Shown in pieces: positions 1 through 64,000 of a DNA stretch of 64,000 bases. The stretch is taken from IMG/VR virus record IMGVR_UViG_3300037297_000135, positions 1 through 64,000 of that record; one strand, 5' to 3'. The translations under genes were made by a program, and so were the position numbers. The stretch's first letter is position 1. Each line of letters starts with the position of its first letter. Under the pieces are notes generated by a model. The model saw nothing but the letters and a program-made list of their open reading frames with translations. It made no database searches and was not told the origin of the DNA. The DNA is from a virus.

Positions 1-1
1 A

Positions 2-706
2 TATACAATTAAAGATAAATATATTATTGAGCTTTATAATATAGAATATCTTGATGAAGATAAAGATAACAAAAACAATCCAGATAATTGTAAGAAAGAA
101 CCAGAACAACCTATTGACAAAAATGGTACTGACAAAAATGGTACTGATAAACCTATTGACAAAAATGGTCAATGCCAAAAGTGTCAAATAGCTTCAAACA
201 CTGATAAAAAGTGCAATAAAAAGCTATTGACAAAAATGGCACGTGATACTCATGATATATATAATAATAATATATATAATAATATATCATGTATCATGAA
301 AAATAAATCAAAATCGAAAAAGAAATTTATAAAAACACCACTTACAAAAAATGACAATGATTTTATTTGTGAAATTATAAAAACGTTTAAAGAAAAATAC
401 AATGCTGTATTGATAAAGGGTTGTATTGAAGCATTGTTTAGGAAAAAAGGTAAAAAAGCAAAAGAGCTGCTTTTGCATTATGTCAACAATTTTAAAAATC
501 ATTTGGAATCAGTGAGATATGTGATTTATGATATTGGAAGATTTTTCTATAGTACTGTGTTGAAAGAAATAGTAACACCAGTTCAATATGTACCACAACA
601 AAAGTCACAGGTTCAATATGTTCAAAAGCCTATTCAATCAACAAACTATGAGCAGCGAAAATATGATGATGAATTTTTTGAAGGTTTGTATACTAATGTT
701 GAATAG
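2..706 (+). CDS. Putative phage replication initiator (5'-partial; frame open from window start)
   Basis: The frame of ORF 227..706 has no stop back to base 2. It has a repeat-encoded linker (PIDKNGTDKNGTDKPIDKNG) and an acidic C-terminal tail (YDDEFFEGLY), the layout of lambda O/DnaD-like initiators. Confidence 0.5.
   Translation, partial: YTIKDKYIIELYNIEYLDEDKDNKNNPDNCKKEPEQPIDKNGTDKNGTDKPIDKNGQCQKCQIASNTDKKCNKKLLTKMARDTHDIYNNNIYNNISCIMKNKSKSKKKFIKTPLTKNDNDFICEIIKTFKEKYNAVLIKGCIEALFRKKGKKAKELLLHYVNNFKNHLESVRYVIYDIGRFFYSTVLKEIVTPVQYVPQQKSQVQYVQKPIQSTNYEQRKYDDEFFEGLYTNVE
111..239. repeat. Iteron-like direct repeats CTATTGACAAAAATGG / TGACAAAAATGG
   Basis: CTATTGACAAAAATGG at 111, 153 and 224; core TGACAAAAATGG at 130; degenerate copy at ~202. 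An AT-only tract follows at ~257-287. Confidence 0.75.
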
Positions 707-804
707 ACAAAATTTGAATTTGGTCTTTGACAAATAAATATTTGTGTTGCAAAATATGGGAAATTGATATAAAATTTTTGTATACAAAAAAAGGAGTGAT
801 TTTG

Positions 805-1185
805 ATGTGTGATGAAAAAAAATCAAATAAATGCAATAAACAATTAAAATTGATTGAACATTCAAACAAAAATGTTGATATTTACAGAGATGAAAGCGAT
901 GGCAATGGTATAAATAAATATTTGGTTTCAATGAAAAATGATGTTGAAAGTATATTGTGTATACTGAATTTTCAAAACCAACCATTTTCTCAAGGAGTTA
1001 ACGGTATATCAATTGAAGATTTGTTGTATATTTGTGTCGATAGATTGAATGAGTTTCAAAAAGGTGGATTAGCTTGTGAGTATAATAAAAACGCAATAAA
1101 AGATATAAATAGTGCGATTTTAGAACTTGAAAAAAGAACCAAAGACCGTGAAAAAAGAAAAGTTGAAGGAACATACGAAAAATAA
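805..1185 (+). CDS. tad1: Tad1-family anti-defence sponge protein
   Basis: Motifs LNFQNQPFSQGVNGISIEDLL...RLNEFQ...CEYN...KRTKDREKRKVEGT match the Tad1 signature as recalled. RBS AAGGAG at ~791 supports the start at 805. Confidence 0.8.
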   Translation: MCDEKKSNKCNKQLKLIEHSNKNVDIYRDESDGNGINKYLVSMKNDVESILCILNFQNQPFSQGVNGISIEDLLYICVDRLNEFQKGGLACEYNKNAIKDINSAILELEKRTKDREKRKVEGTYEK

Positions 1186-1196
1186 GGTGTGAATTT

Positions 1197-1538
1197 ATGG
1201 ATTTTGAAAAATATATTTTTAACACATTAAATAGTTTTGATGAAAAATCTGATGTTTTAAATTTTTTGTTTACAGAATATTTTAAATATAAAAATAATTG
1301 TAATCATTTGATAAAATTTGAAATAGATATTGATTACATAATTCAATATTTAAAAAATACAAAAAAATACAGTTTTACAAAATATTATGATATAAAAAAA
1401 TATATACATGAATTTGGAAAAATGAATTTGATAAATATTCATCAAAGTATATGTATTGATGGAAATTTTATGTATTCTATTAATTCAAATATTATGAATG
1501 CATTCAAAAAATGTATGTGTTTAACTTTAGTTAATTAA
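1197..1538 (+). CDS. Hypothetical protein
   Basis: ORF with RBS (AAGGTG), co-directional with neighbours. Confidence 0.6.
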   Translation: MDFEKYIFNTLNSFDEKSDVLNFLFTEYFKYKNNCNHLIKFEIDIDYIIQYLKNTKKYSFTKYYDIKKYIHEFGKMNLINIHQSICIDGNFMYSINSNIMNAFKKCMCLTLVN

Positions 1539-1558
1539 TATAAAAAGGTGGTTTTTAA

Positions 1559-2059
1559 ATGAACAAAAACAAAAATATCGATGAAGTTTTAAATGGAATT
1601 ATAGAATCAAAAGATTGTATTGAAAGTTCGTTGTTGGCTGAATTACAGATTTCAATAATTGAAAACAAAAAAATATCAATACCTGATATGGCAGAAAGAA
1701 TAAGATTTATTAATGATTTAAAAGATGTAAGTGTTATAAAAATATTTAAATTGTTAAAAGAATTTCATGAAAAAGGAATAATTGTATTAAATGAAAATGC
1801 AACAATTGACAATTATGATTATTCAATGAAAGAAAATGTTTTAGAAAAACTTGAAAAACGTAATAATGATTTTTTGCCAGATGATATTCAAATGAAGATA
1901 TACATGTTTTTATGGTTAGTAAGTTTAATAGATTCGTATTACGAATTTAATACAATAATAAAATATACTGATGTAAAAGAATATATGGTGTATAGACATG
2001 TAAAAGAAATTGATATTGAAAAAATAAAAGAAAAAATAAATGATTTAGCAGATAAATAA
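1559..2059 (+). CDS. Hypothetical protein
   Basis: ORF with RBS AAGGTGG. Confidence 0.6.
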   Translation: MNKNKNIDEVLNGIIESKDCIESSLLAELQISIIENKKISIPDMAERIRFINDLKDVSVIKIFKLLKEFHEKGIIVLNENATIDNYDYSMKENVLEKLEKRNNDFLPDDIQMKIYMFLWLVSLIDSYYEFNTIIKYTDVKEYMVYRHVKEIDIEKIKEKINDLADK

Positions 2060-2119
2060 TTTATAAGTATAAAAGAAATTAATGAATCTAATTTTCATTT
2101 TAACCTAAATAAATATTAT

Positions 2120-2797
2120 ATGGATGCATGTATAAAATCAGTACCAAAAAATATAAAAATAGATTTTCATAATGTAGCACGTCATATTTATTGTATAATA
2201 ACAATAAATATATCTAATTTAAAAAATGAAGTAGAATATAATAATGATGTATACAAAATCTTTGATATTAAAGATTTTATAACATATATAGAATTGAATT
2301 ATAAATATAATGTAATATTTAAAGATGAATTTGTAAAATTGTTCAATAATAGATTTTTTATAAAATTAATTATTAATTATATATTAAAATTGGATGGCAG
2401 CAAAAATTATATATATATAAAAGATAATGATTCTGAATATATAAAATTAAAAAAATGGATTGTTTTAGAAAATAAAAAAATAAAACAATTAAAAGATAAA
2501 ATATTTAAAACAATTGATACTTTAAATGAATTAGAAAAAGATATATATATTGAATTGTTAAATCAAATATACAATGAATATAAAAATAATGAATCTATAA
2601 AAATAAATTTGAACAATATGAAAAAATATTCAATAGAAACTACAAAACAAATAGTTGAAACATTAATTAAAAAAGATGTAATTCCAGATATATATTTATC
2701 TAAAGTTAACAATTCAAATGAGTTAATTTTAGGGAAAATTGCTGAAAGTATATTTTTTGAAATATATGTAAAATGTATTAATGAATTTCAAAATTAA
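2120..2797 (+). CDS. Hypothetical protein
   Basis: 225-aa ORF with no recognisable motif. Confidence 0.55.
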   Translation: MDACIKSVPKNIKIDFHNVARHIYCIITINISNLKNEVEYNNDVYKIFDIKDFITYIELNYKYNVIFKDEFVKLFNNRFFIKLIINYILKLDGSKNYIYIKDNDSEYIKLKKWIVLENKKIKQLKDKIFKTIDTLNELEKDIYIELLNQIYNEYKNNESIKINLNNMKKYSIETTKQIVETLIKKDVIPDIYLSKVNNSNELILGKIAESIFFEIYVKCINEFQN

Positions 2798-2802
2798 AAA
2801 TA

Positions 2803-3069
2803 TTAATTTTTTATAGAATATAAAAATAATCGAATAAAATATACAAAAATTGTAAGCATAAAAAGAATAAAATTATTATTAATAGTAGCTAAAATTATAA
2901 TAAATAAGGCTACTATTAATATTGTTGGATAATATAAATATGATATAATTTTATTGTTTATTTTTTTGAAAACTTCATCATTAAAAAATACTAAAAACAT
3001 ATAAAATATAAAAACCAAATATATCAATATACACACCACCTTATAAAATAATTTTTCTAGCACATTCAT
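2803..3069 (-). CDS. Small membrane protein
   Basis: Hydrophobic segments; overlaps the end of the upstream minus-strand ORF; start uncertain. Confidence 0.35.
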   Translation of the reverse strand: MNVLEKLFYKVVCILIYLVFIFYMFLVFFNDEVFKKINNKIISYLYYPTILIVALFIIILATINNNFILFMLTIFVYFIRLFLYSIKN

Positions 3070-3247
3070 TGCATATTGATATACCATGCACATGATATTG
3101 AACAATATTTTTATTACAAATATTACATTTAATTGGAATATTTTGAATCCAAACACACTTTAAACAAACATACATAATTTTATCATTTTCAAGATATTTT
3201 ATATGATAATCATAAGATGAATTTTTACAAAAAAAACATTGATTCAT
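3041..3247 (-). CDS. Small Cys-rich (zinc-finger-like) protein
   Basis: Four CxxC pairs (CFFC, CLKC, CNIC, CNEC); RBS GGAAGTGA before the ATG. Confidence 0.5.
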   Translation of the reverse strand: MNQCFFCKNSSYDYHIKYLENDKIMYVCLKCVWIQNIPIKCNICNKNIVQYHVHGISICNECARKIIL

Positions 3248-3339
3248 AATATCACTTCCAAAAAATAATATTAATTTAATTATATCATAGATAAAAATAT
3301 TGTATAATAAAATATAAAATTGAAAAAGGAGTGTTAAAA

Positions 3340-4077
3340 TTGATTGAAATTTGGAAAACAAGAAAAGAAATGAATGAAGTATGTGATAAAAAAATGAGAA
3401 CTATGTCAAAACATCTTGATGTTATTGCGTATGGTTTAAAATCATTAAGAGACTCACAAACTGATTTGATTAAAGAAAAAATTAAAAAAGGATTAAAGAT
3501 TAGAATTCTTACTATGCATCCAGAAAATATTTTTTTGAAATATAAAGAACAAGAAGAACAAGTTAAAGAAGGTTCTATAAAAAATGATATTTATGATTTA
3601 GTAATTTGGATAGATAAATTAAAACATATAGCATATGAATCTGGTTTTAGTGAAGATAATATACAAATAAAATTCTATAAAATATTACCTTTAGATTTTT
3701 ATTTTAAAGTAGACTATTATATTTTTTATGGTGGTAATATGTATAATAAAACTTCTCAAGAATCATTATCATTTGGATATGATTCATTTGGTTTATTATT
3801 TACAGCATATTTACAATATTCAAAATATTTTGAATATTTATGGAGAAATAAAAATATTCAAAATGATTTCCAAAGATTTTTTTTTACATTTGGTTTTGGT
3901 CAACAAAATGAAGGATATGCACAAAAAGTTTATGCTACATCATGGGATAAAGCAAGAGAAAAAATGGTTGAAAAGCATCAGATAAAATGGGCATTTCAAT
4001 ATACAGAAGCAGAATGGAACAAAAATAAAAAAGAATATGATTTTAAAGAAAAATTTATAGAAGAGATAATAATATGA
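3340..4077 (+). CDS. PLD-superfamily-like (DUF5919-like) domain fused to a small C-terminal phage domain
   Basis: Segments LDVIAYGLKSLR, GLKIRILTMHPE and FYFKVDYYIFYG...SQES, then FFFTFGFGQ...AREKMVEKH..KWAFQY. TTG start after AAGGAG. Confidence 0.5.
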   Translation: MIEIWKTRKEMNEVCDKKMRTMSKHLDVIAYGLKSLRDSQTDLIKEKIKKGLKIRILTMHPENIFLKYKEQEEQVKEGSIKNDIYDLVIWIDKLKHIAYESGFSEDNIQIKFYKILPLDFYFKVDYYIFYGGNMYNKTSQESLSFGYDSFGLLFTAYLQYSKYFEYLWRNKNIQNDFQRFFFTFGFGQQNEGYAQKVYATSWDKAREKMVEKHQIKWAFQYTEAEWNKNKKEYDFKEKFIEEIII

Positions 4078-4361
4078 TAATGTGGAGTTTAATTATGAAA
4101 ATTTTTAAAGAAATAATTAATGGGTTTAAAAAATTGAACAAAAAATCAAAAAAAATATTTATGTTAGGTATTGGAATATTTTTATTTGGGCAAATTATGA
4201 AAATTTTAAATTTAATAAATCATTTTACAATATATAATGTTTTTTCAGTCATTTTTACATGTTGTTTATTTATTATTACGATATACATATTATTACATAT
4301 CAAAATTCAAATAGATTTTAGGTATCATTTTGGACGAAATTTTGATATATTAATCATCTAA
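4074..4361 (+). CDS. Small membrane protein
   Basis: Two hydrophobic helices; ATGA overlap with the upstream gene. Confidence 0.5.
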   Translation: MIMWSLIMKIFKEIINGFKKLNKKSKKIFMLGIGIFLFGQIMKILNLINHFTIYNVFSVIFTCCLFIITIYILLHIKIQIDFRYHFGRNFDILII

Positions 4362-4571
4362 TATTTTACGTATTAAATCTGCATAATTTTTAACTTTATT
4401 AAATTCGTCAAATTTATGTGATTTTAAAAGCGTAGAAATCAAATCTTTAATTTGACTGAATGTTTCTATATCCATTAAAACATGTGAATCATTGATTGAA
4501 TTCAGGCCTTTAATATCTTTAAGTTCTGTTTTACTTATTTTACTGATTAAAAATATATTGTTTACAATCAT
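4350..4571 (-). CDS. Hypothetical protein
   Basis: RBS AAAGGAG upstream on the minus strand; divergent from pyrG. Confidence 0.5.
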   Translation of the reverse strand: MIVNNIFLISKISKTELKDIKGLNSINDSHVLMDIETFSQIKDLISTLLKSHKFDEFNKVKNYADLIRKILDD

Positions 4572-4661
4572 ATTAAAGCACTCCTTTTTTTTATTATATT
4601 ATATAAAAAATTAAATAAAAATGATATAATAAAAAAAATATTTATTTAAAGGAGTGGTATT

Positions 4662-6254
4662 ATGCCAATTTATATACCAATAATTGGTGGAGTAATAAGT
4701 GGTTTAGGTAAAGGTGCGTTAGCTGCTTCGCTTGGTCAACTTATAAAAAATAAAATGAATTTAAGTGTTGGTATAATAAAGATAGACCCATATTTAAATA
4801 TTGATTGTGGAACTATGAATCCAGACCAACATGGTGAAGTTTTTGTAACTGAAGATGGTAAAGAAACTGATTTGGATTTGGGGCATTATGAAAGATTTTT
4901 AGACGAAAATCTTTTAAAAGACTCATGTATGACAATGGGTCAAATAACAAATGAAGTGCTTTTGGCTGAAAGAAATGGTGAATTTTTAGGGAAAGATATT
5001 CAAATAGTACCTAATATAACCGATAAAATAATTGAAAAAATAAATAAAATAGGGATTGAAAAAGATGTAGTAATAATTGAAGTTGGTGGAACAGTAGGTG
5101 ATTATGAAGCAGATTCAATTTTGTATGCAATAAAAAAACTTATGATTAAAAATAAATGTGTGTGTTTGTTTTTATCGAAATTAGATTGTGAAAGTGGTTC
5201 AATAAAAACTAAACCAATTCAAAATTCAGTCAAAACAATTGGTAGTTATGGGATTGAACCAGATATATTAATTGTAAGAGCATATAAAAATTTGACTGAT
5301 AATGATAAACAACACATAAAAGATAAATTAGAAGACTATGTAAAATATATATTATTTGGTGAAACAATTTCAAATATTTATGATTTGCCAAAATATTTTG
5401 AAAGTCAAGGTTTGTTAAGAATCTTGTCTTTGAAGATAGGAATAAGTTATGATGAAAAAAAAGTTGAATATAAAAAGTGGAATCCAATAGGATTAGATAT
5501 ATATAAAATTGCAATAGCAGAAAAATATCATGGAACCGACACATATATTTCAGTACAAGAAGCTATAAAACATATTGCTATAAATCAAAATATAAATATA
5601 GAGGTAGAGTTTGTTGATATAGAGTCTCAATTCACCATTGAACAATGGAAGATGTTTAATGGTGTAATAATACCAGGAGCATTTGGAGACAGATGCATGG
5701 AGAATAAGATAACATTATGTAATTATTTAAGAGAAAATAATGTACCAACATTAGGTTTATGTATGGGTATGCAAATTATGTGTATTGAGTTTGCAAGAAA
5801 TGTTTGTGATATTAAAAATGCAACATCTCAAGAATTTAAAAACGAAATGATAACAAATCCTGAATATATTGTTCATTTAATGAATGACCAACAATATGTT
5901 AAACAAGTTGGTGGTTCAATGAGATTAGGAAGTTATCCATGTAATTTGATGTGTGATTCGATTGCATATGAATGTTATAAAACAATATCAATTAATGAAA
6001 GACATAGACATAGATATGAATTCAATAATGAATATAGAAAGATTTTAAGTGAAAAAGGAATGAAGTTCACTGGTTTTAATCAAAAGTTAGATTTGATTGA
6101 AATAATTGAATTGGATAAAGAAACACATCCATTTTTTGTTGGAGTACAATTTCATTCAGAATTTAAATCAAGACCAAATAGACCACATCCATTGTTTTTA
6201 GGATTTTTTGATACAATAAAAAAAATCAGAATGGAGAATATAGAAGATGAATAA
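4662..6254 (+). CDS. pyrG: CTP synthase
   Basis: GGVISGLGKG, KIDPYLNIDCGTMNP.QHGEVFVTEDGKETDLDLGHYERF; glutaminase motifs GLCMG, ERHRHRYEFN, QFHSEFKSRP. Confidence 0.97.
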   Translation: MPIYIPIIGGVISGLGKGALAASLGQLIKNKMNLSVGIIKIDPYLNIDCGTMNPDQHGEVFVTEDGKETDLDLGHYERFLDENLLKDSCMTMGQITNEVLLAERNGEFLGKDIQIVPNITDKIIEKINKIGIEKDVVIIEVGGTVGDYEADSILYAIKKLMIKNKCVCLFLSKLDCESGSIKTKPIQNSVKTIGSYGIEPDILIVRAYKNLTDNDKQHIKDKLEDYVKYILFGETISNIYDLPKYFESQGLLRILSLKIGISYDEKKVEYKKWNPIGLDIYKIAIAEKYHGTDTYISVQEAIKHIAINQNINIEVEFVDIESQFTIEQWKMFNGVIIPGAFGDRCMENKITLCNYLRENNVPTLGLCMGMQIMCIEFARNVCDIKNATSQEFKNEMITNPEYIVHLMNDQQYVKQVGGSMRLGSYPCNLMCDSIAYECYKTISINERHRHRYEFNNEYRKILSEKGMKFTGFNQKLDLIEIIELDKETHPFFVGVQFHSEFKSRPNRPHPLFLGFFDTIKKIRMENIEDE

Positions 6255-6885
6255 AATGATAGTAATGTGTGGATTGCCTAGAAGTGGTAAAAGCACATGG
6301 ATTAAGAAAAATATAATATTAAAAAATCTGGTAATGAACAAGGTTGAATTTTTTAATATTACAAAAATGATAAATATTGTTATGGAAAAAAATGATAAAA
6401 ATGCATATAAAGAAAAAACACATAGATTTTTTAATATAGTTAAAGATGTATTTGAAGATATTTTAAATAAATACAATATAACGATTAACACATATTGTGA
6501 TTATAGTTTTGAATTTAGTTCAAATAAGTATGTAATTGTTTCAGCAGATGATATAAGAGAAAGTGTGCATAATAAAGAATATATTGCTTGTTTTGAACCA
6601 ATGATACAGGCAATACGAGAATATATATTGATTTATATTTTAAAAAAAGGATATAATGTGGTTATAGATGAAACTAATCTTACAATTGAAAGAAGAAAAA
6701 ATATTTTTAATTTGGTTAAAAAGTATGGAAAAAAATATAGTGTTAAATGTGTTGTAATAGATACTCCATTAGATGTGGTTTTGGAAAGAACTGAATTTGA
6801 TGATTTTAAAGAAACAATAAAAAGAAAATATAAAGAATCTACAATACCTATGAAAAAAGAAGGTTTTGATGAAATAATATTTTGA
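6247..6885 (+). CDS. P-loop kinase (AAA_33 / polynucleotide kinase-like)
   Basis: Walker A GLPRSGKST, SADDIR, VVIDETN...ERR. Confidence 0.75.
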   Translation: MNKMIVMCGLPRSGKSTWIKKNIILKNLVMNKVEFFNITKMINIVMEKNDKNAYKEKTHRFFNIVKDVFEDILNKYNITINTYCDYSFEFSSNKYVIVSADDIRESVHNKEYIACFEPMIQAIREYILIYILKKGYNVVIDETNLTIERRKNIFNLVKKYGKKYSVKCVVIDTPLDVVLERTEFDDFKETIKRKYKESTIPMKKEGFDEIIF

Positions 6886-6906
6886 AAAATAAAAATTTAA
6901 AGGAGA

Positions 6907-7632
6907 ATGAATATGTTTAGTTTAGAAAAAGCAAGAGAAGAAGTAAAACAAAGTTTTACTGTAAGCTTAGAAAAGAAATATCAAGAAACAAATATTGCAC
7001 ATGATATAGAAGCTGAAGTTAAATTTGCTTGTGATATATCAGGAAGTATGAATAGAAGAGATATGAGTGGGAAATTATATGATGATGGAACAGTAAATGA
7101 GATTGTAAAAAGATTTTTTGCGATAGCAAAAGAGCTTGACGACAACGGAGAGATGGAAATGTATCCGTTTTCAGTGTATTGTGAAGAATTAAAGGTGCAT
7201 GTGAAAGATGATAACTATGAAAATTATGTTAAAAAAGAAATAATGGGTTTTAATAAAAAGAAAGATTGGTATTTTGGTGGTACAAATTATGTGGCAATGA
7301 TAAAAGAAATATTAAAACATTGTAATAAAAAACCTCAATTGATATTATGTGTTGTAGATGGATGTACAACAAATAAAAAGCAAGCTAAAGAATTAATTAT
7401 ACAATCAGCAGAAAAACCGATTTTTTGGTTTTTTATAGGAATTGGAAACAATGAAAGGTTTGAATTTTTAGAAAGTTTAGATGATATGGATGAAAGCAAA
7501 AGAAAAATAGATAATGTAGATTTTAAACAGATTAAAGATATAACAAAAATAAGCAATAAAGAATTGTATGATATGATTTCAGATGAATTTGTTGGATGGT
7601 TTTATAAAGCTAAGGAGTTAAATATTTTTTAA
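6907..7632 (+). CDS. vWA domain protein, TerF-like vWA family
   Basis: MIDAS DISGS, GGTNY, VDG, PIFWFFIGIG, FLESLDDM..R.IDN. Confidence 0.8.
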   Translation: MNMFSLEKAREEVKQSFTVSLEKKYQETNIAHDIEAEVKFACDISGSMNRRDMSGKLYDDGTVNEIVKRFFAIAKELDDNGEMEMYPFSVYCEELKVHVKDDNYENYVKKEIMGFNKKKDWYFGGTNYVAMIKEILKHCNKKPQLILCVVDGCTTNKKQAKELIIQSAEKPIFWFFIGIGNNERFEFLESLDDMDESKRKIDNVDFKQIKDITKISNKELYDMISDEFVGWFYKAKELNIF

Positions 7633-8033
7633 TGAAAAAAAAAGTTCCAATACAAATGAAAATAATAACAATGTTTTTTTTAGTAATAATAATTTCATTT
7701 GTATTTTTTAAAAATACAAGTAAAATAAAATATAATGAACCTACTATAATTCAAACTATAAATATTGAAAAAACAATAAATGATGGAGATATTGAAAGAT
7801 ATGTAGGTTCAAGAGTTATATTTGAATGTACTGAAATAAAGAAGCATAACAGATATACAGAAATGTATTATGTATATATAAATGATAATAGTAGATATAA
7901 TGTGTTTTTGTATAAAAATATAAAAATACAAGATGATGATATGAATAAAAAAAAGAAAATAACAGGCTTTATAGATAGAGTTAGAAATGGAATTATATTT
8001 ATAAAGCCTGATAAAATAGATATTATAGAGTAA
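7632..8033 (+). CDS. Membrane-anchored hypothetical protein (possible OB fold)
   Basis: N-terminal TM helix followed by a beta-rich domain. Confidence 0.5.
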   Translation: MKKKVPIQMKIITMFFLVIIISFVFFKNTSKIKYNEPTIIQTINIEKTINDGDIERYVGSRVIFECTEIKKHNRYTEMYYVYINDNSRYNVFLYKNIKIQDDDMNKKKKITGFIDRVRNGIIFIKPDKIDIIE

Positions 8034-8040
8034 AAAGGAT

Positions 8041-8544
8041 GTGTTTTATATGTTAAAATCATATAATGAAATTATAAAAGAAATAAAATGTAGTGATTTA
8101 AGTAATGATACAAAAAATATGTTGGAAAAAATTTCATATGACAAATTTAATAAAACAACAATTTTTGAAAAATATACAACTAATGATGAAATAATCAAAC
8201 AAACAAAAGAGTTGGGTGAAAGAATAGGGCTAATAAAAAATGGTGCTGTTAATGATGAATTTTTAATAAACAATGGTAAAATTTCAGCTTTTAATGTATC
8301 AGAAGTAAAAAAAATAGTAAATAAATTATATAATGATAAAAATGCATTGAGCGAAAGAGAAAAAAAATTTGTTAAATTAATCGAAAATTTAAATCTAATA
8401 AATTCCAAAAAAGAGTTTTTATATAGTAAAGAATTGGTAAAAATGATTACCACTGAAATGATTAAATTTTACAAAATTTACAATTACAAAAATAAAAGTT
8501 TTTTGATTGAAAATCCTCAAAAGCAAGTAGTATCAATGCGTTGA
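8041..8544 (+). CDS. Hypothetical protein
   Basis: ORF with RBS AAGGATG. Confidence 0.55.
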   Translation: MFYMLKSYNEIIKEIKCSDLSNDTKNMLEKISYDKFNKTTIFEKYTTNDEIIKQTKELGERIGLIKNGAVNDEFLINNGKISAFNVSEVKKIVNKLYNDKNALSEREKKFVKLIENLNLINSKKEFLYSKELVKMITTEMIKFYKIYNYKNKSFLIENPQKQVVSMR

Positions 8545-8631
8545 AGATTTTGTTTTAGTGGTTTGAAAATGATTGTTTTTACAAAATTTAACTCCTTTAT
8601 AGCCCAGTGATAAACTGGGTTGTAGAGGGCA

Positions 8632-8709
8632 TACATAATAGACAAGTAATAGTACATAATAGACAAGTAATAGTACATAAGAGACAAGGGATAGTACATA
8701 ATAGACAAG
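8632..8709. repeat. Four 21-bp iterons (core TACATAATAGACAAG), plasmid-type origin
   Basis: Cores at 8632, 8653, 8674 (one mismatch) and 8695, exact 21-bp period. Flanked by hairpin CCCAGT-GATAA-ACTGGG (8603-8619) and an AT-rich palindrome (8767-8788), just upstream of the Rep_3-like gene. Confidence 0.9.
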
Positions 8710-8835
8710 TTTTTCGACCTCTGAACACGTTGATATGACAGGCGTTGAAGTATGCCTATAACTATATATAACTATTATAATAGTTATAATAAGACGTAAA
8801 AAAATAAAAAAATAAAAAAAAATAAGGATATAAAA

Positions 8836-9696
8836 ATGTATAACAATCTTGATTTTTTTGCAAAAGTAAAAATACATTATTTGGAAAACTTTCCTGATGT
8901 TTTTCAATTGAATTTTAGAAGATTAAAATTATTATGTAATATATATGGATTTTTAAATAATAAGTCAAAGCAATTAAAAATTAATGAATATATATTTAGA
9001 AGTGTTGACATAGTAGAGTATTTTGGTTATAGTAACAATTATAAAATTTTAAAAGAAGATTTAAATATTTTATCAAGATTAAAAGTAAATAATAAAATAA
9101 TATTTAAACATATCATATTTCGTCCAAAATTAGGTCTAATTTCTTTTGGAATAAATTCTAAGTATAAAAATACCTTTTCAAGATTAAAGTCTAATTTCAT
9201 CATTTTTGAGCTTAAAAACATAATAAGGCTAAAATATGATTTTTCTATTATTTTATATTGTTTATTAAAACAATATGAACCAATAAAGTATAGAATTATA
9301 TATTTAGATGATTTATATAAGTTTGCTAATATTGATAAAGATACTAAAATTAGTAGATTTATAGAAAATAAATTAAAAATAAGAATTGAAGAAATTAATA
9401 AATATTCTGATATATACATAACATATCATACAATAAAAAGTAATAGATATATTATAGGTATATATTTTAATATATATAGAAATAAGTATAGAATTGAATT
9501 TGATGAACAATTAAAGCTTGTATACATGTATTTAAAAAAAAATTATAATATAAATACTAATTTGACAATATTAGAACATTTTATTAATGTTGATGGTTTT
9601 AATAAAGTATATAATAAAGCTATAACGTATAAAGTAAGTTCAAATAAAGATAATACAAAATTATTTTATCAACATTTACTAAAAGAACAATATTAA
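8836..9696 (+). CDS. Rep_3 (RepB-like) plasmid replication initiator
   Basis: FELKNIIRLKYDFSIILYCLLKQY, IYLDDL, IEEINKYSDIYITYHTIKSNRYIIGIYFNI resemble the Rep_3 winged-helix pattern; iterons are adjacent. Confidence 0.8.
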   Translation: MYNNLDFFAKVKIHYLENFPDVFQLNFRRLKLLCNIYGFLNNKSKQLKINEYIFRSVDIVEYFGYSNNYKILKEDLNILSRLKVNNKIIFKHIIFRPKLGLISFGINSKYKNTFSRLKSNFIIFELKNIIRLKYDFSIILYCLLKQYEPIKYRIIYLDDLYKFANIDKDTKISRFIENKLKIRIEEINKYSDIYITYHTIKSNRYIIGIYFNIYRNKYRIEFDEQLKLVYMYLKKNYNINTNLTILEHFINVDGFNKVYNKAITYKVSSNKDNTKLFYQHLLKEQY

Positions 9697-10028
9697 GTAG
9701 ACTTAACAAGTAAATATAAATATATACTGATTCCAATAAATTCAAATATTATATTATTGTTATTTATAGGTATTAATATATACATAATTCCTATTATAGC
9801 AATAATTAAAATTAATAAAATCAAACTAATGTTTCTAATATTGGTTTTAGTATGATGAAAATATAAAGTTAAAAATAATGCTTTTAATGGTAAAAATAAA
9901 AATATTAATATTATTGAATATTTTGGTAAAAAATAATTAATAGTGAAATAAGTATAATATCCCATAAAAATAAAAGATAATGTAATTATACTTAGTTGTT
10001 TTATATTTATTAGTATTTTAGAAATCAT
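9693..10028 (-). CDS. Membrane protein
   Basis: Four hydrophobic helices; RBS GGAGG. Confidence 0.6.
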   Translation of the reverse strand: MISKILINIKQLSIITLSFIFMGYYTYFTINYFLPKYSIILIFLFLPLKALFLTLYFHHTKTNIRNISLILLILIIAIIGIMYILIPINNNNIIFEFIGISIYLYLLVKST

Positions 10029-10124
10029 TTTAAACCTCCTAATATTTATAAAACATATATTATAACATAATATTTATAAATACAATATTGTTTTTATATT
10101 AAATTTATATTATAATTATTAAAG

Positions 10125-10601
10125 GTGATAAATATGAAATTTAAAAAAATTATAGGTATAATTGCAATAATAATAATTACTGTAATAGTTAACTTTAGTA
10201 TTTTTTTGATTTATTTAAATCCTAAAAATACTAATCTTGTATTTTCTCAAAAAAGAAATGTAAAAATAGACAAAAATTTTAAATATGATGAAATCAGTGT
10301 AGAGACTTTAGTAAACAAATATACTGAAAATGAAGAATATGGTAATCATGTATATAAAGATAAAATATATACTGTTTATGGTAAAATTAATTATATAGAA
10401 TCTGATGAAAATTATATTACAATTAATCTTTATTCAGATAAGTATTTATATATAAATGTTTCGTGTAATATTTTTAAAAAAGATATTAAAAAAAAAGATA
10501 ATATAATAAAATTAAAACAAAATGATAATATAAAAATAACAGGAATAATTAAAGGTAAATTTTATGATATAATAGTGGATAATTGTATAATAAGGGAGTA
10601 A
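10125..10601 (+). CDS. Membrane-anchored OB-fold protein (tRNA_anti-like)
   Basis: TM helix, then ISVETLVNKYTENE...YKDKIYTVYGKI...IKITGIIKG. Confidence 0.6.
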   Translation: MINMKFKKIIGIIAIIIITVIVNFSIFLIYLNPKNTNLVFSQKRNVKIDKNFKYDEISVETLVNKYTENEEYGNHVYKDKIYTVYGKINYIESDENYITINLYSDKYLYINVSCNIFKKDIKKKDNIIKLKQNDNIKITGIIKGKFYDIIVDNCIIRE

Positions 10602-10605
10602 TGAA

Positions 10606-12807
10606 TTGATGTTAAAGATGATTGTTGTGCCTAATCGATTAGTTTTTAAGAGTAAAGAAAATGATTTCAAAATATATAAAGTTAATATAATAGATGAAAA
10701 CAGCAATATACTTTCAATTGATGAAACAATATTAGGTGAAGTATATGATTTAATTATAGATGTAGAATATATAATTGAAGCTGAAAAAGAAGTAAACAAT
10801 ATTTTTGGTACTCAATATAGGATTAAAAATGTTTATAAAGTTGATTATTCAAAGAAAGATGAAGAATTATTGTTTGCTAATTTATTTGGGAAAAGGTTAT
10901 TAAACAAGGTTATAAGGTTTATAGAATATCCTATAACTGATTTTTTAAAAAAAGATTTTGAATTTGATAAAATTGGAATTAGTGAAAAAAGTTATAAAGA
11001 TATGAAAATAAAAATAATAGCAAACAAAATATATATTGATTCGATTTGTAAGTTTAAAGAAATCAATATATCTTTTAAATTGGCTAAAAAGATAATAGAT
11101 AAATATGGGTATAATGCAGTTGAGAAGGTAAAAAAGAATCCATATATACTTTATAAAGATATAAATGGAATTGGTTTTATAAAAGCAGACCAAATAGCAA
11201 GAAATTTAGGGATAAAAGGAAATGATAAAAATAGAATAGATGCTGCTATTCATTATGTTTTAGAAGATAATTTAAATCAAAGTAATACATGGATTTATAT
11301 AGATTATTTATATAATGAATTAGAAAAACTGCTTGAAATCACAATTGATGATTTAGACAATTATATTTACAAAAATGAATTTTATTTAAATGGAGATAAA
11401 ATATCATTACGAAAGATTGTTTTAATAGAAAAAGGAATTATAGATAATTTAAATAAAATAAAAAATTCTTTTTGTAGAAAGCTTTATAAAGATGAAGAAC
11501 TTGAATTTGGGATAAAAAACAATGTTGAATTTAAATATTCTGAAAAACAAATTGAATTTATAAAAAGTTTAAATACAAATAACTTGGTTTTATTATGTGG
11601 TTATGCTGGAACTGGTAAAACTGCATCTGTTAAAGCTGTTTTAGATATTTATTCAAGTGAATTTTATAATATAAAACTTTGTAGTCCAACTGCAAAAGCA
11701 GCAAAAGTTTTATCTGAATCAACAGGTAAAAAAGCTTTAACAATTCATAGATTGTTAGGGTGTAAGGGTAAAGGTAAATTTTTTTATAACAGAACTAATA
11801 AATTGCCATGTGATTTATTGATTATAGATGAAGCATCTATGATAGATATATATATGTTTAATCATATATTAAATGCTGTTGATAATGATTGTAGAGTTAT
11901 TATTATAGGAGATATTGCGCAATTAGAGAGTGTTCAATGTGGTAATGTATTCTATGATTTAATAAAATCAAGAGAATACAATATGGTGATATATAAAGAA
12001 GTATATAGGCAAGCAAAAGAATCAGGTATATTAACTATTGCTAATGAAGTTCGTAAAGGTAATAGTTATTATTTCAAAGAGCTTTTAAAAACAAAAAATC
12101 ATTTTGAAACAAATGAAGAAGGAAATGTAATTGGTTTTATAAATATAAAAGATAATTTCAATTTATTTTTGAATGATAAACAAAATATGATGAATAAATT
12201 ATTAGGGAATTATAAACAAAGTATTGAAAAATATGGTGTTGAAAATGTTTTAGTGATATCACCGTATAAAAAAGGTGATTTAGGAGTAAGAAATATAAAT
12301 GAAAGTATAAAAAAAATAGTAAATAATAAAGATGGTATTGAAATTAAAGGAGTTCTTTTTTCAATTGGCGATAAAGTAAAACATATAAAAAATGACTATG
12401 AAAGAGAACAATACGATAAAAAAAATTATGATATAACATTGAATGAATATGGTGTTTTCAATGGTGATTTTGGTATAATAGTTGATATTCAAGATGAAAT
12501 AATATTTGTAGATTATGAAGATAAAATCATAAAATATGAATACCCATACAATGATTTAGAATTGGCATATGCTATAACATGTCATAGTTCACAGGGTTCA
12601 CAAGCTGATTTAGTTATTGGGATTATGGATATTTCGCATTATATTAATTTAAAAAGAAATTTGTTATATACAATGATAACAAGAGCTAAAAAGAATTTTA
12701 TATTGATTGTGAATTCAAAAGCATTGTTTATTGCAATTAATAATAATACAAGCATAAAAAAACAAACTTATATAAACGATATAATAAATAATAAATTAAT
12801 AATATGA
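10606..12807 (+). CDS. recD2: RecD2-like SF1B DNA helicase
   Basis: HhH NPY.L...INGIGFIKAD, Walker A GYAGTGKT, SPTAKAA, TIHRLL, DEASM, GDIAQL, YRQ, AYAITCHSSQGS, YTMITRAK. Confidence 0.92.
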   Translation: MMLKMIVVPNRLVFKSKENDFKIYKVNIIDENSNILSIDETILGEVYDLIIDVEYIIEAEKEVNNIFGTQYRIKNVYKVDYSKKDEELLFANLFGKRLLNKVIRFIEYPITDFLKKDFEFDKIGISEKSYKDMKIKIIANKIYIDSICKFKEINISFKLAKKIIDKYGYNAVEKVKKNPYILYKDINGIGFIKADQIARNLGIKGNDKNRIDAAIHYVLEDNLNQSNTWIYIDYLYNELEKLLEITIDDLDNYIYKNEFYLNGDKISLRKIVLIEKGIIDNLNKIKNSFCRKLYKDEELEFGIKNNVEFKYSEKQIEFIKSLNTNNLVLLCGYAGTGKTASVKAVLDIYSSEFYNIKLCSPTAKAAKVLSESTGKKALTIHRLLGCKGKGKFFYNRTNKLPCDLLIIDEASMIDIYMFNHILNAVDNDCRVIIIGDIAQLESVQCGNVFYDLIKSREYNMVIYKEVYRQAKESGILTIANEVRKGNSYYFKELLKTKNHFETNEEGNVIGFINIKDNFNLFLNDKQNMMNKLLGNYKQSIEKYGVENVLVISPYKKGDLGVRNINESIKKIVNNKDGIEIKGVLFSIGDKVKHIKNDYEREQYDKKNYDITLNEYGVFNGDFGIIVDIQDEIIFVDYEDKIIKYEYPYNDLELAYAITCHSSQGSQADLVIGIMDISHYINLKRNLLYTMITRAKKNFILIVNSKALFIAINNNTSIKKQTYINDIINNKLII

Positions 12808-12816
12808 GGTGTAAAA

Positions 12817-13314
12817 ATGAGTGATATAAATAAAGAAGATATGAAAAAAGTGATTGAGAGTTTAGTTAATGCATTTAAACAAGAAAAACAAACGGAATTA
12901 AAAGATATAATTGATATTTTTAAAAATTTAAATATAAAACCTAAAAATTTTTATTTGTTTTTTATGTTTAATTTAAGAACAGCTATTGAAAGTGTATATG
13001 GCAAAAATAATGTTGATATAATTTTGTATTATAATATTTTTGAATGCAATATTGAAAATGTAATTTCAACTATTGAAGGAACTTGTTGTTGTGCTGATAA
13101 AGCAAATTATTTGATTTCTAAATATTTTGAATGGAAGAATAAAAATGAAATAATTGATTTTTCAACAAAAAAGAAAGAAGAATTTTGGATTCCAAATAAT
13201 GGTACATTTTTTGAATGGATGGATTTTATAGATTCAATAAAAGGATTGATATATGGAAATTTTGAAAAATATATGGAATGTTTAAAAACATTGTTGATTT
13301 ATAGTTTGAAATAA
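12817..13314 (+). CDS. Hypothetical protein
   Basis: ORF with RBS GAGGTG. Confidence 0.6.
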   Translation: MSDINKEDMKKVIESLVNAFKQEKQTELKDIIDIFKNLNIKPKNFYLFFMFNLRTAIESVYGKNNVDIILYYNIFECNIENVISTIEGTCCCADKANYLISKYFEWKNKNEIIDFSTKKKEEFWIPNNGTFFEWMDFIDSIKGLIYGNFEKYMECLKTLLIYSLK

Positions 13315-13498
13315 TATAATATATATACGTCGAATCATTTGTTTGTGTTTTTCAATGTTTAACTAAGTTGAATTTGAGCAAAAAAGGTTTATGATGTAGC
13401 ATAATCCTTTTTTGTTTGTAATAGAATGTATATATTTGACATATTTGAAAAAATATATTATAATTAAAATATATTTTACAAATAGGGAATGATTTTAC

Positions 13499-14467
13499 AT
13501 GTACAACAATATAGAGAAAATGTTATCTGAATTAGATTTTTCAAATCGTGATTTAGATTATCGGTTGAATATTTTAAATAATATTTTGTATGATGAATAC
13601 GGAGTTTTAAACAATGAATTGACAATATATTTAGATAATATAAATGTAAATTTAAATAAAAGTGATTTTTTAGTTTCAAATAATAAAATTGTTAAAATGT
13701 TAGAAAAAATGGCTGATTATTTATTGCATGTATATAAAAAAAAAGATGATGATAAAACATATAAGATTTATAAATATACAGAATTAATAAAAAAAGCAAC
13801 TGCTGAAAGAAAAAGCATAGGTATAATAATTAAAGATTTATATTTTAATTATGCTAGTAAAGATAAAAATGAAATTATTTATATTGAGTATAAAAAAAAT
13901 TGTTTAAAAGTAAAAAAACAAAAAATAACAAAAAAAGATTTTCAAACAATCCCAATTTTAAAAGATTATGAATATTTAAAAGAAAAGATAAAAGATGAAT
14001 TAAGCTTTTTAGATTCTCAAAATTTAAAAAATAAAAAAAGAAAAACGATTTTAAGAGCAATGTATGGTGAAATAGTAACAGACCAATTGTTAGTTAAAGA
14101 TTCAGTTTTAGGAACAATATATTTTAAAAATTCAAATAATATAAATATAAAAGATAATGATTATGTGCCTTTTAATTTTAATGATAGAAATAATATTTTA
14201 GAACTTTTAAGATGTAAAGAAGATTTAACAACTAGTATTGGTTGCATTGTATATGATTTAAATAATTTAATAAAAAAAATAAAATGGAGTAGTTTAGAAA
14301 AAACTATAATTCAAATGTATAAAGATGAAAAAAAAGTAATAGAGATTTCATATGAATTAGGATTAAAATATCATGAAGTAAGAAAATATATAAATAATAT
14401 ATATAAAAAAATAATTAAAAAATATAACATGCATTATAAAGCCTGGGTAAATAAAAAATATATATAG
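13499..14467 (+). CDS. Hypothetical protein with C-terminal sigma-region-4-like HTH
   Basis: C-terminal WSSLEKTIIQMY...IEISYELGLKYHEVRKYINNIYKKI. Confidence 0.45.
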   Translation: MYNNIEKMLSELDFSNRDLDYRLNILNNILYDEYGVLNNELTIYLDNINVNLNKSDFLVSNNKIVKMLEKMADYLLHVYKKKDDDKTYKIYKYTELIKKATAERKSIGIIIKDLYFNYASKDKNEIIYIEYKKNCLKVKKQKITKKDFQTIPILKDYEYLKEKIKDELSFLDSQNLKNKKRKTILRAMYGEIVTDQLLVKDSVLGTIYFKNSNNINIKDNDYVPFNFNDRNNILELLRCKEDLTTSIGCIVYDLNNLIKKIKWSSLEKTIIQMYKDEKKVIEISYELGLKYHEVRKYINNIYKKIIKKYNMHYKAWVNKKYI

Positions 14468-14603
14468 ATATTTACAAATGATGTAATAATATGTAATTAT
14501 AAATGACTATTATATTTTTTTAATTTTGAAATGTAAAAAAATATAAAATATGTATAAAATATACTTGACTTTATACATTATACTTTTTGAAAGGGGTGTA
14601 ATT

Positions 14604-14810
14604 ATGGCAAATTTAGTTAAATTAGATACGAAAGCTAGTGTTAATGGGTTGTTAGTGTCAATTGATGATAATGGTGATATGGTTGTTGCTGGAAAAGATG
14701 AATCAGAAACAGTAAATGTTATAAAGATAATAAAGATGTTTTTGAATCATGAAATCAAGTTATCAATTTCAAAGTCTGAAAAAGGTGATTTTGATGAAGA
14801 AAAACAATAA
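14604..14810 (+). CDS. Small phage protein, possibly YonK-like
   Basis: Size, beta-rich pattern and position ahead of the packaging genes; RBS AGGGG. Confidence 0.35.
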   Translation: MANLVKLDTKASVNGLLVSIDDNGDMVVAGKDESETVNVIKIIKMFLNHEIKLSISKSEKGDFDEEKQ

Positions 14811-15030
14811 TAAAATATATTTAGCTGTTGATAATAGCAATATGAAAAATGGAAAGATTATAAATTTTGAAGATATAGAAAAGATAAAAAACAGAATAAG
14901 TAAAAAAGTAAAAAGAATAAAAAAAGTAACAGATAAAAATGATGAAGTTGTTGAAATTTTAGTAAGTGAATTAAAAGAGATATTATGTGAAGAATGTTTT
15001 TTTAATTTAATAAGTTATTTAAAAGAATAG
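14794..15030 (+). CDS. Hypothetical protein
   Basis: ORF with RBS AAGGTG. Confidence 0.45.
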   Translation: MKKNNNKIYLAVDNSNMKNGKIINFEDIEKIKNRISKKVKRIKKVTDKNDEVVEILVSELKEILCEECFFNLISYLKE

Positions 15031-15042
15031 GGGAATGTAATT

Positions 15043-15447
15043 ATGGGATTAGATTATTTATTTATTTATGAAGATGAAAAAGATATAGGTTTATTAGTTG
15101 GATATTTAAGAAAAAGATATTTTGATGATATTTTTGTTTGTAAAAATCAAATACAAGTTTCAAATATACAATTTCTTTTAAGACCTAAAAAAGGTATTTG
15201 TGAAAATGTAAGAGGTATAAGAGTTGATGGTATATTTACATCATTTGATGCAAATGAAATTAATATAGAACAAAGGAATACATTATTGTATCCATTGCTT
15301 AAAACAGATAGTATTTTTATAAACAATGATTTATATTATATAAATGATATTTCAGATGAAATAGGAAAAGAAAAAGCACAAATGACTTATACGATGTTAA
15401 ATACAACATTATTTTTAGGTGGAACATTGTTAGGTACATGTGTATAA
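15043..15447 (+). CDS. Hypothetical protein
   Basis: ORF with RBS GGGG. Confidence 0.55.
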   Translation: MGLDYLFIYEDEKDIGLLVGYLRKRYFDDIFVCKNQIQVSNIQFLLRPKKGICENVRGIRVDGIFTSFDANEINIEQRNTLLYPLLKTDSIFINNDLYYINDISDEIGKEKAQMTYTMLNTTLFLGGTLLGTCV

Positions 15448-15455
15448 ATACAAAA

Positions 15456-15527
15456 TGGGATGTGGTCAAGTAGGTAAGACATCAGACTTTGAATCTGGTA
15501 TCATAGGTTCGACTCCTATCATCCCAG
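15456..15527 (+). tRNA. tRNA-Gln(TTG)
   Basis: Acceptor TGGGATG/CATCCCA; anticodon arm TCAGA-CTTTGAA-TCTGG; T arm ATAGG-TTCGACT-CCTAT. Confidence 0.92.
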
Positions 15528-15554
15528 TAAAAATGATTTTAATAGGGTGATAGT

Positions 15555-16388
15555 ATGGCAGATATAGTTAAGAAATGTGTTAAATGTGGTCAAAAAAAAG
15601 TTTTAAATGATTTTTATTCAAATAGTAAATGGAGAGAAGAATTTTATAGAGATAGATGGTGCAAAAAATGTGCTAGGATTCTAGTGATTGATGAAAATGT
15701 ATTAAAAGAATATTTTGATGATAATAGAAGAATTTACCCCAATAATTATTGGGGTAAAATTTATGAAAAAGCAAAAAAAAGTGTATCTAAAGATTTACCT
15801 GCTTTGCAAGGAAAAGAAAAGATGGATAAGATTTTAAAAACAACTAGAAATAATTGTTTTAGTTTGATGAATTTTAGAGCATATTATAAATTTATAGAAA
15901 CAGAATTAAAAGATGAAGATAAGGTTGTAGCTGAAGTAAGACAAGATGAAAGAATGAAATCATATAATAAAAAATGGCATGGATATTATACAAAAGAAGA
16001 TATAGATTATCTTGAAAAATATTATGAAGGATTAGATAATGATTTTAGGTTAAGTAATCATAGTTATAGGGATTATGCTAAAAAAGTTTGTAAAGCTAGT
16101 TTAGCAATGGATAAATTTTTTGCAGATATGCAAAGTGGTGTTGAAGGTGCAGAAAAAAAATATAAAGAATTAAAAGCTATTTTTGATACATTAAGTCAAA
16201 GTGCTAAGTTCGCTGAAAAATCAAGGTCAACAAATGATGTTGTTGGATATGGTAGTTTTGGAGAATTAACAAAAGCACTTGAAGATGATGGATTTTTAAC
16301 CAAACCTGTAAGATTTTCTGATGATGATATAGATTTAATAATAGATGAATTTAGATGGATAATTTCTGCTGTAGGTGAAAAATTCTAA
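15555..16388 (+). CDS. Zn-finger protein, putative terminase small subunit
   Basis: CxxC...CxxC at the N-terminus; stop overlaps the terminase large subunit start. Confidence 0.45.
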   Translation: MADIVKKCVKCGQKKVLNDFYSNSKWREEFYRDRWCKKCARILVIDENVLKEYFDDNRRIYPNNYWGKIYEKAKKSVSKDLPALQGKEKMDKILKTTRNNCFSLMNFRAYYKFIETELKDEDKVVAEVRQDERMKSYNKKWHGYYTKEDIDYLEKYYEGLDNDFRLSNHSYRDYAKKVCKASLAMDKFFADMQSGVEGAEKKYKELKAIFDTLSQSAKFAEKSRSTNDVVGYGSFGELTKALEDDGFLTKPVRFSDDDIDLIIDEFRWIISAVGEKF

Positions 16389-18115
16389 TGGGAACATATC
16401 AAAATTTTTCACGAAAAAAGCAAGCTGAACAACAGGGGTTTATTCATCCATCATTACCAGAAAGTAACATTGTTTCAAATAAATGTAGAATAAAAAATGT
16501 ACAAGAATGGGTTCAACAGATTTGGTATTATAGAAAACATTTAGATATATTTGTAGAAGATTTTTTTTCAACTGAAGACCATCCAATAAAATTATATCCA
16601 TTTCAAAAAGTAATAATTCGTCAAATAGGAAATTGTCAATTTATAGATGATGTTGAAAGTCGTGGTTTAGGTAAAACATTTAAAGCTGCATTAGCTTTAT
16701 TTGGTTTAGGTGTGCTTTATCCAAAATCAGAAATTTTAGTTGTTTCAAAAACTGCAAGACAAGCTATATTAACAATAAAATATATAAAAAGTATTGCTGA
16801 AAAAAATACAAATGTTTCAAGAGAATTAAAGAGCATAAAGATTTCAAAAGATGAAGGAACTGTTGTTTTAAGAAATGGTACAGAAATTAAGGCAGTAGCA
16901 ATGAATAGTGATGGTAGTAATATTCGTGGTTTAAGAAAAAAGATAATATATATAGATGAATCTGCTTGGGTTTCAACAGAGATTGTTTTAACTGTTTTGA
17001 TGCCAATGTTGGAATTAAAAAGAGATGTATATTGGAAATTAAAAGACCAGGGTTTTAAAGATTTTCCATCAAAGTTTATTCAAACAAGTTCGGCATATTT
17101 AAAAAGTTGTGAATATTTTGAACGATTTAAGAAAAATCTTTCAGATATGAAAAAAGATGATAATAAATTCGTTTGTGCTATACCTTATACTGTTGGAGTA
17201 AAATATGGGATTTTGACAGAAGAATTTATTTTAGCACAAAAAAGCCAAATGCCAATTAATTCATTTGAAATGGAATGGAATGCTAGGTTTATTGGTTCTG
17301 CTGATGGTGCATGTTTTCCATATGATTTAACGGAACCATGTAGGGTGTTGGATAAAGTTGAATTAGTTCAACCAAGACATTCAAAAACAAAATATATTTT
17401 ATCTTTTGATATTGCAACTTCAAGTAAAGAAACTGCTGACAATGCATGTATTTGTTTGTTAAAGATTGTGGCGAATGAAAATGGAACATATAAAAAGTTT
17501 TTAGTAAATATAAAAACATATCATGGATTTAAGCTTGAACAATTAACTGAGGAATTAAGAATTTTCTGTATAAGATTTCCGAATATAGACAAAATAATAA
17601 TTGATATAAATGCTTTAGGTGAAGGTATGATTTCGTTGTTAAACGTGCCTTTTGTTTCTGATGAAAACAAAGAATATCCACCTTTATTGCCTGATGATTC
17701 AGAACATACATTAAAAGGAAGTAAGATTATAAGGTGTGTTCGTGCGGATAACAAATACAATAATAGGATGGCAACTGCAACAAGAATGTATCTTGAAAAC
17801 AAATCTTTAAAAATGCCTTTAACAAGTGCCAATTTAAGAAGAGATTTTGAAAATGAAGAAAATAAAAAAATGACAAAAGAAAAATTGGCTATTTTTATAG
17901 AAACAGATGCTTTGCAATATGAAATGGGAAATATTGTATCACGTATAACTCATAGTGGAAATATTATTTATGAAACTTCGAATGCATCAATGTTAAAGGA
18001 TAGATACACATCACTAGGCATGGCATTAGAATACATAATGGAATTAGAAAATTTAAATAAAAAAGAAAAAAACAAAGGAAATGAAATTTGTTTTGGTGGT
18101 GCATATAGGATGTAG
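16388..18115 (+). CDS. Terminase large subunit
   Basis: Walker A SRGLGKT, IRGLR, Walker B IYIDES; C-terminal nuclease FDIA, IIIDINALG, KDRYTS. Confidence 0.9.
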   Translation: MGTYQNFSRKKQAEQQGFIHPSLPESNIVSNKCRIKNVQEWVQQIWYYRKHLDIFVEDFFSTEDHPIKLYPFQKVIIRQIGNCQFIDDVESRGLGKTFKAALALFGLGVLYPKSEILVVSKTARQAILTIKYIKSIAEKNTNVSRELKSIKISKDEGTVVLRNGTEIKAVAMNSDGSNIRGLRKKIIYIDESAWVSTEIVLTVLMPMLELKRDVYWKLKDQGFKDFPSKFIQTSSAYLKSCEYFERFKKNLSDMKKDDNKFVCAIPYTVGVKYGILTEEFILAQKSQMPINSFEMEWNARFIGSADGACFPYDLTEPCRVLDKVELVQPRHSKTKYILSFDIATSSKETADNACICLLKIVANENGTYKKFLVNIKTYHGFKLEQLTEELRIFCIRFPNIDKIIIDINALGEGMISLLNVPFVSDENKEYPPLLPDDSEHTLKGSKIIRCVRADNKYNNRMATATRMYLENKSLKMPLTSANLRRDFENEENKKMTKEKLAIFIETDALQYEMGNIVSRITHSGNIIYETSNASMLKDRYTSLGMALEYIMELENLNKKEKNKGNEICFGGAYRM

Positions 18116-18126
18116 GAGGTGAGGAA

Positions 18127-19608
18127 TTGGAAAAGTTGAACAACAAAGATATTGAATTTGAATGTATGGGAGCAAATTATAAAGACCCAAAGGATTATTT
18201 TTTTTCATATGAAAATAAAGATTTTTCATATAAAGGCGAATTAAAAAATTATAATTATGCTAATTTGTTAAAACAAAAGCAAGCTAATATCTATAAATTT
18301 ATGGAATTAGCTTCTTATTATGTAGATGCTGATGATATTTTTAGTGGGTTAATAAAAAGAGTTTTAACCCCATTTTCAATGACATCAGGATATACATTAA
18401 GTGGTGGAGAAAGAATTATAAAAAAATATAAAGATTTTCATGCTGCTACTGGATTTAAAGATGTTTTAAGATGTATATTTTTTGAATTATATACATTTGG
18501 AAATTGTTATATTTACATTATGGATGATGGACATTTAATTACTTTACCACCTCACCGTATAAAAATTTCAGATTTAATGAAAAAAGGCGAACCAATATTA
18601 GAATTTAACATTATGGAATTAAATAACATTAAATCAAATGTTGTTGAAGAAAGTTTTATAAAAACATTAGAGAAAAAATACGAAGGATATCCAAGAGAAA
18701 TAAAAGAGTCTTTAAAAAGAAATGCTAGTGCATGGGTTCAATTGAATCCAGATAGAACATTAGTAGTTCAAGAATCAAAACCAATGTGGGAAAAATATGC
18801 TATTCCTTTTATAAGTACTTGTTTAAAACCTTTAGCTAAAAAAGAATTAATTTCATATTATGAAGATACTTTATTAAATATGGGAGCAAAAGGATTTTTG
18901 CATGTAAAAGTTGGAGATAAAGATATTTTACCTGCACCAAATGGAAATCAATTAAATGAAGTTGTAAGTATTTTTAAAAGAGCATTAAACAAATATCCTT
19001 TGGCAGTTACAAATTGGTTGACAGATGCAAAATTTATTACTATGGAACAAGAAGATTTATTTGATAATTCAAAATATTCAGAAGTTAACAAACAAATCCT
19101 TAGTGCTGGAGGGATTTCGACAGTTATAGTTACAGGAGATTCTAGTAATGATAGTTTTGCAAGTGTTAATATGAGCATTGAAACTGCTGCTAAAAGAATT
19201 GGTCAAAATCAAGATAATGTTGCTGAAGCAATAAATAAATATCATTATAGGTTAAATAATTTATGGAATGGTGTAATAAAAAATATTCCAGAATTTAAAT
19301 TTAATAATTTAAATTTAACTAATAGTAATGAGTTAAAAAGTGAAGCTTTTACATTATGGCAATCTGGTAGTTTAAGTAGAAAAACTATGCTTGAAAAACA
19401 TGATTATAATTATGACCAAGAAAAAGAAAGGAAAGAAAAGGAAAAAGATGATGAAAAAGTTTTTACTATTCCAGTTAATCCCCACACAAGTAGTGGAGAT
19501 AATAACAATGATGATAGTACTGGTAGGCCAACTAAAAACACTAAAGATTTAAAAAGGGATAAAAACCAGAGTGATACTGGTAAACAACCTAAACCTTCTA
19601 ACAAATAG
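18127..19608 (+). CDS. Portal protein
   Basis: Position after TerL, 493 aa, ELYTFGNCYIY, low-complexity tail. Confidence 0.75.
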   Translation: MEKLNNKDIEFECMGANYKDPKDYFFSYENKDFSYKGELKNYNYANLLKQKQANIYKFMELASYYVDADDIFSGLIKRVLTPFSMTSGYTLSGGERIIKKYKDFHAATGFKDVLRCIFFELYTFGNCYIYIMDDGHLITLPPHRIKISDLMKKGEPILEFNIMELNNIKSNVVEESFIKTLEKKYEGYPREIKESLKRNASAWVQLNPDRTLVVQESKPMWEKYAIPFISTCLKPLAKKELISYYEDTLLNMGAKGFLHVKVGDKDILPAPNGNQLNEVVSIFKRALNKYPLAVTNWLTDAKFITMEQEDLFDNSKYSEVNKQILSAGGISTVIVTGDSSNDSFASVNMSIETAAKRIGQNQDNVAEAINKYHYRLNNLWNGVIKNIPEFKFNNLNLTNSNELKSEAFTLWQSGSLSRKTMLEKHDYNYDQEKERKEKEKDDEKVFTIPVNPHTSSGDNNNDDSTGRPTKNTKDLKRDKNQSDTGKQPKPSNK

Positions 19609-19619
19609 GGGGTGGATAT

Positions 19620-21038
19620 ATGGCGAAAGAAATTTTATTAGGTCAAGTTGTTGAAATAAATTCTGATGAATCAAATGATATTTTTATGTCATTGCATATT
19701 AGGCTTTTAACAAATAAAAAAAATTTAAACAATGCAAGATTTACAGATGGTTTTATTAATAGTGTAATTGAAAATAGGGATTTTTATAATTGTATGCCTT
19801 TAGTATGTGAAAGAAAAAAAATTGAATACAAACAATATGAAATGTTAGGACATGCAAAAAATGAAGATGGTACTTTTGAAACAGACCAAATAGGAAGTTT
19901 TACATCATTTTATTCAAAATATAATAAAGAAAAAAAAAGAAATGAATTATTTGGTGTAGCAAAAGTATTTAAAAGATTCCCTAAAATATGTGAAGGAATA
20001 CAAGAGCTTTATGAACAAGATAAGCTCTTTTTTAGTGTTGAAGTTTATGTTGCCGAATATTTAGAAAGCAATAAAAATGAGAGAGTTATAGATGCTCACG
20101 AAGGAAACAAATTAATCGGTGATTGTATTGTTTCATATCCTGCCGAAAAAACTTCGGTTGCTGAAATTTTAATTGCTGAGGATAAGGAAGGTGAAAATAT
20201 GGCTGATAATAAAAAGACTGAAAAAGATTTTTTCGAAAAAACTGTAATGATTGAATCTTCTGAATTAGATTTAAGTCAGATTCAGAGTAAAGTTTATTCA
20301 AAATGCAGAGAAAAAATGGGTTCAGATGTTTATGATTATTACTGTTCAGAATTTGGGTATAATTACATAATTTTAAGAAGTTATGAAACTTCTAATTTAC
20401 ATAAGATAGATTATTCAGTAAATAATGATGAAGTTGATATAAGTGAAATGTATGAAGTTAAAAAGACGTATGTTTTAGCTGAAGCAGAAAATATGAAAGA
20501 TGGTGAAAAAACTGCTGAAATTTCTGAAAATAATACTAATAAGAATGAAGATACCATAAAAGATTTGAATAGTAAAATTAAAGCTTTAGAAAAAAGCAAT
20601 AGTGAAAACGAATCAAAAATTGTTGAATTAAATAATTCAATCGAATCTAAAGATAAAGAAATTCTTGAAGCAAAACAAAATATTAATTTATTAAGTGAAG
20701 AAGTTGTTTCACAAAAGAATGAAATTGCTGAACTTAATAAAAGTAAAACTAAATTAGAAAATTTGGAAAAAGAAATTGCGGAAAATAAAAAGGTTCAAAA
20801 ACAAACAGAATTAAATGAAAAATATTCTAAATTGTTATCTAAAGAAGTTATGGAATCTGATGAAGTTAAAAATGCAATTCTTGAATTAAATTCAAATTAT
20901 TTAAAAGATTTAGTTATAAATAGTGCTTTAGAAAAAGCTAATAAAGAGAAAGAAAAAGAAGTTATAACTGCTTCTATTAATGACCCAATTGATTTAAATG
21001 GTGGGGATTTTGTAAGTAAGTATATAACTCGTAATTAG
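19620..21038 (+). CDS. Head maturation protease / scaffold protein
   Basis: N-terminal globular domain (LFFSVE) plus C-terminal coiled coil; lies between portal and capsid genes. Confidence 0.6.
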   Translation: MAKEILLGQVVEINSDESNDIFMSLHIRLLTNKKNLNNARFTDGFINSVIENRDFYNCMPLVCERKKIEYKQYEMLGHAKNEDGTFETDQIGSFTSFYSKYNKEKKRNELFGVAKVFKRFPKICEGIQELYEQDKLFFSVEVYVAEYLESNKNERVIDAHEGNKLIGDCIVSYPAEKTSVAEILIAEDKEGENMADNKKTEKDFFEKTVMIESSELDLSQIQSKVYSKCREKMGSDVYDYYCSEFGYNYIILRSYETSNLHKIDYSVNNDEVDISEMYEVKKTYVLAEAENMKDGEKTAEISENNTNKNEDTIKDLNSKIKALEKSNSENESKIVELNNSIESKDKEILEAKQNINLLSEEVVSQKNEIAELNKSKTKLENLEKEIAENKKVQKQTELNEKYSKLLSKEVMESDEVKNAILELNSNYLKDLVINSALEKANKEKEKEVITASINDPIDLNGGDFVSKYITRN

Positions 21039-21050
21039 GGAGGGATATAG

Positions 21051-21488
21051 ATGGCAGGTTTTGTAAAAGTTGGAAATAATAAATATTTAGGTACAATCAC
21101 TCTTGAAACTGGTCATGCTGATGTACATAATGGTGATTTTCTTGAAATAAATTGGGCTGCTGGAACTGCTGCTACACCAGGCAGTAATACAGTTATAAGT
21201 TATTTTGTTGAAAATATAATTGATACTGTTGATGAAGACCAAATAGATGATTTAGATTTTGTGATTAGTGCTGGTGAATATTTAAGATTAAAAAGATTGT
21301 TACCTGGTGAAATGTTCGTTACTACTAGATATAGTGGAACTGCGCCAAGTGCTGGTGATGAAGTTGATATTGGTACAACAGGTAAAATTACAGCAACAAG
21401 TGGTAGTCCTTCTCAGAAGTTTGTTGTTAAGGAAGTTGTCTCATTATGGGGTACTACTGCATATGTATGCTATGTTTTAGATGAATAA
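21051..21488 (+). CDS. Capsid cement/decoration protein
   Basis: Small G/T-rich beta protein immediately before the major capsid gene. Confidence 0.55.
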   Translation: MAGFVKVGNNKYLGTITLETGHADVHNGDFLEINWAAGTAATPGSNTVISYFVENIIDTVDEDQIDDLDFVISAGEYLRLKRLLPGEMFVTTRYSGTAPSAGDEVDIGTTGKITATSGSPSQKFVVKEVVSLWGTTAYVCYVLDE

Positions 21489-21509
21489 ATGAGAAGGGGG
21501 GAGTAACAA

Positions 21510-22523
21510 ATGGCTAAAAGAACAGATAAGGCCGTAGAAATATTTAGTAATTTACATTTAGGTAAAATAGATGAAAAGTCAATTGAGGTGCAAGAAGCTA
21601 GAAAAGCTATTCAAACATTAGCTCAAAATCCTACACCTGCAAATAGATATGAAATTGCTCAGTTAATGGGTTTTATAGTTAATGATATTATAAACCAAAA
21701 AACTCAATATTTACAAATGTTAGCTGATACAAAAAATGTAAGTATTGGAGAAAAAGCATATTTCAAAATTAAGAAATCAGGGGTACAAGCTTATATTCAA
21801 GCTAAAAATGGTACAACTGAAAGGTCAAGAATTTATAATGCATATACTAGTATTGAAACAAAAGAAGTTTCAGCTAGACCATATGTTAATTTGTATGAAT
21901 TGGCTGCTGGTAAAGTTAATTTTGATGAACTTATAAATGATGCTGCTGATGAAATGGAAAAGAAAATGGTTCAAAATATAGAAGCTACTTTATATGCTTC
22001 TTTTGCAGCTTATAATTATCCATTTTATGCTAGTGGTTCTGGTTTTGTTGCTGCTACTGTTGACCCAATGATTAGAGCATTTAGACGTTGGGGAAATGTA
22101 ACATTGCTTGGCGACCCTGTATTGCTTCAAAAAATTGCTGATAGTACAGGTTTTACAACAACTACAAGCACTAAACAATTTGCTGATAGCATTATAATTG
22201 AACAAAATCAAAATGGATTTATTGGTACATATAAAGGTTCAAATGTTATTCAAATGAATAATCCTTTTGAAAGAGGAACATTGCCTTCAACTGTATCTGG
22301 TTCAGATGTTGATGGTCAAGTATTAATGATTGAATTGCTTTATATAATTCCTGCTGGAACAGTTTCACCTTTAAAGGTTGTAATAGAAGGTGGAGTTGAA
22401 AGCATGGATGCTGTAAGCATAGATGACAACACAATGGATGTTTGTTTAAGACAATATTTCGGAAGTGCTGTTATATATGGAGATAATCCATATTTAGGTG
22501 TTTATGAAGATACTGCTCTTTAA
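21510..22523 (+). CDS. Major capsid protein
   Basis: 337 aa, synteny, low-Lys high-expression composition, followed by a terminator. Confidence 0.75.
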   Translation: MAKRTDKAVEIFSNLHLGKIDEKSIEVQEARKAIQTLAQNPTPANRYEIAQLMGFIVNDIINQKTQYLQMLADTKNVSIGEKAYFKIKKSGVQAYIQAKNGTTERSRIYNAYTSIETKEVSARPYVNLYELAAGKVNFDELINDAADEMEKKMVQNIEATLYASFAAYNYPFYASGSGFVAATVDPMIRAFRRWGNVTLLGDPVLLQKIADSTGFTTTTSTKQFADSIIIEQNQNGFIGTYKGSNVIQMNNPFERGTLPSTVSGSDVDGQVLMIELLYIIPAGTVSPLKVVIEGGVESMDAVSIDDNTMDVCLRQYFGSAVIYGDNPYLGVYEDTAL

Positions 22524-22540
22524 AATTTAAATATACTTTG

Positions 22541-22569
22541 TCTGAGGATATTTTTTTTATATCCTCAGA
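22541..22569 (+). terminator. Hairpin after the capsid gene
   Basis: TCTGAGGATA/TATCCTCAGA stem with a T tract downstream. Confidence 0.6.
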
Positions 22570-22601
22570 TGTAATTTTTTATCAATGGAGGGAAATTAAG
22601 G

Positions 22602-23030
22602 ATGGATGAAAAATATAAAGTTGAAAACAGAAATAATTTTGCAGTAGGTATAACATTACAAAACCCTTATAGAGAACAGAATATAATGCCTATGAGTTTT
22701 GCAAAATTAAGTAAAGATGAAATTGCATATGTTGATTCTATATCAACATTGTTTAAAAGAGGTATGTTGTTTGTTGATGATGAAGAAATAAATGAAATGC
22801 TTGGATATAATGAAGTTAATAAAAATATTATATCTGAAGATGAAATAAAAACTTTGTTAAAGGGTAATATTTCAAATATGAAAAAAAGATTTAATCAACT
22901 TGATGAAATACATGCAAAAAATAAAGTGATTAAAGTTTTAAAAGAAATTGGTGCAGATTTAACAATGAAAAAAGTAAAATGGTTAAAAGATTTTTTTGGA
23001 AAAGAAATTTTTATAGATGAAATAGGTTAG
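22602..23030 (+). CDS. Phage head-associated protein
   Basis: Synteny in the structural module. Confidence 0.5.
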   Translation: MDEKYKVENRNNFAVGITLQNPYREQNIMPMSFAKLSKDEIAYVDSISTLFKRGMLFVDDEEINEMLGYNEVNKNIISEDEIKTLLKGNISNMKKRFNQLDEIHAKNKVIKVLKEIGADLTMKKVKWLKDFFGKEIFIDEIG

Positions 23031-23043
23031 GAGGTGGGCGTTC

Positions 23044-23502
23044 ATGTCTACTTCAATAGAATCAATTTCAACTCAATTACAAACCAACACAGCAAATCAA
23101 AGAACACCTACCGCATTAACTAGTGCTCAATATCTTGATATGGCTATTCAAGGTACAAAACAACTTTATATTGATATTGGTGATGAAGATAGTTGGAATA
23201 GCGAATTTGATAATGTGAGTACAATTACTAGAACTTTAAATATATTAGAATTTAAATATTGTGTATTAGCTTCTGAAATTATATTTTATGAATGGTTGAT
23301 TTGTGATTGGAATGATTTGGTAAGTTATACTACGAATGCTTTAACAGTTGCAAATGCAAATAAGCCATATGAAAATTTTGAAAAAATTATCGAAAAAAAA
23401 CAAAATCAATTAGTTAATTTATTCTACAAAATGACAGAATATACATCTATGGATGATATAGGTTCTATAGATGTAGAAAAAATAGAGTATGATTATGATT
23501 AA
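23044..23502 (+). CDS. Putative head-tail adaptor
   Basis: Synteny; alpha-helical. Confidence 0.45.
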   Translation: MSTSIESISTQLQTNTANQRTPTALTSAQYLDMAIQGTKQLYIDIGDEDSWNSEFDNVSTITRTLNILEFKYCVLASEIIFYEWLICDWNDLVSYTTNALTVANANKPYENFEKIIEKKQNQLVNLFYKMTEYTSMDDIGSIDVEKIEYDYD

Positions 23503-23531
23503 ACGATTTAGGCGGAAGGCCGAATTTAGAC

Positions 23532-23756
23532 ATGAAAGTTAAAGTTGAATATAAAAATAAAAAGTTAGATATTGTAAATGTTAATGAATATGATTTTGTA
23601 GAATATTGTAATTTAATGAGCAAAAGGGTTTTAGGTATTTTGTATAAATATGATAATTTGAAAAAAAATGAAATATCTTATGAAGATTTTAAAAAATATA
23701 TATTTAATGTTGCTGGAAATATAAAAAGAATTCCAGATAATATAAAGGGGGAATAG
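23532..23756 (+). CDS. Hypothetical protein
   Basis: ORF in the structural operon. Confidence 0.55.
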   Translation: MKVKVEYKNKKLDIVNVNEYDFVEYCNLMSKRVLGILYKYDNLKKNEISYEDFKKYIFNVAGNIKRIPDNIKGE

Positions 23757-23758
23757 AT

Positions 23759-24418
23759 ATGTATTTCTATAAACCCGATTATTTGCAAAATGATTTTGAT
23801 ACTTTACTTGAAACATTAGGAGAAGTTTATACATTAAATTATGATGAAGCAACTCCAACAACTTTTTATGGATTAGTTACTCAAATGCCTGTTAGAGGTA
23901 ATTTTAGAGATGTTGATGAAAAGAAAGAATTAGCTGTTTCATTAGATTTAGATATAAATAAAGGTGATTACATGACAGATAGCGATTCTATTGTATACAT
24001 ATGCAATTCAACTGTTTATGTAGATGTGAATTGTAAAACTACTCAAATTCAAATTTGCAATTATAATTTTACATTTGAAAGATGGCAAAACAAAAAAATT
24101 GATTCTGATGGTGTAACAGCAACACCAGCAAGTTATGTAGAAATAGCTAATGTTTATGGATATATTTCGAGAACAAATCAAGGAACATTTGATTCAAAGG
24201 AAGGGCAAGTTGGTATTTCTGGAACTCAAAGAATATTTGTTGGTTTAAAATATAATGATGATACAGCAAATATAAATATACATGATGAATTTGATTATTT
24301 TAATCAAAGGTATGAGGTTGTTGATTTGGATTATACTCAGATGAATAGTGACATGGTTAGTGGTTTAATATTTATATATGCTCAAATTAAAAGTGGTGGA
24401 GAAAATGAAAGTTCGTAA
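23759..24418 (+). CDS. Putative head closure protein
   Basis: Beta-rich; synteny. Confidence 0.5.
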   Translation: MYFYKPDYLQNDFDTLLETLGEVYTLNYDEATPTTFYGLVTQMPVRGNFRDVDEKKELAVSLDLDINKGDYMTDSDSIVYICNSTVYVDVNCKTTQIQICNYNFTFERWQNKKIDSDGVTATPASYVEIANVYGYISRTNQGTFDSKEGQVGISGTQRIFVGLKYNDDTANINIHDEFDYFNQRYEVVDLDYTQMNSDMVSGLIFIYAQIKSGGENESS

Positions 24419-24977
24419 TAGTTTTGTAACTGTATTTATAAAAAAACTTTCAATTGAACTTACAAAACTTTCATCTGAAATATCTAATACAATGAAAGAA
24501 GAAATACAAAAACTTCCTGATTCTGGTTCATACGATAGTGTTGGTGCTACTGAATGGCGTAAAGATGTAATGAATAATATAAATTTTGCAATTGTTGATG
24601 AAACAATGACTTTGGTTCGTGAAATTGGTTTAGTTGGTGTTGATGCATTAACTATAAATAGAGGACTTTTAATAAATTATGGTATGGGTGAAACTTTAGA
24701 TGTTTCGAATCAATATTTACAAGAATATATGGCAACAAAAATGTATGATAGTAAAAGACAAGGATTTAAGGTTTATACTAGACCAGATGAATATGTTTAT
24801 GATTATGAAACTGGAACATATTATAAAAGCACTGCTGATACAAGACAAGAGATTCCATATTTTCATCAAAATCCAGCACATTTTTTTGAAAATGGAATAA
24901 TTGAGCTCAGACAAAGATTAGAGTTAGTGATTGATAATGTGATAAATCAAATAGATATATCTAGTTTCGTTTTATAG
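24405..24977 (+). CDS. Putative neck/tail completion protein
   Basis: Synteny; RBS GGTGGAG before ATG 24405. Confidence 0.45.
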   Translation: MKVRNSFVTVFIKKLSIELTKLSSEISNTMKEEIQKLPDSGSYDSVGATEWRKDVMNNINFAIVDETMTLVREIGLVGVDALTINRGLLINYGMGETLDVSNQYLQEYMATKMYDSKRQGFKVYTRPDEYVYDYETGTYYKSTADTRQEIPYFHQNPAHFFENGIIELRQRLELVIDNVINQIDISSFVL

Positions 24978-24989
24978 GGGTGTGGTAAT

Positions 24990-25439
24990 ATGGACAATGC
25001 CACTGATATGAGTTTAATTTTCAAATCTTTGATACAAGATTCAACATTAAAAACATTAATGAATATAGATTCAAGTTTGCATAATGATTATAGTACATTA
25101 ATTGATAATTATTTTTTACAAACATATATTTCTGATAAATTCACAAATACCCCAATTTGTAGATTATTAATTAGATTTGGTACTCCTATGGCTACCAATA
25201 ATTATTATGTAAATTGGAATTATGTTCGTGTTGAATCATATGTACCAGTATGTATTGATATTATGGAGAATTTTGAATCAAGAACATTGAAAATTTCAGA
25301 TAGAATAGGAGAAGTTTTGAGTACAAGTTCAATAAATGATAGAAATTTAAGGATTTTTCAACCTTATGAATTAATATCATCAAGTAATTGGTTTAAACGT
25401 TTTGTAACAGTATTGGAATATAAAAAAGTATACTGTTGA
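24990..25439 (+). CDS. Putative tail terminator
   Basis: Immediately before the tail tube gene. Confidence 0.45.
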   Translation: MDNATDMSLIFKSLIQDSTLKTLMNIDSSLHNDYSTLIDNYFLQTYISDKFTNTPICRLLIRFGTPMATNNYYVNWNYVRVESYVPVCIDIMENFESRTLKISDRIGEVLSTSSINDRNLRIFQPYELISSSNWFKRFVTVLEYKKVYC

Positions 25440-25467
25440 TTTTTTTTGTTTAAGGGGGGAGTAATAT

Positions 25468-26238
25468 ATGGCTTTTAATGGAAAAGGTTTTATTATAGAT
25501 GTTCCAAAAGTATTATTACAAACATCAAATGGTAATTCTCATTTAGCTACTGCTGCTCAAGGTACAGTAACATTGGGTGGTGAAGATGTTGAAATTATGG
25601 GAGGTTGGAGTTTTTACAATCTTGCAAGAATAGATACAAAGAAAACAATAACCATTAGTTTGACTGATACACAATGGGATTTAGATGCTTTATGGTTAAA
25701 ATCTGGTGGTGCCAAAACTACTGCTGCAAGTAATTATTATTATTTTGGAACTCCATATACTGTAGATGCTTCAGCATATACAATTACATTACCACATGCT
25801 GCTGTTGCTAATTCTGTTGAGATAAATGATTTTACAGAAGAAACAGATTGTGCTACACCTGCTGCTAATACATTTGTAGTAAGCATTGGAGCAAGTACAA
25901 CTACTGTAACATTTGATTCTTCACAAGCAGGACAAGTATTATATCCACATTATTATGTTGCAACTGCAAGTACAACTAATATACTAACAGTACAGACAAC
26001 AGATTTCGCATTGTCAGGCTCAGCAATCATACAATTCCCATTGTACAGTGATGCTGATGCTGATGATTCAACAATAATTGCATATGTACAGTTAGAAATA
26101 TATAAGGTAAAAATAATGCCTTCGGATGAATTTTCAGGTCAATATAAACAAGCATCACAATTTAAATTAGACCTTGAAGGTTTAGACCCAAGACGTGATG
26201 ACGGAAATATGTATCAATTAATTGTATATGAAGTATAA
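25468..26238 (+). CDS. Major tail tube protein
   Basis: T/A/S-rich beta protein with a central Ig-like insertion; strong RBS; followed by a terminator. Confidence 0.7.
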   Translation: MAFNGKGFIIDVPKVLLQTSNGNSHLATAAQGTVTLGGEDVEIMGGWSFYNLARIDTKKTITISLTDTQWDLDALWLKSGGAKTTAASNYYYFGTPYTVDASAYTITLPHAAVANSVEINDFTEETDCATPAANTFVVSIGASTTTVTFDSSQAGQVLYPHYYVATASTTNILTVQTTDFALSGSAIIQFPLYSDADADDSTIIAYVQLEIYKVKIMPSDEFSGQYKQASQFKLDLEGLDPRRDDGNMYQLIVYEV

Positions 26239-26256
26239 ATTAAATATAGATTTTTT

Positions 26257-26300
26257 AAAAATAGTTGTATGGACTTCGGTCTGTACAGCTATTTTTTTTT
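26257..26300 (+). terminator. Rho-independent terminator
   Basis: AAAAATAGTTGTATGGAC-TTCG-GTCTGTACAGCTATTTTT followed by a T run. Confidence 0.85.
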
Positions 26301-26317
26301 AGATTGGGGTGTGATTA

Positions 26318-26812
26318 ATGACTAATTATAGGGATTCTGGATTTGCAAGCACAACAATAACAAGACCAAGCAATGTTAATATATATGTTGATAATGATGT
26401 AATTTCAACAAGTTCAGGAAGTATTTTGACATTTTCAAATATAACTAAAATACCAGGAAGTAATGTAATTATAATAAATGCAAATATTATGATTAATACA
26501 AATACTGTTCCAAGTGGTATGGATGGTTTTAGATTGCATTTTTATAATGCTTCGCCAACTGCAATTGCAGACAATTCACCTTTTAATATTCCTGAAGCTG
26601 ATAGAAGCAAATATTTAGGATTTGCAACAATAGATACTCCTGTTGATTTTGGTGATACAGTTTATATTCAAAAAGTAAATATAAATAAAATGATTAAACT
26701 TGTAAATTGTCCAGATGTTTATGGCATTTTAGAAGCTGTTAATGGATTTACACCACCATCAGGAAGTATTTTTACTATTAGTATTGGTGTTTTAGGTGCT
26801 ATAGGTGTATAA
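26318..26812 (+). CDS. Putative virion appendage protein
   Basis: TRP...DVI...FRLHFYNASPTAIADN...DRSKYLG pattern seen in phage structural proteins. Confidence 0.45.
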   Translation: MTNYRDSGFASTTITRPSNVNIYVDNDVISTSSGSILTFSNITKIPGSNVIIINANIMINTNTVPSGMDGFRLHFYNASPTAIADNSPFNIPEADRSKYLGFATIDTPVDFGDTVYIQKVNINKMIKLVNCPDVYGILEAVNGFTPPSGSIFTISIGVLGAIGV

Positions 26813-26830
26813 AGAAGGAGGTATGATATT

Positions 26831-27250
26831 ATGGCTTCATTAAATATAATGGGTTATTTACCTATAAAATTATTTAATAAAGAAGTTGATTTAGATACAG
26901 ATACAATAAAATTAATGTTGCTATCAAGTTCGGCAACTCCAAATGTTGATGTACATGTTTATATAGAAGATTTAGAAGGTGATGAAGTTTCTGGAAGTGG
27001 ATATTCTGCTGGTGGTGAAACAGTTTCAAATATATCTATTTCATATATATCAGGTTCAAATACATGTAAATTTGATGCTGATGATGTGGTTTTTAGTGCT
27101 GTTACTATATCAACAAGATATGGTGTTTTATATGATGAAGATTCAAGTGTAATTATTGCATATTTAGATTTTGATTCAGAACAATCGCCAAGTGCAAGCG
27201 ATTTTACAGTAAGTTTTAATGCTGATGGAATGTTTACAGCAGTAGTATAG
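26831..27250 (+). CDS. Putative fibre connector protein
   Basis: VDLDTDTIKLMLL...EVSGSGYSAGG...FDADDV, a common phage structural family. Confidence 0.55.
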   Translation: MASLNIMGYLPIKLFNKEVDLDTDTIKLMLLSSSATPNVDVHVYIEDLEGDEVSGSGYSAGGETVSNISISYISGSNTCKFDADDVVFSAVTISTRYGVLYDEDSSVIIAYLDFDSEQSPSASDFTVSFNADGMFTAVV

Positions 27251-27263
27251 GAGGTGTTTGCAT

Positions 27264-29126
27264 ATGGCTGTAAGTGGAGATTGGACTTATACTGAGAGCG
27301 AAGGTAATGCCACTATTACAGATTATAGTGGTTCTGCAACACCTACTATACCAACGAGTTTGGATGGATATCCAGTTATTGGCATTGGTGCAAATGCATT
27401 AAAAAGTAAAAGTTTAATAAGTGTAACAATTGAACATGCAATAAATTTAGATGATGAATGTTTTGCAAATAATTCAGGTTTAACGGTAACACTTGATGCT
27501 GATGTAACAACATCTGTTACATCATCGGTTGCACCATTTGAAGGCTGTTCAATTGGTTCAAATTTAATAATTACAGAAAATGTTACAACAATTCCAGATT
27601 TGTTGTTTTTTGGTTGTGGGTTAACTGCCGTAACATTACCAAATAGTTTGACAGCAATTGGAAATAGTTCGTTTGATTTAAATTCATTAACATCGTTGAC
27701 GTTACCAAGTTCATTAACATCAATTGGTACATGGGCATTTTCATCAAATTCACTTTCATCTATAACACTTGACCATACTATGAATTTAGATGATGGTTGT
27801 TTTGGGTATAACGGTTCGATTACTGTAACGCTTGATGCTGATATAACAACATCTGTGTCTGCAAATAATCAACCATTTAAAAATTGTACGCTTGGTTCAA
27901 ATTTAACAATTACGGAAAATGTGACAACAATTCCAGGATTTTTATTTTATAATTGTGGATTGACAGCAGTAACATTACCAAGTTCATTAACAACTATTGA
28001 AAACAATGCATTTGATTTAAATTCATTAATATCAATAAATTTACCAAATTCATTAACATCAATTGGTGCTTGGGCATTTTCATCAAATTCACTTTCATCA
28101 ATAAATATTGACCATGTTATAAATTTGGATGATGGTTGTTTTGGATATAACGGTTCAATTAATGTAACACTTGATGCCAACATAACAACAAGTATTACAT
28201 TAACTGATAATGCACCATTTAAAGGTTGTACACTTGGTTCAAATTTAACAATTACAGAAAATGTTACTACAATTCCAGATATATTATTTTCTAATTGTGG
28301 GTTAACTGCTGTAACATTGCCAGATTCATTAACAACAATTGGACGTAGTTCATTTGATACAAATTCATTAACATCAATAACGTTACCAAATTCATTAACA
28401 TCAATTGGTGCTTGGGCATTTTCGTTAAATTCAATTTCGTCTATAACACTTGACCATGTTATGAATTTAGACGATGGTTGTTTTGGATATAACGGTTCGA
28501 TTACTGTAATACTTGATGCCAACATAACAACAAGTATACCAAATTATTCAAATACACCATTTTATAATTGCACAATTGGATCAGGGTTAACAATCACAGA
28601 AAATGTAACTACATTGCCAAATTATTTGTTTTGCAATTGTGGTTTAACAAGTGTTGTTGTGCCAAATACAATTACAGCATTTGGGTCAAATCAATTTTCA
28701 TATAATACTAATTTAGCAAATATATATATATATTCATTATCTTTTACTTCATCTAGTACATTAGAGAACAATATGTCTGTAGAAACACCAGGAACAATTT
28801 ATGGATATGCTGGTTCTAGTGCTCAAACTTTAGCTGATGGATATGCGACATATAATTTTTCTGCATTAATTGATATAACAGTAAATATGGATGTTGGATT
28901 GATAACTTTTTCAGGAAAAGAACCTATAATTCAAAGTCCAATAACAGTGAATATGGATGTAGGATTGATAACTTTTTCGGGTAAAGGTATAACTAAAAAT
29001 ACAACAGTAAACATGGATGCAGGATTGATAACCTTTTCAGGAAAAGATATAACAACAACAGGTGGAGAAGTTGAAATTGATTCTAATGATGGAATTGATT
29101 TGTTTTTGTTAGCAGATTTTATATAA
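27264..29126 (+). CDS. BspA-type leucine-rich repeat protein, putative virion fibre
   Basis: LTAVTLPNSLTAIGNSSF / LTSIGAWAFSSNSL repeats in four super-repeats of ~339-342 bp; three C-terminal TVNMD(V/A)GLITFSGK repeats. Confidence 0.85.
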   Translation: MAVSGDWTYTESEGNATITDYSGSATPTIPTSLDGYPVIGIGANALKSKSLISVTIEHAINLDDECFANNSGLTVTLDADVTTSVTSSVAPFEGCSIGSNLIITENVTTIPDLLFFGCGLTAVTLPNSLTAIGNSSFDLNSLTSLTLPSSLTSIGTWAFSSNSLSSITLDHTMNLDDGCFGYNGSITVTLDADITTSVSANNQPFKNCTLGSNLTITENVTTIPGFLFYNCGLTAVTLPSSLTTIENNAFDLNSLISINLPNSLTSIGAWAFSSNSLSSINIDHVINLDDGCFGYNGSINVTLDANITTSITLTDNAPFKGCTLGSNLTITENVTTIPDILFSNCGLTAVTLPDSLTTIGRSSFDTNSLTSITLPNSLTSIGAWAFSLNSISSITLDHVMNLDDGCFGYNGSITVILDANITTSIPNYSNTPFYNCTIGSGLTITENVTTLPNYLFCNCGLTSVVVPNTITAFGSNQFSYNTNLANIYIYSLSFTSSSTLENNMSVETPGTIYGYAGSSAQTLADGYATYNFSALIDITVNMDVGLITFSGKEPIIQSPITVNMDVGLITFSGKGITKNTTVNMDAGLITFSGKDITTTGGEVEIDSNDGIDLFLLADFI

Positions 29127-29205
29127 ATAAAAAATAATTTAAAAATAGAATATTTTTTGATATAATAGCATATATATAATCATATGATTATGTGTATGCT
29201 ATTTT

Positions 29206-29670
29206 TTGTTTATGGAGGTTTTGAATTGTATGTATATTGAAAAGGGGAATATGTCATGTTTTATATTGATAGCAATTGTGTGTTTGATAATATATAATGT
29301 ATTTGTATCAATATTTTTTTTGTATATAAGATATGATTTTGATAAATATAGATTTAATTCAAAAATAGAATATAATTCATTAGCAACAATTTTAATTGGT
29401 ATATTCATGTTTATACCAATAATAGGATGTTTTTTTATTTGTAATATTATAGCTTCTAAATCAACAGGAACATGTGATGTATGTGATAAAACAGTATATT
29501 TTGATGCAAAATTTTGTAAACAATGTAAAACAACATATGATATAAACGACAAACATGATTTAAGGTTAGCAAAAGAAAAATACAGATTGCTTTCAAAAGC
29601 AAGAAAACAAGCGATTGATGAACAAATAAAAGGTTTGGAAGAAATATATAAAGAAGGTGATATTTTGTGA
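29206..29670 (+). CDS. Membrane protein with zinc ribbon
   Basis: Two TM helices, then CDVC...FCKQC. Confidence 0.55.
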   Translation: MFMEVLNCMYIEKGNMSCFILIAIVCLIIYNVFVSIFFLYIRYDFDKYRFNSKIEYNSLATILIGIFMFIPIIGCFFICNIIASKSTGTCDVCDKTVYFDAKFCKQCKTTYDINDKHDLRLAKEKYRLLSKARKQAIDEQIKGLEEIYKEGDIL

Positions 29671-30068
29671 AAATATTAAATAGTTTCAATATGTATGAAG
29701 GTTCGGGTTTTTATTTAAATGAATTGACTTTAGAATTAGATGAATATTTAACTGATAAATATAAAAAATTTGATAAAGATAATAAATATTTTACTGATAA
29801 AACTTATATTATGAAACATTTAGGATTAAAAAATATTTGGGCAATTAGAAAATTTGGAGCAACAAGAGGGCACATATTAATAAATAAAAATTTTGTGATA
29901 AAGGAAATTGAAATTTCAAAAGGCAGAGGATATGCAGACGGAATAAGTAATATTTCATGTTATCAAAGTAATATTTTAAAGTGTGTTGATTTAAGTAAAT
30001 ACCTGTATTGTAAATTAAAAATAAATGAAGAAGTTTTTAATGAAAAAATTTTTAAAAAAAATAAATAA
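29667..30068 (+). CDS. Hypothetical protein
   Basis: GTGA overlap with the upstream gene. Confidence 0.55.
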   Translation: MKILNSFNMYEGSGFYLNELTLELDEYLTDKYKKFDKDNKYFTDKTYIMKHLGLKNIWAIRKFGATRGHILINKNFVIKEIEISKGRGYADGISNISCYQSNILKCVDLSKYLYCKLKINEEVFNEKIFKKNK

Positions 30069-30166
30069 AATATTATAAATATACAAGTTTTGTATTGCAT
30101 TTTTGTTAAAGTATGTTACAATATGTTTGTATTGAAACAATAATAAATATAACAGGAGGATTTAAA

Positions 30167-31018
30167 ATGTTCAAAAAACAAAACAAAGTAAAAAATAAAA
30201 TCTTTAGTATCTTAGTAGTTGCATTAGTATTTTCACTTGCTTTTGGTGGTATTGTTACAGCAGCAGGTGGAGTGGAAGCATTTTTTCCAACATATGACAC
30301 ATATATAAATGGTCAAAAAATTGATAATTCTGATATTCTTGTAAGAAATGGTCAAACTCATTTAAATATTTCAAAACTTGAATCATATGGAGTATTAAAA
30401 AATTGGAACGAACAAACTAGAACTGCTAATTTCTTTATTCCAAATCCATTACCTAATAATGGTAATTCAAATAGCATATCAGATTTAGCAAAATCTGGAG
30501 TTAGATTTTATAAAGGAAATGGAACATTTCTTGGTAATGGTATATTTTTAAATAAAGATTTAGTAATAGTTCCAAAACAAGTATATAAACCAACATTAAT
30601 TTTAAAAAGTTTAGATTATAAAAATACAGAAATAAATTTTGAGCCACAAGTTATTGCTCAAAATTCAAGATTAGTATTATTAAAAACAAAAGGTTACCAG
30701 TCAGATTATTTCGCAAAATTAGCAACAACAAAACCAGAAGCAGGAGAAGATATAATTTTAGTTGGTTCTATTCAACAACAACCAAATTTTTATAATTTTT
30801 CAACTGTAAAAGATGAATTTGATTTTAATTGGTTGACAACAGGAGATAAAGCTTATTTAAGGAGTTACAACAATTGTGATTCATCAGCAATTGGTGCAGG
30901 TATGTATACAAAAGATGGTTTGCTTGGTGGTATATTCGTAGTTAAAGGTGCTAATTATGCGATATCTATTACATTAAATGATATTAATTCATTTGTGCCA
31001 AATTCAATGTTGCCATAA
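30167..31018 (+). CDS. Exported protein with stalk-like domain and degenerate trypsin-like domain
   Basis: Signal peptide, TYDTYINGQK...NGQTHL, then GNGIFLNKDLVIVPKQV and SSAIGAGMYTKDGLLGGI. Confidence 0.55.
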   Translation: MFKKQNKVKNKIFSILVVALVFSLAFGGIVTAAGGVEAFFPTYDTYINGQKIDNSDILVRNGQTHLNISKLESYGVLKNWNEQTRTANFFIPNPLPNNGNSNSISDLAKSGVRFYKGNGTFLGNGIFLNKDLVIVPKQVYKPTLILKSLDYKNTEINFEPQVIAQNSRLVLLKTKGYQSDYFAKLATTKPEAGEDIILVGSIQQQPNFYNFSTVKDEFDFNWLTTGDKAYLRSYNNCDSSAIGAGMYTKDGLLGGIFVVKGANYAISITLNDINSFVPNSMLP

Positions 31019-31351
31019 ATATAAAACTAAAAATTAATTAAATGTAAATATCCTAGGAAATGTTTGCATTTGAAAAATAAAAAAATTATATAAAAAAAAG
31101 AAAATCATAAAAAAAAATAAATTGATTATAACTAAAACAAAGGATTGTATAATGCAATCCTTTGTTTTATTAAAAAAACTTATAAAAAGTTATTTACAAA
31201 AAGAATATATTGATATATAATGTAATATGTGATATAGTTGAAGAATAATGACATAGCAACTTTTAAAGAAAATTAAGTGTTTACCAAAAAAAAGTATCTG
31301 AATATTTCAGGTGCTTTTTTTATGTAATTTTTTATGAGGGGAGTAGTGATT

Positions 31352-32185
31352 ATGTATAATATTTTTATTAGTCCAGGGCATTATGAATATACATGGGAGA
31401 AAGAACATGCAAAAGGTATTGTAGCGGATGATGGATTGTTTCAAGAATTTAATGATTTCAATATTAAGGTTCCTATATATTTAAATCCATTGTTAAAACA
31501 ACATCCAGATATTTTTAAAATACACCAACTTGAATATGATAACAACAAACTTGATAAAACACTTAGACAAAGAATTGATTTTATAAATGCAAATTGTTGT
31601 ATGAACGATATTATTGTTTCAATTCATGCTAATTACAATGATAATTTTAATGTTAAAGGACTTTGGTTGCTATACAGTGGTTCTAAGAGCAAGAAATTAG
31701 TTGATTTATATATAAAGCATTCTAAAGAAAATCTGATACCTTATACAAGGACATATAAATGTACAATTAAAGAAAAATGGTTGAATTTAGGGATTGTGTT
31801 AAAAACAAATTGTCCTGTGATTTTGATTGAAGCAGGATTTTTCAGTAATAAACAAGATAGAGCAATTTTGAAATCATCTAAATATCAAAAAGAGGTTGCA
31901 ATTAGTATTTATAAAATGATTTGTGAATATTATGGAATTGAACCAATTTTAGCAAGAAAAGATTTAAAACATATTGAAGCATGGAAAATGATTGAAGTTG
32001 AAAAAGCTGTAAAATATGGATTTATAGATAGTGATATTTGGGCAAGAGATATTGATGGTATGTTTCCACGTTGGGCAGTTTTAGAGATGTTGAATGATGA
32101 ACATGAATTGTTTTGTTTTAAATTAGATGAATTAAGGAAAGAATATGATTCAAAGTTTGATGAATTGAACAAAAAAATAAGTTAA
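31352..32185 (+). CDS. N-acetylmuramoyl-L-alanine amidase (Amidase_3), probable endolysin
   Basis: ISPGH, EFN, SIHAN, PVILIEAGFFSN zinc-binding/catalytic motifs. Confidence 0.88.
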   Translation: MYNIFISPGHYEYTWEKEHAKGIVADDGLFQEFNDFNIKVPIYLNPLLKQHPDIFKIHQLEYDNNKLDKTLRQRIDFINANCCMNDIIVSIHANYNDNFNVKGLWLLYSGSKSKKLVDLYIKHSKENLIPYTRTYKCTIKEKWLNLGIVLKTNCPVILIEAGFFSNKQDRAILKSSKYQKEVAISIYKMICEYYGIEPILARKDLKHIEAWKMIEVEKAVKYGFIDSDIWARDIDGMFPRWAVLEMLNDEHELFCFKLDELRKEYDSKFDELNKKIS

Positions 32186-32213
32186 ATTTATATTATATAA
32201 TGTATTAAAATAT

Positions 32214-32618
32214 ATGATATGGTATACTAGTTTAAAAGAAATTGGAGAAAGCAATATGAGACAAAACATATTACAAATAATAGATTTATATACAAACAAT
32301 TTAGAAATAGCAATTAAAAGTATTTTGCAAAAAAAAGAAGTTGAATTTGAACTTTGTAAAGTGAATTTTAAAATAATTACAAATTGTTGTTATAATATTT
32401 TTTATAAATATGAAAATTTGGTGCAAGAAATAAAAAATATTATTGATTGTGAATGTAATTTTTTTAATACGCAAGAAATATTAAAAGCTTTTTTTGGAGC
32501 AAATTATTGTATATATAATCATAAATTTATACAATTTAAATCATATATAGTAATGATAAAATTATTGATTTATGATTTATATAATGGTTTAAATAAAACG
32601 TTATTGACAATTGAATAA
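32214..32618 (+). CDS. Hypothetical protein
   Basis: ORF only. Confidence 0.45.
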   Translation: MIWYTSLKEIGESNMRQNILQIIDLYTNNLEIAIKSILQKKEVEFELCKVNFKIITNCCYNIFYKYENLVQEIKNIIDCECNFFNTQEILKAFFGANYCIYNHKFIQFKSYIVMIKLLIYDLYNGLNKTLLTIE

Positions 32619-32658
32619 AAAAAATATAAAATTAATAAAAATGTTTTATGGAGATAAT

Positions 32659-33207
32659 ATGGGAATTAAAGAAGAAAAAACTATTTCAAAAAAAATTGTA
32701 TATAGTGCTAGTAATGGATATATAAGTGTTGAAAAACATAATGTTTTAATTGGGGAAATAAATACTGTTAGAGAGGTTGTTAAACATCCACTATCAGCTT
32801 CAATGTTGATGCAAGATGGTGAATATGTTTATTTAATAAAACAATTTAGGAAATCAGTTGATAAAATGTTTATTGAAGTTCCAGCAGGTTTGTGTGAATT
32901 AAATGAACATCCAAAAGATACAGCAATAAGAGAATGTATGGAAGAGATAAATTATACAGTTACAAATGTTGAATTTGTTACAAAAATACATGGTTCAATT
33001 GGGTTTTCAAATGCATTAAATTATATATATACAGGTCAAAAAGGTATAAAATGCAATGTTGAAAAAGATTTTGATGAAAATATAGAAGTGTTTAAGATTG
33101 AGTTAAAAAAAGCATTAAAACTTGTTATTTCAAATGAAATAACTGATGCTAGAACTCAAAATGCTTTAATGTATTTGGCTTTAAAAAAAGGAATTAAAAT
33201 GTTTTAA
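32659..33207 (+). CDS. NUDIX hydrolase, ADP-ribose pyrophosphatase (NudF)-like
   Basis: REVVKHP, KQFRKSV...EVPAGL, Nudix box G..E.NEHP..TAIRECMEEINY, DFDENIE, ITDART. Confidence 0.85.
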   Translation: MGIKEEKTISKKIVYSASNGYISVEKHNVLIGEINTVREVVKHPLSASMLMQDGEYVYLIKQFRKSVDKMFIEVPAGLCELNEHPKDTAIRECMEEINYTVTNVEFVTKIHGSIGFSNALNYIYTGQKGIKCNVEKDFDENIEVFKIELKKALKLVISNEITDARTQNALMYLALKKGIKMF

Positions 33208-33208
33208 A

Positions 33209-33292
33209 GGACATATGCTCGAGTGGTTAAAGAGGACAGACTGTAAATCTGTTATCCAAGTGGTTTCGGTGGTTCAAATCCACCTATGTCCA
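33209..33292 (+). tRNA. tRNA-Tyr(GTA)
   Basis: Acceptor GGACATA/TATGTCC; ACAGA-CTGTAAA-TCTGT; long variable arm; GGTGG-TTCAAAT-CCACC. Confidence 0.92.
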
Positions 33293-33450
33293 TAGTTTCT
33301 CGTATATGTGAATTTTTGGTATATACATTTTTTAATACATAAGTTTAAAAGCTTATGTATTTTTTTTATGAAAAATATTTTACATTTATATTAAGTTGTA
33401 TTATAATAATATTATGTAAACTTAATTTTATTTTTTAGGGGAGTAAAGAA

Positions 33451-34470
33451 TTGAATAAAAAAAATATAAACATAGTATATGCAAGGACTATTGATTATGA
33501 TTTTGACCTTCAACAAAGGCCACATCATATAATGAATATACTTGCTGAACGAGGATATGATGTGTCTTGGTTTGATTCTGATTTTTCAGTTAGAAAAAGA
33601 CAAAATAAAATGAGAACTAAAATAAATGATAATTTATATGTGTATTATGATTGGGAAGTTTTTAAAAAAAGATTTGCTAATCCTGATATTTATTTTAGTA
33701 CTTGGTCTAAAAGATATGAAGATTTGGTTGATATCAAACCTAAACTTGGTGTGATTTATGATTCATTAGATAACTTTGAAGAAAACAGTAAAGATGAATC
33801 AATGATGATAAGTAAGTCTGATATTGTTTTAACTACTTCTCAATCTATTTATAGATTAAGGAAAAAGGAACATAATAATGTTGTAATGTGTCCTAATGGT
33901 TGTTTTGAAAATATTAAAATCAAACAATATCCAATTCCGATTGATTTAAAAAAGAATGTTGATATGAATAAACCAATCATATTATTTAGTGGAGCATTAG
34001 CAAGATGGTGTGATATAGAGTTGTTAGAAACAATAGCTGATTTATATCAATTAGTATTTGTTGGAAAACCTTTTGGTGTTCCAAATGTTCCAGATAATTT
34101 TATATATTTGGGATGCAAAACATATGATGAATTACAAATGTATTATCATCATTGTGATATAACATTATTGCCTTTTAATAGGAAACAAGAAGCTTTATAC
34201 AGTGACCCAATAAAAATATATGAATCATTATCACATGGTAAAATTTGTATTTCAACAAAGATTGAAGAAGCTGAAAAATTTGATAGAAAAGTAGTATATG
34301 TATCAAAAAGCAGAGAACATTTTTTACAAAATATAAAAAAAGCTTTAAAGCACAAAGATACGCAAGAGACAAAAGATATATGTATTAAAGAAGCTAAAAA
34401 GCATTCATGGGGAAAAAGAGTTGATATTATAGAAAATTGTATAATGAAATTGGTAAATAAGGAGATTTAA
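33451..34470 (+). CDS. GT-B glycosyltransferase (GT4/TuaH-like)
   Basis: QQRPHHI, IYDSLD, FSGALARWCD, PIKIYESL. Confidence 0.85.
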   Translation: MNKKNINIVYARTIDYDFDLQQRPHHIMNILAERGYDVSWFDSDFSVRKRQNKMRTKINDNLYVYYDWEVFKKRFANPDIYFSTWSKRYEDLVDIKPKLGVIYDSLDNFEENSKDESMMISKSDIVLTTSQSIYRLRKKEHNNVVMCPNGCFENIKIKQYPIPIDLKKNVDMNKPIILFSGALARWCDIELLETIADLYQLVFVGKPFGVPNVPDNFIYLGCKTYDELQMYYHHCDITLLPFNRKQEALYSDPIKIYESLSHGKICISTKIEEAEKFDRKVVYVSKSREHFLQNIKKALKHKDTQETKDICIKEAKKHSWGKRVDIIENCIMKLVNKEI

Positions 34471-34471
34471 T

Positions 34472-35503
34472 ATGATTTTAAATAATAGGGATATAAACGT
34501 TTTGTTTTTGAATCCTGCACCCAGTTTAATTAAATATGGAATGTATTGGGGAGCAAAAAAATGTGGTTGTAATGCTGTGCTTTTGACTGATGAAAAAACA
34601 AGGGTTTTTACTGAAAGTCAGCAAGAACAATATAAAAGAATAGAAGCAGCAATTAAAAAATATGATATAAATGTTATATTTTGTGAAGGTTATGGTGGTA
34701 TGAATGCACCAGGAATAATAACACTTTGTAAAAAATATAATGTTCAATATCATCATTGGGCGATTGAAGACCCTGTAACACCTCATATTGGGGAAAATTT
34801 TGCTCGTGTTTCTAATTTTATTTGGACAACAACACAAGAATTTATATCAAAATATGAAAATATGGGATGCAAATCAGATTTATTGTTATTTGGTTGCAAT
34901 CCTGAATTTGATATAAACCCACCAGAAGAAAGATTTAAATCAGGAATATCTATTGTTGGAAGTAATTATGATAATAGATGGAAACAAGCAAAAGAATTCA
35001 TTTTGCCTTTGCTAGAGGATGAATTCGACCCTACAATTTATGGTTGGTGGTGGATGTCTGAAACACAACCATTTAAACTTCAGGATTATGGAAAAGAAAA
35101 ATATTATTGGATGATAAAAGAAGGAACACAAGACCAAGTCTTACCTTATGAATGGCTTCCGATAGTTGTAAATTCATCCAAGATTATGATTGGTTTAAAT
35201 TGTTCTGATGAATCAATAACACAAACATCATGTAGACCTTATGAAACATTATGTTTTGCTTATAATTCTGTATATCTTGCATGGTATACAAAAGCACAGG
35301 ATAGAATATTTGGAGATTATATTTATCAAGCTAAAACAGGTAAAGAAATGGTTGAAAAAGCAAGGATGATTTTAAAAATGACTGATGAAGAAAGACAAGC
35401 AAAAGCAACTAAAGCTAGAGAATGGGTTAGGAATTTTCATAGTTATGAATTAAGATTCCAACAAGTTGCTGAAAAGGTTAAGGAGTTAGATGCAAATGGC
35501 TAA
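34472..35503 (+). CDS. CgeB/YkvP-like glycosyltransferase
   Basis: WAIEDP, WTT, LLFGCNP, VNSSKIMIG, RPYE. Confidence 0.8.
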   Translation: MILNNRDINVLFLNPAPSLIKYGMYWGAKKCGCNAVLLTDEKTRVFTESQQEQYKRIEAAIKKYDINVIFCEGYGGMNAPGIITLCKKYNVQYHHWAIEDPVTPHIGENFARVSNFIWTTTQEFISKYENMGCKSDLLLFGCNPEFDINPPEERFKSGISIVGSNYDNRWKQAKEFILPLLEDEFDPTIYGWWWMSETQPFKLQDYGKEKYYWMIKEGTQDQVLPYEWLPIVVNSSKIMIGLNCSDESITQTSCRPYETLCFAYNSVYLAWYTKAQDRIFGDYIYQAKTGKEMVEKARMILKMTDEERQAKATKAREWVRNFHSYELRFQQVAEKVKELDANG

Positions 35504-35714
35504 TATGCAAAATGGGTATATAGAAAATATTTTTGTATATCATCCACCAAAAGAAGGACAACCAGAAAAATATGAAAGAATTAGAGCTAGTGTAAAAAAT
35601 ATAGCATATATATTTAATGCTGAATGTCCTGAATGTGAAGAATTTTATGAAGCAATAAAAAAACTAAGAGAAGCTGTTTCTTGGGCGAATGCTGCAATAG
35701 CAATAAATGAATAA
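35490..35714 (+). CDS. Acb2/Tad1-hairpin family cyclic-nucleotide sponge-like protein
   Basis: FVYHPPKEGQPEKYERIR...CPEC...AIKKLREAVSWANAAIA matches the short Acb2-like helical hairpin pattern as recalled. Confidence 0.65.
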   Translation: MQMANMQNGYIENIFVYHPPKEGQPEKYERIRASVKNIAYIFNAECPECEEFYEAIKKLREAVSWANAAIAINE

Positions 35715-35749
35715 TATCAAATTAAATTAAATTAACGGAGGGAATTAAG

Positions 35750-36676
35750 ATGACAAAAGCAACATTAAAAGATACAAAATCAGTAATTTTTCAAGCATAT
35801 AAAGATGTGTTAAATGAATTAGAAAAAAATAGGGTTGTTGATTCTAAACAAGTAAAAAATGATATTATATTGAATAATGCTGACAATATAAAAAGTCCAA
35901 TAAATAAATTAGAAGAATTCGTAAGTGGATTTGATTCTATTTTAGAACAATACAATAATATAAAAGAAGCAATAAAAATAAAGAAAGAAGAGTTAAAAAG
36001 TATTTATGATATAGAAATAAAAACAGGAACTTTAGAAGCACTTATAATTACAATTGAGAAGTTAGAACAAGAGAAAAAAGATAAAGAAAATGAAATCGAA
36101 AAAATGTTTAAAAAAGGACAAGATGATTTAAAAAAGCAATTAGAATATGAAGAAGAAGAAGAAAAACGTAAAATAAGAAAAATGAAACAATTGGAACTTG
36201 ATGAATTAGAAGAAAAAATGAGAGAAAAGCAAAAACAAGTTGATTTAGAAAATGAAAAAAAAGAAGATTTGATAAGATTGAAGTATAAAGAATTGAATGA
36301 AATAATTGAAGATTTAGAAAAAAGAGAAAAAGATGTAATATCAAAAAATGATTTGATTGAAAATTTGCAAAAAGAAATTGAAACTATAAAAAAAGATACA
36401 ATTGAAGATGTTACAAATGAATTGCAAAAAAAGCAAAATGTACAAATAAAAGTAATTGAATCTAAATATGACAATAAAACGAATTTGCTTGAAGAAAAGA
36501 TAAATGACAAAAATGAAAGAATTGAAGAATTAAAAGATGAAAATGAAACTTTGAAAATTGAATTGAAAGAAGCATACAATGAACTTAAAGAATTGGCTGA
36601 AAAAGCTGTTGACAATTCAAAGTCAAATGAATTAGCAGGTGAATTGGGAAAAGCTTTAAGAGCTAAAAATAACTAA
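35750..36676 (+). CDS. Long coiled-coil protein
   Basis: E/K-rich heptad pattern; strong RBS GGAGGG. Confidence 0.7.
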   Translation: MTKATLKDTKSVIFQAYKDVLNELEKNRVVDSKQVKNDIILNNADNIKSPINKLEEFVSGFDSILEQYNNIKEAIKIKKEELKSIYDIEIKTGTLEALIITIEKLEQEKKDKENEIEKMFKKGQDDLKKQLEYEEEEEKRKIRKMKQLELDELEEKMREKQKQVDLENEKKEDLIRLKYKELNEIIEDLEKREKDVISKNDLIENLQKEIETIKKDTIEDVTNELQKKQNVQIKVIESKYDNKTNLLEEKINDKNERIEELKDENETLKIELKEAYNELKELAEKAVDNSKSNELAGELGKALRAKNN

Positions 36677-36698
36677 TATTAAATTAAATAGGGGAGAA

Positions 36699-36956
36699 TT
36701 GATTATGATTACTGCTGCTGAAGCAAGAGAAAATGTTGATACTTTTAATGAAATGTCTAAAAAATATGATTTAAATGAAAAAGTAGTAATGGATGAAATA
36801 GAAAAAAAATCAAAAAATGGAGAAACACATTTAGATGTAATTTTAAATAATATTGAATTAAGACATGATTTTTTAAAATATTTATGTGCATTAGGATTTG
36901 AATATGATTTAGTTAAATTAGGAGCAATAGAAACTTTAGTGATTAAGTGGGGTTAA
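36699..36956 (+). CDS. Hypothetical protein
   Basis: MITAAEAR...ISW-like small phage protein pattern. Confidence 0.6.
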   Translation: MIMITAAEARENVDTFNEMSKKYDLNEKVVMDEIEKKSKNGETHLDVILNNIELRHDFLKYLCALGFEYDLVKLGAIETLVIKWG

Positions 36957-36959
36957 AAA

Positions 36960-37559
36960 ATGAATGAAAATATAAATACGGTTGAATATTGGGATAAAAG
37001 ATTTGAAACTCAAAATGGTAAAACAAATTGGGAACTTTGTAACGGATGCAATCAATCAAAAAATTTCATGAAAACAATGATTAATAATTTGCCTGGACAA
37101 TGGATTTCAAAATTAAAGACATCTCACATTTTAGATGTGGGATGTGCTTTAGGAGATGGAACAAATTATTTATATAATAGATTTACAAAGGCTAAAATAG
37201 CAGGATATGATTTTTCGAAAAATGCTGTAAAATTAGCAAAGGAAAAATATCCAGATATAATTTTTTTAAATGAATTGATTAATGGAGAAAAATATGATTT
37301 TGTTTTAATAAACAATGTTTTACAATGTGTTGATGATTACGAAGAATTCATTAAAAGTTTTTTAGATGTTTCAAAAAAGTATATTGTGATAATGGTTCCT
37401 TTAGGAATCGAAGGAACAACAATTGAGCATTTTAATAAATTTGAATTAGAGTCATTTCCACAAGAAATTGGGAAGTTTTATAAAAGAAAACCAAAAATAG
37501 TAACTACTGATAATTGGTATTATAAACAAATCCTGATTAGATATGAAAGGATGGAATAA
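36960..37559 (+). CDS. Class I SAM-dependent methyltransferase
   Basis: NTVEYWDKRF, ILDVGCALGDG, GYDFS, YDFV. Confidence 0.85.
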   Translation: MNENINTVEYWDKRFETQNGKTNWELCNGCNQSKNFMKTMINNLPGQWISKLKTSHILDVGCALGDGTNYLYNRFTKAKIAGYDFSKNAVKLAKEKYPDIIFLNELINGEKYDFVLINNVLQCVDDYEEFIKSFLDVSKKYIVIMVPLGIEGTTIEHFNKFELESFPQEIGKFYKRKPKIVTTDNWYYKQILIRYERME

Positions 37560-37562
37560 AAA

Positions 37563-37835
37563 TTGGATATAAAATATAAATTAAAACAAATAGAAATGAG
37601 TCTTGAACATCAAAATGAAAATGTAAAAAATTTGGTTGAAAGTATATGTGATGGGATAAGAAAAAAGCTTGAAAAAAATGATTTTTCGTATAACTTTTGT
37701 GTGAATAAAGATAATGAAGTATTTAAAGATATACAAAAGGTTATAGGTATATTTAGAAATTTTGATATAACAATAAACGAATTTAAAGATACAGATAAAC
37801 AAACTATATTTTGTGTATATTTTAATAAGGAGTAA
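37563..37835 (+). CDS. Hypothetical protein
   Basis: ORF in the operon. Confidence 0.5.
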   Translation: MDIKYKLKQIEMSLEHQNENVKNLVESICDGIRKKLEKNDFSYNFCVNKDNEVFKDIQKVIGIFRNFDITINEFKDTDKQTIFCVYFNKE

Positions 37836-37837
37836 AT

Positions 37838-38851
37838 ATGAATATCTTGATAACATGTGATAGGCTTGATACTTTAGGTGGTCTTGAAGAGCATGTAATA
37901 AACAAAGTACAATATCTTTTAAATAATGGACATAGAGTTCATTTGGATTGCAACGCAATTAGTGAATATTATAAAAATAAAATATCACATAAAAATCTTT
38001 TAATATCATCACCGTGGAGTAATAATTGGGGTGATGTAATAAAAGATATAAATGGTTTTATGCCTGATATTATACATGCACATCCATTTAGTGCTATTGA
38101 CAGAGGTAATATTGTAAGAAGTTATTATTCAAAGGCAAAATTTTTTATAACAATACATGGTGAATATTGTTATACTGTTCCACATTATATATGTGATAGA
38201 ACAGATAAAATAATATTGGTTAATGATAAAATAAAGAATTACAATGACTATAAAACAGTTGTAATACCAAATGGTATTGATACAAAAAGATTTTCAAAAT
38301 CAAAAACCAAAAAAGAATATGATGGGTTAAAGACAAGAATAGCTGTAATATCAAGATTGCAAGATAACAAAGAAATACCTGTTTTTGAATTTTTAAATGT
38401 AAGTAATAGAATAAAATCATATATGCATATAGATATTGTAGGTGATGGCAAATATTTAGATGAAGTAAAAGAAAAAGTAAAAGAAAAAGATGAAAAATAT
38501 GTTCAATACAATATTACAGGTGCGGTTTCAAATGTTGAAATATATATGCAAGAAGCTGATTTGGTTTTGGGTTGTGATAGAGTTGCACTTGAAGCACTTT
38601 GTTGTGGAACTGATGTTTTTTACATGGGTCAAGGACATTGGAAAAATATTGTTACAATTTCAAATTATAAAGATTATATTTTTTCAAACAAAGGCATACA
38701 AAAATATACTGAAAATGAATTAGTTGATAATTTAAGCAGTTTGGTATGGAGTAAAAATTTAGGGAAACAACTTGGATTGTATGATGAAATTCGTAAAAAA
38801 TATAGTTTAGATGCACAAATGAAACAAATACTTGATTTGTATAAAGGGTGA
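37838..38851 (+). CDS. GT4-family glycosyltransferase
   Basis: GGLEEHV, IIHAH, TIHG, IPNGIDTKRF, IVGDG, ALEALCCG. Confidence 0.9.
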   Translation: MNILITCDRLDTLGGLEEHVINKVQYLLNNGHRVHLDCNAISEYYKNKISHKNLLISSPWSNNWGDVIKDINGFMPDIIHAHPFSAIDRGNIVRSYYSKAKFFITIHGEYCYTVPHYICDRTDKIILVNDKIKNYNDYKTVVIPNGIDTKRFSKSKTKKEYDGLKTRIAVISRLQDNKEIPVFEFLNVSNRIKSYMHIDIVGDGKYLDEVKEKVKEKDEKYVQYNITGAVSNVEIYMQEADLVLGCDRVALEALCCGTDVFYMGQGHWKNIVTISNYKDYIFSNKGIQKYTENELVDNLSSLVWSKNLGKQLGLYDEIRKKYSLDAQMKQILDLYKG

Positions 38852-39163
38852 ATCAAATGGAATATATTTTTTATTTAATTGATGGATTTATAATAGGTAG
38901 CATTTTAAGAATTATTTTAAGAATAATTGCATCAAAATATGAGGGAAATTAAATGATAATTTCAAAAATTTTAGCTTTATTGATTGGTATGATTATTGTA
39001 TGTATAATTTTAAATTTTATATTTATATTGTTTTTAGGAATTTGTAAATATATAGATTTAATGAGTTGTTTATTTGAATTTATGTTTAAAAAAAATATAA
39101 TTGGATTTAAATATAAAAATAAAGACAAATAATTTTAATTATTTTAAAGGGGAGTAAAAAAAT

Positions 39164-39916
39164 ATGATACAAATTCTTTGGGCGACTGCAAGGCCTAAAA
39201 TGTTCATTCAAAGACATAAAAATTGGATGAAAAATGCAAGCAAAAAGCATTTTATTCATACATTAGTTGCTGTAAACACAATTGATGAAAAAGACGAAAT
39301 ATTATTGAATTATGATGAAATATCACAAAGGTTACAAGATTATCAAGTAAAAGTAAAAGTAACAGGTGATGAAAATTTAGGTGTTGTTTATCCAATTTAT
39401 GAGCTTTCAAAAGATTTGAAATTGAATGATAAAGATATTGTGATTGTGGTTTGTGATGATGTTGAATGTCCTGAAAATTGGGATGAATATTTAGTTGATG
39501 AATTTAAACTATGGAATGGGGCTTTAATGATTCGTGATGGATATCAACATTATGAATATGATATATCTAAAATGATTTCAAAAAAAATCATACCACCTGC
39601 TGTTTCAATGCCTGTAATGACATTTAAATGTTTAAAGAAATTGAATATGATTATATTTCATCCAGATTATAAACATTATTTTGCGGATAATGAATTGTTT
39701 TTGAATTTGTATGAACTTGGATTGTTGAAAGATGATAGAAATTCAGATAGTGTGATTTTCGAACATATTCATTATTGTACTGGAAAAAGAGCAAGTGATA
39801 AATTGGATGATAAAATCATAGGTTTGGGAAATCAAGATAGAGGAATGTATTTTAAAAGAATAAATTTAGCTGTTCAAGATAGAATAAAATTAAATAGTTT
39901 TGGAGAAAACAAATGA
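39164..39916 (+). CDS. GT-A (GT2-like) glycosyltransferase
   Basis: ATARP, VVCDDV, DG, YFADNEL, FEHIHY pattern. Confidence 0.6.
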   Translation: MIQILWATARPKMFIQRHKNWMKNASKKHFIHTLVAVNTIDEKDEILLNYDEISQRLQDYQVKVKVTGDENLGVVYPIYELSKDLKLNDKDIVIVVCDDVECPENWDEYLVDEFKLWNGALMIRDGYQHYEYDISKMISKKIIPPAVSMPVMTFKCLKKLNMIIFHPDYKHYFADNELFLNLYELGLLKDDRNSDSVIFEHIHYCTGKRASDKLDDKIIGLGNQDRGMYFKRINLAVQDRIKLNSFGENK

Positions 39917-40230
39917 GATATGTTAAGTTAGGAATACTTTCATATTCAAATGAAAAAGAATACATTGGAAACATTTTGAAAATTGATAATGAAAATTTTA
40001 AATTAATTTGTAATAAAATGAATAAAAATTTGATTAAAGATTTTAAAAAATGTAAAAATGAATTTATATATGCTTTAGAAAAAAAATATGATAAAATAAA
40101 TGATAAACATGATATAAAAGTAATTATATGCTATAATTATTTTAATAAATGGGAATTTGAATTAATCACAAATATTAGAAATTGTAAAAGTGATTTATTT
40201 AAAGTTGATAAAGATTATATTTTAGCTTAG
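39913..40230 (+). CDS. Hypothetical protein
   Basis: ATGA overlap with the upstream gene. Confidence 0.5.
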   Translation: MRYVKLGILSYSNEKEYIGNILKIDNENFKLICNKMNKNLIKDFKKCKNEFIYALEKKYDKINDKHDIKVIICYNYFNKWEFELITNIRNCKSDLFKVDKDYILA

Positions 40231-40234
40231 GAGA

Positions 40235-42154
40235 TTGTTTATGGATGTTGTATTATGTCAATTTGGGAATATGATAGGCGATAATGTTTATTTGCCATAT
40301 TCTATAGGTTGTATTGTGTCTTATTGCAAGCCCAAAACAAAAGATATAAATTATAAGATGTTGTATATTAAAAAGGATATAAACACCATTTTGGACGAAA
40401 TAGGTACACCTGATGTGCTTGCAATGAGTTCATATATATGGAATCATCAATACAATCTCAGAATTGCAAAACTAATCAATATAAAAAACCCTCAAACAAC
40501 AATCATTTTTGGAGGGCATGAGATAAATGGATTTGATAAAGATATATTTCAAAAATATCCATTTATTGATTTTGTTGTGAATGGTGAAGGTGAATATACA
40601 TTTTATAAAATACTTCAATCATTAAAAGGCGAAAATCATTTTTTTTACAACCATACAATTAATATGGGTGGTTCAGCAATGATATTGAAACAAAAAAATG
40701 ATTTTATAGATATAAATGATATACCAAGTCCATATTTAACAGATATATTTGATGATATAATGAAAGAAAAATATAATTTTACAGCATCACTTGAAACAAA
40801 TAGAGGTTGTCCATATCAGTGTTATTATTGTGATTGGGGCAATCATAAGGTAACAAATAAAAAAATGAGATTGTTTAATGAAGACCGTGTAAATGCTGAA
40901 ATAGAATGGTTTGGGAAAAATAAAATAGATTTTGTTTTTGGTTGTGATAGTAATTATGGTTTTTATGGCAAAAGAGATATGAAGTTTATAGATGAAATAA
41001 TTGAAACAAAAAAGACATATGGATTTCCAAATAAATTTCGTGTTTGTTATACTAAAAATAGTGATGAAACAATTTTCAAAATGAATAAAAAATTAAATGA
41101 GTTCAATCTTTCGAAAGGGGCAACAATATCATTTCAAAGTTTTAATAAACAAACATTAAAAGCTGTTAAAAGAAAAAATATGGGTATACAAGATTTTCAA
41201 AAATATATATTAATGTATAACAAAGAAAATATTCCAGTATATACAGAATTAATATTAGGTCTTCCAGAAGAAACATATGAATCATTTAAAGAAGGATTTA
41301 ATATTTTATTAAATAATATGCAACATAGTAATATTGTTGTATATTATTGTCAGGTATTAGAAAATAGTAAATTAAATGAAAAAGAATATAAAGAAAAATA
41401 TGATATAAAAATATCAAAGATTCCAATGTATGCTACACATACAAAATTTGAAAAAGACCAGATATTTGAATATGAAAACATTGTTGTAAAAACAGAAAAA
41501 ATGTTTAGAACTGATTGGGTTTGGTCTTGTATGTTTAGTTGGAGTGTTCAAACATTTCATTGTTTGGGTTTAACTCAATATATAGCTATACATTTAAAAT
41601 ATGTATATGGAATTGAATACAAAGATTTTTATACTAATTTAATATATTTAGAATTTAATAATAGTATTAATTTAATAAAAAATGAATATTTTAAAGTTAT
41701 GCATATATTTAATCAGGTTGCAGTTGAAAAAGGAAGTTTTAAATATATAGTAGATGATATAAATTGGCCGATTGAAGAAGGAAGTTTTCTTCATTTTATA
41801 GATAATTTTGATTTGTTTTATTTAGAAATTGTGGAATTTTTATTTAAAAAATATCCTGAAATCGCAAAAAATAAAGAAATAACTGAATTGATAAATTTTA
41901 ACAAATATATGTTATGTAAATATAATGACAAAATTTTTCATATGAAGATGAATTATTCATTTGTAGATATATTTGAAAAATATTTTGAAACTGGAAAATA
42001 TGAATTTGAAGAATGTAAAAATAGAACATATTATCCAGCAACAAAAAAATATAAAAATTTTAAAGATTTTGCTATAAATGTAGTTTGGTATGGTCGTAAA
42101 GGTGGAAAAACATTTAAGAATTTAAATGATATTAAAGTAGAGTATATTAAATGA
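40235..42154 (+). CDS. Cobalamin-binding radical SAM enzyme
   Basis: LPYSIG, SSYIWN, IFGG.E, GEGE (B12-binding); ETNRGCPYQCYYCDWG (CxxxCxxC); ELILGLPEET. Confidence 0.92.
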   Translation: MFMDVVLCQFGNMIGDNVYLPYSIGCIVSYCKPKTKDINYKMLYIKKDINTILDEIGTPDVLAMSSYIWNHQYNLRIAKLINIKNPQTTIIFGGHEINGFDKDIFQKYPFIDFVVNGEGEYTFYKILQSLKGENHFFYNHTINMGGSAMILKQKNDFIDINDIPSPYLTDIFDDIMKEKYNFTASLETNRGCPYQCYYCDWGNHKVTNKKMRLFNEDRVNAEIEWFGKNKIDFVFGCDSNYGFYGKRDMKFIDEIIETKKTYGFPNKFRVCYTKNSDETIFKMNKKLNEFNLSKGATISFQSFNKQTLKAVKRKNMGIQDFQKYILMYNKENIPVYTELILGLPEETYESFKEGFNILLNNMQHSNIVVYYCQVLENSKLNEKEYKEKYDIKISKIPMYATHTKFEKDQIFEYENIVVKTEKMFRTDWVWSCMFSWSVQTFHCLGLTQYIAIHLKYVYGIEYKDFYTNLIYLEFNNSINLIKNEYFKVMHIFNQVAVEKGSFKYIVDDINWPIEEGSFLHFIDNFDLFYLEIVEFLFKKYPEIAKNKEITELINFNKYMLCKYNDKIFHMKMNYSFVDIFEKYFETGKYEFEECKNRTYYPATKKYKNFKDFAINVVWYGRKGGKTFKNLNDIKVEYIK

Positions 42155-42462
42155 TTATTGATGAAACTAAATTTTTTGATAAAAATAATATAAAGATAAA
42201 AGAATTTGATATAGTAAAATGTTATCCACATAAAAATGATACAGACCACAATATAGAAATAGGTATAGTTTTAAAAACTAAAGAAAATGGATGTTTTGAA
42301 TATATTTATAGATTAAATACACTTTGGTATGGTAAAAATAGATTGTCAAGTTATTCATATGGGAAATGGAGTTATACTTTATTTGATTTTGATAATAAAA
42401 TAGATTCAAAATATGTTGAAGTAATTGGTAATGCTTTATTAAATGATATAGATGATTTTTAG
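42151..42462 (+). CDS. YopX-like phage protein
   Basis: DKNNIKIKEFDIV and EVIGN motifs. Confidence 0.5.
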   Translation: MIIDETKFFDKNNIKIKEFDIVKCYPHKNDTDHNIEIGIVLKTKENGCFEYIYRLNTLWYGKNRLSSYSYGKWSYTLFDFDNKIDSKYVEVIGNALLNDIDDF

Positions 42463-42474
42463 GAGGATATAAAG

Positions 42475-43695
42475 ATGTTTGAATATGATGTTTGTGTTGT
42501 AGGTTTGGGAAGAGTTGGTTTACCTTTGGCATTAGCTTTTGATAATGCAGGTTTGAAGGTTTTTGGAATTGATTTGAATGAAAAAATATTAAAAAGTATA
42601 GAACATAAAGAAATGCCTTTTAAAGAAAAAGGATGTCAAGAATTGTTAGAGAAATCAAATTTGACTGTATCAAATGAATATGATGAAAATGTATTTAAAT
42701 GTGAAAACATTGTGATTTGTATAGGAACTCCGATTTTGAAAAATCGAGAAATTGATTTTTCATATTTAAAAAATGTTTTAGACAGCTTGATTCCATATAT
42801 ACAAATTGACCAAAATATTATTTTACGAAGTACAGTTAAACCATTATTAAGCGAAAGAATAAAAGAGTATATTGAATCAGAAAAAAATATGAAGTGTGGT
42901 TACGATTTTTATTTCAGTTTTTGTCCTGAAAGATTAGCTGAAGGCAAAGCATTAGAAGAAATTCAAAATTTGCCACAAATTATAGGTTGTGAAGATGATA
43001 AATCTTTTTATAAATCATCAATTTTATTCAGTAAAATTGTAAAAAAGGAAAGTTTGAAAACAACCTTATTAAATGCTGAACTTTCAAAAGTGTTTTTAAA
43101 TATGAGCAGATATGCTTATTTTGGGATAGTTAATTATTTAACTATTTTAGCTGATACATATAATTCAAATATACATGAAATATTGGAAATATCAAACAAC
43201 AATTATCCTAGACCAATTTTATTTGGACCAGGATTAACAGCTGGAACATGTTTAGTTAAGGATTGGAGAATGCCTGATGCTGATACGATGTATAGCAGTT
43301 TCTTTGAAACAATTGATTCAATCAATCAAAATATTATACAATATTTTTTACCAGATATTGAATCTTGTGTGATAAAAGATGAGTCAATTGGTATTTTAGG
43401 TTATACATTCAAAGCGAATTCAGATGATACAAGAGATTCTATTGTTCCGAATATCATAAGATATTTTGAAAACAGATTTTATAAAAAAATTATGATTCAT
43501 GATTCAAATGTAAACATTGAAGATGTACCTGAAGAACATTGTAAATACTTTAAATCATTTGATGAAGTTAAAAAAGCAGATGTTTTGATTATAGCTGTAA
43601 ATCATGATGAATATAAAAATCATATATATTCAAATGAAGTTGTTTTTGACATTTGGAATATAACTAAAAAAAATAAAATAATTCAATATAATTAG
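42475..43695 (+). CDS. Nucleotide-sugar 6-dehydrogenase (UDP-Glc/GDP-Man/UDP-HexNAc family)
   Basis: VGLGRVG, LRSTV, CPERLAEG, catalytic GTCLVKD, GYTFKANSDDTRDS. Confidence 0.93.
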   Translation: MFEYDVCVVGLGRVGLPLALAFDNAGLKVFGIDLNEKILKSIEHKEMPFKEKGCQELLEKSNLTVSNEYDENVFKCENIVICIGTPILKNREIDFSYLKNVLDSLIPYIQIDQNIILRSTVKPLLSERIKEYIESEKNMKCGYDFYFSFCPERLAEGKALEEIQNLPQIIGCEDDKSFYKSSILFSKIVKKESLKTTLLNAELSKVFLNMSRYAYFGIVNYLTILADTYNSNIHEILEISNNNYPRPILFGPGLTAGTCLVKDWRMPDADTMYSSFFETIDSINQNIIQYFLPDIESCVIKDESIGILGYTFKANSDDTRDSIVPNIIRYFENRFYKKIMIHDSNVNIEDVPEEHCKYFKSFDEVKKADVLIIAVNHDEYKNHIYSNEVVFDIWNITKKNKIIQYN

Positions 43696-43712
43696 TAAGG
43701 ATTAATAATAAA

Positions 43713-43985
43713 ATGGTTGTTACGTGTATTGTTAGTATTTTTGAATACGAAGATTTCGAAATAATTTATTGTTTAATTGATGACGAAACTTATGAACTTG
43801 ATATTGATATTGCAATTGGAGATATGATTGATGATGGTTTGTTGTACCCTGATAAAAAATATTGTATAATATTTGATATAGATTATGAAAAAAGTGATTG
43901 GTATGATGATTGGGATATTGTTTTAAATCTAAATCATTTTTTTGAAATTGAATCATTTGAGGAGATTGAAGATGAAGAATTTTGA
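43713..43985 (+). CDS. Small acidic protein
   Basis: D/E-rich ORF. Confidence 0.55.
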   Translation: MVVTCIVSIFEYEDFEIIYCLIDDETYELDIDIAIGDMIDDGLLYPDKKYCIIFDIDYEKSDWYDDWDIVLNLNHFFEIESFEEIEDEEF

Positions 43986-44445
43986 AATTGAACATCAAGG
44001 AAAAAAATATTGGGTTTCAAGAAGTTGTGCGGTAAGTGCTTTTGTTAAAGGATTTGATAAAAATGGTGATGAATATGTACTTGCGATAACAAGAGGAAAA
44101 GCTTCACCAGATAATATAGGTAAAAAATGTGTACCATGTGGTTATTTAGATGGAGATGAAACATTATTAGATTGTGTTGTAAGAGAAGTATTTGAAGAAA
44201 CAGGGCTTAAAATTAATAAAGATAAATTTGAATATATAGAATTTAGTGATGATTTAAGCAACAATTATCAAAATATTTCATTTAGATATAAGACTGTAAT
44301 ATTAAGTATTGAAAAGAATATTCCATATATTACAAATATTGAAGAAAATGAAGTTGATGAAGTTAAATGGATAAAACTTGATGATATTGAAAAATATGAT
44401 TGGGCTTTTAATCATTTAGAATTAATAAAAACATATATTTGTTAA
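43972..44445 (+). CDS. NUDIX hydrolase
   Basis: PCGYLDGDETLLDCVVREVFEETGL Nudix box; WAFNH. Confidence 0.88.
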   Translation: MKNFEIEHQGKKYWVSRSCAVSAFVKGFDKNGDEYVLAITRGKASPDNIGKKCVPCGYLDGDETLLDCVVREVFEETGLKINKDKFEYIEFSDDLSNNYQNISFRYKTVILSIEKNIPYITNIEENEVDEVKWIKLDDIEKYDWAFNHLELIKTYIC

Positions 44446-44451
44446 TCATAT

Positions 44452-44526
44452 AGGGGTATAGCTTAATTGGCTTAAAGCGACAGTCTCCAAAACTGTTAGA
44501 TGTCGGTTCGAATCCGACTACCTTTG
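44452..44526 (+). tRNA. tRNA-Trp(CCA)
   Basis: ACAGT-CTCCAAA-ACTGT; GTCGG-TTCGAAT-CCGAC. Confidence 0.9.
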
Positions 44527-44552
44527 TTCAAATAAAAAAAAGAGGTATTTAA

Positions 44553-44798
44553 ATGAATAATAAATTTGTTTTTGAATGTCCTGAATGCAAGGGGAAAAGC
44601 AAAATTGATTTAACAAGAGAAGAAATTATAAAAACATATATTGGTTCAACAACAGATTGTAGTTATTGTAATGCTTTGTTGCAGATTAGTGAAGATTTAA
44701 CCGTTATAAATTTTGGTAAAAAACTTCAAAAAGCATATGAAAAAATGGGATGCAAATGTACAATTGAAGAAGCAAAAAATAGTTTTATTGAATTTTAA
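44553..44798 (+). CDS. Small zinc-ribbon protein
   Basis: CPEC...CSYC. Confidence 0.6.
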   Translation: MNNKFVFECPECKGKSKIDLTREEIIKTYIGSTTDCSYCNALLQISEDLTVINFGKKLQKAYEKMGCKCTIEEAKNSFIEF

Positions 44799-44802
44799 AT
44801 TT

Positions 44803-44873
44803 GGCGGATTACTCTAGTGGCAGGAGAACCGACTTTCTATCGGTTAACAACAGTTCGATTCTGTTATCCGTCA
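44803..44873 (+). tRNA. tRNA-Glu(TTC)
   Basis: Acceptor GGCGGAT/ATCCGTC; ACCGA-CTTTCTA-TCGGT; AACAG-TTCGATT-CTGTT. Confidence 0.82.
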
Positions 44874-44877
44874 TTTT

Positions 44878-44951
44878 GGGTCTTTAACTCAGATGGTTAG
44901 AGTGTTCGGTTCATACCCGAATTGTCAGAGGTTCAAGTCCTCTAAGACCTA
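44878..44951 (+). tRNA. tRNA-Met/Ile2(CAT)
   Basis: Acceptor GGGTCTT/AAGACCT; TTCGG-TTCATAC-CCGAA. Confidence 0.88.
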
Positions 44952-44963
44952 TTTATACATACA

Positions 44964-45036
44964 GGACATTTAGCTCATTTGGTAGAGCATTCGGCTTTTA
45001 ATCGAAGGGTGCAGGGTTCAAATCCCTGAATGTCCA
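44964..45036 (+). tRNA. tRNA-Lys(TTT)
   Basis: Acceptor GGACATT/AATGTCC; TTCGG-CTTTTAA-TCGAA. Confidence 0.92.
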
Positions 45037-45048
45037 TTTTGATTGTAG

Positions 45049-45252
45049 GTGAATAAAATGAGATATACAAAAAAGTTATTAGATAAAAGAATATGTGATG
45101 TTGAAAAAAATTGTGATATCACTAAAACTTATAGAGAATGGCTTGAAGATTTAAGTGAACAAATAATTGGTATAAAATTGAATTTTGATTCAATGAATGA
45201 TGATGAATTAAATAATGCAGTTGATGAATTGATTTGGCTTTCATACAAATAA
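45049..45252 (+). CDS. Hypothetical protein
   Basis: Small ORF between tRNAs. Confidence 0.5.
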   Translation: MNKMRYTKKLLDKRICDVEKNCDITKTYREWLEDLSEQIIGIKLNFDSMNDDELNNAVDELIWLSYK

Positions 45253-45325
45253 GTTGAAGTAGCTCAGTTGGTAGAGCATCGGACTGAAAATCCGAGTGTC
45301 AATGGTTCAATTCCATTCTTCAACA
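45253..45325 (+). tRNA. tRNA-Phe(GAA)
   Basis: Acceptor GTTGAAG/CTTCAAC; TCGGA-CTGAAAA-TCCGA. Confidence 0.93.
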
Positions 45326-45329
45326 TTTT

Positions 45330-45445
45330 TGCCCCTGTCTGGCGACGTGAAGAATAATTGGTATATTAATGGTTTCAGTATACGTACGGTGCTGTAAGTT
45401 AATATATGGCAAATTCGAGTAACAGTTCGATTCTGTTCGGGGTAA
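45330..45445 (+). ncRNA. tRNA-like RNA with T arm and acceptor-like helix but a long central hairpin
   Basis: GCCCC/GGGGT ends; T arm AACAG-TTCGATT-CTGTT; TATATTAA/TTAATATA stem. Confidence 0.45.
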
Positions 45446-45464
45446 TAAATTAATTTAATAAAGG

Positions 45465-45704
45465 ATGATTGAAATTAATATTGAAAATGAAATAAAATTA
45501 TTAATTGAAAAATGCAAAAGAAGAAGAAAAGAACTTGGATTAAGTCAAAGACAAGTTGGAGAAAAAATCGGAAAACATAAAAATGTTATTGAATCAATTG
45601 AAAATTTTAGACATACTCCCAATATAGGTTTGTTTATTTTATATGCTAATGCTTTAGATTTAGAAATAATAATTTCTAAAAAACAATATACAATATTAAA
45701 TTAA
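45465..45704 (+). CDS. XRE-family HTH regulator
   Basis: RRKELGLSQRQVGEKIG...IESIEN...P.I...ANAL. Confidence 0.85.
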   Translation: MIEINIENEIKLLIEKCKRRRKELGLSQRQVGEKIGKHKNVIESIENFRHTPNIGLFILYANALDLEIIISKKQYTILN

Positions 45705-45715
45705 AAAACAAATAT

Positions 45716-45786
45716 GCGTATGTAATTTAACGGTAGAATATTAGATTACCAATCTAATTGTGAGAGTTCGATTCTCTTCATACGCT
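45716..45786 (+). tRNA. tRNA-Gly with unusual ACC anticodon
   Basis: Acceptor GCGTATG/CATACGC with U73; TTAGA-TTACCAA-TCTAA; GAGAG-TTCGATT-CTCTT. Confidence 0.8.
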
Positions 45787-46003
45787 TTTTTTTATTGTTT
45801 TGTATACGCTTGTTTCTAGCGTTTTTATTTATGTAAAACGATACTTTGTTCGATTAAAAAAAACTGTGAAGCTACAAACGAGTCTATACAAAAAACACCT
45901 TTCAAACTATCTAATTCACTGGGTTTAAACAATATAGACAAACCCTGATAAACACAGGGATTGATTAAATGTATATAATTTTATATGAATAGGGGATAAA
46001 AAA

Positions 46004-46981
46004 ATGAAAATTTTAATTACGGGAGCTTATGGATTTATAGGTTTTCATTTAGCGAATTTTTTATATTCAAAAGGACATCAAATTTGTTTAATTGACAATT
46101 TTTTCAAAAATCAAGATACTGAAGAAGCACATATAATGTATGAAGAATTTGTTTATGACAAAAACATTTGTAGTTTTGATTTAGATTTGACTGATTTTTC
46201 AAATGTTGATTGGGCTTTAACTGAAAAAGAATTTGATATTGTATTTCATTTAGCTGCAATTAATGGAACAGAAAATTTTTATAGAAGGCCAACAAAGATA
46301 ATTGAAAACAATTTTTTAGCTACAATGAATGTTTTAAAAAATATAAAGTGTAAAAAATTTGTGTTTACATCTAGTTGTGAAGCTTATGCAAGCACAGTAA
46401 ATCAAAATATATGTGATATACCAACAAATGAAAAAGTTTTGTTAAGTGTTGAAGATATAATGAATCCTAGATGGAGTTATGGAGGAACAAAGATTTTAGA
46501 AGAATTGTATGTAAAAAACTATTGTACTGAAAACAATATAGATTTTTTAATTTTAAGGTATCATAATATATATGGTATCAGAGATTCACTAAAACATGTT
46601 ATACCAGCATTGTTTAAAAGATGTTTTAGCGAAGAAGATTTTGTGAATATTTATGGAAATTGCACAAGGTCTTTTTTATATATTAAAGATTGTATTGAAT
46701 ATACAATGAGATTGGCAGAATCAAAACATTGCAAAAATGATATATATAATGTTGGAATGCAAGAAGAAGTTTCAATTAAAGAAGTTGTACAAAATATATT
46801 GAGTATATTTAATGTTAATAAGTTGATAAAAATATATGATAAACCAGAAGGTTCGGTTTTAAGAAGATGTCCTGATATGCAAAAAACTATAAATGCAACT
46901 GGATTTAAACCAAAATATAATTTGTATACTGGTTTAAATGAAATGGCTTGGTATTATGAGAAAAAAGGTATTGTGATATAA
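46004..46981 (+). CDS. NAD-dependent epimerase/dehydratase (extended SDR, UDP-uronate decarboxylase-like)
   Basis: ITGAYGFIG, HLAAING, TSSCEAY, PRWSYGGTK, RYHNIYG, TRSFLYI, RRCPD. Confidence 0.92.
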   Translation: MKILITGAYGFIGFHLANFLYSKGHQICLIDNFFKNQDTEEAHIMYEEFVYDKNICSFDLDLTDFSNVDWALTEKEFDIVFHLAAINGTENFYRRPTKIIENNFLATMNVLKNIKCKKFVFTSSCEAYASTVNQNICDIPTNEKVLLSVEDIMNPRWSYGGTKILEELYVKNYCTENNIDFLILRYHNIYGIRDSLKHVIPALFKRCFSEEDFVNIYGNCTRSFLYIKDCIEYTMRLAESKHCKNDIYNVGMQEEVSIKEVVQNILSIFNVNKLIKIYDKPEGSVLRRCPDMQKTINATGFKPKYNLYTGLNEMAWYYEKKGIVI

Positions 46982-47008
46982 TATACATATATTTTAAAGA
47001 TTGGAGAG

Positions 47009-47488
47009 ATGTTAATGTATGTATTGTTAACACCAAAAGGAAAGTGGAAAATAAATGAACAAGGTGAAAAAATAAAATGGATTCATTTAAAAGGATATAT
47101 AGAAAATCCTCAAGAATATATGTTAAAAGCATATTTCAAAGAAAACTATAAAGATATAATTCAAAATTTAAGAGTAATAAATATAGCTCATAAAGTAAAA
47201 TGTGAAGTAATGTATAAAAATAGTGGATATGATATATATGTACTAAAAACAAATAATAAATATTTTGTTTATTCAGATAGGTATAATGAATTAAAAATAT
47301 ATTGTAATGTATATATGATGAAAGAAATATCAAAAAAAATATTAAAAGAAATAAAAGAAAAAAAAATAAGGCTTGATAATCGAGATTTCAAATTATTGAA
47401 AAAAATACAAGAAGTTAAAAATATTAAAGAATTAAAACAAATAGAAATTAAAAAATTTTTAACATTAAAAGAAACCTATATTATATAG
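47009..47488 (+). CDS. Hypothetical protein
   Basis: ORF with RBS GGAG. Confidence 0.5.
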   Translation: MLMYVLLTPKGKWKINEQGEKIKWIHLKGYIENPQEYMLKAYFKENYKDIIQNLRVINIAHKVKCEVMYKNSGYDIYVLKTNNKYFVYSDRYNELKIYCNVYMMKEISKKILKEIKEKKIRLDNRDFKLLKKIQEVKNIKELKQIEIKKFLTLKETYII

Positions 47489-47576
47489 GTTTCTTTTATA
47501 TATGAGCAAAACAGAAGAATGTTTTAATATTATTATATTATTTATTTTATTTATTGTAAATAGGGGAGTGAAAAAA

Positions 47577-48338
47577 TTGAATATACCAGAATGGGATAAT
47601 AGAATTTCACCATTGCATTTTAAAAGTGAAATGTTTATTGATTATATTTCACAAATCAAATTATGCATTAAAGAAAAAGCACCGTATTCATGGATTCGTA
47701 TAGGTGATGGAGAAGAGAATGTTTTAGGTCAAGATTATATTTATCCATCAAATAACGTAAGAGCACATGTAAGTTGGTGGAATAATTCAAATTATTGTGG
47801 AACAACATTACCTAATTTAGAATTGCGTGATAGAATGATTGAAGCATATAAAGGTTCAGAAGCAGTAGGATTATTTATTGAACAAAATAGTGTTACAATA
47901 AAAATTTTCAATAAAATAGGGATTCAGCCAAGGCAAATTTTTTATGGATATGATAATGTACATTTGCCTATGAATCCAATATTTGTTAGAATGTTATGTG
48001 AGAATAAAATTTTAGTAGTTGGAGGTGGAAATAGAAATGGACGGAATGGAGAATATTTTGTAAAAAAAATAAAAGAAAAATTGGATATTGATATTGATTT
48101 TGTAAATGGTATAAAATCATATATTGATATTGAAAATTGTATGAATCAAATAAGGAAAAAAGAATTTGATATTGCTTTAGTGTGTGCTGGTGTAAATGCT
48201 AAGGTAATATGTTGGGAGTTGTCCAGAGAAATGAATAAAGTATTTATGGATTTTGGACATGCTTTTGACAATGCTTTTTATGAAGATGAAAAAGGAAATT
48301 ATAAAGATTATTTTTTACTTGACAAAACAATGATATAA
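47577..48338 (+). CDS. GT-D-fold glycosyltransferase-like protein
   Basis: SWIRIGDGE, ILVVG, IALVCAGVNAKVIC, MDFGH. Confidence 0.75.
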   Translation: MNIPEWDNRISPLHFKSEMFIDYISQIKLCIKEKAPYSWIRIGDGEENVLGQDYIYPSNNVRAHVSWWNNSNYCGTTLPNLELRDRMIEAYKGSEAVGLFIEQNSVTIKIFNKIGIQPRQIFYGYDNVHLPMNPIFVRMLCENKILVVGGGNRNGRNGEYFVKKIKEKLDIDIDFVNGIKSYIDIENCMNQIRKKEFDIALVCAGVNAKVICWELSREMNKVFMDFGHAFDNAFYEDEKGNYKDYFLLDKTMI

Positions 48339-48439
48339 TATTAAAATAAATATGTAAAGTCGATATAGGATGTTTTTTCTTAAGTTATTTTCAAATAGGT
48401 AAAAAAAAAGATTTGTGAATCACAAGTCTTTTTTTTTAT

Positions 48440-48468
48440 TTGACATATAAATTAATTAATGATATTAT
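48440..48468 (+). promoter_or_regulatory. Sigma-A type promoter (extended -10) upstream of the tRNA-mimic RNA trio
   Basis: TTGACA, 17-bp spacer, TGnTATTAT; preceded by a terminator hairpin at ~48402-48438. Confidence 0.7.
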
Positions 48469-48487
48469 AATTAAAAGAAACAAACTT

Positions 48488-48588
48488 AATGTGATTTTAG
48501 AACTAATAGCTCAATTGTTAGAGCATTAGAATTTTAATCTAAAGGTTAAGGGTTAAAATCCCTTTTTGTTCAACGATAGAATTGCATT
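48488..48588 (+). ncRNA. Y-RNA-like element 1: degenerate tRNA-Lys-like core inside a closing helix
   Basis: AATGTGATT/AATTGCATT outer helix; core 48500-48572 with TAGCTCAATTGTTAGAGC, TTAGA-ATTTTAA-TCTAA and T loop TTAAAAT. Confidence 0.6.
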
Positions 48589-48636
48589 TTCATTGTTTCT
48601 TTTTCTTAAATAAAAATTTTTAAAAGATAAAAACTT

Positions 48637-48748
48637 TATGTGATTTCAGAATATTAAAATAGCTCAATTGGTAGAGCACAATAATGTGGATATTGATGTT
48701 GTGGGTTCAATTCCTACTTTTAAACAAAAATTCAATTGCAATCGCATA
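48637..48748 (+). ncRNA. Y-RNA-like element 2: tRNA-His-like core inside a closing helix
   Basis: TATGTGATT/AATCGCATA helix with AATTGCA motif; core with TAGCTCAATTGGTAGAGC, CAATA-ATGTGGA-TATTG and GTGGG-TTCAATT-CCTAC. Confidence 0.62.
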
Positions 48749-48786
48749 TGCATTTTATCTTTTATTTAAATATATAATTAGAAACT

Positions 48787-48912
48787 GAGTGTGATTTCAG
48801 AATATTTTTATAGGTTCAAATCCTATTCCCCGCTTAAATATGCGGGGATGGTGCAATTGGTAGACACACTTGAATATAAATCAAGCAAATTAAAATTAAT
48901 AAAATTGCACTC
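48787..48912 (+). ncRNA. YrlA-like Y RNA: circularly permuted tRNA-like module
   Basis: GAGTGTGATTT/AAATTGCACTC helix. Order is T arm (ATAGG-TTCAAAT-CCTAT), loop-closed acceptor stem (TCCCCGC...GCGGGGA), D arm (GTGCAATTGGTAGACAC), anticodon-like arm. Confidence 0.7.
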
Positions 48913-48939
48913 TTATTCTAATTTTTTAAGGATGGTTTT

Positions 48940-50445
48940 ATGGAAAAATTTAATTTTGATGCAAGTATTCTTCAATTCACGCCAAAAGGGTCATATTACA
49001 ATACTGAATCTGAACAAAATCAAAAAATAACAGAGCAATGGAAAGAGTTTTTGCAATATGATAGATTGCTTTTTGCATTGATTTTGTTTTTACCAACTTC
49101 AGATTATGCTTTTGGAAGAATAAGTCATTTGTTATGTAAAAATAAAACTACTGAGATAGTTTCTAAAGATTTTAAAATAACTAATGATTTTGAAGAGAAA
49201 ATAATATTGAATGGTTTAAGAAAACAACCAATGCCAAGAGCACTAAAGAATCTTTTAATGTTTACAAATGCAAACATTGGAAGAGTGAATAATGCTAAAG
49301 TTCGAAATATAATATTGAAATATATATTTCAAAGGGATTTAAATTCATTGGATTCAATGTGTTGTAATTTTAAAGATAAAATAAAATTGCTTTTGAAACA
49401 TGTATATGGTAAAAAGATTTGGAGGGTTTTAAATGGGAGAAATTTATTTGGTATAACAAATGTGCATGAAAGAGCATTAGATGTTTTGAAGTTTTGTTTC
49501 AACAAATCTTTTGATACAAAAGATTTAAATATGATGAATGCATATATATGTTTAAGAGAATATGCAAAAGAAAATAGATTGGATTCATTTTTAGATTTAG
49601 CTAAAAAATCAAAAATGAACATTGAAATTTTGATAGGCTTTAAAGCTTTATATAAATTAAATATTGATTTAAGTGAAATATATGATGCTGGAAATATGAG
49701 TGAAAAACAAAAGATACAAAAGGTAAGAGCAGTTGAAAGAACTGGAACTAAACAAGATATAAATTATAAAAATTATGATATATATGATTTGTATAAGATG
49801 TTTTATGTAAAATTAACAAACAATGAAACAAATGATATGGATTTGATTGCTGAAGCAATTGAATTTCAATCAAATAAAAAAATGGATATTGATTTAGGTG
49901 AAATTGTAGTGATTATGGATGCAAGTAAATCTATGATTGGTTCCGAAACAAGACCATATCATCCATTTTTAACAGGATTGAGTTTAGTAAGTAAGTTGCC
50001 AAATGTAAAAGATGTAATGTTTGTTGGTGGTGAATATGTTGATACATATTCAAATAATATGCCAAAAGCAATTGTACCAAGTGGAGCAACAAAAATTTGG
50101 GAATCTTTAATTCAAGCTGTAAATAAATATCCTGATACAATTGTTTTGATATCTGATGGTTATGAAAACAATGTAAAAGGATTAACAAATCAAATATATG
50201 AAAAATTAAAAAAAGAAGGTAAAGAATTTAATATTATACATATAAATCCTGTTTTTGCTGCTGAAACAGGAAATGCAAGAAGATTGATAAAAGAAATAAA
50301 ACCATTTATAATTGAAAATTATAGAATGATTAAAACAAATCTTATATTTCAACTTATAATGGATAACAAAGAATTAGCAATCAAGATGTTGTTTAATGAA
50401 TATAAAAAATTAGAAGTTAAAGAATTGAAAAGGTTAAAAGGGTGA
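48940..50445 (+). CDS. Helical + C-terminal vWA protein, divergent Ro60/TROVE-like
   Basis: 501 aa; MIDAS DASKS, GATKI, ISDGYEN; N-terminal helical region; directly downstream of the tRNA-mimic RNAs. Confidence 0.55.
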   Translation: MEKFNFDASILQFTPKGSYYNTESEQNQKITEQWKEFLQYDRLLFALILFLPTSDYAFGRISHLLCKNKTTEIVSKDFKITNDFEEKIILNGLRKQPMPRALKNLLMFTNANIGRVNNAKVRNIILKYIFQRDLNSLDSMCCNFKDKIKLLLKHVYGKKIWRVLNGRNLFGITNVHERALDVLKFCFNKSFDTKDLNMMNAYICLREYAKENRLDSFLDLAKKSKMNIEILIGFKALYKLNIDLSEIYDAGNMSEKQKIQKVRAVERTGTKQDINYKNYDIYDLYKMFYVKLTNNETNDMDLIAEAIEFQSNKKMDIDLGEIVVIMDASKSMIGSETRPYHPFLTGLSLVSKLPNVKDVMFVGGEYVDTYSNNMPKAIVPSGATKIWESLIQAVNKYPDTIVLISDGYENNVKGLTNQIYEKLKKEGKEFNIIHINPVFAAETGNARRLIKEIKPFIIENYRMIKTNLIFQLIMDNKELAIKMLFNEYKKLEVKELKRLKG

Positions 50446-50449
50446 TGAA

Positions 50450-51400
50450 ATGGATATTTTGAGTAAATTAGGTTTTAAAAATATAGAATATGATGAAATG
50501 CAAATTGTAGACGAAATGAGTATGATTCCTCTTTTATCAGATGGTTTAAGTAAAAACATTTCATCACCTGAAAATATACAATTTTTTGAAGTTGGAACTT
50601 ATGGTTCAATGGAGTTTAAAAATGCAGATAGCAATACCAACAACTATGGGATTGTGCCATCAAATACAATGATTTTAAACAACAAGGTACAAGTTCAAGA
50701 CCATGCAATGATTGAAGCAGGTGTTGTAAAAGCAGGTACATATAAAAATTTTAGTAATGCGTGTTGTGTTCAAGAAAAACAACATGGATTTTTAAATGGT
50801 ACGAATAAAAATAATGAATATGATATTTTGCCTTTGGGTTTAAGAAGGGCAGCAACAAGAGAAAAATTAAGACAGGATTGCAATTGTGGTAAACTTTGGC
50901 CTGCAATCAGAGAATGGTTAAAAGGTTTTAATTTTATGGAAAGTTATGCTCATTTAGAATATTTTTTTACTCCATTCAAAAAACAATTAGATGATTTTGT
51001 TGCAGAATTTGAACCAGTTAAAAATCAAATAGGAGCAATAATTCTATTTGGCAATATGTTAGCAGGCATAGAAATTATGCCTACAATTGAACATTGGAAT
51101 CATTATTGGAAATGGTTGGTTCGAGGATGTTATGGAGCTGAATTGTTAAAAATACGTGAAATTGGACAAATCGAATTGAAATCAATTTCAATACCAGAAA
51201 TGCCTTTTGACTCAATAAATAATTATTTAAATATGTTAAAAGATACAATTTTAAATAGTTTGAACTTAAACTTTAATGAATTGGGAAGTAAAAACTATGG
51301 TGAAAATCAATTAAAACATAAACTAATAAAAATTGAATCTGGTGGTGGAGATTTGATTTTAGAAAACAATAAACCAATATATTTAAGTTGTGTTTTGTGA
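50450..51400 (+). CDS. Conserved protein, ARPP-1 (DUF6569)-like
   Basis: QDHAM, NACCVQE, ILPLGLR, KLWPAI, AHLE, FVAEFEPV.NQIGAII, RGCYG; family recalled from memory. Confidence 0.4.
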   Translation: MDILSKLGFKNIEYDEMQIVDEMSMIPLLSDGLSKNISSPENIQFFEVGTYGSMEFKNADSNTNNYGIVPSNTMILNNKVQVQDHAMIEAGVVKAGTYKNFSNACCVQEKQHGFLNGTNKNNEYDILPLGLRRAATREKLRQDCNCGKLWPAIREWLKGFNFMESYAHLEYFFTPFKKQLDDFVAEFEPVKNQIGAIILFGNMLAGIEIMPTIEHWNHYWKWLVRGCYGAELLKIREIGQIELKSISIPEMPFDSINNYLNMLKDTILNSLNLNFNELGSKNYGENQLKHKLIKIESGGGDLILENNKPIYLSCVL

Positions 51401-51531
51401 TTGACAAAATGATATTGAAATGATAATATTTATGTGAGACTTCAAAATCAAAATTATAATGAGATTAAAAAAAATAAAGAACTTGTTCTTTTCCTCAGTT
51501 CTTTATTTTTTTTGTCTATGCAATCCATAAT

Positions 51532-51560
51532 TTGACATTGATATAAGGTATTGTTATAAT
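51532..51560 (+). promoter_or_regulatory. Consensus sigma-A promoter upstream of GT2-chaperone-tape measure genes
   Basis: TTGACA, 17-bp spacer, TGnTATAAT. Confidence 0.75.
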
Positions 51561-51616
51561 TGTAATATAATTTATTTTTTTTAATTTTTAACTAATTTTA
51601 TAGGGGAGTATTAAAA

Positions 51617-52594
51617 ATGAATAGTAAAACTATAACTATAGGTTGTCCTATATCTAACAGGGCATATCTTATTGAACGATTTTTAAATGGAATTTACAAA
51701 TTAAACTATGATAAAAAATTAATAAAATTATATTTTGTAGTTAACAATTCAAAAGATTCAACATATTCAGATTTAAAAGAGTTTGAAAGAAAACATAAAG
51801 ATGAATATCTAAATATTAAAATTGAAAAATATAAAATCAAATCTGCTAAAGAAGCAAGGGTAACAAAAATAAGATTAAAAACATACAGTAGACTTGCTGA
51901 ATTAAGAAATTATATTTTGTCAAATATTGATACTGATTATTTTTTTAGTTTAGATTCAGATATTATGGTTGATATTAATTTGGATTGTTTGAATAAGCTT
52001 TTAGAAGCTCAAAAAGATATAATTGCTGCTGTAATAAATAATGATAGTATGTTAAGGCCAAATGCAAAATATCCTAAAATTAGAACTAATTTGCTTAAAA
52101 ATGTAGATAAAGGTATAACTCATATATTGGATTGGAAACTTAATGAAATATTTGAAGTTGACCATACTGGAGCAGTATATTTGTTGACAAAAGATGTTTG
52201 CAAAAATGTTCAATATGGGTTTCATAAACAAGGTGAAGATATGGCATTTTGCAATATGGCAAAAGAAAAAGGATATAAAATTTTTGCTCATGGTGGTATT
52301 TTTTTACAACATATAATGAGAGAATATCAATCTTTTTGTATTGAAAATAAATGCCAAAATCCATGTGTTGTGTTGAATAAAAAAATGAAAATTGGTAAAA
52401 ATGAAGATGGAAAACTAGGAGAAGTAAAAAATGATATTGATTTAACATATCAATATAAATTTGTAGATAATGTTAAATATCCTGATTTGGTTGGTTGTGG
52501 AAAATTAAAAAAAGGTGAAAAAGCATTGTTTAATAATGATTTTTATAACCCTTTGGATGATATAAAAGGAGAGAATTTAAATGAAAAAAAGTGA
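51617..52594 (+). CDS. GT2-family glycosyltransferase
   Basis: IGCPISNR, VVNNSKDST, LAELRN, FSLDSD (DxD), TGAVYL, GEDMAFC. Confidence 0.88.
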   Translation: MNSKTITIGCPISNRAYLIERFLNGIYKLNYDKKLIKLYFVVNNSKDSTYSDLKEFERKHKDEYLNIKIEKYKIKSAKEARVTKIRLKTYSRLAELRNYILSNIDTDYFFSLDSDIMVDINLDCLNKLLEAQKDIIAAVINNDSMLRPNAKYPKIRTNLLKNVDKGITHILDWKLNEIFEVDHTGAVYLLTKDVCKNVQYGFHKQGEDMAFCNMAKEKGYKIFAHGGIFLQHIMREYQSFCIENKCQNPCVVLNKKMKIGKNEDGKLGEVKNDIDLTYQYKFVDNVKYPDLVGCGKLKKGEKALFNNDFYNPLDDIKGENLNEKK

Positions 52595-53003
52595 AAATAT
52601 TGAAGTTAAAAAAGTTAAAGTAATACAAAAAGAAGCACCCGAAGTTTTGAATGATAATCAAATATATATAGAAGATTTTGGAGTTGTTGAAATAAAACCA
52701 ACAAAATTAAAATATTTTGAGATATTAGGTAAAGCTAAAAATTCAATGTATGGTAATGTTTTGTTGATTAAACAAATGGGGTACAATAATTTGTTGGTTT
52801 ATACAGATGGCAGAGAGATAGTTGAAAATGCTTTAAAAGCTATATTTGATGTGGATGAAATAGATTTTTATGATAATTTAACAACTGTAAATTTAAATAA
52901 AATTATAAAATTAGCTAATGAAGTTAACGAGGTAAAAATTGATGATTTTTTAGAAAATCAAAAAAGGGAAAAGGAGGAAAATCAGAAAAACAAAAAAGCA
53001 TAG
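52581..53003 (+). CDS. Tail assembly chaperone (gpG-like)
   Basis: Upstream of the tape measure gene; carries a slippery site. Confidence 0.7.
   Translation: MKKSENIEVKKVKVIQKEAPEVLNDNQIYIEDFGVVEIKPTKLKYFEILGKAKNSMYGNVLLIKQMGYNNLLVYTDGREIVENALKAIFDVDEIDFYDNLTTVNLNKIIKLANEVNEVKIDDFLENQKREKEENQKNKKA
52946..52952 (+). promoter_or_regulatory. -1 programmed frameshift heptamer T TTT TTA
   Basis: In frame as GAT TTT TTA; the -1 frame is open and joins ORF 53018..53305. Confidence 0.75.
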
Positions 53004-53017
53004 AAATCAGAAAGGGT

Positions 53018-53305
53018 ATGGCTTTAATATGTGCTCATACTGGATATACATATGAAGATTTACGAAATTTAGAATATATATATTATAATGACCTTTTAGA
53101 AGAAGTTGCTTCGAAATTACAATATATGGCGTGCGTAAATATACTTGGTCGAGATTACGCGGATGAAAGTGTTTTTGAATTTGTGGATAAAGCAAATCCA
53201 ATAAATATAGAAAAGATAAAAGAAAATGAAAAAGAAAAGCCTAAAGAAAGAATGACTTTGGACAAATTAAAACAAACTGGTTTAAAGATTGAATTTGTAA
53301 AATAA
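53018..53305 (+). CDS. Tail assembly chaperone C-terminal part (gpT-like)
   Basis: Lies in the -1 frame of the upstream chaperone; directly before the tape measure gene. Confidence 0.7.
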   Translation: MALICAHTGYTYEDLRNLEYIYYNDLLEEVASKLQYMACVNILGRDYADESVFEFVDKANPINIEKIKENEKEKPKERMTLDKLKQTGLKIEFVK

Positions 53306-53327
53306 TTCAATCTTTTTTTTATGGGGA

Positions 53328-56300
53328 GTGATGGTTATGGCACAAGAAAAATTGCTTGCTGAAGTAAGGGTTGGATATGGGAAATTGCAAGATGATGTAA
53401 ATAAAATAAATCAAATACTTGGTTTGATTAATCAAGGTAAAAAAGATATACAGATAAATGTAAAATTGCAAGGTTTAGAAGGTGAAAGATTTAGAAAAGT
53501 GCACAATAATATAACTTTAATGGTTCAACAATTTAGTAGGTTGAATCAATTGATTATGAATATAAATAAAAATTCATCGGGTTTAGGTAACTTAGGAAAT
53601 ATTTTAAACAGAACAGTTGGAAATGGCACAGGAACTAAACCAACACCAAATACACAAAATAATTTAGGAACACTTTCAAATGTTCCAGGGAATATAATTA
53701 GGCAATCTGAGAGAACAACACAATCAGGTTCATCAACTTCAACATTGCTTCAAGATGCTCAGGGATTAACAACAAATATTGTTTCAAACGGACAAGGGCA
53801 AATTATATCAAGAACTCAAGAATTAATAAATACAAATACTCAATTTGAAAGAAGTTTAAATCAAATAATAAATGCATATAAAAGTTTAGATTATCAGCAA
53901 CAAAATGATTTGACTAATGTAAGAAATACAATGAATGCATTGACTAATCTTTCAACAAGATATGACCAAAACAGTTCTCAATTTAGAAGAATAATTGCAG
54001 AAAGAGAAAGATTATCTACTGTTGAAAGAAGACTAACAGATGAAATGAACAGACAACCTTTAAATAGATTGATTAATAATTATAGAATGCTTTCAATAGA
54101 ACAACAACGAATGCCTACCAATATTAGAAGAATAATTAATGAATATGATAGATTAATAGCTCAATATAGACAAGAAGGCAGAGCGATTTCGGGATTAGTT
54201 CAACAAAGAAATCAATATCAAAGAGCATTTTCAAGGAGTGTTGCATCTGTTAGAGTTGAAATGCAAAGGATGGAAGAAACTGTTAGGACAACTGGAATCG
54301 GTGAATTTTTAGGGATTGGAAGAGGTAGTGTTTTAGGTTCAGGCGATAGAAGAGCAGGAATATTAAATAAAGTGGCAAATAGTTTTATTTATTCAATGTC
54401 TGCAAATGCAATAAGTCAATTAGGGAATGCAACAAATGAATTAGTTGAAACTAATAAAAATTTTGAATTGGGTTTGATTGAATTAAGTAGAACAATGGAT
54501 AATGTAACAAGTGCTTCAATTGAAAGGCTTGGCCGAAAAGCAATTGAAACAGCATCAGATTATGGTATTGCATTGAAAGAAATTCAAGATGCTCAAACAG
54601 AATTAGCAAGAGCAGGTATAAGCAATGAAGAAGATTTAAAGGCATTAACTGAAACAGTTGCTATAGGATTAAATACAACTGAAATTAAAAATGCTGATGA
54701 AATGGTTAAATATTTAATTTCAACAATCAAACAATTAAATTTAGACATTTCGGATTCAAATACAATTATAGACCAATGGAATTATTTGTCAGATAAATAT
54801 GCTGTACATTCAAATGATTTTGCTGAATCTATTTCAAAATCAGGTGCAGCAAGTAGAAAACTTGGATTAACAATTAAAGATGTAAATAGTTTGACAACTG
54901 TATTGGTTGAAAATACACAAACAAGTGGTCGTGAAGTTGGTAATGCTATAAAGACATTGGAATCTAATTTATTAAGACCTGAAACAGTTAAAACATTAGA
55001 AAGTTATGGAATAGCTGTAAAAAAGAATGCAAAAGAATTTTTAGATTTTAAAACAATAATGACTAATGTAAGTAATGCTTTAAATGAATTTGAATCAAAT
55101 TCTTTAGCTACAGATGAAATATTAAGGTCAATAGGTGGTACATGGAGAAAGAATTGGATTGCATTGTTAACTGATAGTTGGAATGAAATTGAAGAAATAA
55201 ATCGTAAACAAGATGAAGCAATAGGGTATTCAGCTAAAGAAAATGAAAAAGTAATGCAAACATACGCAAAACAAGTCGAACAGCTTAAAGTAAGTTTTTC
55301 AGAATTGGCTGTTGCGATTGGTGATGCTGGATTGTTTGATATGTTGAAAACACTTTCGAGTTTAGTAAATGGTACATTAGGTGTTTTTAGTTCTTTATCT
55401 CCTGAAATGCAAAAATTTTTAATTACAATAGGACAAACTGCTTTGGCTATAAAATTATTAGGTGTGGGAGTTCAAAAAGTATTTAATATTTCTATATTTC
55501 AAAGTATAATGAAAACTTCTTTAGGTATGAAATTATTTAGAAATGTAACTATTGAAACAACAAGAGCACAACAATATTTAGCACAATCTGTTCAGGCAGG
55601 AATAATAACAGGACAGGACTATCAAAGAATATTAACTGGATTAAATACAAATCAAAGAGTTAGAAATTTAAGTGTTGCTGCTGCTGAAAGGCAAGAAAGA
55701 GCTTATGCAATGGCAATGCGTGATACTGCTGCAGCTTCAAACAAAGTACGAATTGCTTCAACAGTTGCAATTGCTGGTGTTTCTATCGCAATTGGTATTT
55801 TAGTTTCAGAAATAAACAAATGGAAAGAAGCAGAAAAAGAAGCAGCTAGACAGATGGAAGAATCAATTGTTGAACATACTAAAAATAGTCAGACTTTAAG
55901 AGAAGCAATTACATATTATAAAGAAAATCATGATTTAGTTAAACAAGATGAAAATGTAAAAACACAATTGATTGAGACTCAAAAAGAGTTGAATGAATTA
56001 TATGGTAAAGAAGCTGAAGGTTTGGATTTTGTAAATGGCAAATATGAAGAAAATATAAAAAAAATAAGCAAATTAAGAAAACAAGAATTGCAAAATTTAG
56101 CTAATGATTTACAAATTCAAGTAGATGCAAATAAAGAAATAGAATTTGCTTTGCCAAAAGCTTCAATTGGGCAAACTGATATATTAGGTTTAGATAAAAT
56201 GGTAATGTTTTTTGATAAAGCACAAAAAATGGGATATAAAGAATATTTAATTGAATTAGAAAAAATGCAAACAATTTTAAGAAGTGGTAATGAAGAACTT

Positions 56301-59300
56301 ATAAGACAAGTTTTCGAAATTGGAGAAGAAGAAGGTTATAATGCAACTGTTGTTAATAAATTGTTAGCTGAAGTACAAAAAAGAATGAATGATGCTAGGC
56401 CTTTGCTTGAAAAAGAAAATGCTTTAATGGAAACTAAAAGAGAAATAATAAGAGATGAAATTTTATCTACAAAAGTATTGAATGAAGAAGAAACAGCTTT
56501 ATATGAAACTATGGTAAAGACTTTTGATGATGTACCTATTGAAAAATATAAAGATAAAATGGAAGAACTTTTAAAAAAGATAAGACAATTTGATACAGAT
56601 ATGAAAGATGGTAAAAAAGCTAATTTTATGGATTTAATTGTTCCAGATATGAATGATTTGGATTTAGAAGGACTTGTAAATAATGTATATCAAGAAATGT
56701 TTAATACATTAGGTGATTCTGTTGGAGATTTTGAGAAAGCAATAAGTGATGCGAAAACAGCTATTCAACAAATGAAATCAGCTCAAGATGAATTAAATTC
56801 AACAGGTAAAGTAACAGAAGATAATTTGATTGCTTTGTTAGAATCTAATTCAAATTTAATAGGAAGTTTGAATGATAGGAAAAAATTACAAGAAGAAATA
56901 AATAAAGTTGTAAAGCAAGAAGCTAAAACAGCACAAGCAGCATATGCAGAAAAATTATTGAGTAGTAGAGCATTTTTTCAAAATATGTTACAAAACAATC
57001 AAATATTATATAACAATTTAGCATCTTTATATGGTGATGATTTAAAAAATTTTAATTCATTAGCACAAGCAAAATCAAAAGTTGAAAGTAGTTTGATAAA
57101 AATAATAGGAAAGAATTGGGAAAGATATTATGATAATCAATTAGATGCTGTAAAAGCTCAAATTAATTTTATGAATGCAACTGCTGCTCAATATTGGATG
57201 TATGGTCGTGGAGCAGAGTTTGAAGCAGAAATGAAAAAATTAAGAACATTAAAAAATACATTACAACAACTATCAAATATTTCAAGTAATATAAAAACAG
57301 TTAATTTTACAGGTGGCAGTTTTTCAATTGGTAGTAGTAGTGGAAGTAGTTCGAGTACAACAAAAAATGATGCTCTTTTAAAAGATAGATATACAGATAT
57401 AAATAATTTAATTAATGAACAAAATGCATTATTGACAATAAATAGAGATAAACAAAAATATTATGAAGGTATGGAAACAGGCTTAAAAAGTAGAATAGCA
57501 TTAATGGAAAAAGAAACAAAATTGCTTGAACAACAAAAAATAAATTATAGTAAACTTGCTGGAACACTTAGGTCTGAAAGAAGTAGTTTAGAAAAAAAAT
57601 TAGCAAACGATGGTGTTAAATTTACTGGTGTTGGTGATGAAAAAATGATTACTAATGCCAAATCAAGAATTGATAGATTAATTAATTTAGTTAATAAATA
57701 TAGAAATTCAACAAGTAGTTCTGGAAAAAAATCATATGAAAATTACAAAAAACAATTAGAAGAATTACAAAACAATATAACTAGATTTAATCAAATACAA
57801 CAACAAGAGCTTGTTCAAACAATTGATAGTTGGAGAAGTATTGATGTTGAAATAAAAAACATTAATGAAAGTTTAAGTGCTTTAAAAATAGAACAAGTAC
57901 TTAAAGGTTTTGTAAAAGCTACTGAAAGATATAAAAGAAGTTTAGAAGGATTAGATTATGAAATTCAGAGATTAGGTGGAGAAACAGAACTTGCCAAAAC
58001 ATCTGATTTAGTAATGGAAAAAGTAAGATTAATTACTGATGAAGTTAAAAATCAAAGATATGCATTAAATAATTTGTTAGCTGAAACAGATGCCAATGTA
58101 ATATCAAGTGATGCATATAAAAATAAACTTGATGAAACTCAAAAAAGTTTAAGACAAAATATTTTAACACTTCAAGAACTTACAAAACAACAAAAAGAAA
58201 ATGCAAAAGCATCTATTTCAGGTTTAGAAAGTAGAATTAATAATATTTTAAATAAAGGTATAGAACTTAGAAAAGAAGCTTTAGAAGAAGAATTGAATCT
58301 TTACAAAGAACATGTTGACAGCATTATACAAGAACGTGAAAGACAGTATGAAGCTGAAGATTTTGAAAAAAATCTTGAAAAAGAATACAAAAACAGACAA
58401 GAACTTGTAAATAAAATCAATAGATTAAATCTTGATTCATCACTTGAATCATATAATAAAAGAAAAGAACTTGAAAAACAACTTCAAGAATTTGATGAAA
58501 AAATATCAGAAATGAAGGAACAAAGACAAAGGGATTTAATAAGACAAAATCTTGAAGACAATGTAACAGCTAAAGAAAAAGAAACAAGTGAAGCTGTAAA
58601 ATTGATAGATGATGAATTTGATATAATCAAACGTAGAGCATTGATTCATGAAACTATAATGTCAGAATCATTTCAAAGTTTACAGGATAAATTACCTGAA
58701 CTCTTTCAAACTTTGGGTGATGGTGTTAATGATTTTTTTACAACATTTGAATCATATGAAGAACATTTTGGTGATACTTTAGGAGATGTTAGTCAAAAAT
58801 TTGTGGATGATATTTTACCTCAACTTCAAAATGCATTTTCAGCAATAGATACATATGAAGAAAGAGCAGCAAAAATGCAAATTCAAAGTTTGCAATTGAA
58901 ATATGACAACACATCAGATAAAGATTTGAGAGCAGCATATAAACAACAAGCTGAATCAATTAGAGAACAATATGGTTTTGAATATGAAAATTTAAGGTTT
59001 GCTAATTTGAATTCAGGATTTTATACAACTGGTGAAACACCAACACAACAAAATGCTCAAAGTGTTTTAGATATTGCAAGTATAACAGCAGACCCAAAAT
59101 TTCAAGAAGAAAAAGCAAAATTAAAGATTCGTGATTTGCAAATTGAATATCCTAGCGCAAATGCAGACAGACAAAAAGAACTTGAAATTCAAGCAAACGC
59201 AATAAGGGATATGTGGGGATGGAGTTTTGAGGATTTGAAGCAATGGGTTCCATCAACGTATGATGAAAAGACTTTAAGGTCTTATGCTGGCGGAATAAAC

Positions 59301-59579
59301 AAAGGACTTGTAACTCAAACAGGCCAATATTTGCTTCATGGTACTTCAAATAATCCTGAATGGGTTTTTACAAATTCACAAATATTTAATTTGATTAAAA
59401 ATCTTGCAACAACAGTTCCTAATATAACTAATAATAGTTTTGGCAATCAAGATGTAATTATTCATATGCCGATTTATGGGAATGTGGATAAAAATACAAT
59501 TCCTTTAATAAAAGAAACAGGGAAAGAAGTTGTAAAAGAATTGAAAAAAGCTTTAAACAAAAAAGGTCAATATAAATAA
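53328..59579 (+). CDS. Tail tape measure protein
   Basis: 2083 aa; PhageMin_Tail-like core (ELARAG, KYAV.SND.AE.ISKSG, SGREVGNAIKT); long coiled coils. Confidence 0.92.
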   Translation: MMVMAQEKLLAEVRVGYGKLQDDVNKINQILGLINQGKKDIQINVKLQGLEGERFRKVHNNITLMVQQFSRLNQLIMNINKNSSGLGNLGNILNRTVGNGTGTKPTPNTQNNLGTLSNVPGNIIRQSERTTQSGSSTSTLLQDAQGLTTNIVSNGQGQIISRTQELINTNTQFERSLNQIINAYKSLDYQQQNDLTNVRNTMNALTNLSTRYDQNSSQFRRIIAERERLSTVERRLTDEMNRQPLNRLINNYRMLSIEQQRMPTNIRRIINEYDRLIAQYRQEGRAISGLVQQRNQYQRAFSRSVASVRVEMQRMEETVRTTGIGEFLGIGRGSVLGSGDRRAGILNKVANSFIYSMSANAISQLGNATNELVETNKNFELGLIELSRTMDNVTSASIERLGRKAIETASDYGIALKEIQDAQTELARAGISNEEDLKALTETVAIGLNTTEIKNADEMVKYLISTIKQLNLDISDSNTIIDQWNYLSDKYAVHSNDFAESISKSGAASRKLGLTIKDVNSLTTVLVENTQTSGREVGNAIKTLESNLLRPETVKTLESYGIAVKKNAKEFLDFKTIMTNVSNALNEFESNSLATDEILRSIGGTWRKNWIALLTDSWNEIEEINRKQDEAIGYSAKENEKVMQTYAKQVEQLKVSFSELAVAIGDAGLFDMLKTLSSLVNGTLGVFSSLSPEMQKFLITIGQTALAIKLLGVGVQKVFNISIFQSIMKTSLGMKLFRNVTIETTRAQQYLAQSVQAGIITGQDYQRILTGLNTNQRVRNLSVAAAERQERAYAMAMRDTAAASNKVRIASTVAIAGVSIAIGILVSEINKWKEAEKEAARQMEESIVEHTKNSQTLREAITYYKENHDLVKQDENVKTQLIETQKELNELYGKEAEGLDFVNGKYEENIKKISKLRKQELQNLANDLQIQVDANKEIEFALPKASIGQTDILGLDKMVMFFDKAQKMGYKEYLIELEKMQTILRSGNEELIRQVFEIGEEEGYNATVVNKLLAEVQKRMNDARPLLEKENALMETKREIIRDEILSTKVLNEEETALYETMVKTFDDVPIEKYKDKMEELLKKIRQFDTDMKDGKKANFMDLIVPDMNDLDLEGLVNNVYQEMFNTLGDSVGDFEKAISDAKTAIQQMKSAQDELNSTGKVTEDNLIALLESNSNLIGSLNDRKKLQEEINKVVKQEAKTAQAAYAEKLLSSRAFFQNMLQNNQILYNNLASLYGDDLKNFNSLAQAKSKVESSLIKIIGKNWERYYDNQLDAVKAQINFMNATAAQYWMYGRGAEFEAEMKKLRTLKNTLQQLSNISSNIKTVNFTGGSFSIGSSSGSSSSTTKNDALLKDRYTDINNLINEQNALLTINRDKQKYYEGMETGLKSRIALMEKETKLLEQQKINYSKLAGTLRSERSSLEKKLANDGVKFTGVGDEKMITNAKSRIDRLINLVNKYRNSTSSSGKKSYENYKKQLEELQNNITRFNQIQQQELVQTIDSWRSIDVEIKNINESLSALKIEQVLKGFVKATERYKRSLEGLDYEIQRLGGETELAKTSDLVMEKVRLITDEVKNQRYALNNLLAETDANVISSDAYKNKLDETQKSLRQNILTLQELTKQQKENAKASISGLESRINNILNKGIELRKEALEEELNLYKEHVDSIIQERERQYEAEDFEKNLEKEYKNRQELVNKINRLNLDSSLESYNKRKELEKQLQEFDEKISEMKEQRQRDLIRQNLEDNVTAKEKETSEAVKLIDDEFDIIKRRALIHETIMSESFQSLQDKLPELFQTLGDGVNDFFTTFESYEEHFGDTLGDVSQKFVDDILPQLQNAFSAIDTYEERAAKMQIQSLQLKYDNTSDKDLRAAYKQQAESIREQYGFEYENLRFANLNSGFYTTGETPTQQNAQSVLDIASITADPKFQEEKAKLKIRDLQIEYPSANADRQKELEIQANAIRDMWGWSFEDLKQWVPSTYDEKTLRSYAGGINKGLVTQTGQYLLHGTSNNPEWVFTNSQIFNLIKNLATTVPNITNNSFGNQDVIIHMPIYGNVDKNTIPLIKETGKEVVKELKKALNKKGQYK

Positions 59580-59587
59580 TATATATA

Positions 59588-59616
59588 TTGACATAATGTA
59601 TATATATTAATATAAT
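59588..59616 (+). promoter_or_regulatory. Consensus sigma-A promoter
   Basis: TTGACA-N17-TATAAT. Confidence 0.7.
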
Positions 59617-59879
59617 ATATATAAGGAACATAATAAACAAATTAACATTTGCATGAAATTATATAAACCGTGTAAAACTATTTTTTTTTAAAAATATTTA
59701 CACGGTTTATGTTTTATGTTATAATGTATTTGAATGATAAGGAACATTTGGTTATAGGTTAGTAAACAAAAGAACAAAAGAACAAAACACAAATTGTATA
59801 AATATATTTTTCAGGGGAGATAGATATTTATATGATTTGTGTTTTTTTGTATATTTTTTTTAAAAAAGGAAGTGATATA

Positions 59880-60647
59880 ATGACTGGATTAAATTTTTAT
59901 TTTGATGGTGAATCAAGTGAAGATTATGGGATATATTTGATTCGTGAATCTAATATTGTAAATATTCCATATATACCAGATAAAAAAATAAATGAAGAAT
60001 TTCCAAATTGGTCTAAAAGGCCTTTTTTTTATGATTCAAAATATCAACAATATACGATTAAATTAAGATTTTCAACTTTAGAAAATACTTTAACTGATAC
60101 AAAATTAAATGAAATAGCTTCATGGTTGTTTAAGAATGATTATAAAGAATTTTACAGTGAAGATAATACAGAAAAGATTTTTTATTTAATGGCATCAAGT
60201 AATGTTGATTGTATCAGAACAGTAACAAATGAAGGGTATTTTGATGTTGAATTTAAAAGTTTTTATCCATATGCATTAACAACTGAAGCAACGCCAACAT
60301 ATACAATCACAACAGGAGCAACACCAACAACAGTTGTTTTAGTGAATAATTCAAATGTATATGATTATTATAATCCAGAAATAGAAATAACTGTTGGAGC
60401 AGATACAACAAGTATAAGTATTGTAAATACAAGTGATAGTGATAGAACAACTACAATATCAGGATTGACAGAAAATGAGGTTATATATATAGATAATGAA
60501 AAGAAAAGAATCATTTCAGATACACAAACCTATCCATTTAGTAATTTTAATAAAATTTGGTTAAGATTGATTCAAGGAACCAATAACCTTGATATAACAG
60601 GTAATTGTACAATTGTATTTCGTACACAATTCCCTATATTTACATAA
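59880..60647 (+). CDS. Distal tail protein (Dit)
   Basis: FYFDGESSEDYGI, IASWLF, YYNPEIEI, WLRLIQGTNNL; follows the tape measure gene. Confidence 0.85.
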   Translation: MTGLNFYFDGESSEDYGIYLIRESNIVNIPYIPDKKINEEFPNWSKRPFFYDSKYQQYTIKLRFSTLENTLTDTKLNEIASWLFKNDYKEFYSEDNTEKIFYLMASSNVDCIRTVTNEGYFDVEFKSFYPYALTTEATPTYTITTGATPTTVVLVNNSNVYDYYNPEIEITVGADTTSISIVNTSDSDRTTTISGLTENEVIYIDNEKKRIISDTQTYPFSNFNKIWLRLIQGTNNLDITGNCTIVFRTQFPIFT

Positions 60648-60655
60648 GGTGGTGA

Positions 60656-63600
60656 ATGTATATGTTGATTGATAATATAACAGGTTCAAATTATACTTAT
60701 GAAATGTATCTTTGCAAACCTTATGATTCAATGGTTGGATGTACACCAAATCATGAAATATTGGGATGTTTAACAGAATGTAGTGAAATATCATCAGTTA
60801 AAGAAGAGCTTAGAAATGTAAGCGAATTAAATTTTTCAATTAATAAATATTGGAATGATATAGATAGAGATTGGGGAAGTTATAATGCTAAAACAAATGA
60901 AAATTTTGATTTAGTAGTTGATGGATTGTATGTGCTTTTGCAAAAATATATTGATGATACATTGCAAAAAGAAGAATATTTTTATATATGCAATACTAAG
61001 TTCATAGGTGACCAAAGATTGGTTAAAGAAGTTAGTTGTTATTCAAAAGAATATCTTTGGAATAAGATAAAAATTAGAAATTTTACTGATTCTGATACAT
61101 TTAGTACAACTAGAAAAATATACACAGGTGATACGTTTGATGCTGCAACTCCTAGTTTGGGTGGAATAATGGATTATGTGATTCAAGAAAAACTGCAAGA
61201 TACATGGTTTGTGACATATGTTTCTCCTGAAATTGAAAATGTATACAGAACATTTGATTTTAATGAATCATCAATACCTGAAGTAATAAGAAGAATCGAG
61301 GATATGTTTAATTGTATTTGTTTCAAAGATACAGCATATCATCAGTTGAGATTTATTCATTACGATGAATTGTCGTTAAATTCAAATGTTGTAATATCAG
61401 ATAGAAATTTTTTAAATAATATAACAAAAGAAATAAAAACCGATGAAATTGTGACCAGGCTTTATGTGTCTGGTAAAGATGATACTGTAATAAATGGTGT
61501 AAATGTAACTGGAAAACCATATATAGATAATTTTGATTATTTTCATAATTCAACTTATATGAGTGATAGTCTTTATAATGCATTAAATGATTATAATGAT
61601 TTAAAAGAATATTATGAATCTAATAGCACTCCAACATTTAGCGAATTGCTTAGCACATTAACAACTAAACAAACAGAACTTACAACATTGCAAACAGAAT
61701 TATTTAATCTTCAAACAGAATTATATCAACTTGAAGATAACGAAGATTTACTTTTAAAAATTTTAAGGTATATAAATCCAGGTGAATATAATGATGCTCA
61801 TGAATTGACATTAGCTAAAGAAACTGAAATAACAATAAAAGAAACTGAAATAGCAAATAAAGAAGCTGAAATTATTACAATACAAGAGAATATAACTGCA
61901 ATAACATTAGCATTGGAATATTCAGAAAGATTTACAACATCAGAATTAATTGAATTGCAACAATTTATAAACGAAGATACTGTAAATTGTGATACTGATG
62001 ATGATGATGAATTGTATGCTTATGGTGTTGAGGTAATGGGAATAAGAAGTACTCCACCGATTGATTTTACATTGAGTTTAGTTGATTTATATAACACAAT
62101 AGATGGAAGATATGAATGGGATAAAATCGAATTAGGAAATGTAATAAATCTTGAGTTTGAAGATTTTAGTATTTCAACACAACCTAGAATAACAGCAATT
62201 ACACATTCATCTGATAATGATGATTTAAGTTTAACTGTATCAAATAAACCTTTTTTTAATTCTGAATTAGATTATTTAAGTTCGATGATGGCAATTACAC
62301 AACAAAATTCAACATTGTTAAATAATGAAAGAGAAACATATCTTGAATATTCAAATAATGAAGAAAACTTGATTCAATCAGGTGATGAAATTGATACAGA
62401 AAACAATACAATTTCAATGGGTGATGGAACAACATTAACACGTAGAGGTCAATTTTTAAGAGATGTGCTTGAAGCTACAGGTCAAATGAGAATTTTAGGA
62501 GATAGAATTTTATTCACAAGAAATAATTGGGAAGATGAGGATGGTATTTCAGTTGCTATAACAAGTGAAGGAATTTTTTGTGAGAAATTTTTTGCTATCA
62601 CGAATGGTGATGGTTCAGTAGAAATCAATGAAAACAGCATTGTAATTACAGATATGGATTTAACAATGACAACAGCAAGAGATAATACAATTTATTTAAA
62701 TCCTGATATTGGATTCAAAATACTTCAAGGTAGCACACCTACTTTTTATGCTGAAACAGATGGAAGTTTGTATTTGAAAAATGTATATATTCAAAATGAA
62801 GATGGAAGCATATCAATTTCACCTCAATTGATTGATATATTGAACGGTAAAATAAGAGTTAGACATGAAGGTGGAGTTGAAACAATATTAGATGCTTATG
62901 GAATAGAACCAAAGTTTTTAGATTATCATAAAAATTATGTTTGGAATAGTTCGTTTGAAATATTTGACCCTGATACATTAATTCCACAAAATTGGTCTGA
63001 TGGTATTGCATCTTCAACAGCATCATTTCAAGGAACATATTCATGTAAAATTGAAGATGGTGTAACAATTATTCAATCTGATGATGCAGCTATAAATCCA
63101 GATTGGACAAATTATGCAAATGTTCGTGTAGCATTTCAATGTCGTTGTGCGACTGGTGGAGGTGGAGAAATAATATGTTCAGTGTACGATAAAACAAACG
63201 ATAATTATTTCACAATTTGGGATAATAATGGAAATGAATCAACAACATTAACATTTGAAACTCCTGAAACATGGCTTGATTCAAGATTTACGTTTGCTTT
63301 TGACCCTGCTGAAATAGGGCATCCAAGTTGCACAGAATACAAACTTAAATTTTCAAATAATTCTGGAATACATGTTTATTTAGATTGTGTTCAAGCATCA
63401 GTTGATTTTTCTGGAAAATGGGCACAATTATATAAAATAGGGCCATATTCATTAAGTGCTACAGAAATGCCAGATTTTGAATATTGGGTAAATTATTATG
63501 AACAATATATATATGTTCAACCAGATGAACCAGCAACACCACGAGATGATGATTGTTGGATTGATACAGATGCATATAATAGATATGAAGCTTTAAATGC

Positions 63601-63835
63601 TAATGAAGACAAAACTGTTTTGATGTTAGATGAAGAAGTTATAACGTGTACAATTGCAGGTATAACAGTAACATTGCAAACACCTACACAAGATGGATGT
63701 ATTAAATATATTAAAAATATTTCATCAGGTAGTATTACAATTTCAGGTGATTTAGAAAATGGTTCTACTATGAAATTGTTTCCATTAGAATCTATTATTT
63801 TAACATCATATAATAGTACTTGGTATATAAGTTAG
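60656..63835 (+). CDS. Tail-associated (Tal/baseplate hub) minor structural protein
   Basis: Follows Dit; IVTRLYVSGKD, VNVTGKPYIDNFDYF, coiled coil, C-terminal carbohydrate-binding-like domain. Confidence 0.82.
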   Translation: MYMLIDNITGSNYTYEMYLCKPYDSMVGCTPNHEILGCLTECSEISSVKEELRNVSELNFSINKYWNDIDRDWGSYNAKTNENFDLVVDGLYVLLQKYIDDTLQKEEYFYICNTKFIGDQRLVKEVSCYSKEYLWNKIKIRNFTDSDTFSTTRKIYTGDTFDAATPSLGGIMDYVIQEKLQDTWFVTYVSPEIENVYRTFDFNESSIPEVIRRIEDMFNCICFKDTAYHQLRFIHYDELSLNSNVVISDRNFLNNITKEIKTDEIVTRLYVSGKDDTVINGVNVTGKPYIDNFDYFHNSTYMSDSLYNALNDYNDLKEYYESNSTPTFSELLSTLTTKQTELTTLQTELFNLQTELYQLEDNEDLLLKILRYINPGEYNDAHELTLAKETEITIKETEIANKEAEIITIQENITAITLALEYSERFTTSELIELQQFINEDTVNCDTDDDDELYAYGVEVMGIRSTPPIDFTLSLVDLYNTIDGRYEWDKIELGNVINLEFEDFSISTQPRITAITHSSDNDDLSLTVSNKPFFNSELDYLSSMMAITQQNSTLLNNERETYLEYSNNEENLIQSGDEIDTENNTISMGDGTTLTRRGQFLRDVLEATGQMRILGDRILFTRNNWEDEDGISVAITSEGIFCEKFFAITNGDGSVEINENSIVITDMDLTMTTARDNTIYLNPDIGFKILQGSTPTFYAETDGSLYLKNVYIQNEDGSISISPQLIDILNGKIRVRHEGGVETILDAYGIEPKFLDYHKNYVWNSSFEIFDPDTLIPQNWSDGIASSTASFQGTYSCKIEDGVTIIQSDDAAINPDWTNYANVRVAFQCRCATGGGGEIICSVYDKTNDNYFTIWDNNGNESTTLTFETPETWLDSRFTFAFDPAEIGHPSCTEYKLKFSNNSGIHVYLDCVQASVDFSGKWAQLYKIGPYSLSATEMPDFEYWVNYYEQYIYVQPDEPATPRDDDCWIDTDAYNRYEALNANEDKTVLMLDEEVITCTIAGITVTLQTPTQDGCIKYIKNISSGSITISGDLENGSTMKLFPLESIILTSYNSTWYIS

Positions 63836-63845
63836 GGGTGATATT

Positions 63846-64000
63846 ATGAATTTTGATGGAAGTGAAACATTATATGACCTTATACCAGAAGAAACAATTA
63901 CAGATGCTAGTAATGCATACACAAGAAAAAGTTTTAAAACAAATAATTATTGGTATTTATTTACTGGTAATTATTATGTAGATACAATATTTAAAAGTGT
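63846..64000 (+). CDS. Tail fibre/baseplate protein (3'-partial)
   Basis: RBS GGGGTG and ATG; open to the window end. Confidence 0.4.
   Translation, partial: MNFDGSETLYDLIPEETITDASNAYTRKSFKTNNYWYLFTGNYYVDTIFKS

Follow-up and report, generated by a model that had tools for sequence, protein, structure and literature searches.

A multienzyme glycan module in the tail operon of an uncultured phage and its possible role in virion glycosylation

What does a phage do with a large set of sugar-handling genes placed among the genes of its tail? The uncultured phage studied here has a CheckV-complete genome of ~130 kb, and its glycan gene locus occupies 33451-52594 (~19 kb) of the window, i.e., the whole stretch of 64,000 nucleotides that was analyzed, between the tail-tube gene and the tail-assembly-chaperone and tape measure genes. 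A preliminary description had read ten enzymes from this span as an autonomous virion glycan pathway. Profile searches (Pfam and NCBIfam, with Pfam matches counted at or above the curated cutoff), AlphaFold2 models, and Foldseek confirmed that all ten are real: three GT-B, two GT-A, and one GT-D-like glycosyltransferases (GTs), a SAM methyltransferase, a TokK-like B12 radical SAM enzyme, an NDP-sugar 6-dehydrogenase, and an SDR. The set is beyond chance, since matches to each of PF00535, PF13524, and PF22882 in the 130 kb are confined to this span and the genes occur in synteny on >10 independent contigs. The features of the span and its flanks are as follows.

25468..26238, + strand: major tail (tube) protein (MTP) gene, upstream flank of the insertion site (phrog_2729, virion structural protein)
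33336-33366, + strand: terminator-like hairpin with a T-run ahead of the first GT gene (sequence reading; consensus match only)
33379-33407, + strand: sigma-A-type promoter TTTACA-17-TATAAT ahead of the first GT gene (promoter scan, 11/12 matches; consensus match only)
33451..34470, + strand: GT-B glycosyltransferase of GT1 type, weakly TuaH-like; scaffold (Glycos_transf_1, PF00534, 29.4 bits, cutoff 26.4)
34472..35503, + strand: CgeB/YkvP-like GT-B glycosyltransferase; scaffold (Glyco_trans_1_2, CgeB type, PF13524, 36.5 bits, cutoff 25)
36960..37559, + strand: class I SAM-dependent methyltransferase; tailoring, accessory (Methyltransf_12/31/11)
37838..38851, + strand: GT4-type GT-B glycosyltransferase, weakly TuaC-like; accessory (Glyco_transf_4, PF13439, 35.3 bits, cutoff 28.5)
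39164..39916, + strand: GT-A-fold glycosyltransferase "p250"; scaffold (AlphaFold2 model and Foldseek; no Pfam model for the family)
40235..42154, + strand: cobalamin-dependent (class B) radical SAM C-methyltransferase, TokK/CysS/KedN5-like (B12-binding and Radical_SAM)
42475..43695, + strand: NDP-sugar 6-dehydrogenase (UDPG_MGDP_dh_N and _C; TIGR03026, 265 bits, cutoff 189.8)
43942..44445, + strand: NUDIX hydrolase (PF00293, 56.5 bits)
44451..45786, + strand: six-tRNA array (Trp, Glu, Met, Lys, Phe, Gly) with small ORFs (ARAGORN and Rfam)
46004..46981, + strand: extended SDR, 4-epimerase-like, dehydrogenase partner (Epimerase, PF01370, 142.9 bits)
47577..48338, + strand: GT-D-like glycosyltransferase; scaffold (PF22882, 153.7 bits, cutoff 27)
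48401..51513, + strand: Y-RNA-like tRNA mimics with Ro60-like and ARPP-1-like genes (tRNA-like units at 48500 and 48653; ARPP-1 match at 50450-51400)
51532..51560, + strand: perfect sigma-A consensus promoter TTGACA-17-TATAAT with TG (12/12 matches; consensus match only)
51617..52594, + strand: Anp1/GT2-like GT-A glycosyltransferase with a D-S-D motif; scaffold (Anp1, PF03452, 44.4 bits, cutoff 28.8; Glycos_transf_2, PF00535, 26.9 bits, cutoff 23.3)
52581-53003, + strand: first putative tail assembly chaperone gene, downstream flank of the insertion site (assigned by position only)
53018-53305, + strand: second putative tail assembly chaperone gene (assigned by position only)
53328-59579, + strand: tape measure gene (TMP; phrog_4211, E 6e-61)

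A strong terminator at 26257-26296 follows the tail-tube gene, and the promoter at 51532..51560, which a terminator-like hairpin precedes, lies 5' of the last GT gene and of the tail genes. A phage-borne multienzyme glycan pathway sits in the structural region, as had been proposed, but the span is not one contiguous pathway, and this part of the preliminary description has to be given up. It holds two unrelated insertions, the tRNA array, which splits the module, and the Y-RNA/Ro60-like/ARPP-1 operon; both lie outside the pathway and are absent from the related modules compared. The dehydrogenase and SDR genes, here separated by the tRNA array, are direct neighbors in L006, L007, and L008. 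The span also contains ~10 small ORFs that showed no conservation in related loci, and a search across these loci found no non-enzymatic gene conserved inside the module. The NUDIX hydrolase may act in trimming pools of nucleotides or nucleotide sugars; its membership in the module is uncertain, since no homolog was found in related loci.

Comparison of the loci points to a scaffold made of five enzymes: the GT1, CgeB/YkvP-like, GT-D-like, p250, and Anp1-like proteins. The GT1 protein matched the TuaH model at E 1e-10, far below that model's cutoff, and has homologs 27-52% identical in L001, L006, L083, L166, L175, L176, and L180. Its gene is always adjoined by the CgeB/YkvP-like gene, whose product is 37-54% identical in relatives and matched structurally (Atlas, TM 0.86, residues 8-343) a "spore protein YkvP" cluster. 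The p250 protein matched nothing in Pfam, NCBIfam, or PHROG. Its predicted assignment to the GT-A fold, already suggested by the preliminary description, nevertheless holds because the AlphaFold2 model (pLDDT 94) retrieved only GT-A glycosyltransferases as top Foldseek matches in the PDB and residues D98-D99 are invariant in the family alignment. TarS was among the fold matches. The family comprises 258 clusters at 50% identity, and p250-type domains are often fused, in other proteins, to domains of GT2, GT4, GT8, TOD1, or cytidylyltransferase type. Of those members of its Atlas clusters that have a taxon record, 96-100% are viral, and the family appears to be restricted to viruses.

For the GT-D-like gene, the profile match was scored on the ORF 47502-48338; the TTG at 47577, the start given previously, is better because it is preceded by an AGGGGAG ribosome-binding site and fits the length of the 253-aa homologs. 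The protein carries an invariant R-I-G-D-G-E containing the DXE motif, and its only Foldseek matches in the PDB at E <= 0.001 were three DUF1792 GT-D structures. Among the best 80 matches, its bacterial relatives (25-38% identical) are nearly all from Paenibacillus, Clostridia, Peptococcaceae, and Syntrophomonas, in small islands without export genes (CgeB, GT1, GT1, unknown, and GT-D in Oscillibacter; GT-D, dehydrogenase, and GT2 in Paenibacillus). The 3' end of the Anp1-like gene shares 14 nt with the first chaperone gene; a 50% identical copy in L175 overlaps the chaperone gene there by 11 nt, and copies 30-39% identical lie beside GT1 or CgeB in L001, L011, L013, and L166.

The remaining enzymes bear out the claim that the locus encodes its own donor synthesis (dehydrogenase and 4-epimerase-like SDR) and tailoring (SAM methyltransferase and B12 radical SAM enzyme). 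The dehydrogenase, whose central domain scored slightly under the cutoff (23.4 versus 25.4 bits), has Cap5O and the Pyrococcus horikoshii UDP-ManNAc dehydrogenase as its nearest solved structures and homologs 41-46% identical in L006, L007, L008, and L166. Directly 3' of it in L006, L007, and L008 is the SDR (39-40% identical), whose nearest solved structure is a chain of entries 6zl6/6zla/6zld, which we take to be the Bacillus cereus UDP-glucuronate 4-epimerase. The radical SAM enzyme matched the KedN5-family model at 250 bits and, in the PDB, TokK (7kdx) at 280 bits and CysS at 158 bits; its CX3CX2C motif is intact in the translation and invariant in A4, and copies 43-47% identical lie just 3' of p250 in L003, L004, L006, L007, L008, and L166. 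The methyltransferase at 36960 has a 40% identical copy in the same relative place in L083, and an FkbM-type methyltransferase takes its place in L175 and L180. Homologs of the GT4 enzyme occur in L003, L004, L006, L007, L011, and L166, that of L006 with a fused N-terminal p250-like domain. Weak resemblance to TuaH, TuaC, and TuaD was seen among the module enzymes.

A survey of related phages supported conservation of the cluster. In four of them from IMG/VR (L083, L175, L176, and L180), the GT1 and CgeB-like genes lie directly 3' of the tail-tube gene (identity of 61-70% for MTP and, in loci that extend to it, 62-66% for MCP). Only the L175 locus reaches the far side, so that the whole module is seen, tightly packed, without a convincing internal terminator, and ending at the chaperones as here. 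Two related lineages lack the module (L177-L179 and L181/L182); these have the tail-tube, chaperone, and TMP genes with nothing between, the chaperone homologs coming 300-450 bp after the tail-tube gene. The tail-tube protein is 57-71% identical in closer relatives and 38% in L181/L182. Judged from this synteny, a clade of related phages has the module at a fixed site just 3' of the tail-tube gene. Both in this phage and in relatives, a sigma-A-type promoter of its own precedes the first GT gene (consensus matches). In the L006/L166 lineage, the upstream neighbor of the module is a Rep_3 gene, not a recognized tail-tube gene.

Around the scaffold, the other genes change: dehydrogenase, SDR, radical SAM, methyltransferase, and GT4 in this phage; DegT aminotransferase, hexapeptide acyltransferase, GT2, and FkbM methyltransferase in L175; Gmd, SDR, GT2, and FkbM methyltransferase in L180; and Gmd, DegT, two SDRs, and radical SAM in L003. 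Such variation in donor and tailoring genes resembles that of an O-antigen locus, and swapping of this kind around a constant scaffold is the pattern expected of exposed glycans under diversifying selection.

The module enzymes are all predicted to be soluble, with no transmembrane segment found in the GT1 protein or any other. In agreement with the preliminary description, the complete genome yielded no Wzx flippase, Wzy polymerase, Bac_transf or WecA-type priming transferase, ThyA-like hydroxymethylase, or C5 DNA methyltransferase; it also gave no Tet/JBP match, in a search run without a positive control. Unlike known or suspected phage glycoproteins, the virion proteins of this phage have no Ser/Thr-rich tail or tract, the Ser/Thr-richest being the BspA-LRR protein, Dit, and Tal. 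Tail-tube proteins from module-bearing and module-lacking phages are equal in length, with no distinguishing tag or obvious difference.

There is, in our judgment, about an even chance that the soluble GTs glycosylate virion proteins, probably of the tail, in the cytoplasm with an acidic, methylated glycan. According to Freeman et al. 2023, as referred to in PMC12619734, phage-encoded GTs glycosylate capsid and tail-tube subunits of mycobacteriophages. Counting against this reading are the negative search of the virion proteins for an acceptor tag, the likeness of tail-tube proteins with and without the module, the lack of a conserved non-enzymatic gene in the module, the module's own promoter, the kinship with spore formers, and the Rep_3 neighbor in L006/L166. 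The promoter ahead of the first GT gene makes expression outside the late program possible, e.g., from a plasmid prophage. "Autonomous," as the pathway had been called, is too strong, because the host still has to provide UDP/GDP-sugar precursors and cobalamin.

The preliminary description had named remodeling of the host or spore surface as its alternative, and this is unlikely though by no means negligible. The soluble GTs would then act on a host polymer accessible from the cytoplasm, such as a wall-teichoic or teichuronic acid precursor, flagellin or S-layer protein before export, or the mother-cell spore coat, resulting in superinfection exclusion, receptor masking on lysed-cell debris, or altered spores of a plasmid-prophage lysogen. 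Prophage GT-A enzymes such as TarP, which glycosylate wall teichoic acid in the cytoplasm, are an established precedent. The YkvP match of the CgeB-like protein, the weak Tua resemblances, the sigma-A-type promoters ahead of 33451 and 51617, the bacterial islands without export genes, like spore-crust GT loci, and the occurrence of GT-D-like relatives mainly in spore-forming Bacillota agree with it, but this last bias comes from the best 80 matches and may merely mirror host phylum. The fixed site inside the tail operon and the overlap of the last gene with the chaperone gene argue instead for late lytic expression, when a change of host surface gains little; p250 appears viral, not bacterial, and lysogenic-conversion GTs usually lie near immunity or integration modules. 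A pathway aimed at another cytoplasmic acceptor is improbable; it would modify a phage or host protein outside the virion or yield a glycoconjugate, soluble or secreted, or a small-molecule glycoside, with aglycone or sugar alkylated by the TokK-like enzyme. The nearest characterized radical SAM relatives (TokK, CysS, and KedN5) all belong to antibiotic pathways, the virion proteins lack an acceptor tag, and on viral contigs L167-L174, where the GT scaffold is absent, genes of this radical SAM type occur together with those for SDR, DegT, aldo-keto reductase, and dehydrogenase, L172 having three B12 radical SAM genes. Against this, a locus with five to six GTs points to an oligosaccharide attached to a macromolecule, genes for aglycone synthesis (PKS, NRPS, or RiPP precursor) were not seen, the small ORFs beside the radical SAM gene are not conserved, and the tail-operon position would go unexplained.

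Two further readings are very improbable. In DNA hypermodification, the GTs would glycosylate hydroxymethylated phage bases, for which T-even phages and the 5hmC-glycan systems of Pyle et al. give examples; there are phage enzymes of both GT-A and GT-B type that attach glycans of one to three sugars, hexuronic acids among them, to 5hmC (bioRxiv 10.1101/2023.12.21.572611). The apparently virus-restricted distribution of p250 and its TarS match would fit, but the complete genome gave neither a ThyA-like hydroxymethylase nor a C5 DNA methyltransferase, and the module lies among tail genes and not next to genes for replication or nucleotide metabolism. Moreover, we know of no GT-D or CgeB family member that acts on DNA. 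The equally doubtful and already disfavored idea of a patchwork of independently acquired morons, without a single pathway, would account for the insertions, the non-conserved small ORFs, and the several promoter and terminator pairs in the span. It is contradicted by the same enzyme genes, contiguous, in the same order, and without insertions, on independent contigs L006, L007, L008, L166, L175, and L180, and by the overlapping or close (within ~40 nt) junctions through 33451-38851 and 39164-44445, two runs separated by a 313-nt gap.

If the virion is the target, the scaffold GTs, together with the GT4 enzyme in this phage, would use nucleotide sugars to assemble an oligosaccharide in the cytoplasm itself. 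The dehydrogenase and the 4-epimerase-like SDR may supply a nucleotide-linked (N-acetyl)hexuronic acid donor, and the SAM methyltransferase and the TokK-like C-methyltransferase would tailor the product. The sugars would most likely be placed on a virion protein, probably a tail component, during particle assembly late in infection; what the donor is, what the radical SAM enzyme acts on, when the sugars are added, and, most of all, what accepts them are points that we infer here. The virion would gain an acidic, methylated glycan coat, with a structure that varies from one related phage to another. Since the locus keeps its place among these phages while its sugar-making genes differ, it probably serves to sugar-coat the virus particle.

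The record from which the window is taken is 130,483 bp long (100% complete by CheckV), with a GC content of about 25%, and the window covers its first 64 kb. The large terminase shares 33% identity with its counterpart in Clostridium phage c-st, SPbeta-type (YonF) terminases being more distant. The late genes follow this order:

16388, + strand: terminase
18127, + strand: portal
21510, + strand: capsid-like protein (MCP)
25468, + strand: tail-tube protein (MTP)
53328-59579, + strand: tape measure protein (TMP)
59832, + strand: Dit
60656, + strand: Tal

Two small genes (52581 and 53018), called chaperone genes here from their position, lie just ahead of the tape measure gene, so that this order leaves about 26 kb between the tail-tube gene and the pair. 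A glycan locus fills the final 19 kb of this gap, with six glycosyltransferase (GT)-like genes lying between the tail-tube and tape measure genes. Family searches, together with a structural model for the GT-A protein of 250 residues at 39164-39916 (p250), recovered every enzyme named in the preliminary description:

33451: GT1-type GT-B
34472: CgeB-type (PF13524) protein
36960: class I methyltransferase
37838: GT4-type GT-B
40235: B12-binding radical SAM enzyme
42475: NDP-sugar dehydrogenase (TIGR03026, 265 bits)
46004: extended SDR
47502/47577: GT-D-like protein (PF22882, 153.7 bits)
51617: Anp1/GT2-type GT-A

The TTG start at 47577 originally assigned to the GT-D-like gene was supported by an AGGGGAG ribosome-binding site ahead of it. 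The enzymes thus stood, whereas the span 33451-52594 first proposed as the pathway had to be trimmed at its borders and relieved of inserts and small ORFs. Outside the pathway fall six tRNA genes (44451-45786), a promoter-to-terminator operon (48401-51513) of tRNA-like RNAs with Ro60-like and ARPP-1-like genes, and about ten small ORFs that none of the related loci shares. Two short peptides of about 32 and 59 residues, both very hydrophobic, are encoded at 38857-39130, in the 313 bp that separate the GT4 gene from the p250 gene; they are the sole membrane-like products within the module. At 35750-36676, a Lys/Glu-rich ORF of 308 residues, charged and of low complexity, gave a weak match to phrog_29668; a 203-residue ORF is open on the opposite strand, and related modules lack the 308-residue ORF. 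Upstream, the interval from the tail-tube terminator to the glycan module (26318-33292) holds several units, apparently independent of one another, none of which was found at the same site in the related contigs L083, L175, L176, and L180:

26318 and 26831: two small acidic Ser/Thr-rich proteins
27258-29126: BspA-type LRR protein, very acidic (27% Ser+Thr; K+R 9 versus D+E 52)
within 26318-33292: a membrane protein and a secreted protein
31334: Amidase_3 lysin
32611: NUDIX hydrolase
33209: tRNA-Tyr

Megablast of positions 33000-53000 against GenBank phages gave no match, and in 50,697 GenBank phage records tblastn found none for the CgeB-like, p250, and GT-D-like proteins; the radical SAM enzyme had only two weak matches among GenBank phages. 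Scans of IMG/VR with the single GT-D-like and radical SAM proteins also returned nothing. Where these single-protein queries had failed, alignment-based searches recovered relatives: the GT-D-like alignment led to the metagenome contigs L006, L003/L004, L007, and L008, and the radical SAM alignment to the IMG/VR contig L166. In these contigs, the genes for GT1, CgeB, GT4, p250, radical SAM enzyme, dehydrogenase, SDR, and GT-D are contiguous (35-50% identity), and none of their modules contains the tRNA or Ro60 inserts. The tape measure gene lies about 3-6 kb downstream of the module in L003, L004, and L006. In L006, the tape-measure region (13101-17333) seems to be split: a 606-residue ORF ending in PhageMin_Tail/TMP_3 domains is followed by a small ORF, a sigma70_r4/HTH ORF (15336-15926), and more TMP-like sequence, which may represent an inserted mobile gene. 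In the same L006/L166 lineage, a gene for a Rep_3 plasmid-type initiator lies between the Anp1-like GT-A and GT1 genes (L166:3758-4777), and these phages may be phage-plasmids.

The comparison with contigs sharing the tail-tube gene defines the position of the module. It is present in L083, L175, L176, and L180 (MTP 61-70% identical), where the GT1 and CgeB-like genes lie directly 3' of the tail-tube gene. It is absent from L177-L179 (MTP 57-58%) and from L181/L182 (MTP 38%), the latter otherwise syntenic in their head and tail genes. In these module-lacking phages, homologs of 52581/53018 lie within 300-450 bp of the tail-tube gene; the tape measure gene then follows in L181/L182, and L177-L179 yielded no match to it. 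The small L175 module was recovered whole and runs from the MTP gene through GT1, CgeB-like, DegT aminotransferase, hexapeptide acyltransferase, GT-D, GT2, p250, FkbM methyltransferase, and Anp1-like GT-A genes to the chaperone genes. Its genes are tightly packed with no convincing internal terminator, and the GT-A and chaperone genes overlap by 11 nt (14 nt in the window). L180 carries GT1, CgeB, GT-D, a homing endonuclease, GT2, two p250 copies, FkbM methyltransferase, Gmd, and SDR, while L003 keeps the radical SAM gene and has Gmd, DegT, and SDR in place of the dehydrogenase. Divergence is greater among the module GTs (29-52% identity) than among the capsid and tube proteins that flank them (61-70%). 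As read from gene content and order, a constant GT scaffold (GT1, CgeB/YkvP-like, GT-D-like, p250, and Anp1-like GT-A) is kept at a fixed site, and donor and tailoring cassettes are exchanged among relatives. The endonuclease-like gene of L180 (13729-14256), of the HNH/AP2 type, sits within the module at the GT-D/GT2 junction and may drive cassette exchange. The gap between the tail-tube and GT1 genes contains a TTGACA-type promoter in four relatives (L083:10790-10880, L175:10798-10885, L176:10765-10873, and L180:10777-10932), followed by a strong hairpin with a T-run and then by the ribosome-binding site and start codon. Such a leader, in which a promoter comes before a terminator, is reminiscent of late operons under antitermination control (lambda PR'-tR'); the window has the opposite arrangement, with the terminator (33336-33366) preceding the promoter (33379-33407).

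The p250 protein had no match in Pfam, NCBIfam, or PHROG and no sequence relative in the PDB. A search of 1.84 billion representatives gave 258 related clusters, and many of these relatives carry a GT2, GT4, GT8, TOD1-like, or cytidylyltransferase domain as a fusion. The AlphaFold2 model, built on 67 sequences, reached a pLDDT of 94, and the PDB matches listed for it by Foldseek were all GT-A proteins (chondroitin synthase, WrtF, TarS, and LH3 among them), with a probability of 1.0 at every listed rank from 1 to 50. An acidic DXD-type motif, D98-D99, is invariant in the 67 sequences; the p250 alignments A2 and A3 varied too much to be used in a pattern scan. By its model, p250 has a GT-A fold, Rossmann-like with the acidic motif after the central strand. 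In the nearest clusters of the Atlas (a clustered protein and structure collection), 96-100% of the members with a taxon record are viral, and the family is apparently restricted to viruses.

The GT-D-like protein was modeled with a pLDDT of 80 (AF2), and its only Foldseek matches in the PDB at E <= 0.001 were the DUF1792 structures 4phr, 4pfx, and 5v4a (TM 0.42-0.45). Its R-I-G-D-G-E (DXE) motif, in which D69-G-E71 is invariant among 13 homologs, aligns to R-F-G-D-G-E of 4pfx, and the product of 47577 has, as modeled, a GT-D fold. The closest homolog, P0003, is 69% identical and encoded on a contig of 123.8 kb. The fold and the R-x-G-D-G-E context of the DXE motif are thus common to the phage protein and to dGT1/DUF1792 (PDB 4PFX, 4PHR, 5V4A), which in the glycosylation of SRR adhesins acts in a system that elongates a protein-bound O-glycan stepwise in the cytoplasm, a mode of synthesis that the phage locus may share. 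However, the two are only 14-15% identical and belong to separate Pfam families (PF22882 for the phage protein, PF08759 for dGT1), and, unlike the dGT1 system, the phage locus has neither an SRR substrate nor an accessory Sec system. The CgeB-like protein carries the PF13524 domain at its C terminus (36.5 bits versus a cut-off of 25), a model that is not specific, since it matches 14 of 14 control genomes. Structurally it matches YkvP clusters along its whole length (TM 0.86), with no YkvP_N (PF12996) or LysM domain found by Pfam.

Two enzymes point to the sugar donor. The dehydrogenase (265 bits to TIGR03026, cut-off 189.8) has the three-domain architecture of its family and is closest to UDP-ManNAc dehydrogenases (Cap5O, 136 bits; the Pyrococcus horikoshii enzyme, 126 bits), UDP-glucose dehydrogenases scoring far lower (about 55-60 bits). 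Its substrate is nonetheless only inferred, because all the substrate-specific equivalogs (UDP-ManNAc, UDP-Glc, and TviB) fell below their own cut-offs. The solved structure closest to the SDR is a chain of PDB 6zl6/6zla, which we take to be the UDP-glucuronate 4-epimerase of Bacillus cereus. Together, their similarities suggest that the pair produces a nucleotide-linked (N-acetyl)hexuronic acid donor.

The radical SAM enzyme combines a B12-binding domain (PF02310) with a PF04055 core and is closest to TokK (PDB 7kdx, 280 bits over residues 42-471), followed by CysS. The family model of KedN5 gave 250 bits, below its cut-off of 700 and over residues 55-389 only. The cysteines of the CX3CX2C motif are invariant in five phage orthologs. 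Members of the TokK/CysS/KedN5 subfamily alkylate unactivated sp3 carbons, often iteratively. TokK/ThnK, CysS, and KedN5 share the B12-binding domain, the CX3CX2C cluster, and the TokK-like core with the phage enzyme, but they act on carbapenem, aminobenzoate, or naphthoate antibiotic intermediates, whereas the phage gene is part of a glycan locus and lies immediately 3' of a GT-A gene. Every locus with the radical SAM gene has it right after a p250 gene, and it is kept both with a uronic acid donor cassette (the window and L006) and with an amino-deoxy sugar cassette (L003). This retention across donor types suggests that the enzyme acts on a portion of the glycan that stays constant, not on the donor, which varies. 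A sugar or glycan would then be a new substrate for the TokK-like subfamily; our literature search found no report joining cobalamin radical SAM enzymes, phage, and glycan. A reading of the enzyme as part of a RiPP system was rejected, as the flanking small ORFs (39913-40230 and 42151-42462) are not conserved. The same type of radical SAM gene occurs with SDR, DegT, and dehydrogenase genes in other viral contigs. One of 125.5 kb (L172, IMGVR_UViG_3300033069_001718) has at positions 1-19912 three B12 radical SAM genes interleaved with genes for SDRs, a DegT aminotransferase, an aldo-keto reductase, and a split or short NDP-sugar dehydrogenase, an even richer sugar-tailoring locus that lacks the GT scaffold of the window.

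Where the glycan is built can be narrowed down from what the genome lacks. No TM-like segment was found in any module enzyme, and Bac_transf (PF02397), WecA-type priming (PF00953), Wzx (PF01943), and Wzy (PF04932) families were absent from the complete genome in searches whose positive controls worked, in agreement with the initial remark that no flippase or polymerase was recognized. An autonomous lipid-linked polysaccharide pathway was rejected on these grounds, and the same absences imply synthesis on an acceptor exposed to the cytoplasm. Known DNA-glycan pathways are defined by a ThyA-like hydroxymethylase or a C5 methyltransferase (bioRxiv 10.1101/2023.12.21.572611), the latter acting together with a 5mYOX/TET enzyme. 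Searches of the complete genome that included positive controls found neither family (PF00303 and PF00145), and one run without such a control found no Tet/JBP (PF12851). The absence of a base hydroxymethylase noted at first is thereby extended to the complete genome, and DNA modification was rejected as unlikely.

These comparisons bear out a real phage glycan locus, at once conserved and diversifying, and partly support the virion pathway proposed in the preliminary description; a Ser/Thr-rich tag was found on none of the structural proteins. Neither MCP, MTP, nor any other head or tube protein has a Ser/Thr-rich tail or tract, the MTP alignment revealed no tag confined to the phages that carry the module (whether it is present or absent, the tail-tube proteins are alike), and no conserved non-enzyme gene that could encode an acceptor was found within the module. 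Glycosylation of the virion, probably of the tail, is the best reading, at about an even chance. It would fit the constant position of the module within the tail operon, the overlap of its last gene with a chaperone gene, the apparent restriction of p250 to viruses, a diversification of cassettes typical of exposed glycans, and the precedent of mycobacteriophages. In the module-lacking L181 (9989-11092) and, at the same coordinates, L182, the tail-tube protein bears an extra C-terminal extension of about 110 residues that resembles a bacterial Ig-like domain (no PDB sequence match for L181). As module-bearing phages lack it, one may speculate that a glycan coat replaces an Ig-like decoration.

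The enzymes could instead remodel the surface of the host or its spore, which we consider improbable. In its favor are the whole-length match of the CgeB-like protein to the YkvP spore-protein family, sigma-A-type promoters (consensus matches) ahead of 33451 and 51617, and the distribution of the bacterial relatives of the GT-D-like enzyme: they are nearly confined to Paenibacillus, Clostridia, and further Bacillota, in small export-less islands adjoining a dehydrogenase gene or GT1 and CgeB-like genes. The spore crust of Bacillus subtilis, with CgeB, CgeD, SpsA, YtcA/B/C, YfnD-F, and CotSA (PMC10502511), resembles the phage locus in using soluble GTs, CgeB/YkvP-type, GT-A, and GT4 enzymes among them, on a protein shell in the cytoplasm without lipid carrier, flippase, or polymerase. 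In contrast to the phage genes in their tail operon, those of the crust are located on the chromosome and controlled by sporulation; no YkvP_N or LysM domain was detected in the CgeB-like protein of the phage, and B. subtilis has no GT-D-like family. The dehydrogenase, epimerase, and GT4 trio of the phage also resembles ytcABC. Such soluble families suit spore coats and virions alike, because both are protein shells built inside the cytoplasm, and by this analogy the spore link reads as mainly shared logic.

Virion glycosylation, the preferred reading, has its nearest parallel in the mycobacteriophages Che8, Corndog, and Myrna (Freeman et al. 2023, Cell Host Microbe 31:1216, as summarized in PMC12619734). 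Both have phage-encoded soluble GTs and a proposed cytoplasmic modification of structural proteins, and GT genes lie in or beside structural genes in the window, L083, L175, L176, and L180. In mycobacteriophage glycosylation, methyltransferases can accompany the GTs. Those phages, however, infect Actinobacteria, and chemistry reportedly showed their glycans to be attached to subunits of the capsid and tail tube, on extensions of the C terminus; in the phage studied here, no C-terminal or Ser/Thr tag was found. With five to six GTs, a B12 radical SAM enzyme, and genes for donor synthesis, the locus is also far larger than the mycobacteriophage type, and it differs in swapping cassettes and in keeping to one site downstream of the tail-tube gene. 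With bacterial O-antigen and capsule loci and giant-virus clusters it shares a conserved position at which close relatives swap donor and GT cassettes, but unlike the former it lacks Wzx, Wzy, and a priming transferase, and unlike the eukaryotic giant viruses it belongs to a tailed phage of a low-GC bacterium. Chloroviruses and mimiviruses also encode nucleotide-sugar enzymes and methyltransferases. The fixed site, the cassette swapping, the enzyme families, and the TokK-like enzyme are what is distinctive here.

A more general picture, somewhat doubtful as a whole, would be that large siphoviruses of anaerobic low-GC bacteria keep an O-antigen-like hypervariable locus at a single fixed site of the tail operon, which provides the tail or whole virion with a strain-specific glycan coat, assembled in the cytoplasm by GT families of spore coats and adhesins and, in some members, alkylated in a constant part by a TokK-like enzyme. 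To our knowledge, virion glycosylation, which shields particles from antibodies, has been shown by experiment only in phages of Actinobacteria. For enzymology, the locus offers a GT-A family of 258 clusters that is unannotated and apparently confined to viruses, a GT-D-like family without a studied member, and, within a glycan locus, a B12 radical SAM enzyme of the TokK type. Its action on a glycan, if true, would belong to a reaction class for which glycans offer no described example so far. If the host or spore surface is the target, this would be an unusually elaborate conversion module within a late operon. If the virion is, phages of an unrelated lineage would carry serotype-like surface glycans under diversifying selection, with a bearing on host recognition, escape from recognition by hosts or predators, and the design and immunogenicity of therapeutic phages, and virion "serotypes" would be a general phage trait rather than a mycobacteriophage peculiarity.

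What the first reader, a model, noticed from the sequence alone, without database searches (positions are those of the whole stretch)
48488..48748. Whole tRNA-Lys-like and tRNA-His-like cloverleaves embedded in Y-type closing helices
Seen: unlike YrlA, units 1 and 2 keep the normal D-anticodon-T order, with anticodons TTT and GTG. They have defects (T loop TTAAAAT, C32 replaced by A, weak or mismatched acceptor stems) and their ends are extended into the shared helix. Inference: non-translating anticodon-loop decoys, possibly intermediates from tRNA to Y RNA. Lys and His are known nuclease targets.
Basis: partly seen in the sequence, partly recalled or inferred. Interest (0 to 1): 0.7.

Follow-up and report, generated by a model that had tools for sequence, protein, structure and literature searches.

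The report
Whole tRNA mimics inside phage Y RNAs
A 130-kb phage carries, just upstream of a very divergent Ro60-like gene, two complete tRNA-shaped RNAs (Lys-like and His-like) held in the same two-helix clamp as a neighbouring Y-RNA-like unit; about 75 related phage loci have the same design with freely varying anticodons, so these are most likely protein-bound tRNA mimics and not decoding tRNAs.

Summary
ARAGORN and Rfam call tRNA-Lys(UUU) at 48500-48572 and tRNA-His(GUG) at 48653-48725. Each sits in a two-helix clamp (outer helix, ACU loop, UGUGAUU helix, UCAGA) shared with a third, YrlA-like permuted unit.

A promoter precedes the three units. They are followed by a 501-aa protein with a Ro60 fold and by an ARPP-1 protein, which follows the Ro-like gene in 97 of 97 related loci.

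A covariance model built only from relatives scores the two units 85 and 84 bits. The phage's genuine tRNAs score 50-54. It finds such units in 75 of 85 related loci. All five helices covary.

Across 93 modules the elbow nucleotides, U33 and R37 are conserved. The anticodon triplet is nearly random: 29 anticodons, 24% with A34, eight UUA. UUU and GUG occur only here.

My reading is Ro-bound tRNA mimics, a non-permuted variant of tRNA-like Y RNAs. Non-translation is plausible. A Lys/His-specific nuclease decoy is not supported at family level. Binding, processing and charging are untested. Other first-reader notes of this scan on the same genome describe the same operon; none were on other DNA.

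The parts
48400..48438 (+). Hairpin followed by a T run; likely terminator of the upstream GT-D-like gene, insulating the operon
   Evidence: Sequence read; the perfect hairpin is seen in the alignments
48440..48468 (+). Sigma-70-type promoter (TTGACA, 17 nt, TG-extended TATTAT); the start is predicted at about 48475-48477, the base of unit 1's outer helix
   Evidence: 11 of 12 matches, TG before the -10. A consensus match only, not shown to be active
48473..48603 (+). Unit 1: outer helix 48473-48483 with 48593-48603; ACUU loop 48484-48487; inner helix 48488-48497 with 48579-48588; Lys-like cloverleaf 48500-48572
   Evidence: model R1 85.3 bits
48500..48572 (+). tRNA-Lys(UUU)-like cloverleaf: A32, U19:A56 in place of G19:C56, U5-U68 mismatch, A73, no CCA
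   Evidence: 79% identical in its core to the phage's genuine tRNA-Lys
48621..48764 (+). Unit 2: outer helix 48621-48632 with 48753-48764; ACUU 48633-48636; inner helix 48637-48645 with 48740-48748; His-like cloverleaf 48653-48725
   Evidence: model R1 84.5 bits
48653..48725 (+). tRNA-His(GUG)-like cloverleaf: A32, A1-A72 mismatch, all-A/U acceptor extended by a GAAU/AUUC helix, C73, no G-1, no CCA
48776..48923 (+). Unit 3: same clamp (outer 48776-48783 with 48916-48923; inner 48787-48797 with 48902-48912) around a permuted, YrlA-like module (T arm, closed acceptor hairpin, D arm)
   Evidence: (z -4.0); R1 28.8 bits from the clamp alone
48940..50445 (+). 501-aa Ro60-fold protein (helical ring domain plus vWA domain), not detected by Pfam TROVE
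50450..51400 (+). 316-aa ARPP-1 family protein (PF20208), invariably downstream of the Ro-like gene in relatives
   Evidence: (97 of 97 loci)

Best explanation
Units 1 and 2 are Y-RNA-type non-coding RNAs of a phage Ro60-like ribonucleoprotein. They are not decoding tRNAs.

Proposed mechanism:
1. One promoter (48440-48468) drives three tandem RNA units, then the Ro60-fold gene and its fixed ARPP-1 partner.
2. Each unit's 5' and 3' ends pair into a conserved two-helix clamp. Its single-stranded (G)ACU and UYAGA motifs lie on the 5' strand, and I infer that this clamp is the docking site for the Ro-like ring.
3. The clamp holds a variable module. In units 1 and 2 this is a complete, non-permuted, L-shaped tRNA mimic. 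In unit 3 it is a permuted, YrlA-like one.
4. The RNP displays the mimic. It is recognised by tRNA shape (invariant elbow, canonical anticodon-loop geometry) and not by its anticodon.
5. It thereby tethers or competes for a host or phage factor that handles tRNAs, during infection, when tRNAs are a common target of conflict.

Shown here: the anatomy, conservation, covariation, operon context and the Ro60 fold.

Inferred: Ro binding, lack of charging, and the tether or competitor role.
For: Protein and operon:
- The downstream protein has the Ro60 fold. The top 13 PDB hits are all Ro60/TROVE, including phage phiLo Ro60, with E 6e-7 to 2e-4 and probability 1.0 (model pLDDT 87).
- In known systems Y RNAs lie next to Ro60 on the same strand, and phage Ro60 binds Y-like RNAs encoded upstream (PMC4201824; PMC12135203).

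Clamp:
- Its motif occurs only three times in the genome.
- It is shared by about 330 units upstream of homologous genes, usually 3-6 per locus, in 84 of 96 loci.
- Many of those units hold only a 17-35 nt hairpin, so the clamp is the constant part and the insert the variable part.

Model and covariation:
- Model R1, built without the window, gives 85.3 and 84.5 bits for the two units against 50-54 for true tRNAs.
- It gives 106 hits, all on the gene's strand, and all those I checked lie upstream of the gene; 75 of 85 loci have one.
- All 26 pairs show double changes. The covariation score is 0.767 against 0.195 for shuffles.

Signs that the modules do not decode:
- 29 anticodons occur in 89 loops, with A34 in 24% and UUA in 8.
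- Triplet entropy is 1.5-1.9 bits. G18, G19, T54, T55, C56 and A58 have 0.17 bits or less. U33 has 0.38 bits and position 37 is always a purine.
- Both window units have A32, against Y32 in all 13 other phage tRNAs.
- Unit 2 lacks G-1.

Sign of selection on shape: unit 1's unique G19U change is matched by a unique C56A change, which keeps the elbow pair.
Against: - There are no binding, transcript-end or charging data.
- The Ro relationship is structural only: TM about 0.5, 10-13% identity, no Pfam TROVE hit.
- The clamp lacks the published Ro-site motif GNCGAA(N)G. It has UYAGA instead.
- Unit 1 is a very good tRNA, with the second-best tRNA score in the window (69.5 bits). Its core is 79% identical to the phage's own tRNA-Lys.
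- Unit 2 is the only tRNA-His call in the genome.
- None of the phage's genuine tRNAs encodes CCA either, so its absence here says nothing.
- Loops between the acceptor and the clamp could admit RNase P. M. smegmatis YrlA is cut by RNase P and receives CCA.
- Folding z-scores of units 1 and 2 are weak.
Confidence: 0.6

Rival explanations
1. They are working phage tRNAs. The clamp is a precursor structure. RNase P and 3' nucleases release a tRNA-Lys(UUU) and the phage's only tRNA-His(GUG), which are charged and used to read the abundant AAA and CAU codons of a 25% G+C genome.
For: - Rfam scores are high, especially for unit 1.
- Unit 2 is the sole His call among 15 tRNA calls.
- Unit 1 keeps the Lys features UUU and A73.
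- Tertiary positions are intact or compensated.
- 30 of 53 relatives with an acceptor helix encode NCCA right after it.
- An RNase P and CCA precedent exists in M. smegmatis YrlA.
Against: - Homologous units in the same clamp carry anticodons that cannot serve decoding: UUA, AUG, AUC, AUA, ACU.
- Both units have A32, against Y32 in 13 of 13 true tRNAs.
- Unit 2 has no G-1 and an A1-A72 mismatch.
- The 5' leader is paired to the 3' trailer over about 20 bp in two helices.
- Their G+C content is the lowest of all tRNA calls.
- No other tRNA of the phage has the clamp.
Confidence: 0.12
2. One reading: they are anticodon-loop decoys that soak up host anticodon nucleases specific for tRNA-Lys and tRNA-His, held and stabilised by the Ro-like protein.
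For: - The anticodon loop keeps canonical geometry: 7 nt in 89 of 95, U33 in 84 of 89, R37 in 89 of 89. Something may therefore read the loop.
- Fast turnover of the triplet between close relatives (for example tta to tat in L113 and L114) could reflect an arms race.
- tRNA-Lys(UUU) is a classic nuclease target (own knowledge, not tested here).
Against: - Many family anticodons match no natural tRNA, so they cannot mimic a specific target.
- The triplet's composition looks like background A/T bias.
- UUU and GUG are not conserved anywhere else in the family.
- A32 departs from the natural Lys and His loops.
Confidence: 0.15
3. Only the clamp matters. The cloverleaves are captured tRNA genes drifting towards loss, and serve as neutral stuffing between clamp strands.
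For: - Inserts are extremely variable, down to 17-nt hairpins.
- Units 1 and 2 carry mismatches and low G+C.
Against: - D, anticodon and T stems covary strongly across 95 units (99-100% and 96% of cells paired).
- Elbow nucleotides are nearly invariant.
- Unit 1's paired 19:56 change is compensatory.
- Such modules are present in 75 of 85 loci.
Confidence: 0.06

Closest known systems
YrlA Y RNAs (Salmonella, Mycobacterium smegmatis, mycobacteriophages; Chen et al. 2014, PMC4201824)
   Same: - A non-coding RNA next to a Ro60 ortholog on the same strand.
- The 5' and 3' ends pair in a stem.
- The distal domain mimics tRNA, with T and D arms forming an elbow.
- M. smegmatis YrlA even has a 7-bp acceptor stem recognised by RNase P.
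- Unit 3 of this window has the YrlA order (T arm, closed acceptor, D arm).
   Different: - Units 1 and 2 are not permuted. They have the D-anticodon-T order, a real 7-nt anticodon loop and an acceptor stem opening towards the clamp.
- The clamp has two helices with ACU and UYAGA motifs and lacks GNCGAA(N)G.
- There are 3-8 units in tandem, against one or two for YrlA.
- The protein is far outside Pfam TROVE.
- That study discarded hits overlapping annotated tandem tRNA genes, a filter that could remove units like these where they are annotated as tRNAs.
Deinococcus radiodurans Yrn1
   Same: Per Chen et al., its tRNA-like part has T and D arms oriented differently from YrlA relative to the 5' end, with the stem-loop between them in the position of the anticodon arm. 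This is the nearest published analogue of units 1 and 2.
   Different: - Yrn1 has a 6-nt 'anticodon' loop, no variable arm, an uncertain D arm and no acceptor stem.
- The units here are full cloverleaves that tRNA finders call as genes.
- Yrn1 tethers PNPase. No partner is known here.
Thermus phage phiLo Ro60 with Yrl1 and Yrl2 (PMC12135203)
   Same: A phage-encoded Ro60 with Y-like RNAs encoded directly upstream. Binding and a complex with host PNPase were shown. Its structure is among the fold hits of the window's protein.
   Different: The phiLo RNAs are stem-bulge-stem Y RNAs with a CGAA motif. No tRNA cloverleaf is reported and there is no ARPP-1 partner.
Ordinary phage-encoded tRNAs, including variants with altered anticodon loops that resist host nucleases (own knowledge, not checked in a paper here)
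   Same: The cloverleaf, the phage origin and an altered position in the anticodon loop (A32).
   Different: Those are free, charged, decoding tRNAs without a paired leader and trailer. Here the same clamp also holds non-tRNA inserts and tRNA-like modules with unusable anticodons.

Membership tests
Y RNA (Ro60-associated ncRNA) | Bound by a Ro60 protein | not testable with these tools
   Binding needs immunoprecipitation or a gel shift. Only the context is available.
Y RNA (Ro60-associated ncRNA) | Encoded within a few kb of a Ro60 ortholog, on the same strand | tested here: met
   The units end 17 nt before a Ro60-fold ORF. The same arrangement holds in 84 of 96 related loci.
Y RNA (Ro60-associated ncRNA) | 5' and 3' ends pair into a conserved stem with a bulge or internal loop | tested here: met
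   A two-helix clamp with an internal loop. Both helices covary, with 95-97% of cells paired.
Y RNA (Ro60-associated ncRNA) | Ro-site motif GGUCCGA or GNCGAA(N)G on the 5' strand | tested here: not met
   The conserved 5'-strand motif is UGU.AUUUC(A/U)GA preceded by GACU. It sits in a similar position but has a different sequence.
YrlA subfamily | Permuted tRNA-like domain (T arm, acceptor-like hairpin, D arm) | tested here: not met
   Units 1 and 2 have the normal order. Only unit 3 fits. No Rfam family other than tRNA matched the region, even at E up to 10.
tRNA (Rfam RF00005) | Cloverleaf scoring above the gathering threshold | tested here: met
   69.5 and 53.9 bits against 29.
tRNA (functional decoder) | Pyrimidine at position 32 and standard G19:C56 | tested here: not met
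   Both units have A32, and unit 1 has U19:A56. All 13 other phage tRNAs have Y32.
tRNA (functional decoder) | Released with free ends and aminoacylated | not testable with these tools
   Needs end mapping and charging assays.
Bacterial tRNA-His | G-1 paired with C73 | tested here: not met
   Position -1 is U. Position 1 is A opposite A72. C73 is present.
Ro60 / TROVE protein (the downstream ORF) | HEAT-repeat ring plus vWA domain | tested here: met
   AF2 model of pLDDT 87. The top 13 Foldseek hits are all Ro60/TROVE over about 540 aligned columns.
Ro60 / TROVE protein (the downstream ORF) | Match to Pfam TROVE (PF05731) | tested here: not met
   No hit in the protein scan at E 0.01 nor in a six-frame genome search at E 10. 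None of about 120 listed homologs carries a precomputed Pfam domain.

The most novel reading that the evidence does not exclude
The operon is a previously unrecognised three-part phage system, widespread in large uncultured phages. It consists of an array of clamp-held tRNA mimics, a Ro-like ring and an ARPP enzyme predicted to act on ribose. The clamp presents whole tRNA-shaped baits to the proteins. These baits have an invariant elbow, a canonical but freely evolving anticodon loop and, in many relatives, a bulged NCCA end. The system would sense, capture or reverse host attacks on tRNAs, at the anticodon loop or the 3' terminal ribose. Whole-tRNA, acceptor-less, permuted and hairpin modules within one array would then record how Y RNAs arose from tRNAs.
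Probability: 0.17. Interest if true: 0.85.

Novelty: new variant of a known kind. Interest (0 to 1): 0.68.

Why it matters
What the tRNA-like domain of bacterial Y RNAs does is still an open question. Here the mimicry is complete: tRNA finders call the modules as genes. It is non-permuted and repeated in arrays. It is tied to a fixed protein pair in about a hundred phage loci.

The conservation pattern is clear. The elbow and the anticodon-loop geometry are kept, and the anticodon triplet is free. That points to which part of the tRNA shape is being read, and gives a compact three-component system to reconstitute.

It also has a practical consequence. tRNA counts for large phages include such units: 38 clamp-held units were called as tRNA by ARAGORN here, several as 'suppressor' tRNAs with a UUA anticodon. 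This could mislead inferences about codon use or stop-codon recoding.

Tried and rejected
- **Rfam, relaxed threshold:** scanning the region gave only the two tRNA hits plus noise, and no Y RNA or YrlA family match.
- **Sequence searches of the 501-aa protein:** searches against Pfam, PHROGs, NCBIfam and PDB sequences, also with a 38-sequence profile, did not find Ro60. Only the fold search did.
- **Greedy helix finder:** too noisy. It was replaced by motif-anchored duplex folding.
- **Clamp motif scan of IMG/VR:** it returned 71 loci, but only 6 held the Ro-like gene. The rest are probably chance matches. No closer relative of the window was found.
- **The look-up of encoding contigs:** The closest locus obtained, L104, has clamp units but no whole-tRNA module.
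- **ARPP-1 partner:** it folds confidently but has no informative solved relative.
- **RNA-repair reading:** I looked for support in the phage and found no RtcB, no Rnl-type ligase and no CCA-adding enzyme.
- **Cellular homologs:** those at 20-27% identity (Yinghuangia, Gimesia, Calothrix, Labilithrix and others) have no such RNA units upstream.
- **Origin of unit 1:** whether it is a recent copy of the phage's tRNA-Lys is undecided (79% against 74% identity).
- **Reviews:** two reviews on bacterial Y RNAs were not held in the library. The novelty judgement therefore rests on the primary papers read.

Full report
**What is in the window**

The window is the first 64 kb of a 130,483-bp virus record that CheckV rates as complete. 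It has about 25% G+C, and all sizeable ORFs lie on the + strand. ARAGORN and the Rfam tRNA model both call two tRNAs inside the finding. One is Lys(ttt) at 48500-48572, scoring 69.5 bits. The other is His(gtg) at 48653-48725, scoring 53.9 bits. The gathering score is 29.

- Unit 1 has T loop TTAAAAT and D loop AATTGTTA.
- Both units have A at position 32.
- Unit 1 has a U5-U68 mismatch.
- Unit 2 has an A1-A72 mismatch, an acceptor stem made only of A-U pairs, C73 and no G-1.

The phage's 13 other tRNA calls all have C or U at position 32 and 34-46% G+C. The two units have 29% and 32% G+C. None of the phage's tRNAs encodes CCA, so its absence in the two units says nothing.

**The clamp**

The closing structure is larger than the finding's coordinates. 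Motif-anchored duplex folding shows the same four elements in each of three tandem units:
- an outer helix of 8-12 bp;
- a small internal loop whose 5' side reads ACU(U);
- an inner helix of 9-11 bp (UGUGAUU with AAUYGCA, including tandem U-G/G-U pairs);
- a UYAGA motif whose GA starts the acceptor-side helix.

Unit 1 spans 48473-48603, unit 2 spans 48621-48764 and unit 3 spans 48776-48923. Unit 3 holds a permuted module (T arm, closed 7-bp acceptor hairpin, D arm), which is the YrlA order.

The 13-mer clamp motif, with one mismatch allowed, occurs three times in the whole genome, all here and all on the + strand. The reversed control pattern gives no hits.

A hairpin followed by a T run (48400-48438) precedes the array. 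So does a near-consensus promoter with an extended -10 (48440-48468). The predicted transcript start falls at the foot of unit 1's outer helix.

By themselves, units 1 and 2 do not fold better than shuffled sequences (z -1.8 and -0.7), whereas unit 3 does (z -4.0). The case for the clamp therefore rests on comparison with relatives.

**The proteins**

The ORF that starts 17 nt after unit 3 (48940-50445, 501 aa) has no Pfam, PHROGs, NCBIfam or PDB-sequence match, apart from a faint vWA-like signal. It has more than 170 homologs, none carrying a Pfam domain.

An AlphaFold model from 38 homologs (pLDDT 87, pTM 0.81) hits Ro60 in its top 13 Foldseek matches. These include human and Xenopus Ro60, Deinococcus Rsr and the Ro60 of Thermus phage phiLo. 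E-values run from 6e-7 to 2e-4 and probability is 1.0, over about 540 aligned columns. TM is only about 0.5 and identity 10-13%. I take it as a very divergent Ro60-fold protein. It is not a Pfam TROVE member.

The next gene (50450-51400) belongs to the ARPP-1 family, PF20208. A homolog follows the Ro-like gene in 97 of 97 related loci that have at least 700 nt of downstream sequence. The family's describers predict an enzyme with a conserved Cys and Gln that acts on ribose moieties. They do not list a Ro-like neighbour among its contexts (PMC9503650). Its model is confident (pLDDT 92), but no solved structure resembles it usefully.

**Relatives**

I gathered 29 loci from IMG/VR and 80 from metagenomes that encode the Ro-like protein. 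Of the 96 loci with at least 600 nt upstream, 84 have clamp-type units there, usually 3 to 6, giving 328 units in all. The inserts fall into four kinds:
- 17-35-nt hairpins;
- acceptor-less D-anticodon-T modules;
- permuted modules, for example L126:553-693;
- whole cloverleaves.

ARAGORN calls a tRNA inside 38 clamp units.

I aligned 27 whole-cloverleaf units from relatives, leaving the window out. RNAalifold recovered both clamp helices and the D, anticodon and T stems, and 23 of 26 pairs showed compensatory changes.

The covariance model built from this alignment (R1) scores window units 1 and 2 at 85.3 and 84.5 bits. The phage's genuine tRNA-Phe and tRNA-Lys score 53.9 and 50.0 bits. Unit 3 scores 28.8 bits. 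The clamp therefore adds about 30 bits over a plain tRNA.

Over 100 sources, R1 finds 106 matches at E of 1e-9 or better, all on the gene's strand. Of the 85 loci with enough upstream sequence, 75 have at least one match. Matches also occur in the distant viral clades, where the protein is 21-25% identical, and on three MAG contigs. None occurs upstream of the weak cellular homologs on large chromosomes.

On the 95 distinct matches, 97.2% of pair cells form standard pairs. Shuffled partners give 68% and partners slid by 1-3 columns give about 40%. Every one of the 26 pairs shows double changes, and the covariation score is 0.767 against 0.195. That alignment is fitted to the model, so the numbers lean its way, but the margin is large.

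**What is conserved in the tRNA-like part**

In 93 distinct modules outside the window:
- The elbow positions are nearly invariant: G18 0.09 bits, G19 0.17, T54 0.15, T55 0.09, C56 0.09 and A58 0.09.
- The anticodon loop has 7 nt in 89 of 95 modules, U33 in 84 of 89 and a purine at position 37 in 89 of 89.
- The triplet itself has 1.52, 1.94 and 1.74 bits of entropy.

Twenty-nine different anticodons occur. A34 is present in 21 of 89 and UUA in eight. AUG, AUC, AUA and ACU also occur. UUU and GUG each appear once, only in the window.

Unit 1's T-loop change (C56 to A) and D-loop change (G19 to U) are each unique in the set, and together they keep a Watson-Crick elbow pair. This argues for selection on the L shape and against decay.

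Fifty-three of the 95 modules have an acceptor-like helix of at least 5 bp. Thirty of those encode CCA within 5 nt after it, bulged between the acceptor and the clamp. The window's two units do not.

**Interpretation**

The constant part is a clamp next to a Ro60-fold gene. The variable part is often a tRNA mimic. This is the Y RNA design of a Ro-binding stem plus an effector module. Known bacterial Y RNAs mimic tRNA, and phage Ro60 binds Y-like RNAs encoded upstream (PMC4201824; PMC12135203).

I therefore read units 1 and 2 as Ro-bound tRNA mimics. I think their shape is what matters and their anticodon does not. They most likely tether or compete for a factor that recognises the tRNA elbow and loop geometry.

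None of this binding is shown, and the clamp's motif differs from the published GNCGAA(N)G site.

**Rival readings**

- **Genuine tRNAs.** Unit 1 is an excellent tRNA-Lys, 79% identical in its core to the phage's own. Unit 2 is the only His call in the genome. M. smegmatis YrlA is cut by RNase P and receives CCA. Against this stand the family's unusable anticodons, A32, the missing G-1 and the paired leader and trailer.
- **Lys/His-nuclease decoy.** This is weakened by the lack of any conservation of anticodon identity. The conserved loop geometry leaves room for a loop-reading partner.
- **Neutral remnants.** Covariation and the invariant elbow contradict this.

The phage has no RtcB, no Rnl-type ligase and no CCA-adding enzyme. 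A self-contained repair pathway is therefore not supported.

**Novelty**

tRNA-like Y RNAs and phage Ro60 with Y RNA are both known. D. radiodurans Yrn1 has a partial tRNA-like domain in the same orientation as units 1 and 2.

In the papers I could read, I found no description of the following:
- whole, non-permuted cloverleaves, often with NCCA, held in a Y-type clamp;
- their occurrence in tandem arrays;
- the pattern of a free anticodon with a fixed elbow;
- the fixed pairing of a Pfam-invisible Ro-like protein with ARPP-1.

[quoted passage not shown] Only one GenBank phage record holds a homolog, a 462-kb uncultured phage at 23% identity. Two reviews were not available.

I rate the finding as a new variant of a known kind.

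Noticed in passing
window 50450-51400 and L001-L029, L104-L183: An ARPP-1 family gene (PF20208) directly follows the Ro-like gene in 97 of 97 related loci with at least 700 nt of downstream sequence. This pairing is not among the ARPP contexts listed in PMC9503650. The protein folds confidently but has no informative solved relative.
   Followed up: partly
L002, L113, L118, L125, L133, L158, L179 (units upstream of the Ro-like gene): Clamp-held tRNA-like units with anticodon UUA are called 'tRNA-Stop' by ARAGORN. In surveys of large phages they could be mistaken for ochre suppressor tRNAs and taken as evidence of stop-codon recoding.
   Followed up: partly
relatives, e.g. L118:2009-2143, L012:2672-2802, L010:535-669: Thirty of 53 modules with an acceptor-like helix encode N-CCA right after it, looped out between the acceptor and the clamp. 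The window's units lack it.
   Followed up: partly
window 45716-45786: A tRNA-Gly with anticodon ACC, an A34 anticodon unusual for bacteria and phages, lies in the phage's ordinary tRNA cluster. It has no clamp.
   Followed up: no
window 48548-48573: Unit 1's T arm followed by a T run was flagged as terminator-like. If it terminates at all, it would lower expression of units 2-3 and the two genes.
   Followed up: no
L021:5569-5787: A group I intron (Rfam RF00028, 81.6 bits) lies downstream of the Ro-like/ARPP-1 pair in a distant viral relative.
   Followed up: no
L185, L186, L190, L196, L208, L244 (genome contigs): Weak homologs of the Ro-like protein (20-27% identity, partly only the vWA part) occur on large chromosomes of Yinghuangia, Gimesia, Calothrix, Labilithrix and others. 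They have no clamp-type RNA units upstream.
   Followed up: partly
window 40235-48338: The genes upstream of the operon are sugar-related: a B12-binding radical SAM enzyme, a UDP-glucose dehydrogenase-like protein, an NDP-sugar epimerase/dehydratase and a GT-D-like glycosyltransferase. They are interleaved with the phage's tRNA cluster.
   Followed up: no
L099 (IMGVR_UViG_2615840593_000003), first 410 nt, minus strand: Four loose matches to the clamp motif cluster at one end of this locus (a stretch of a 155-kb viral contig). No Ro-like gene lies in the fetched stretch, so it may be another array.
   Followed up: no
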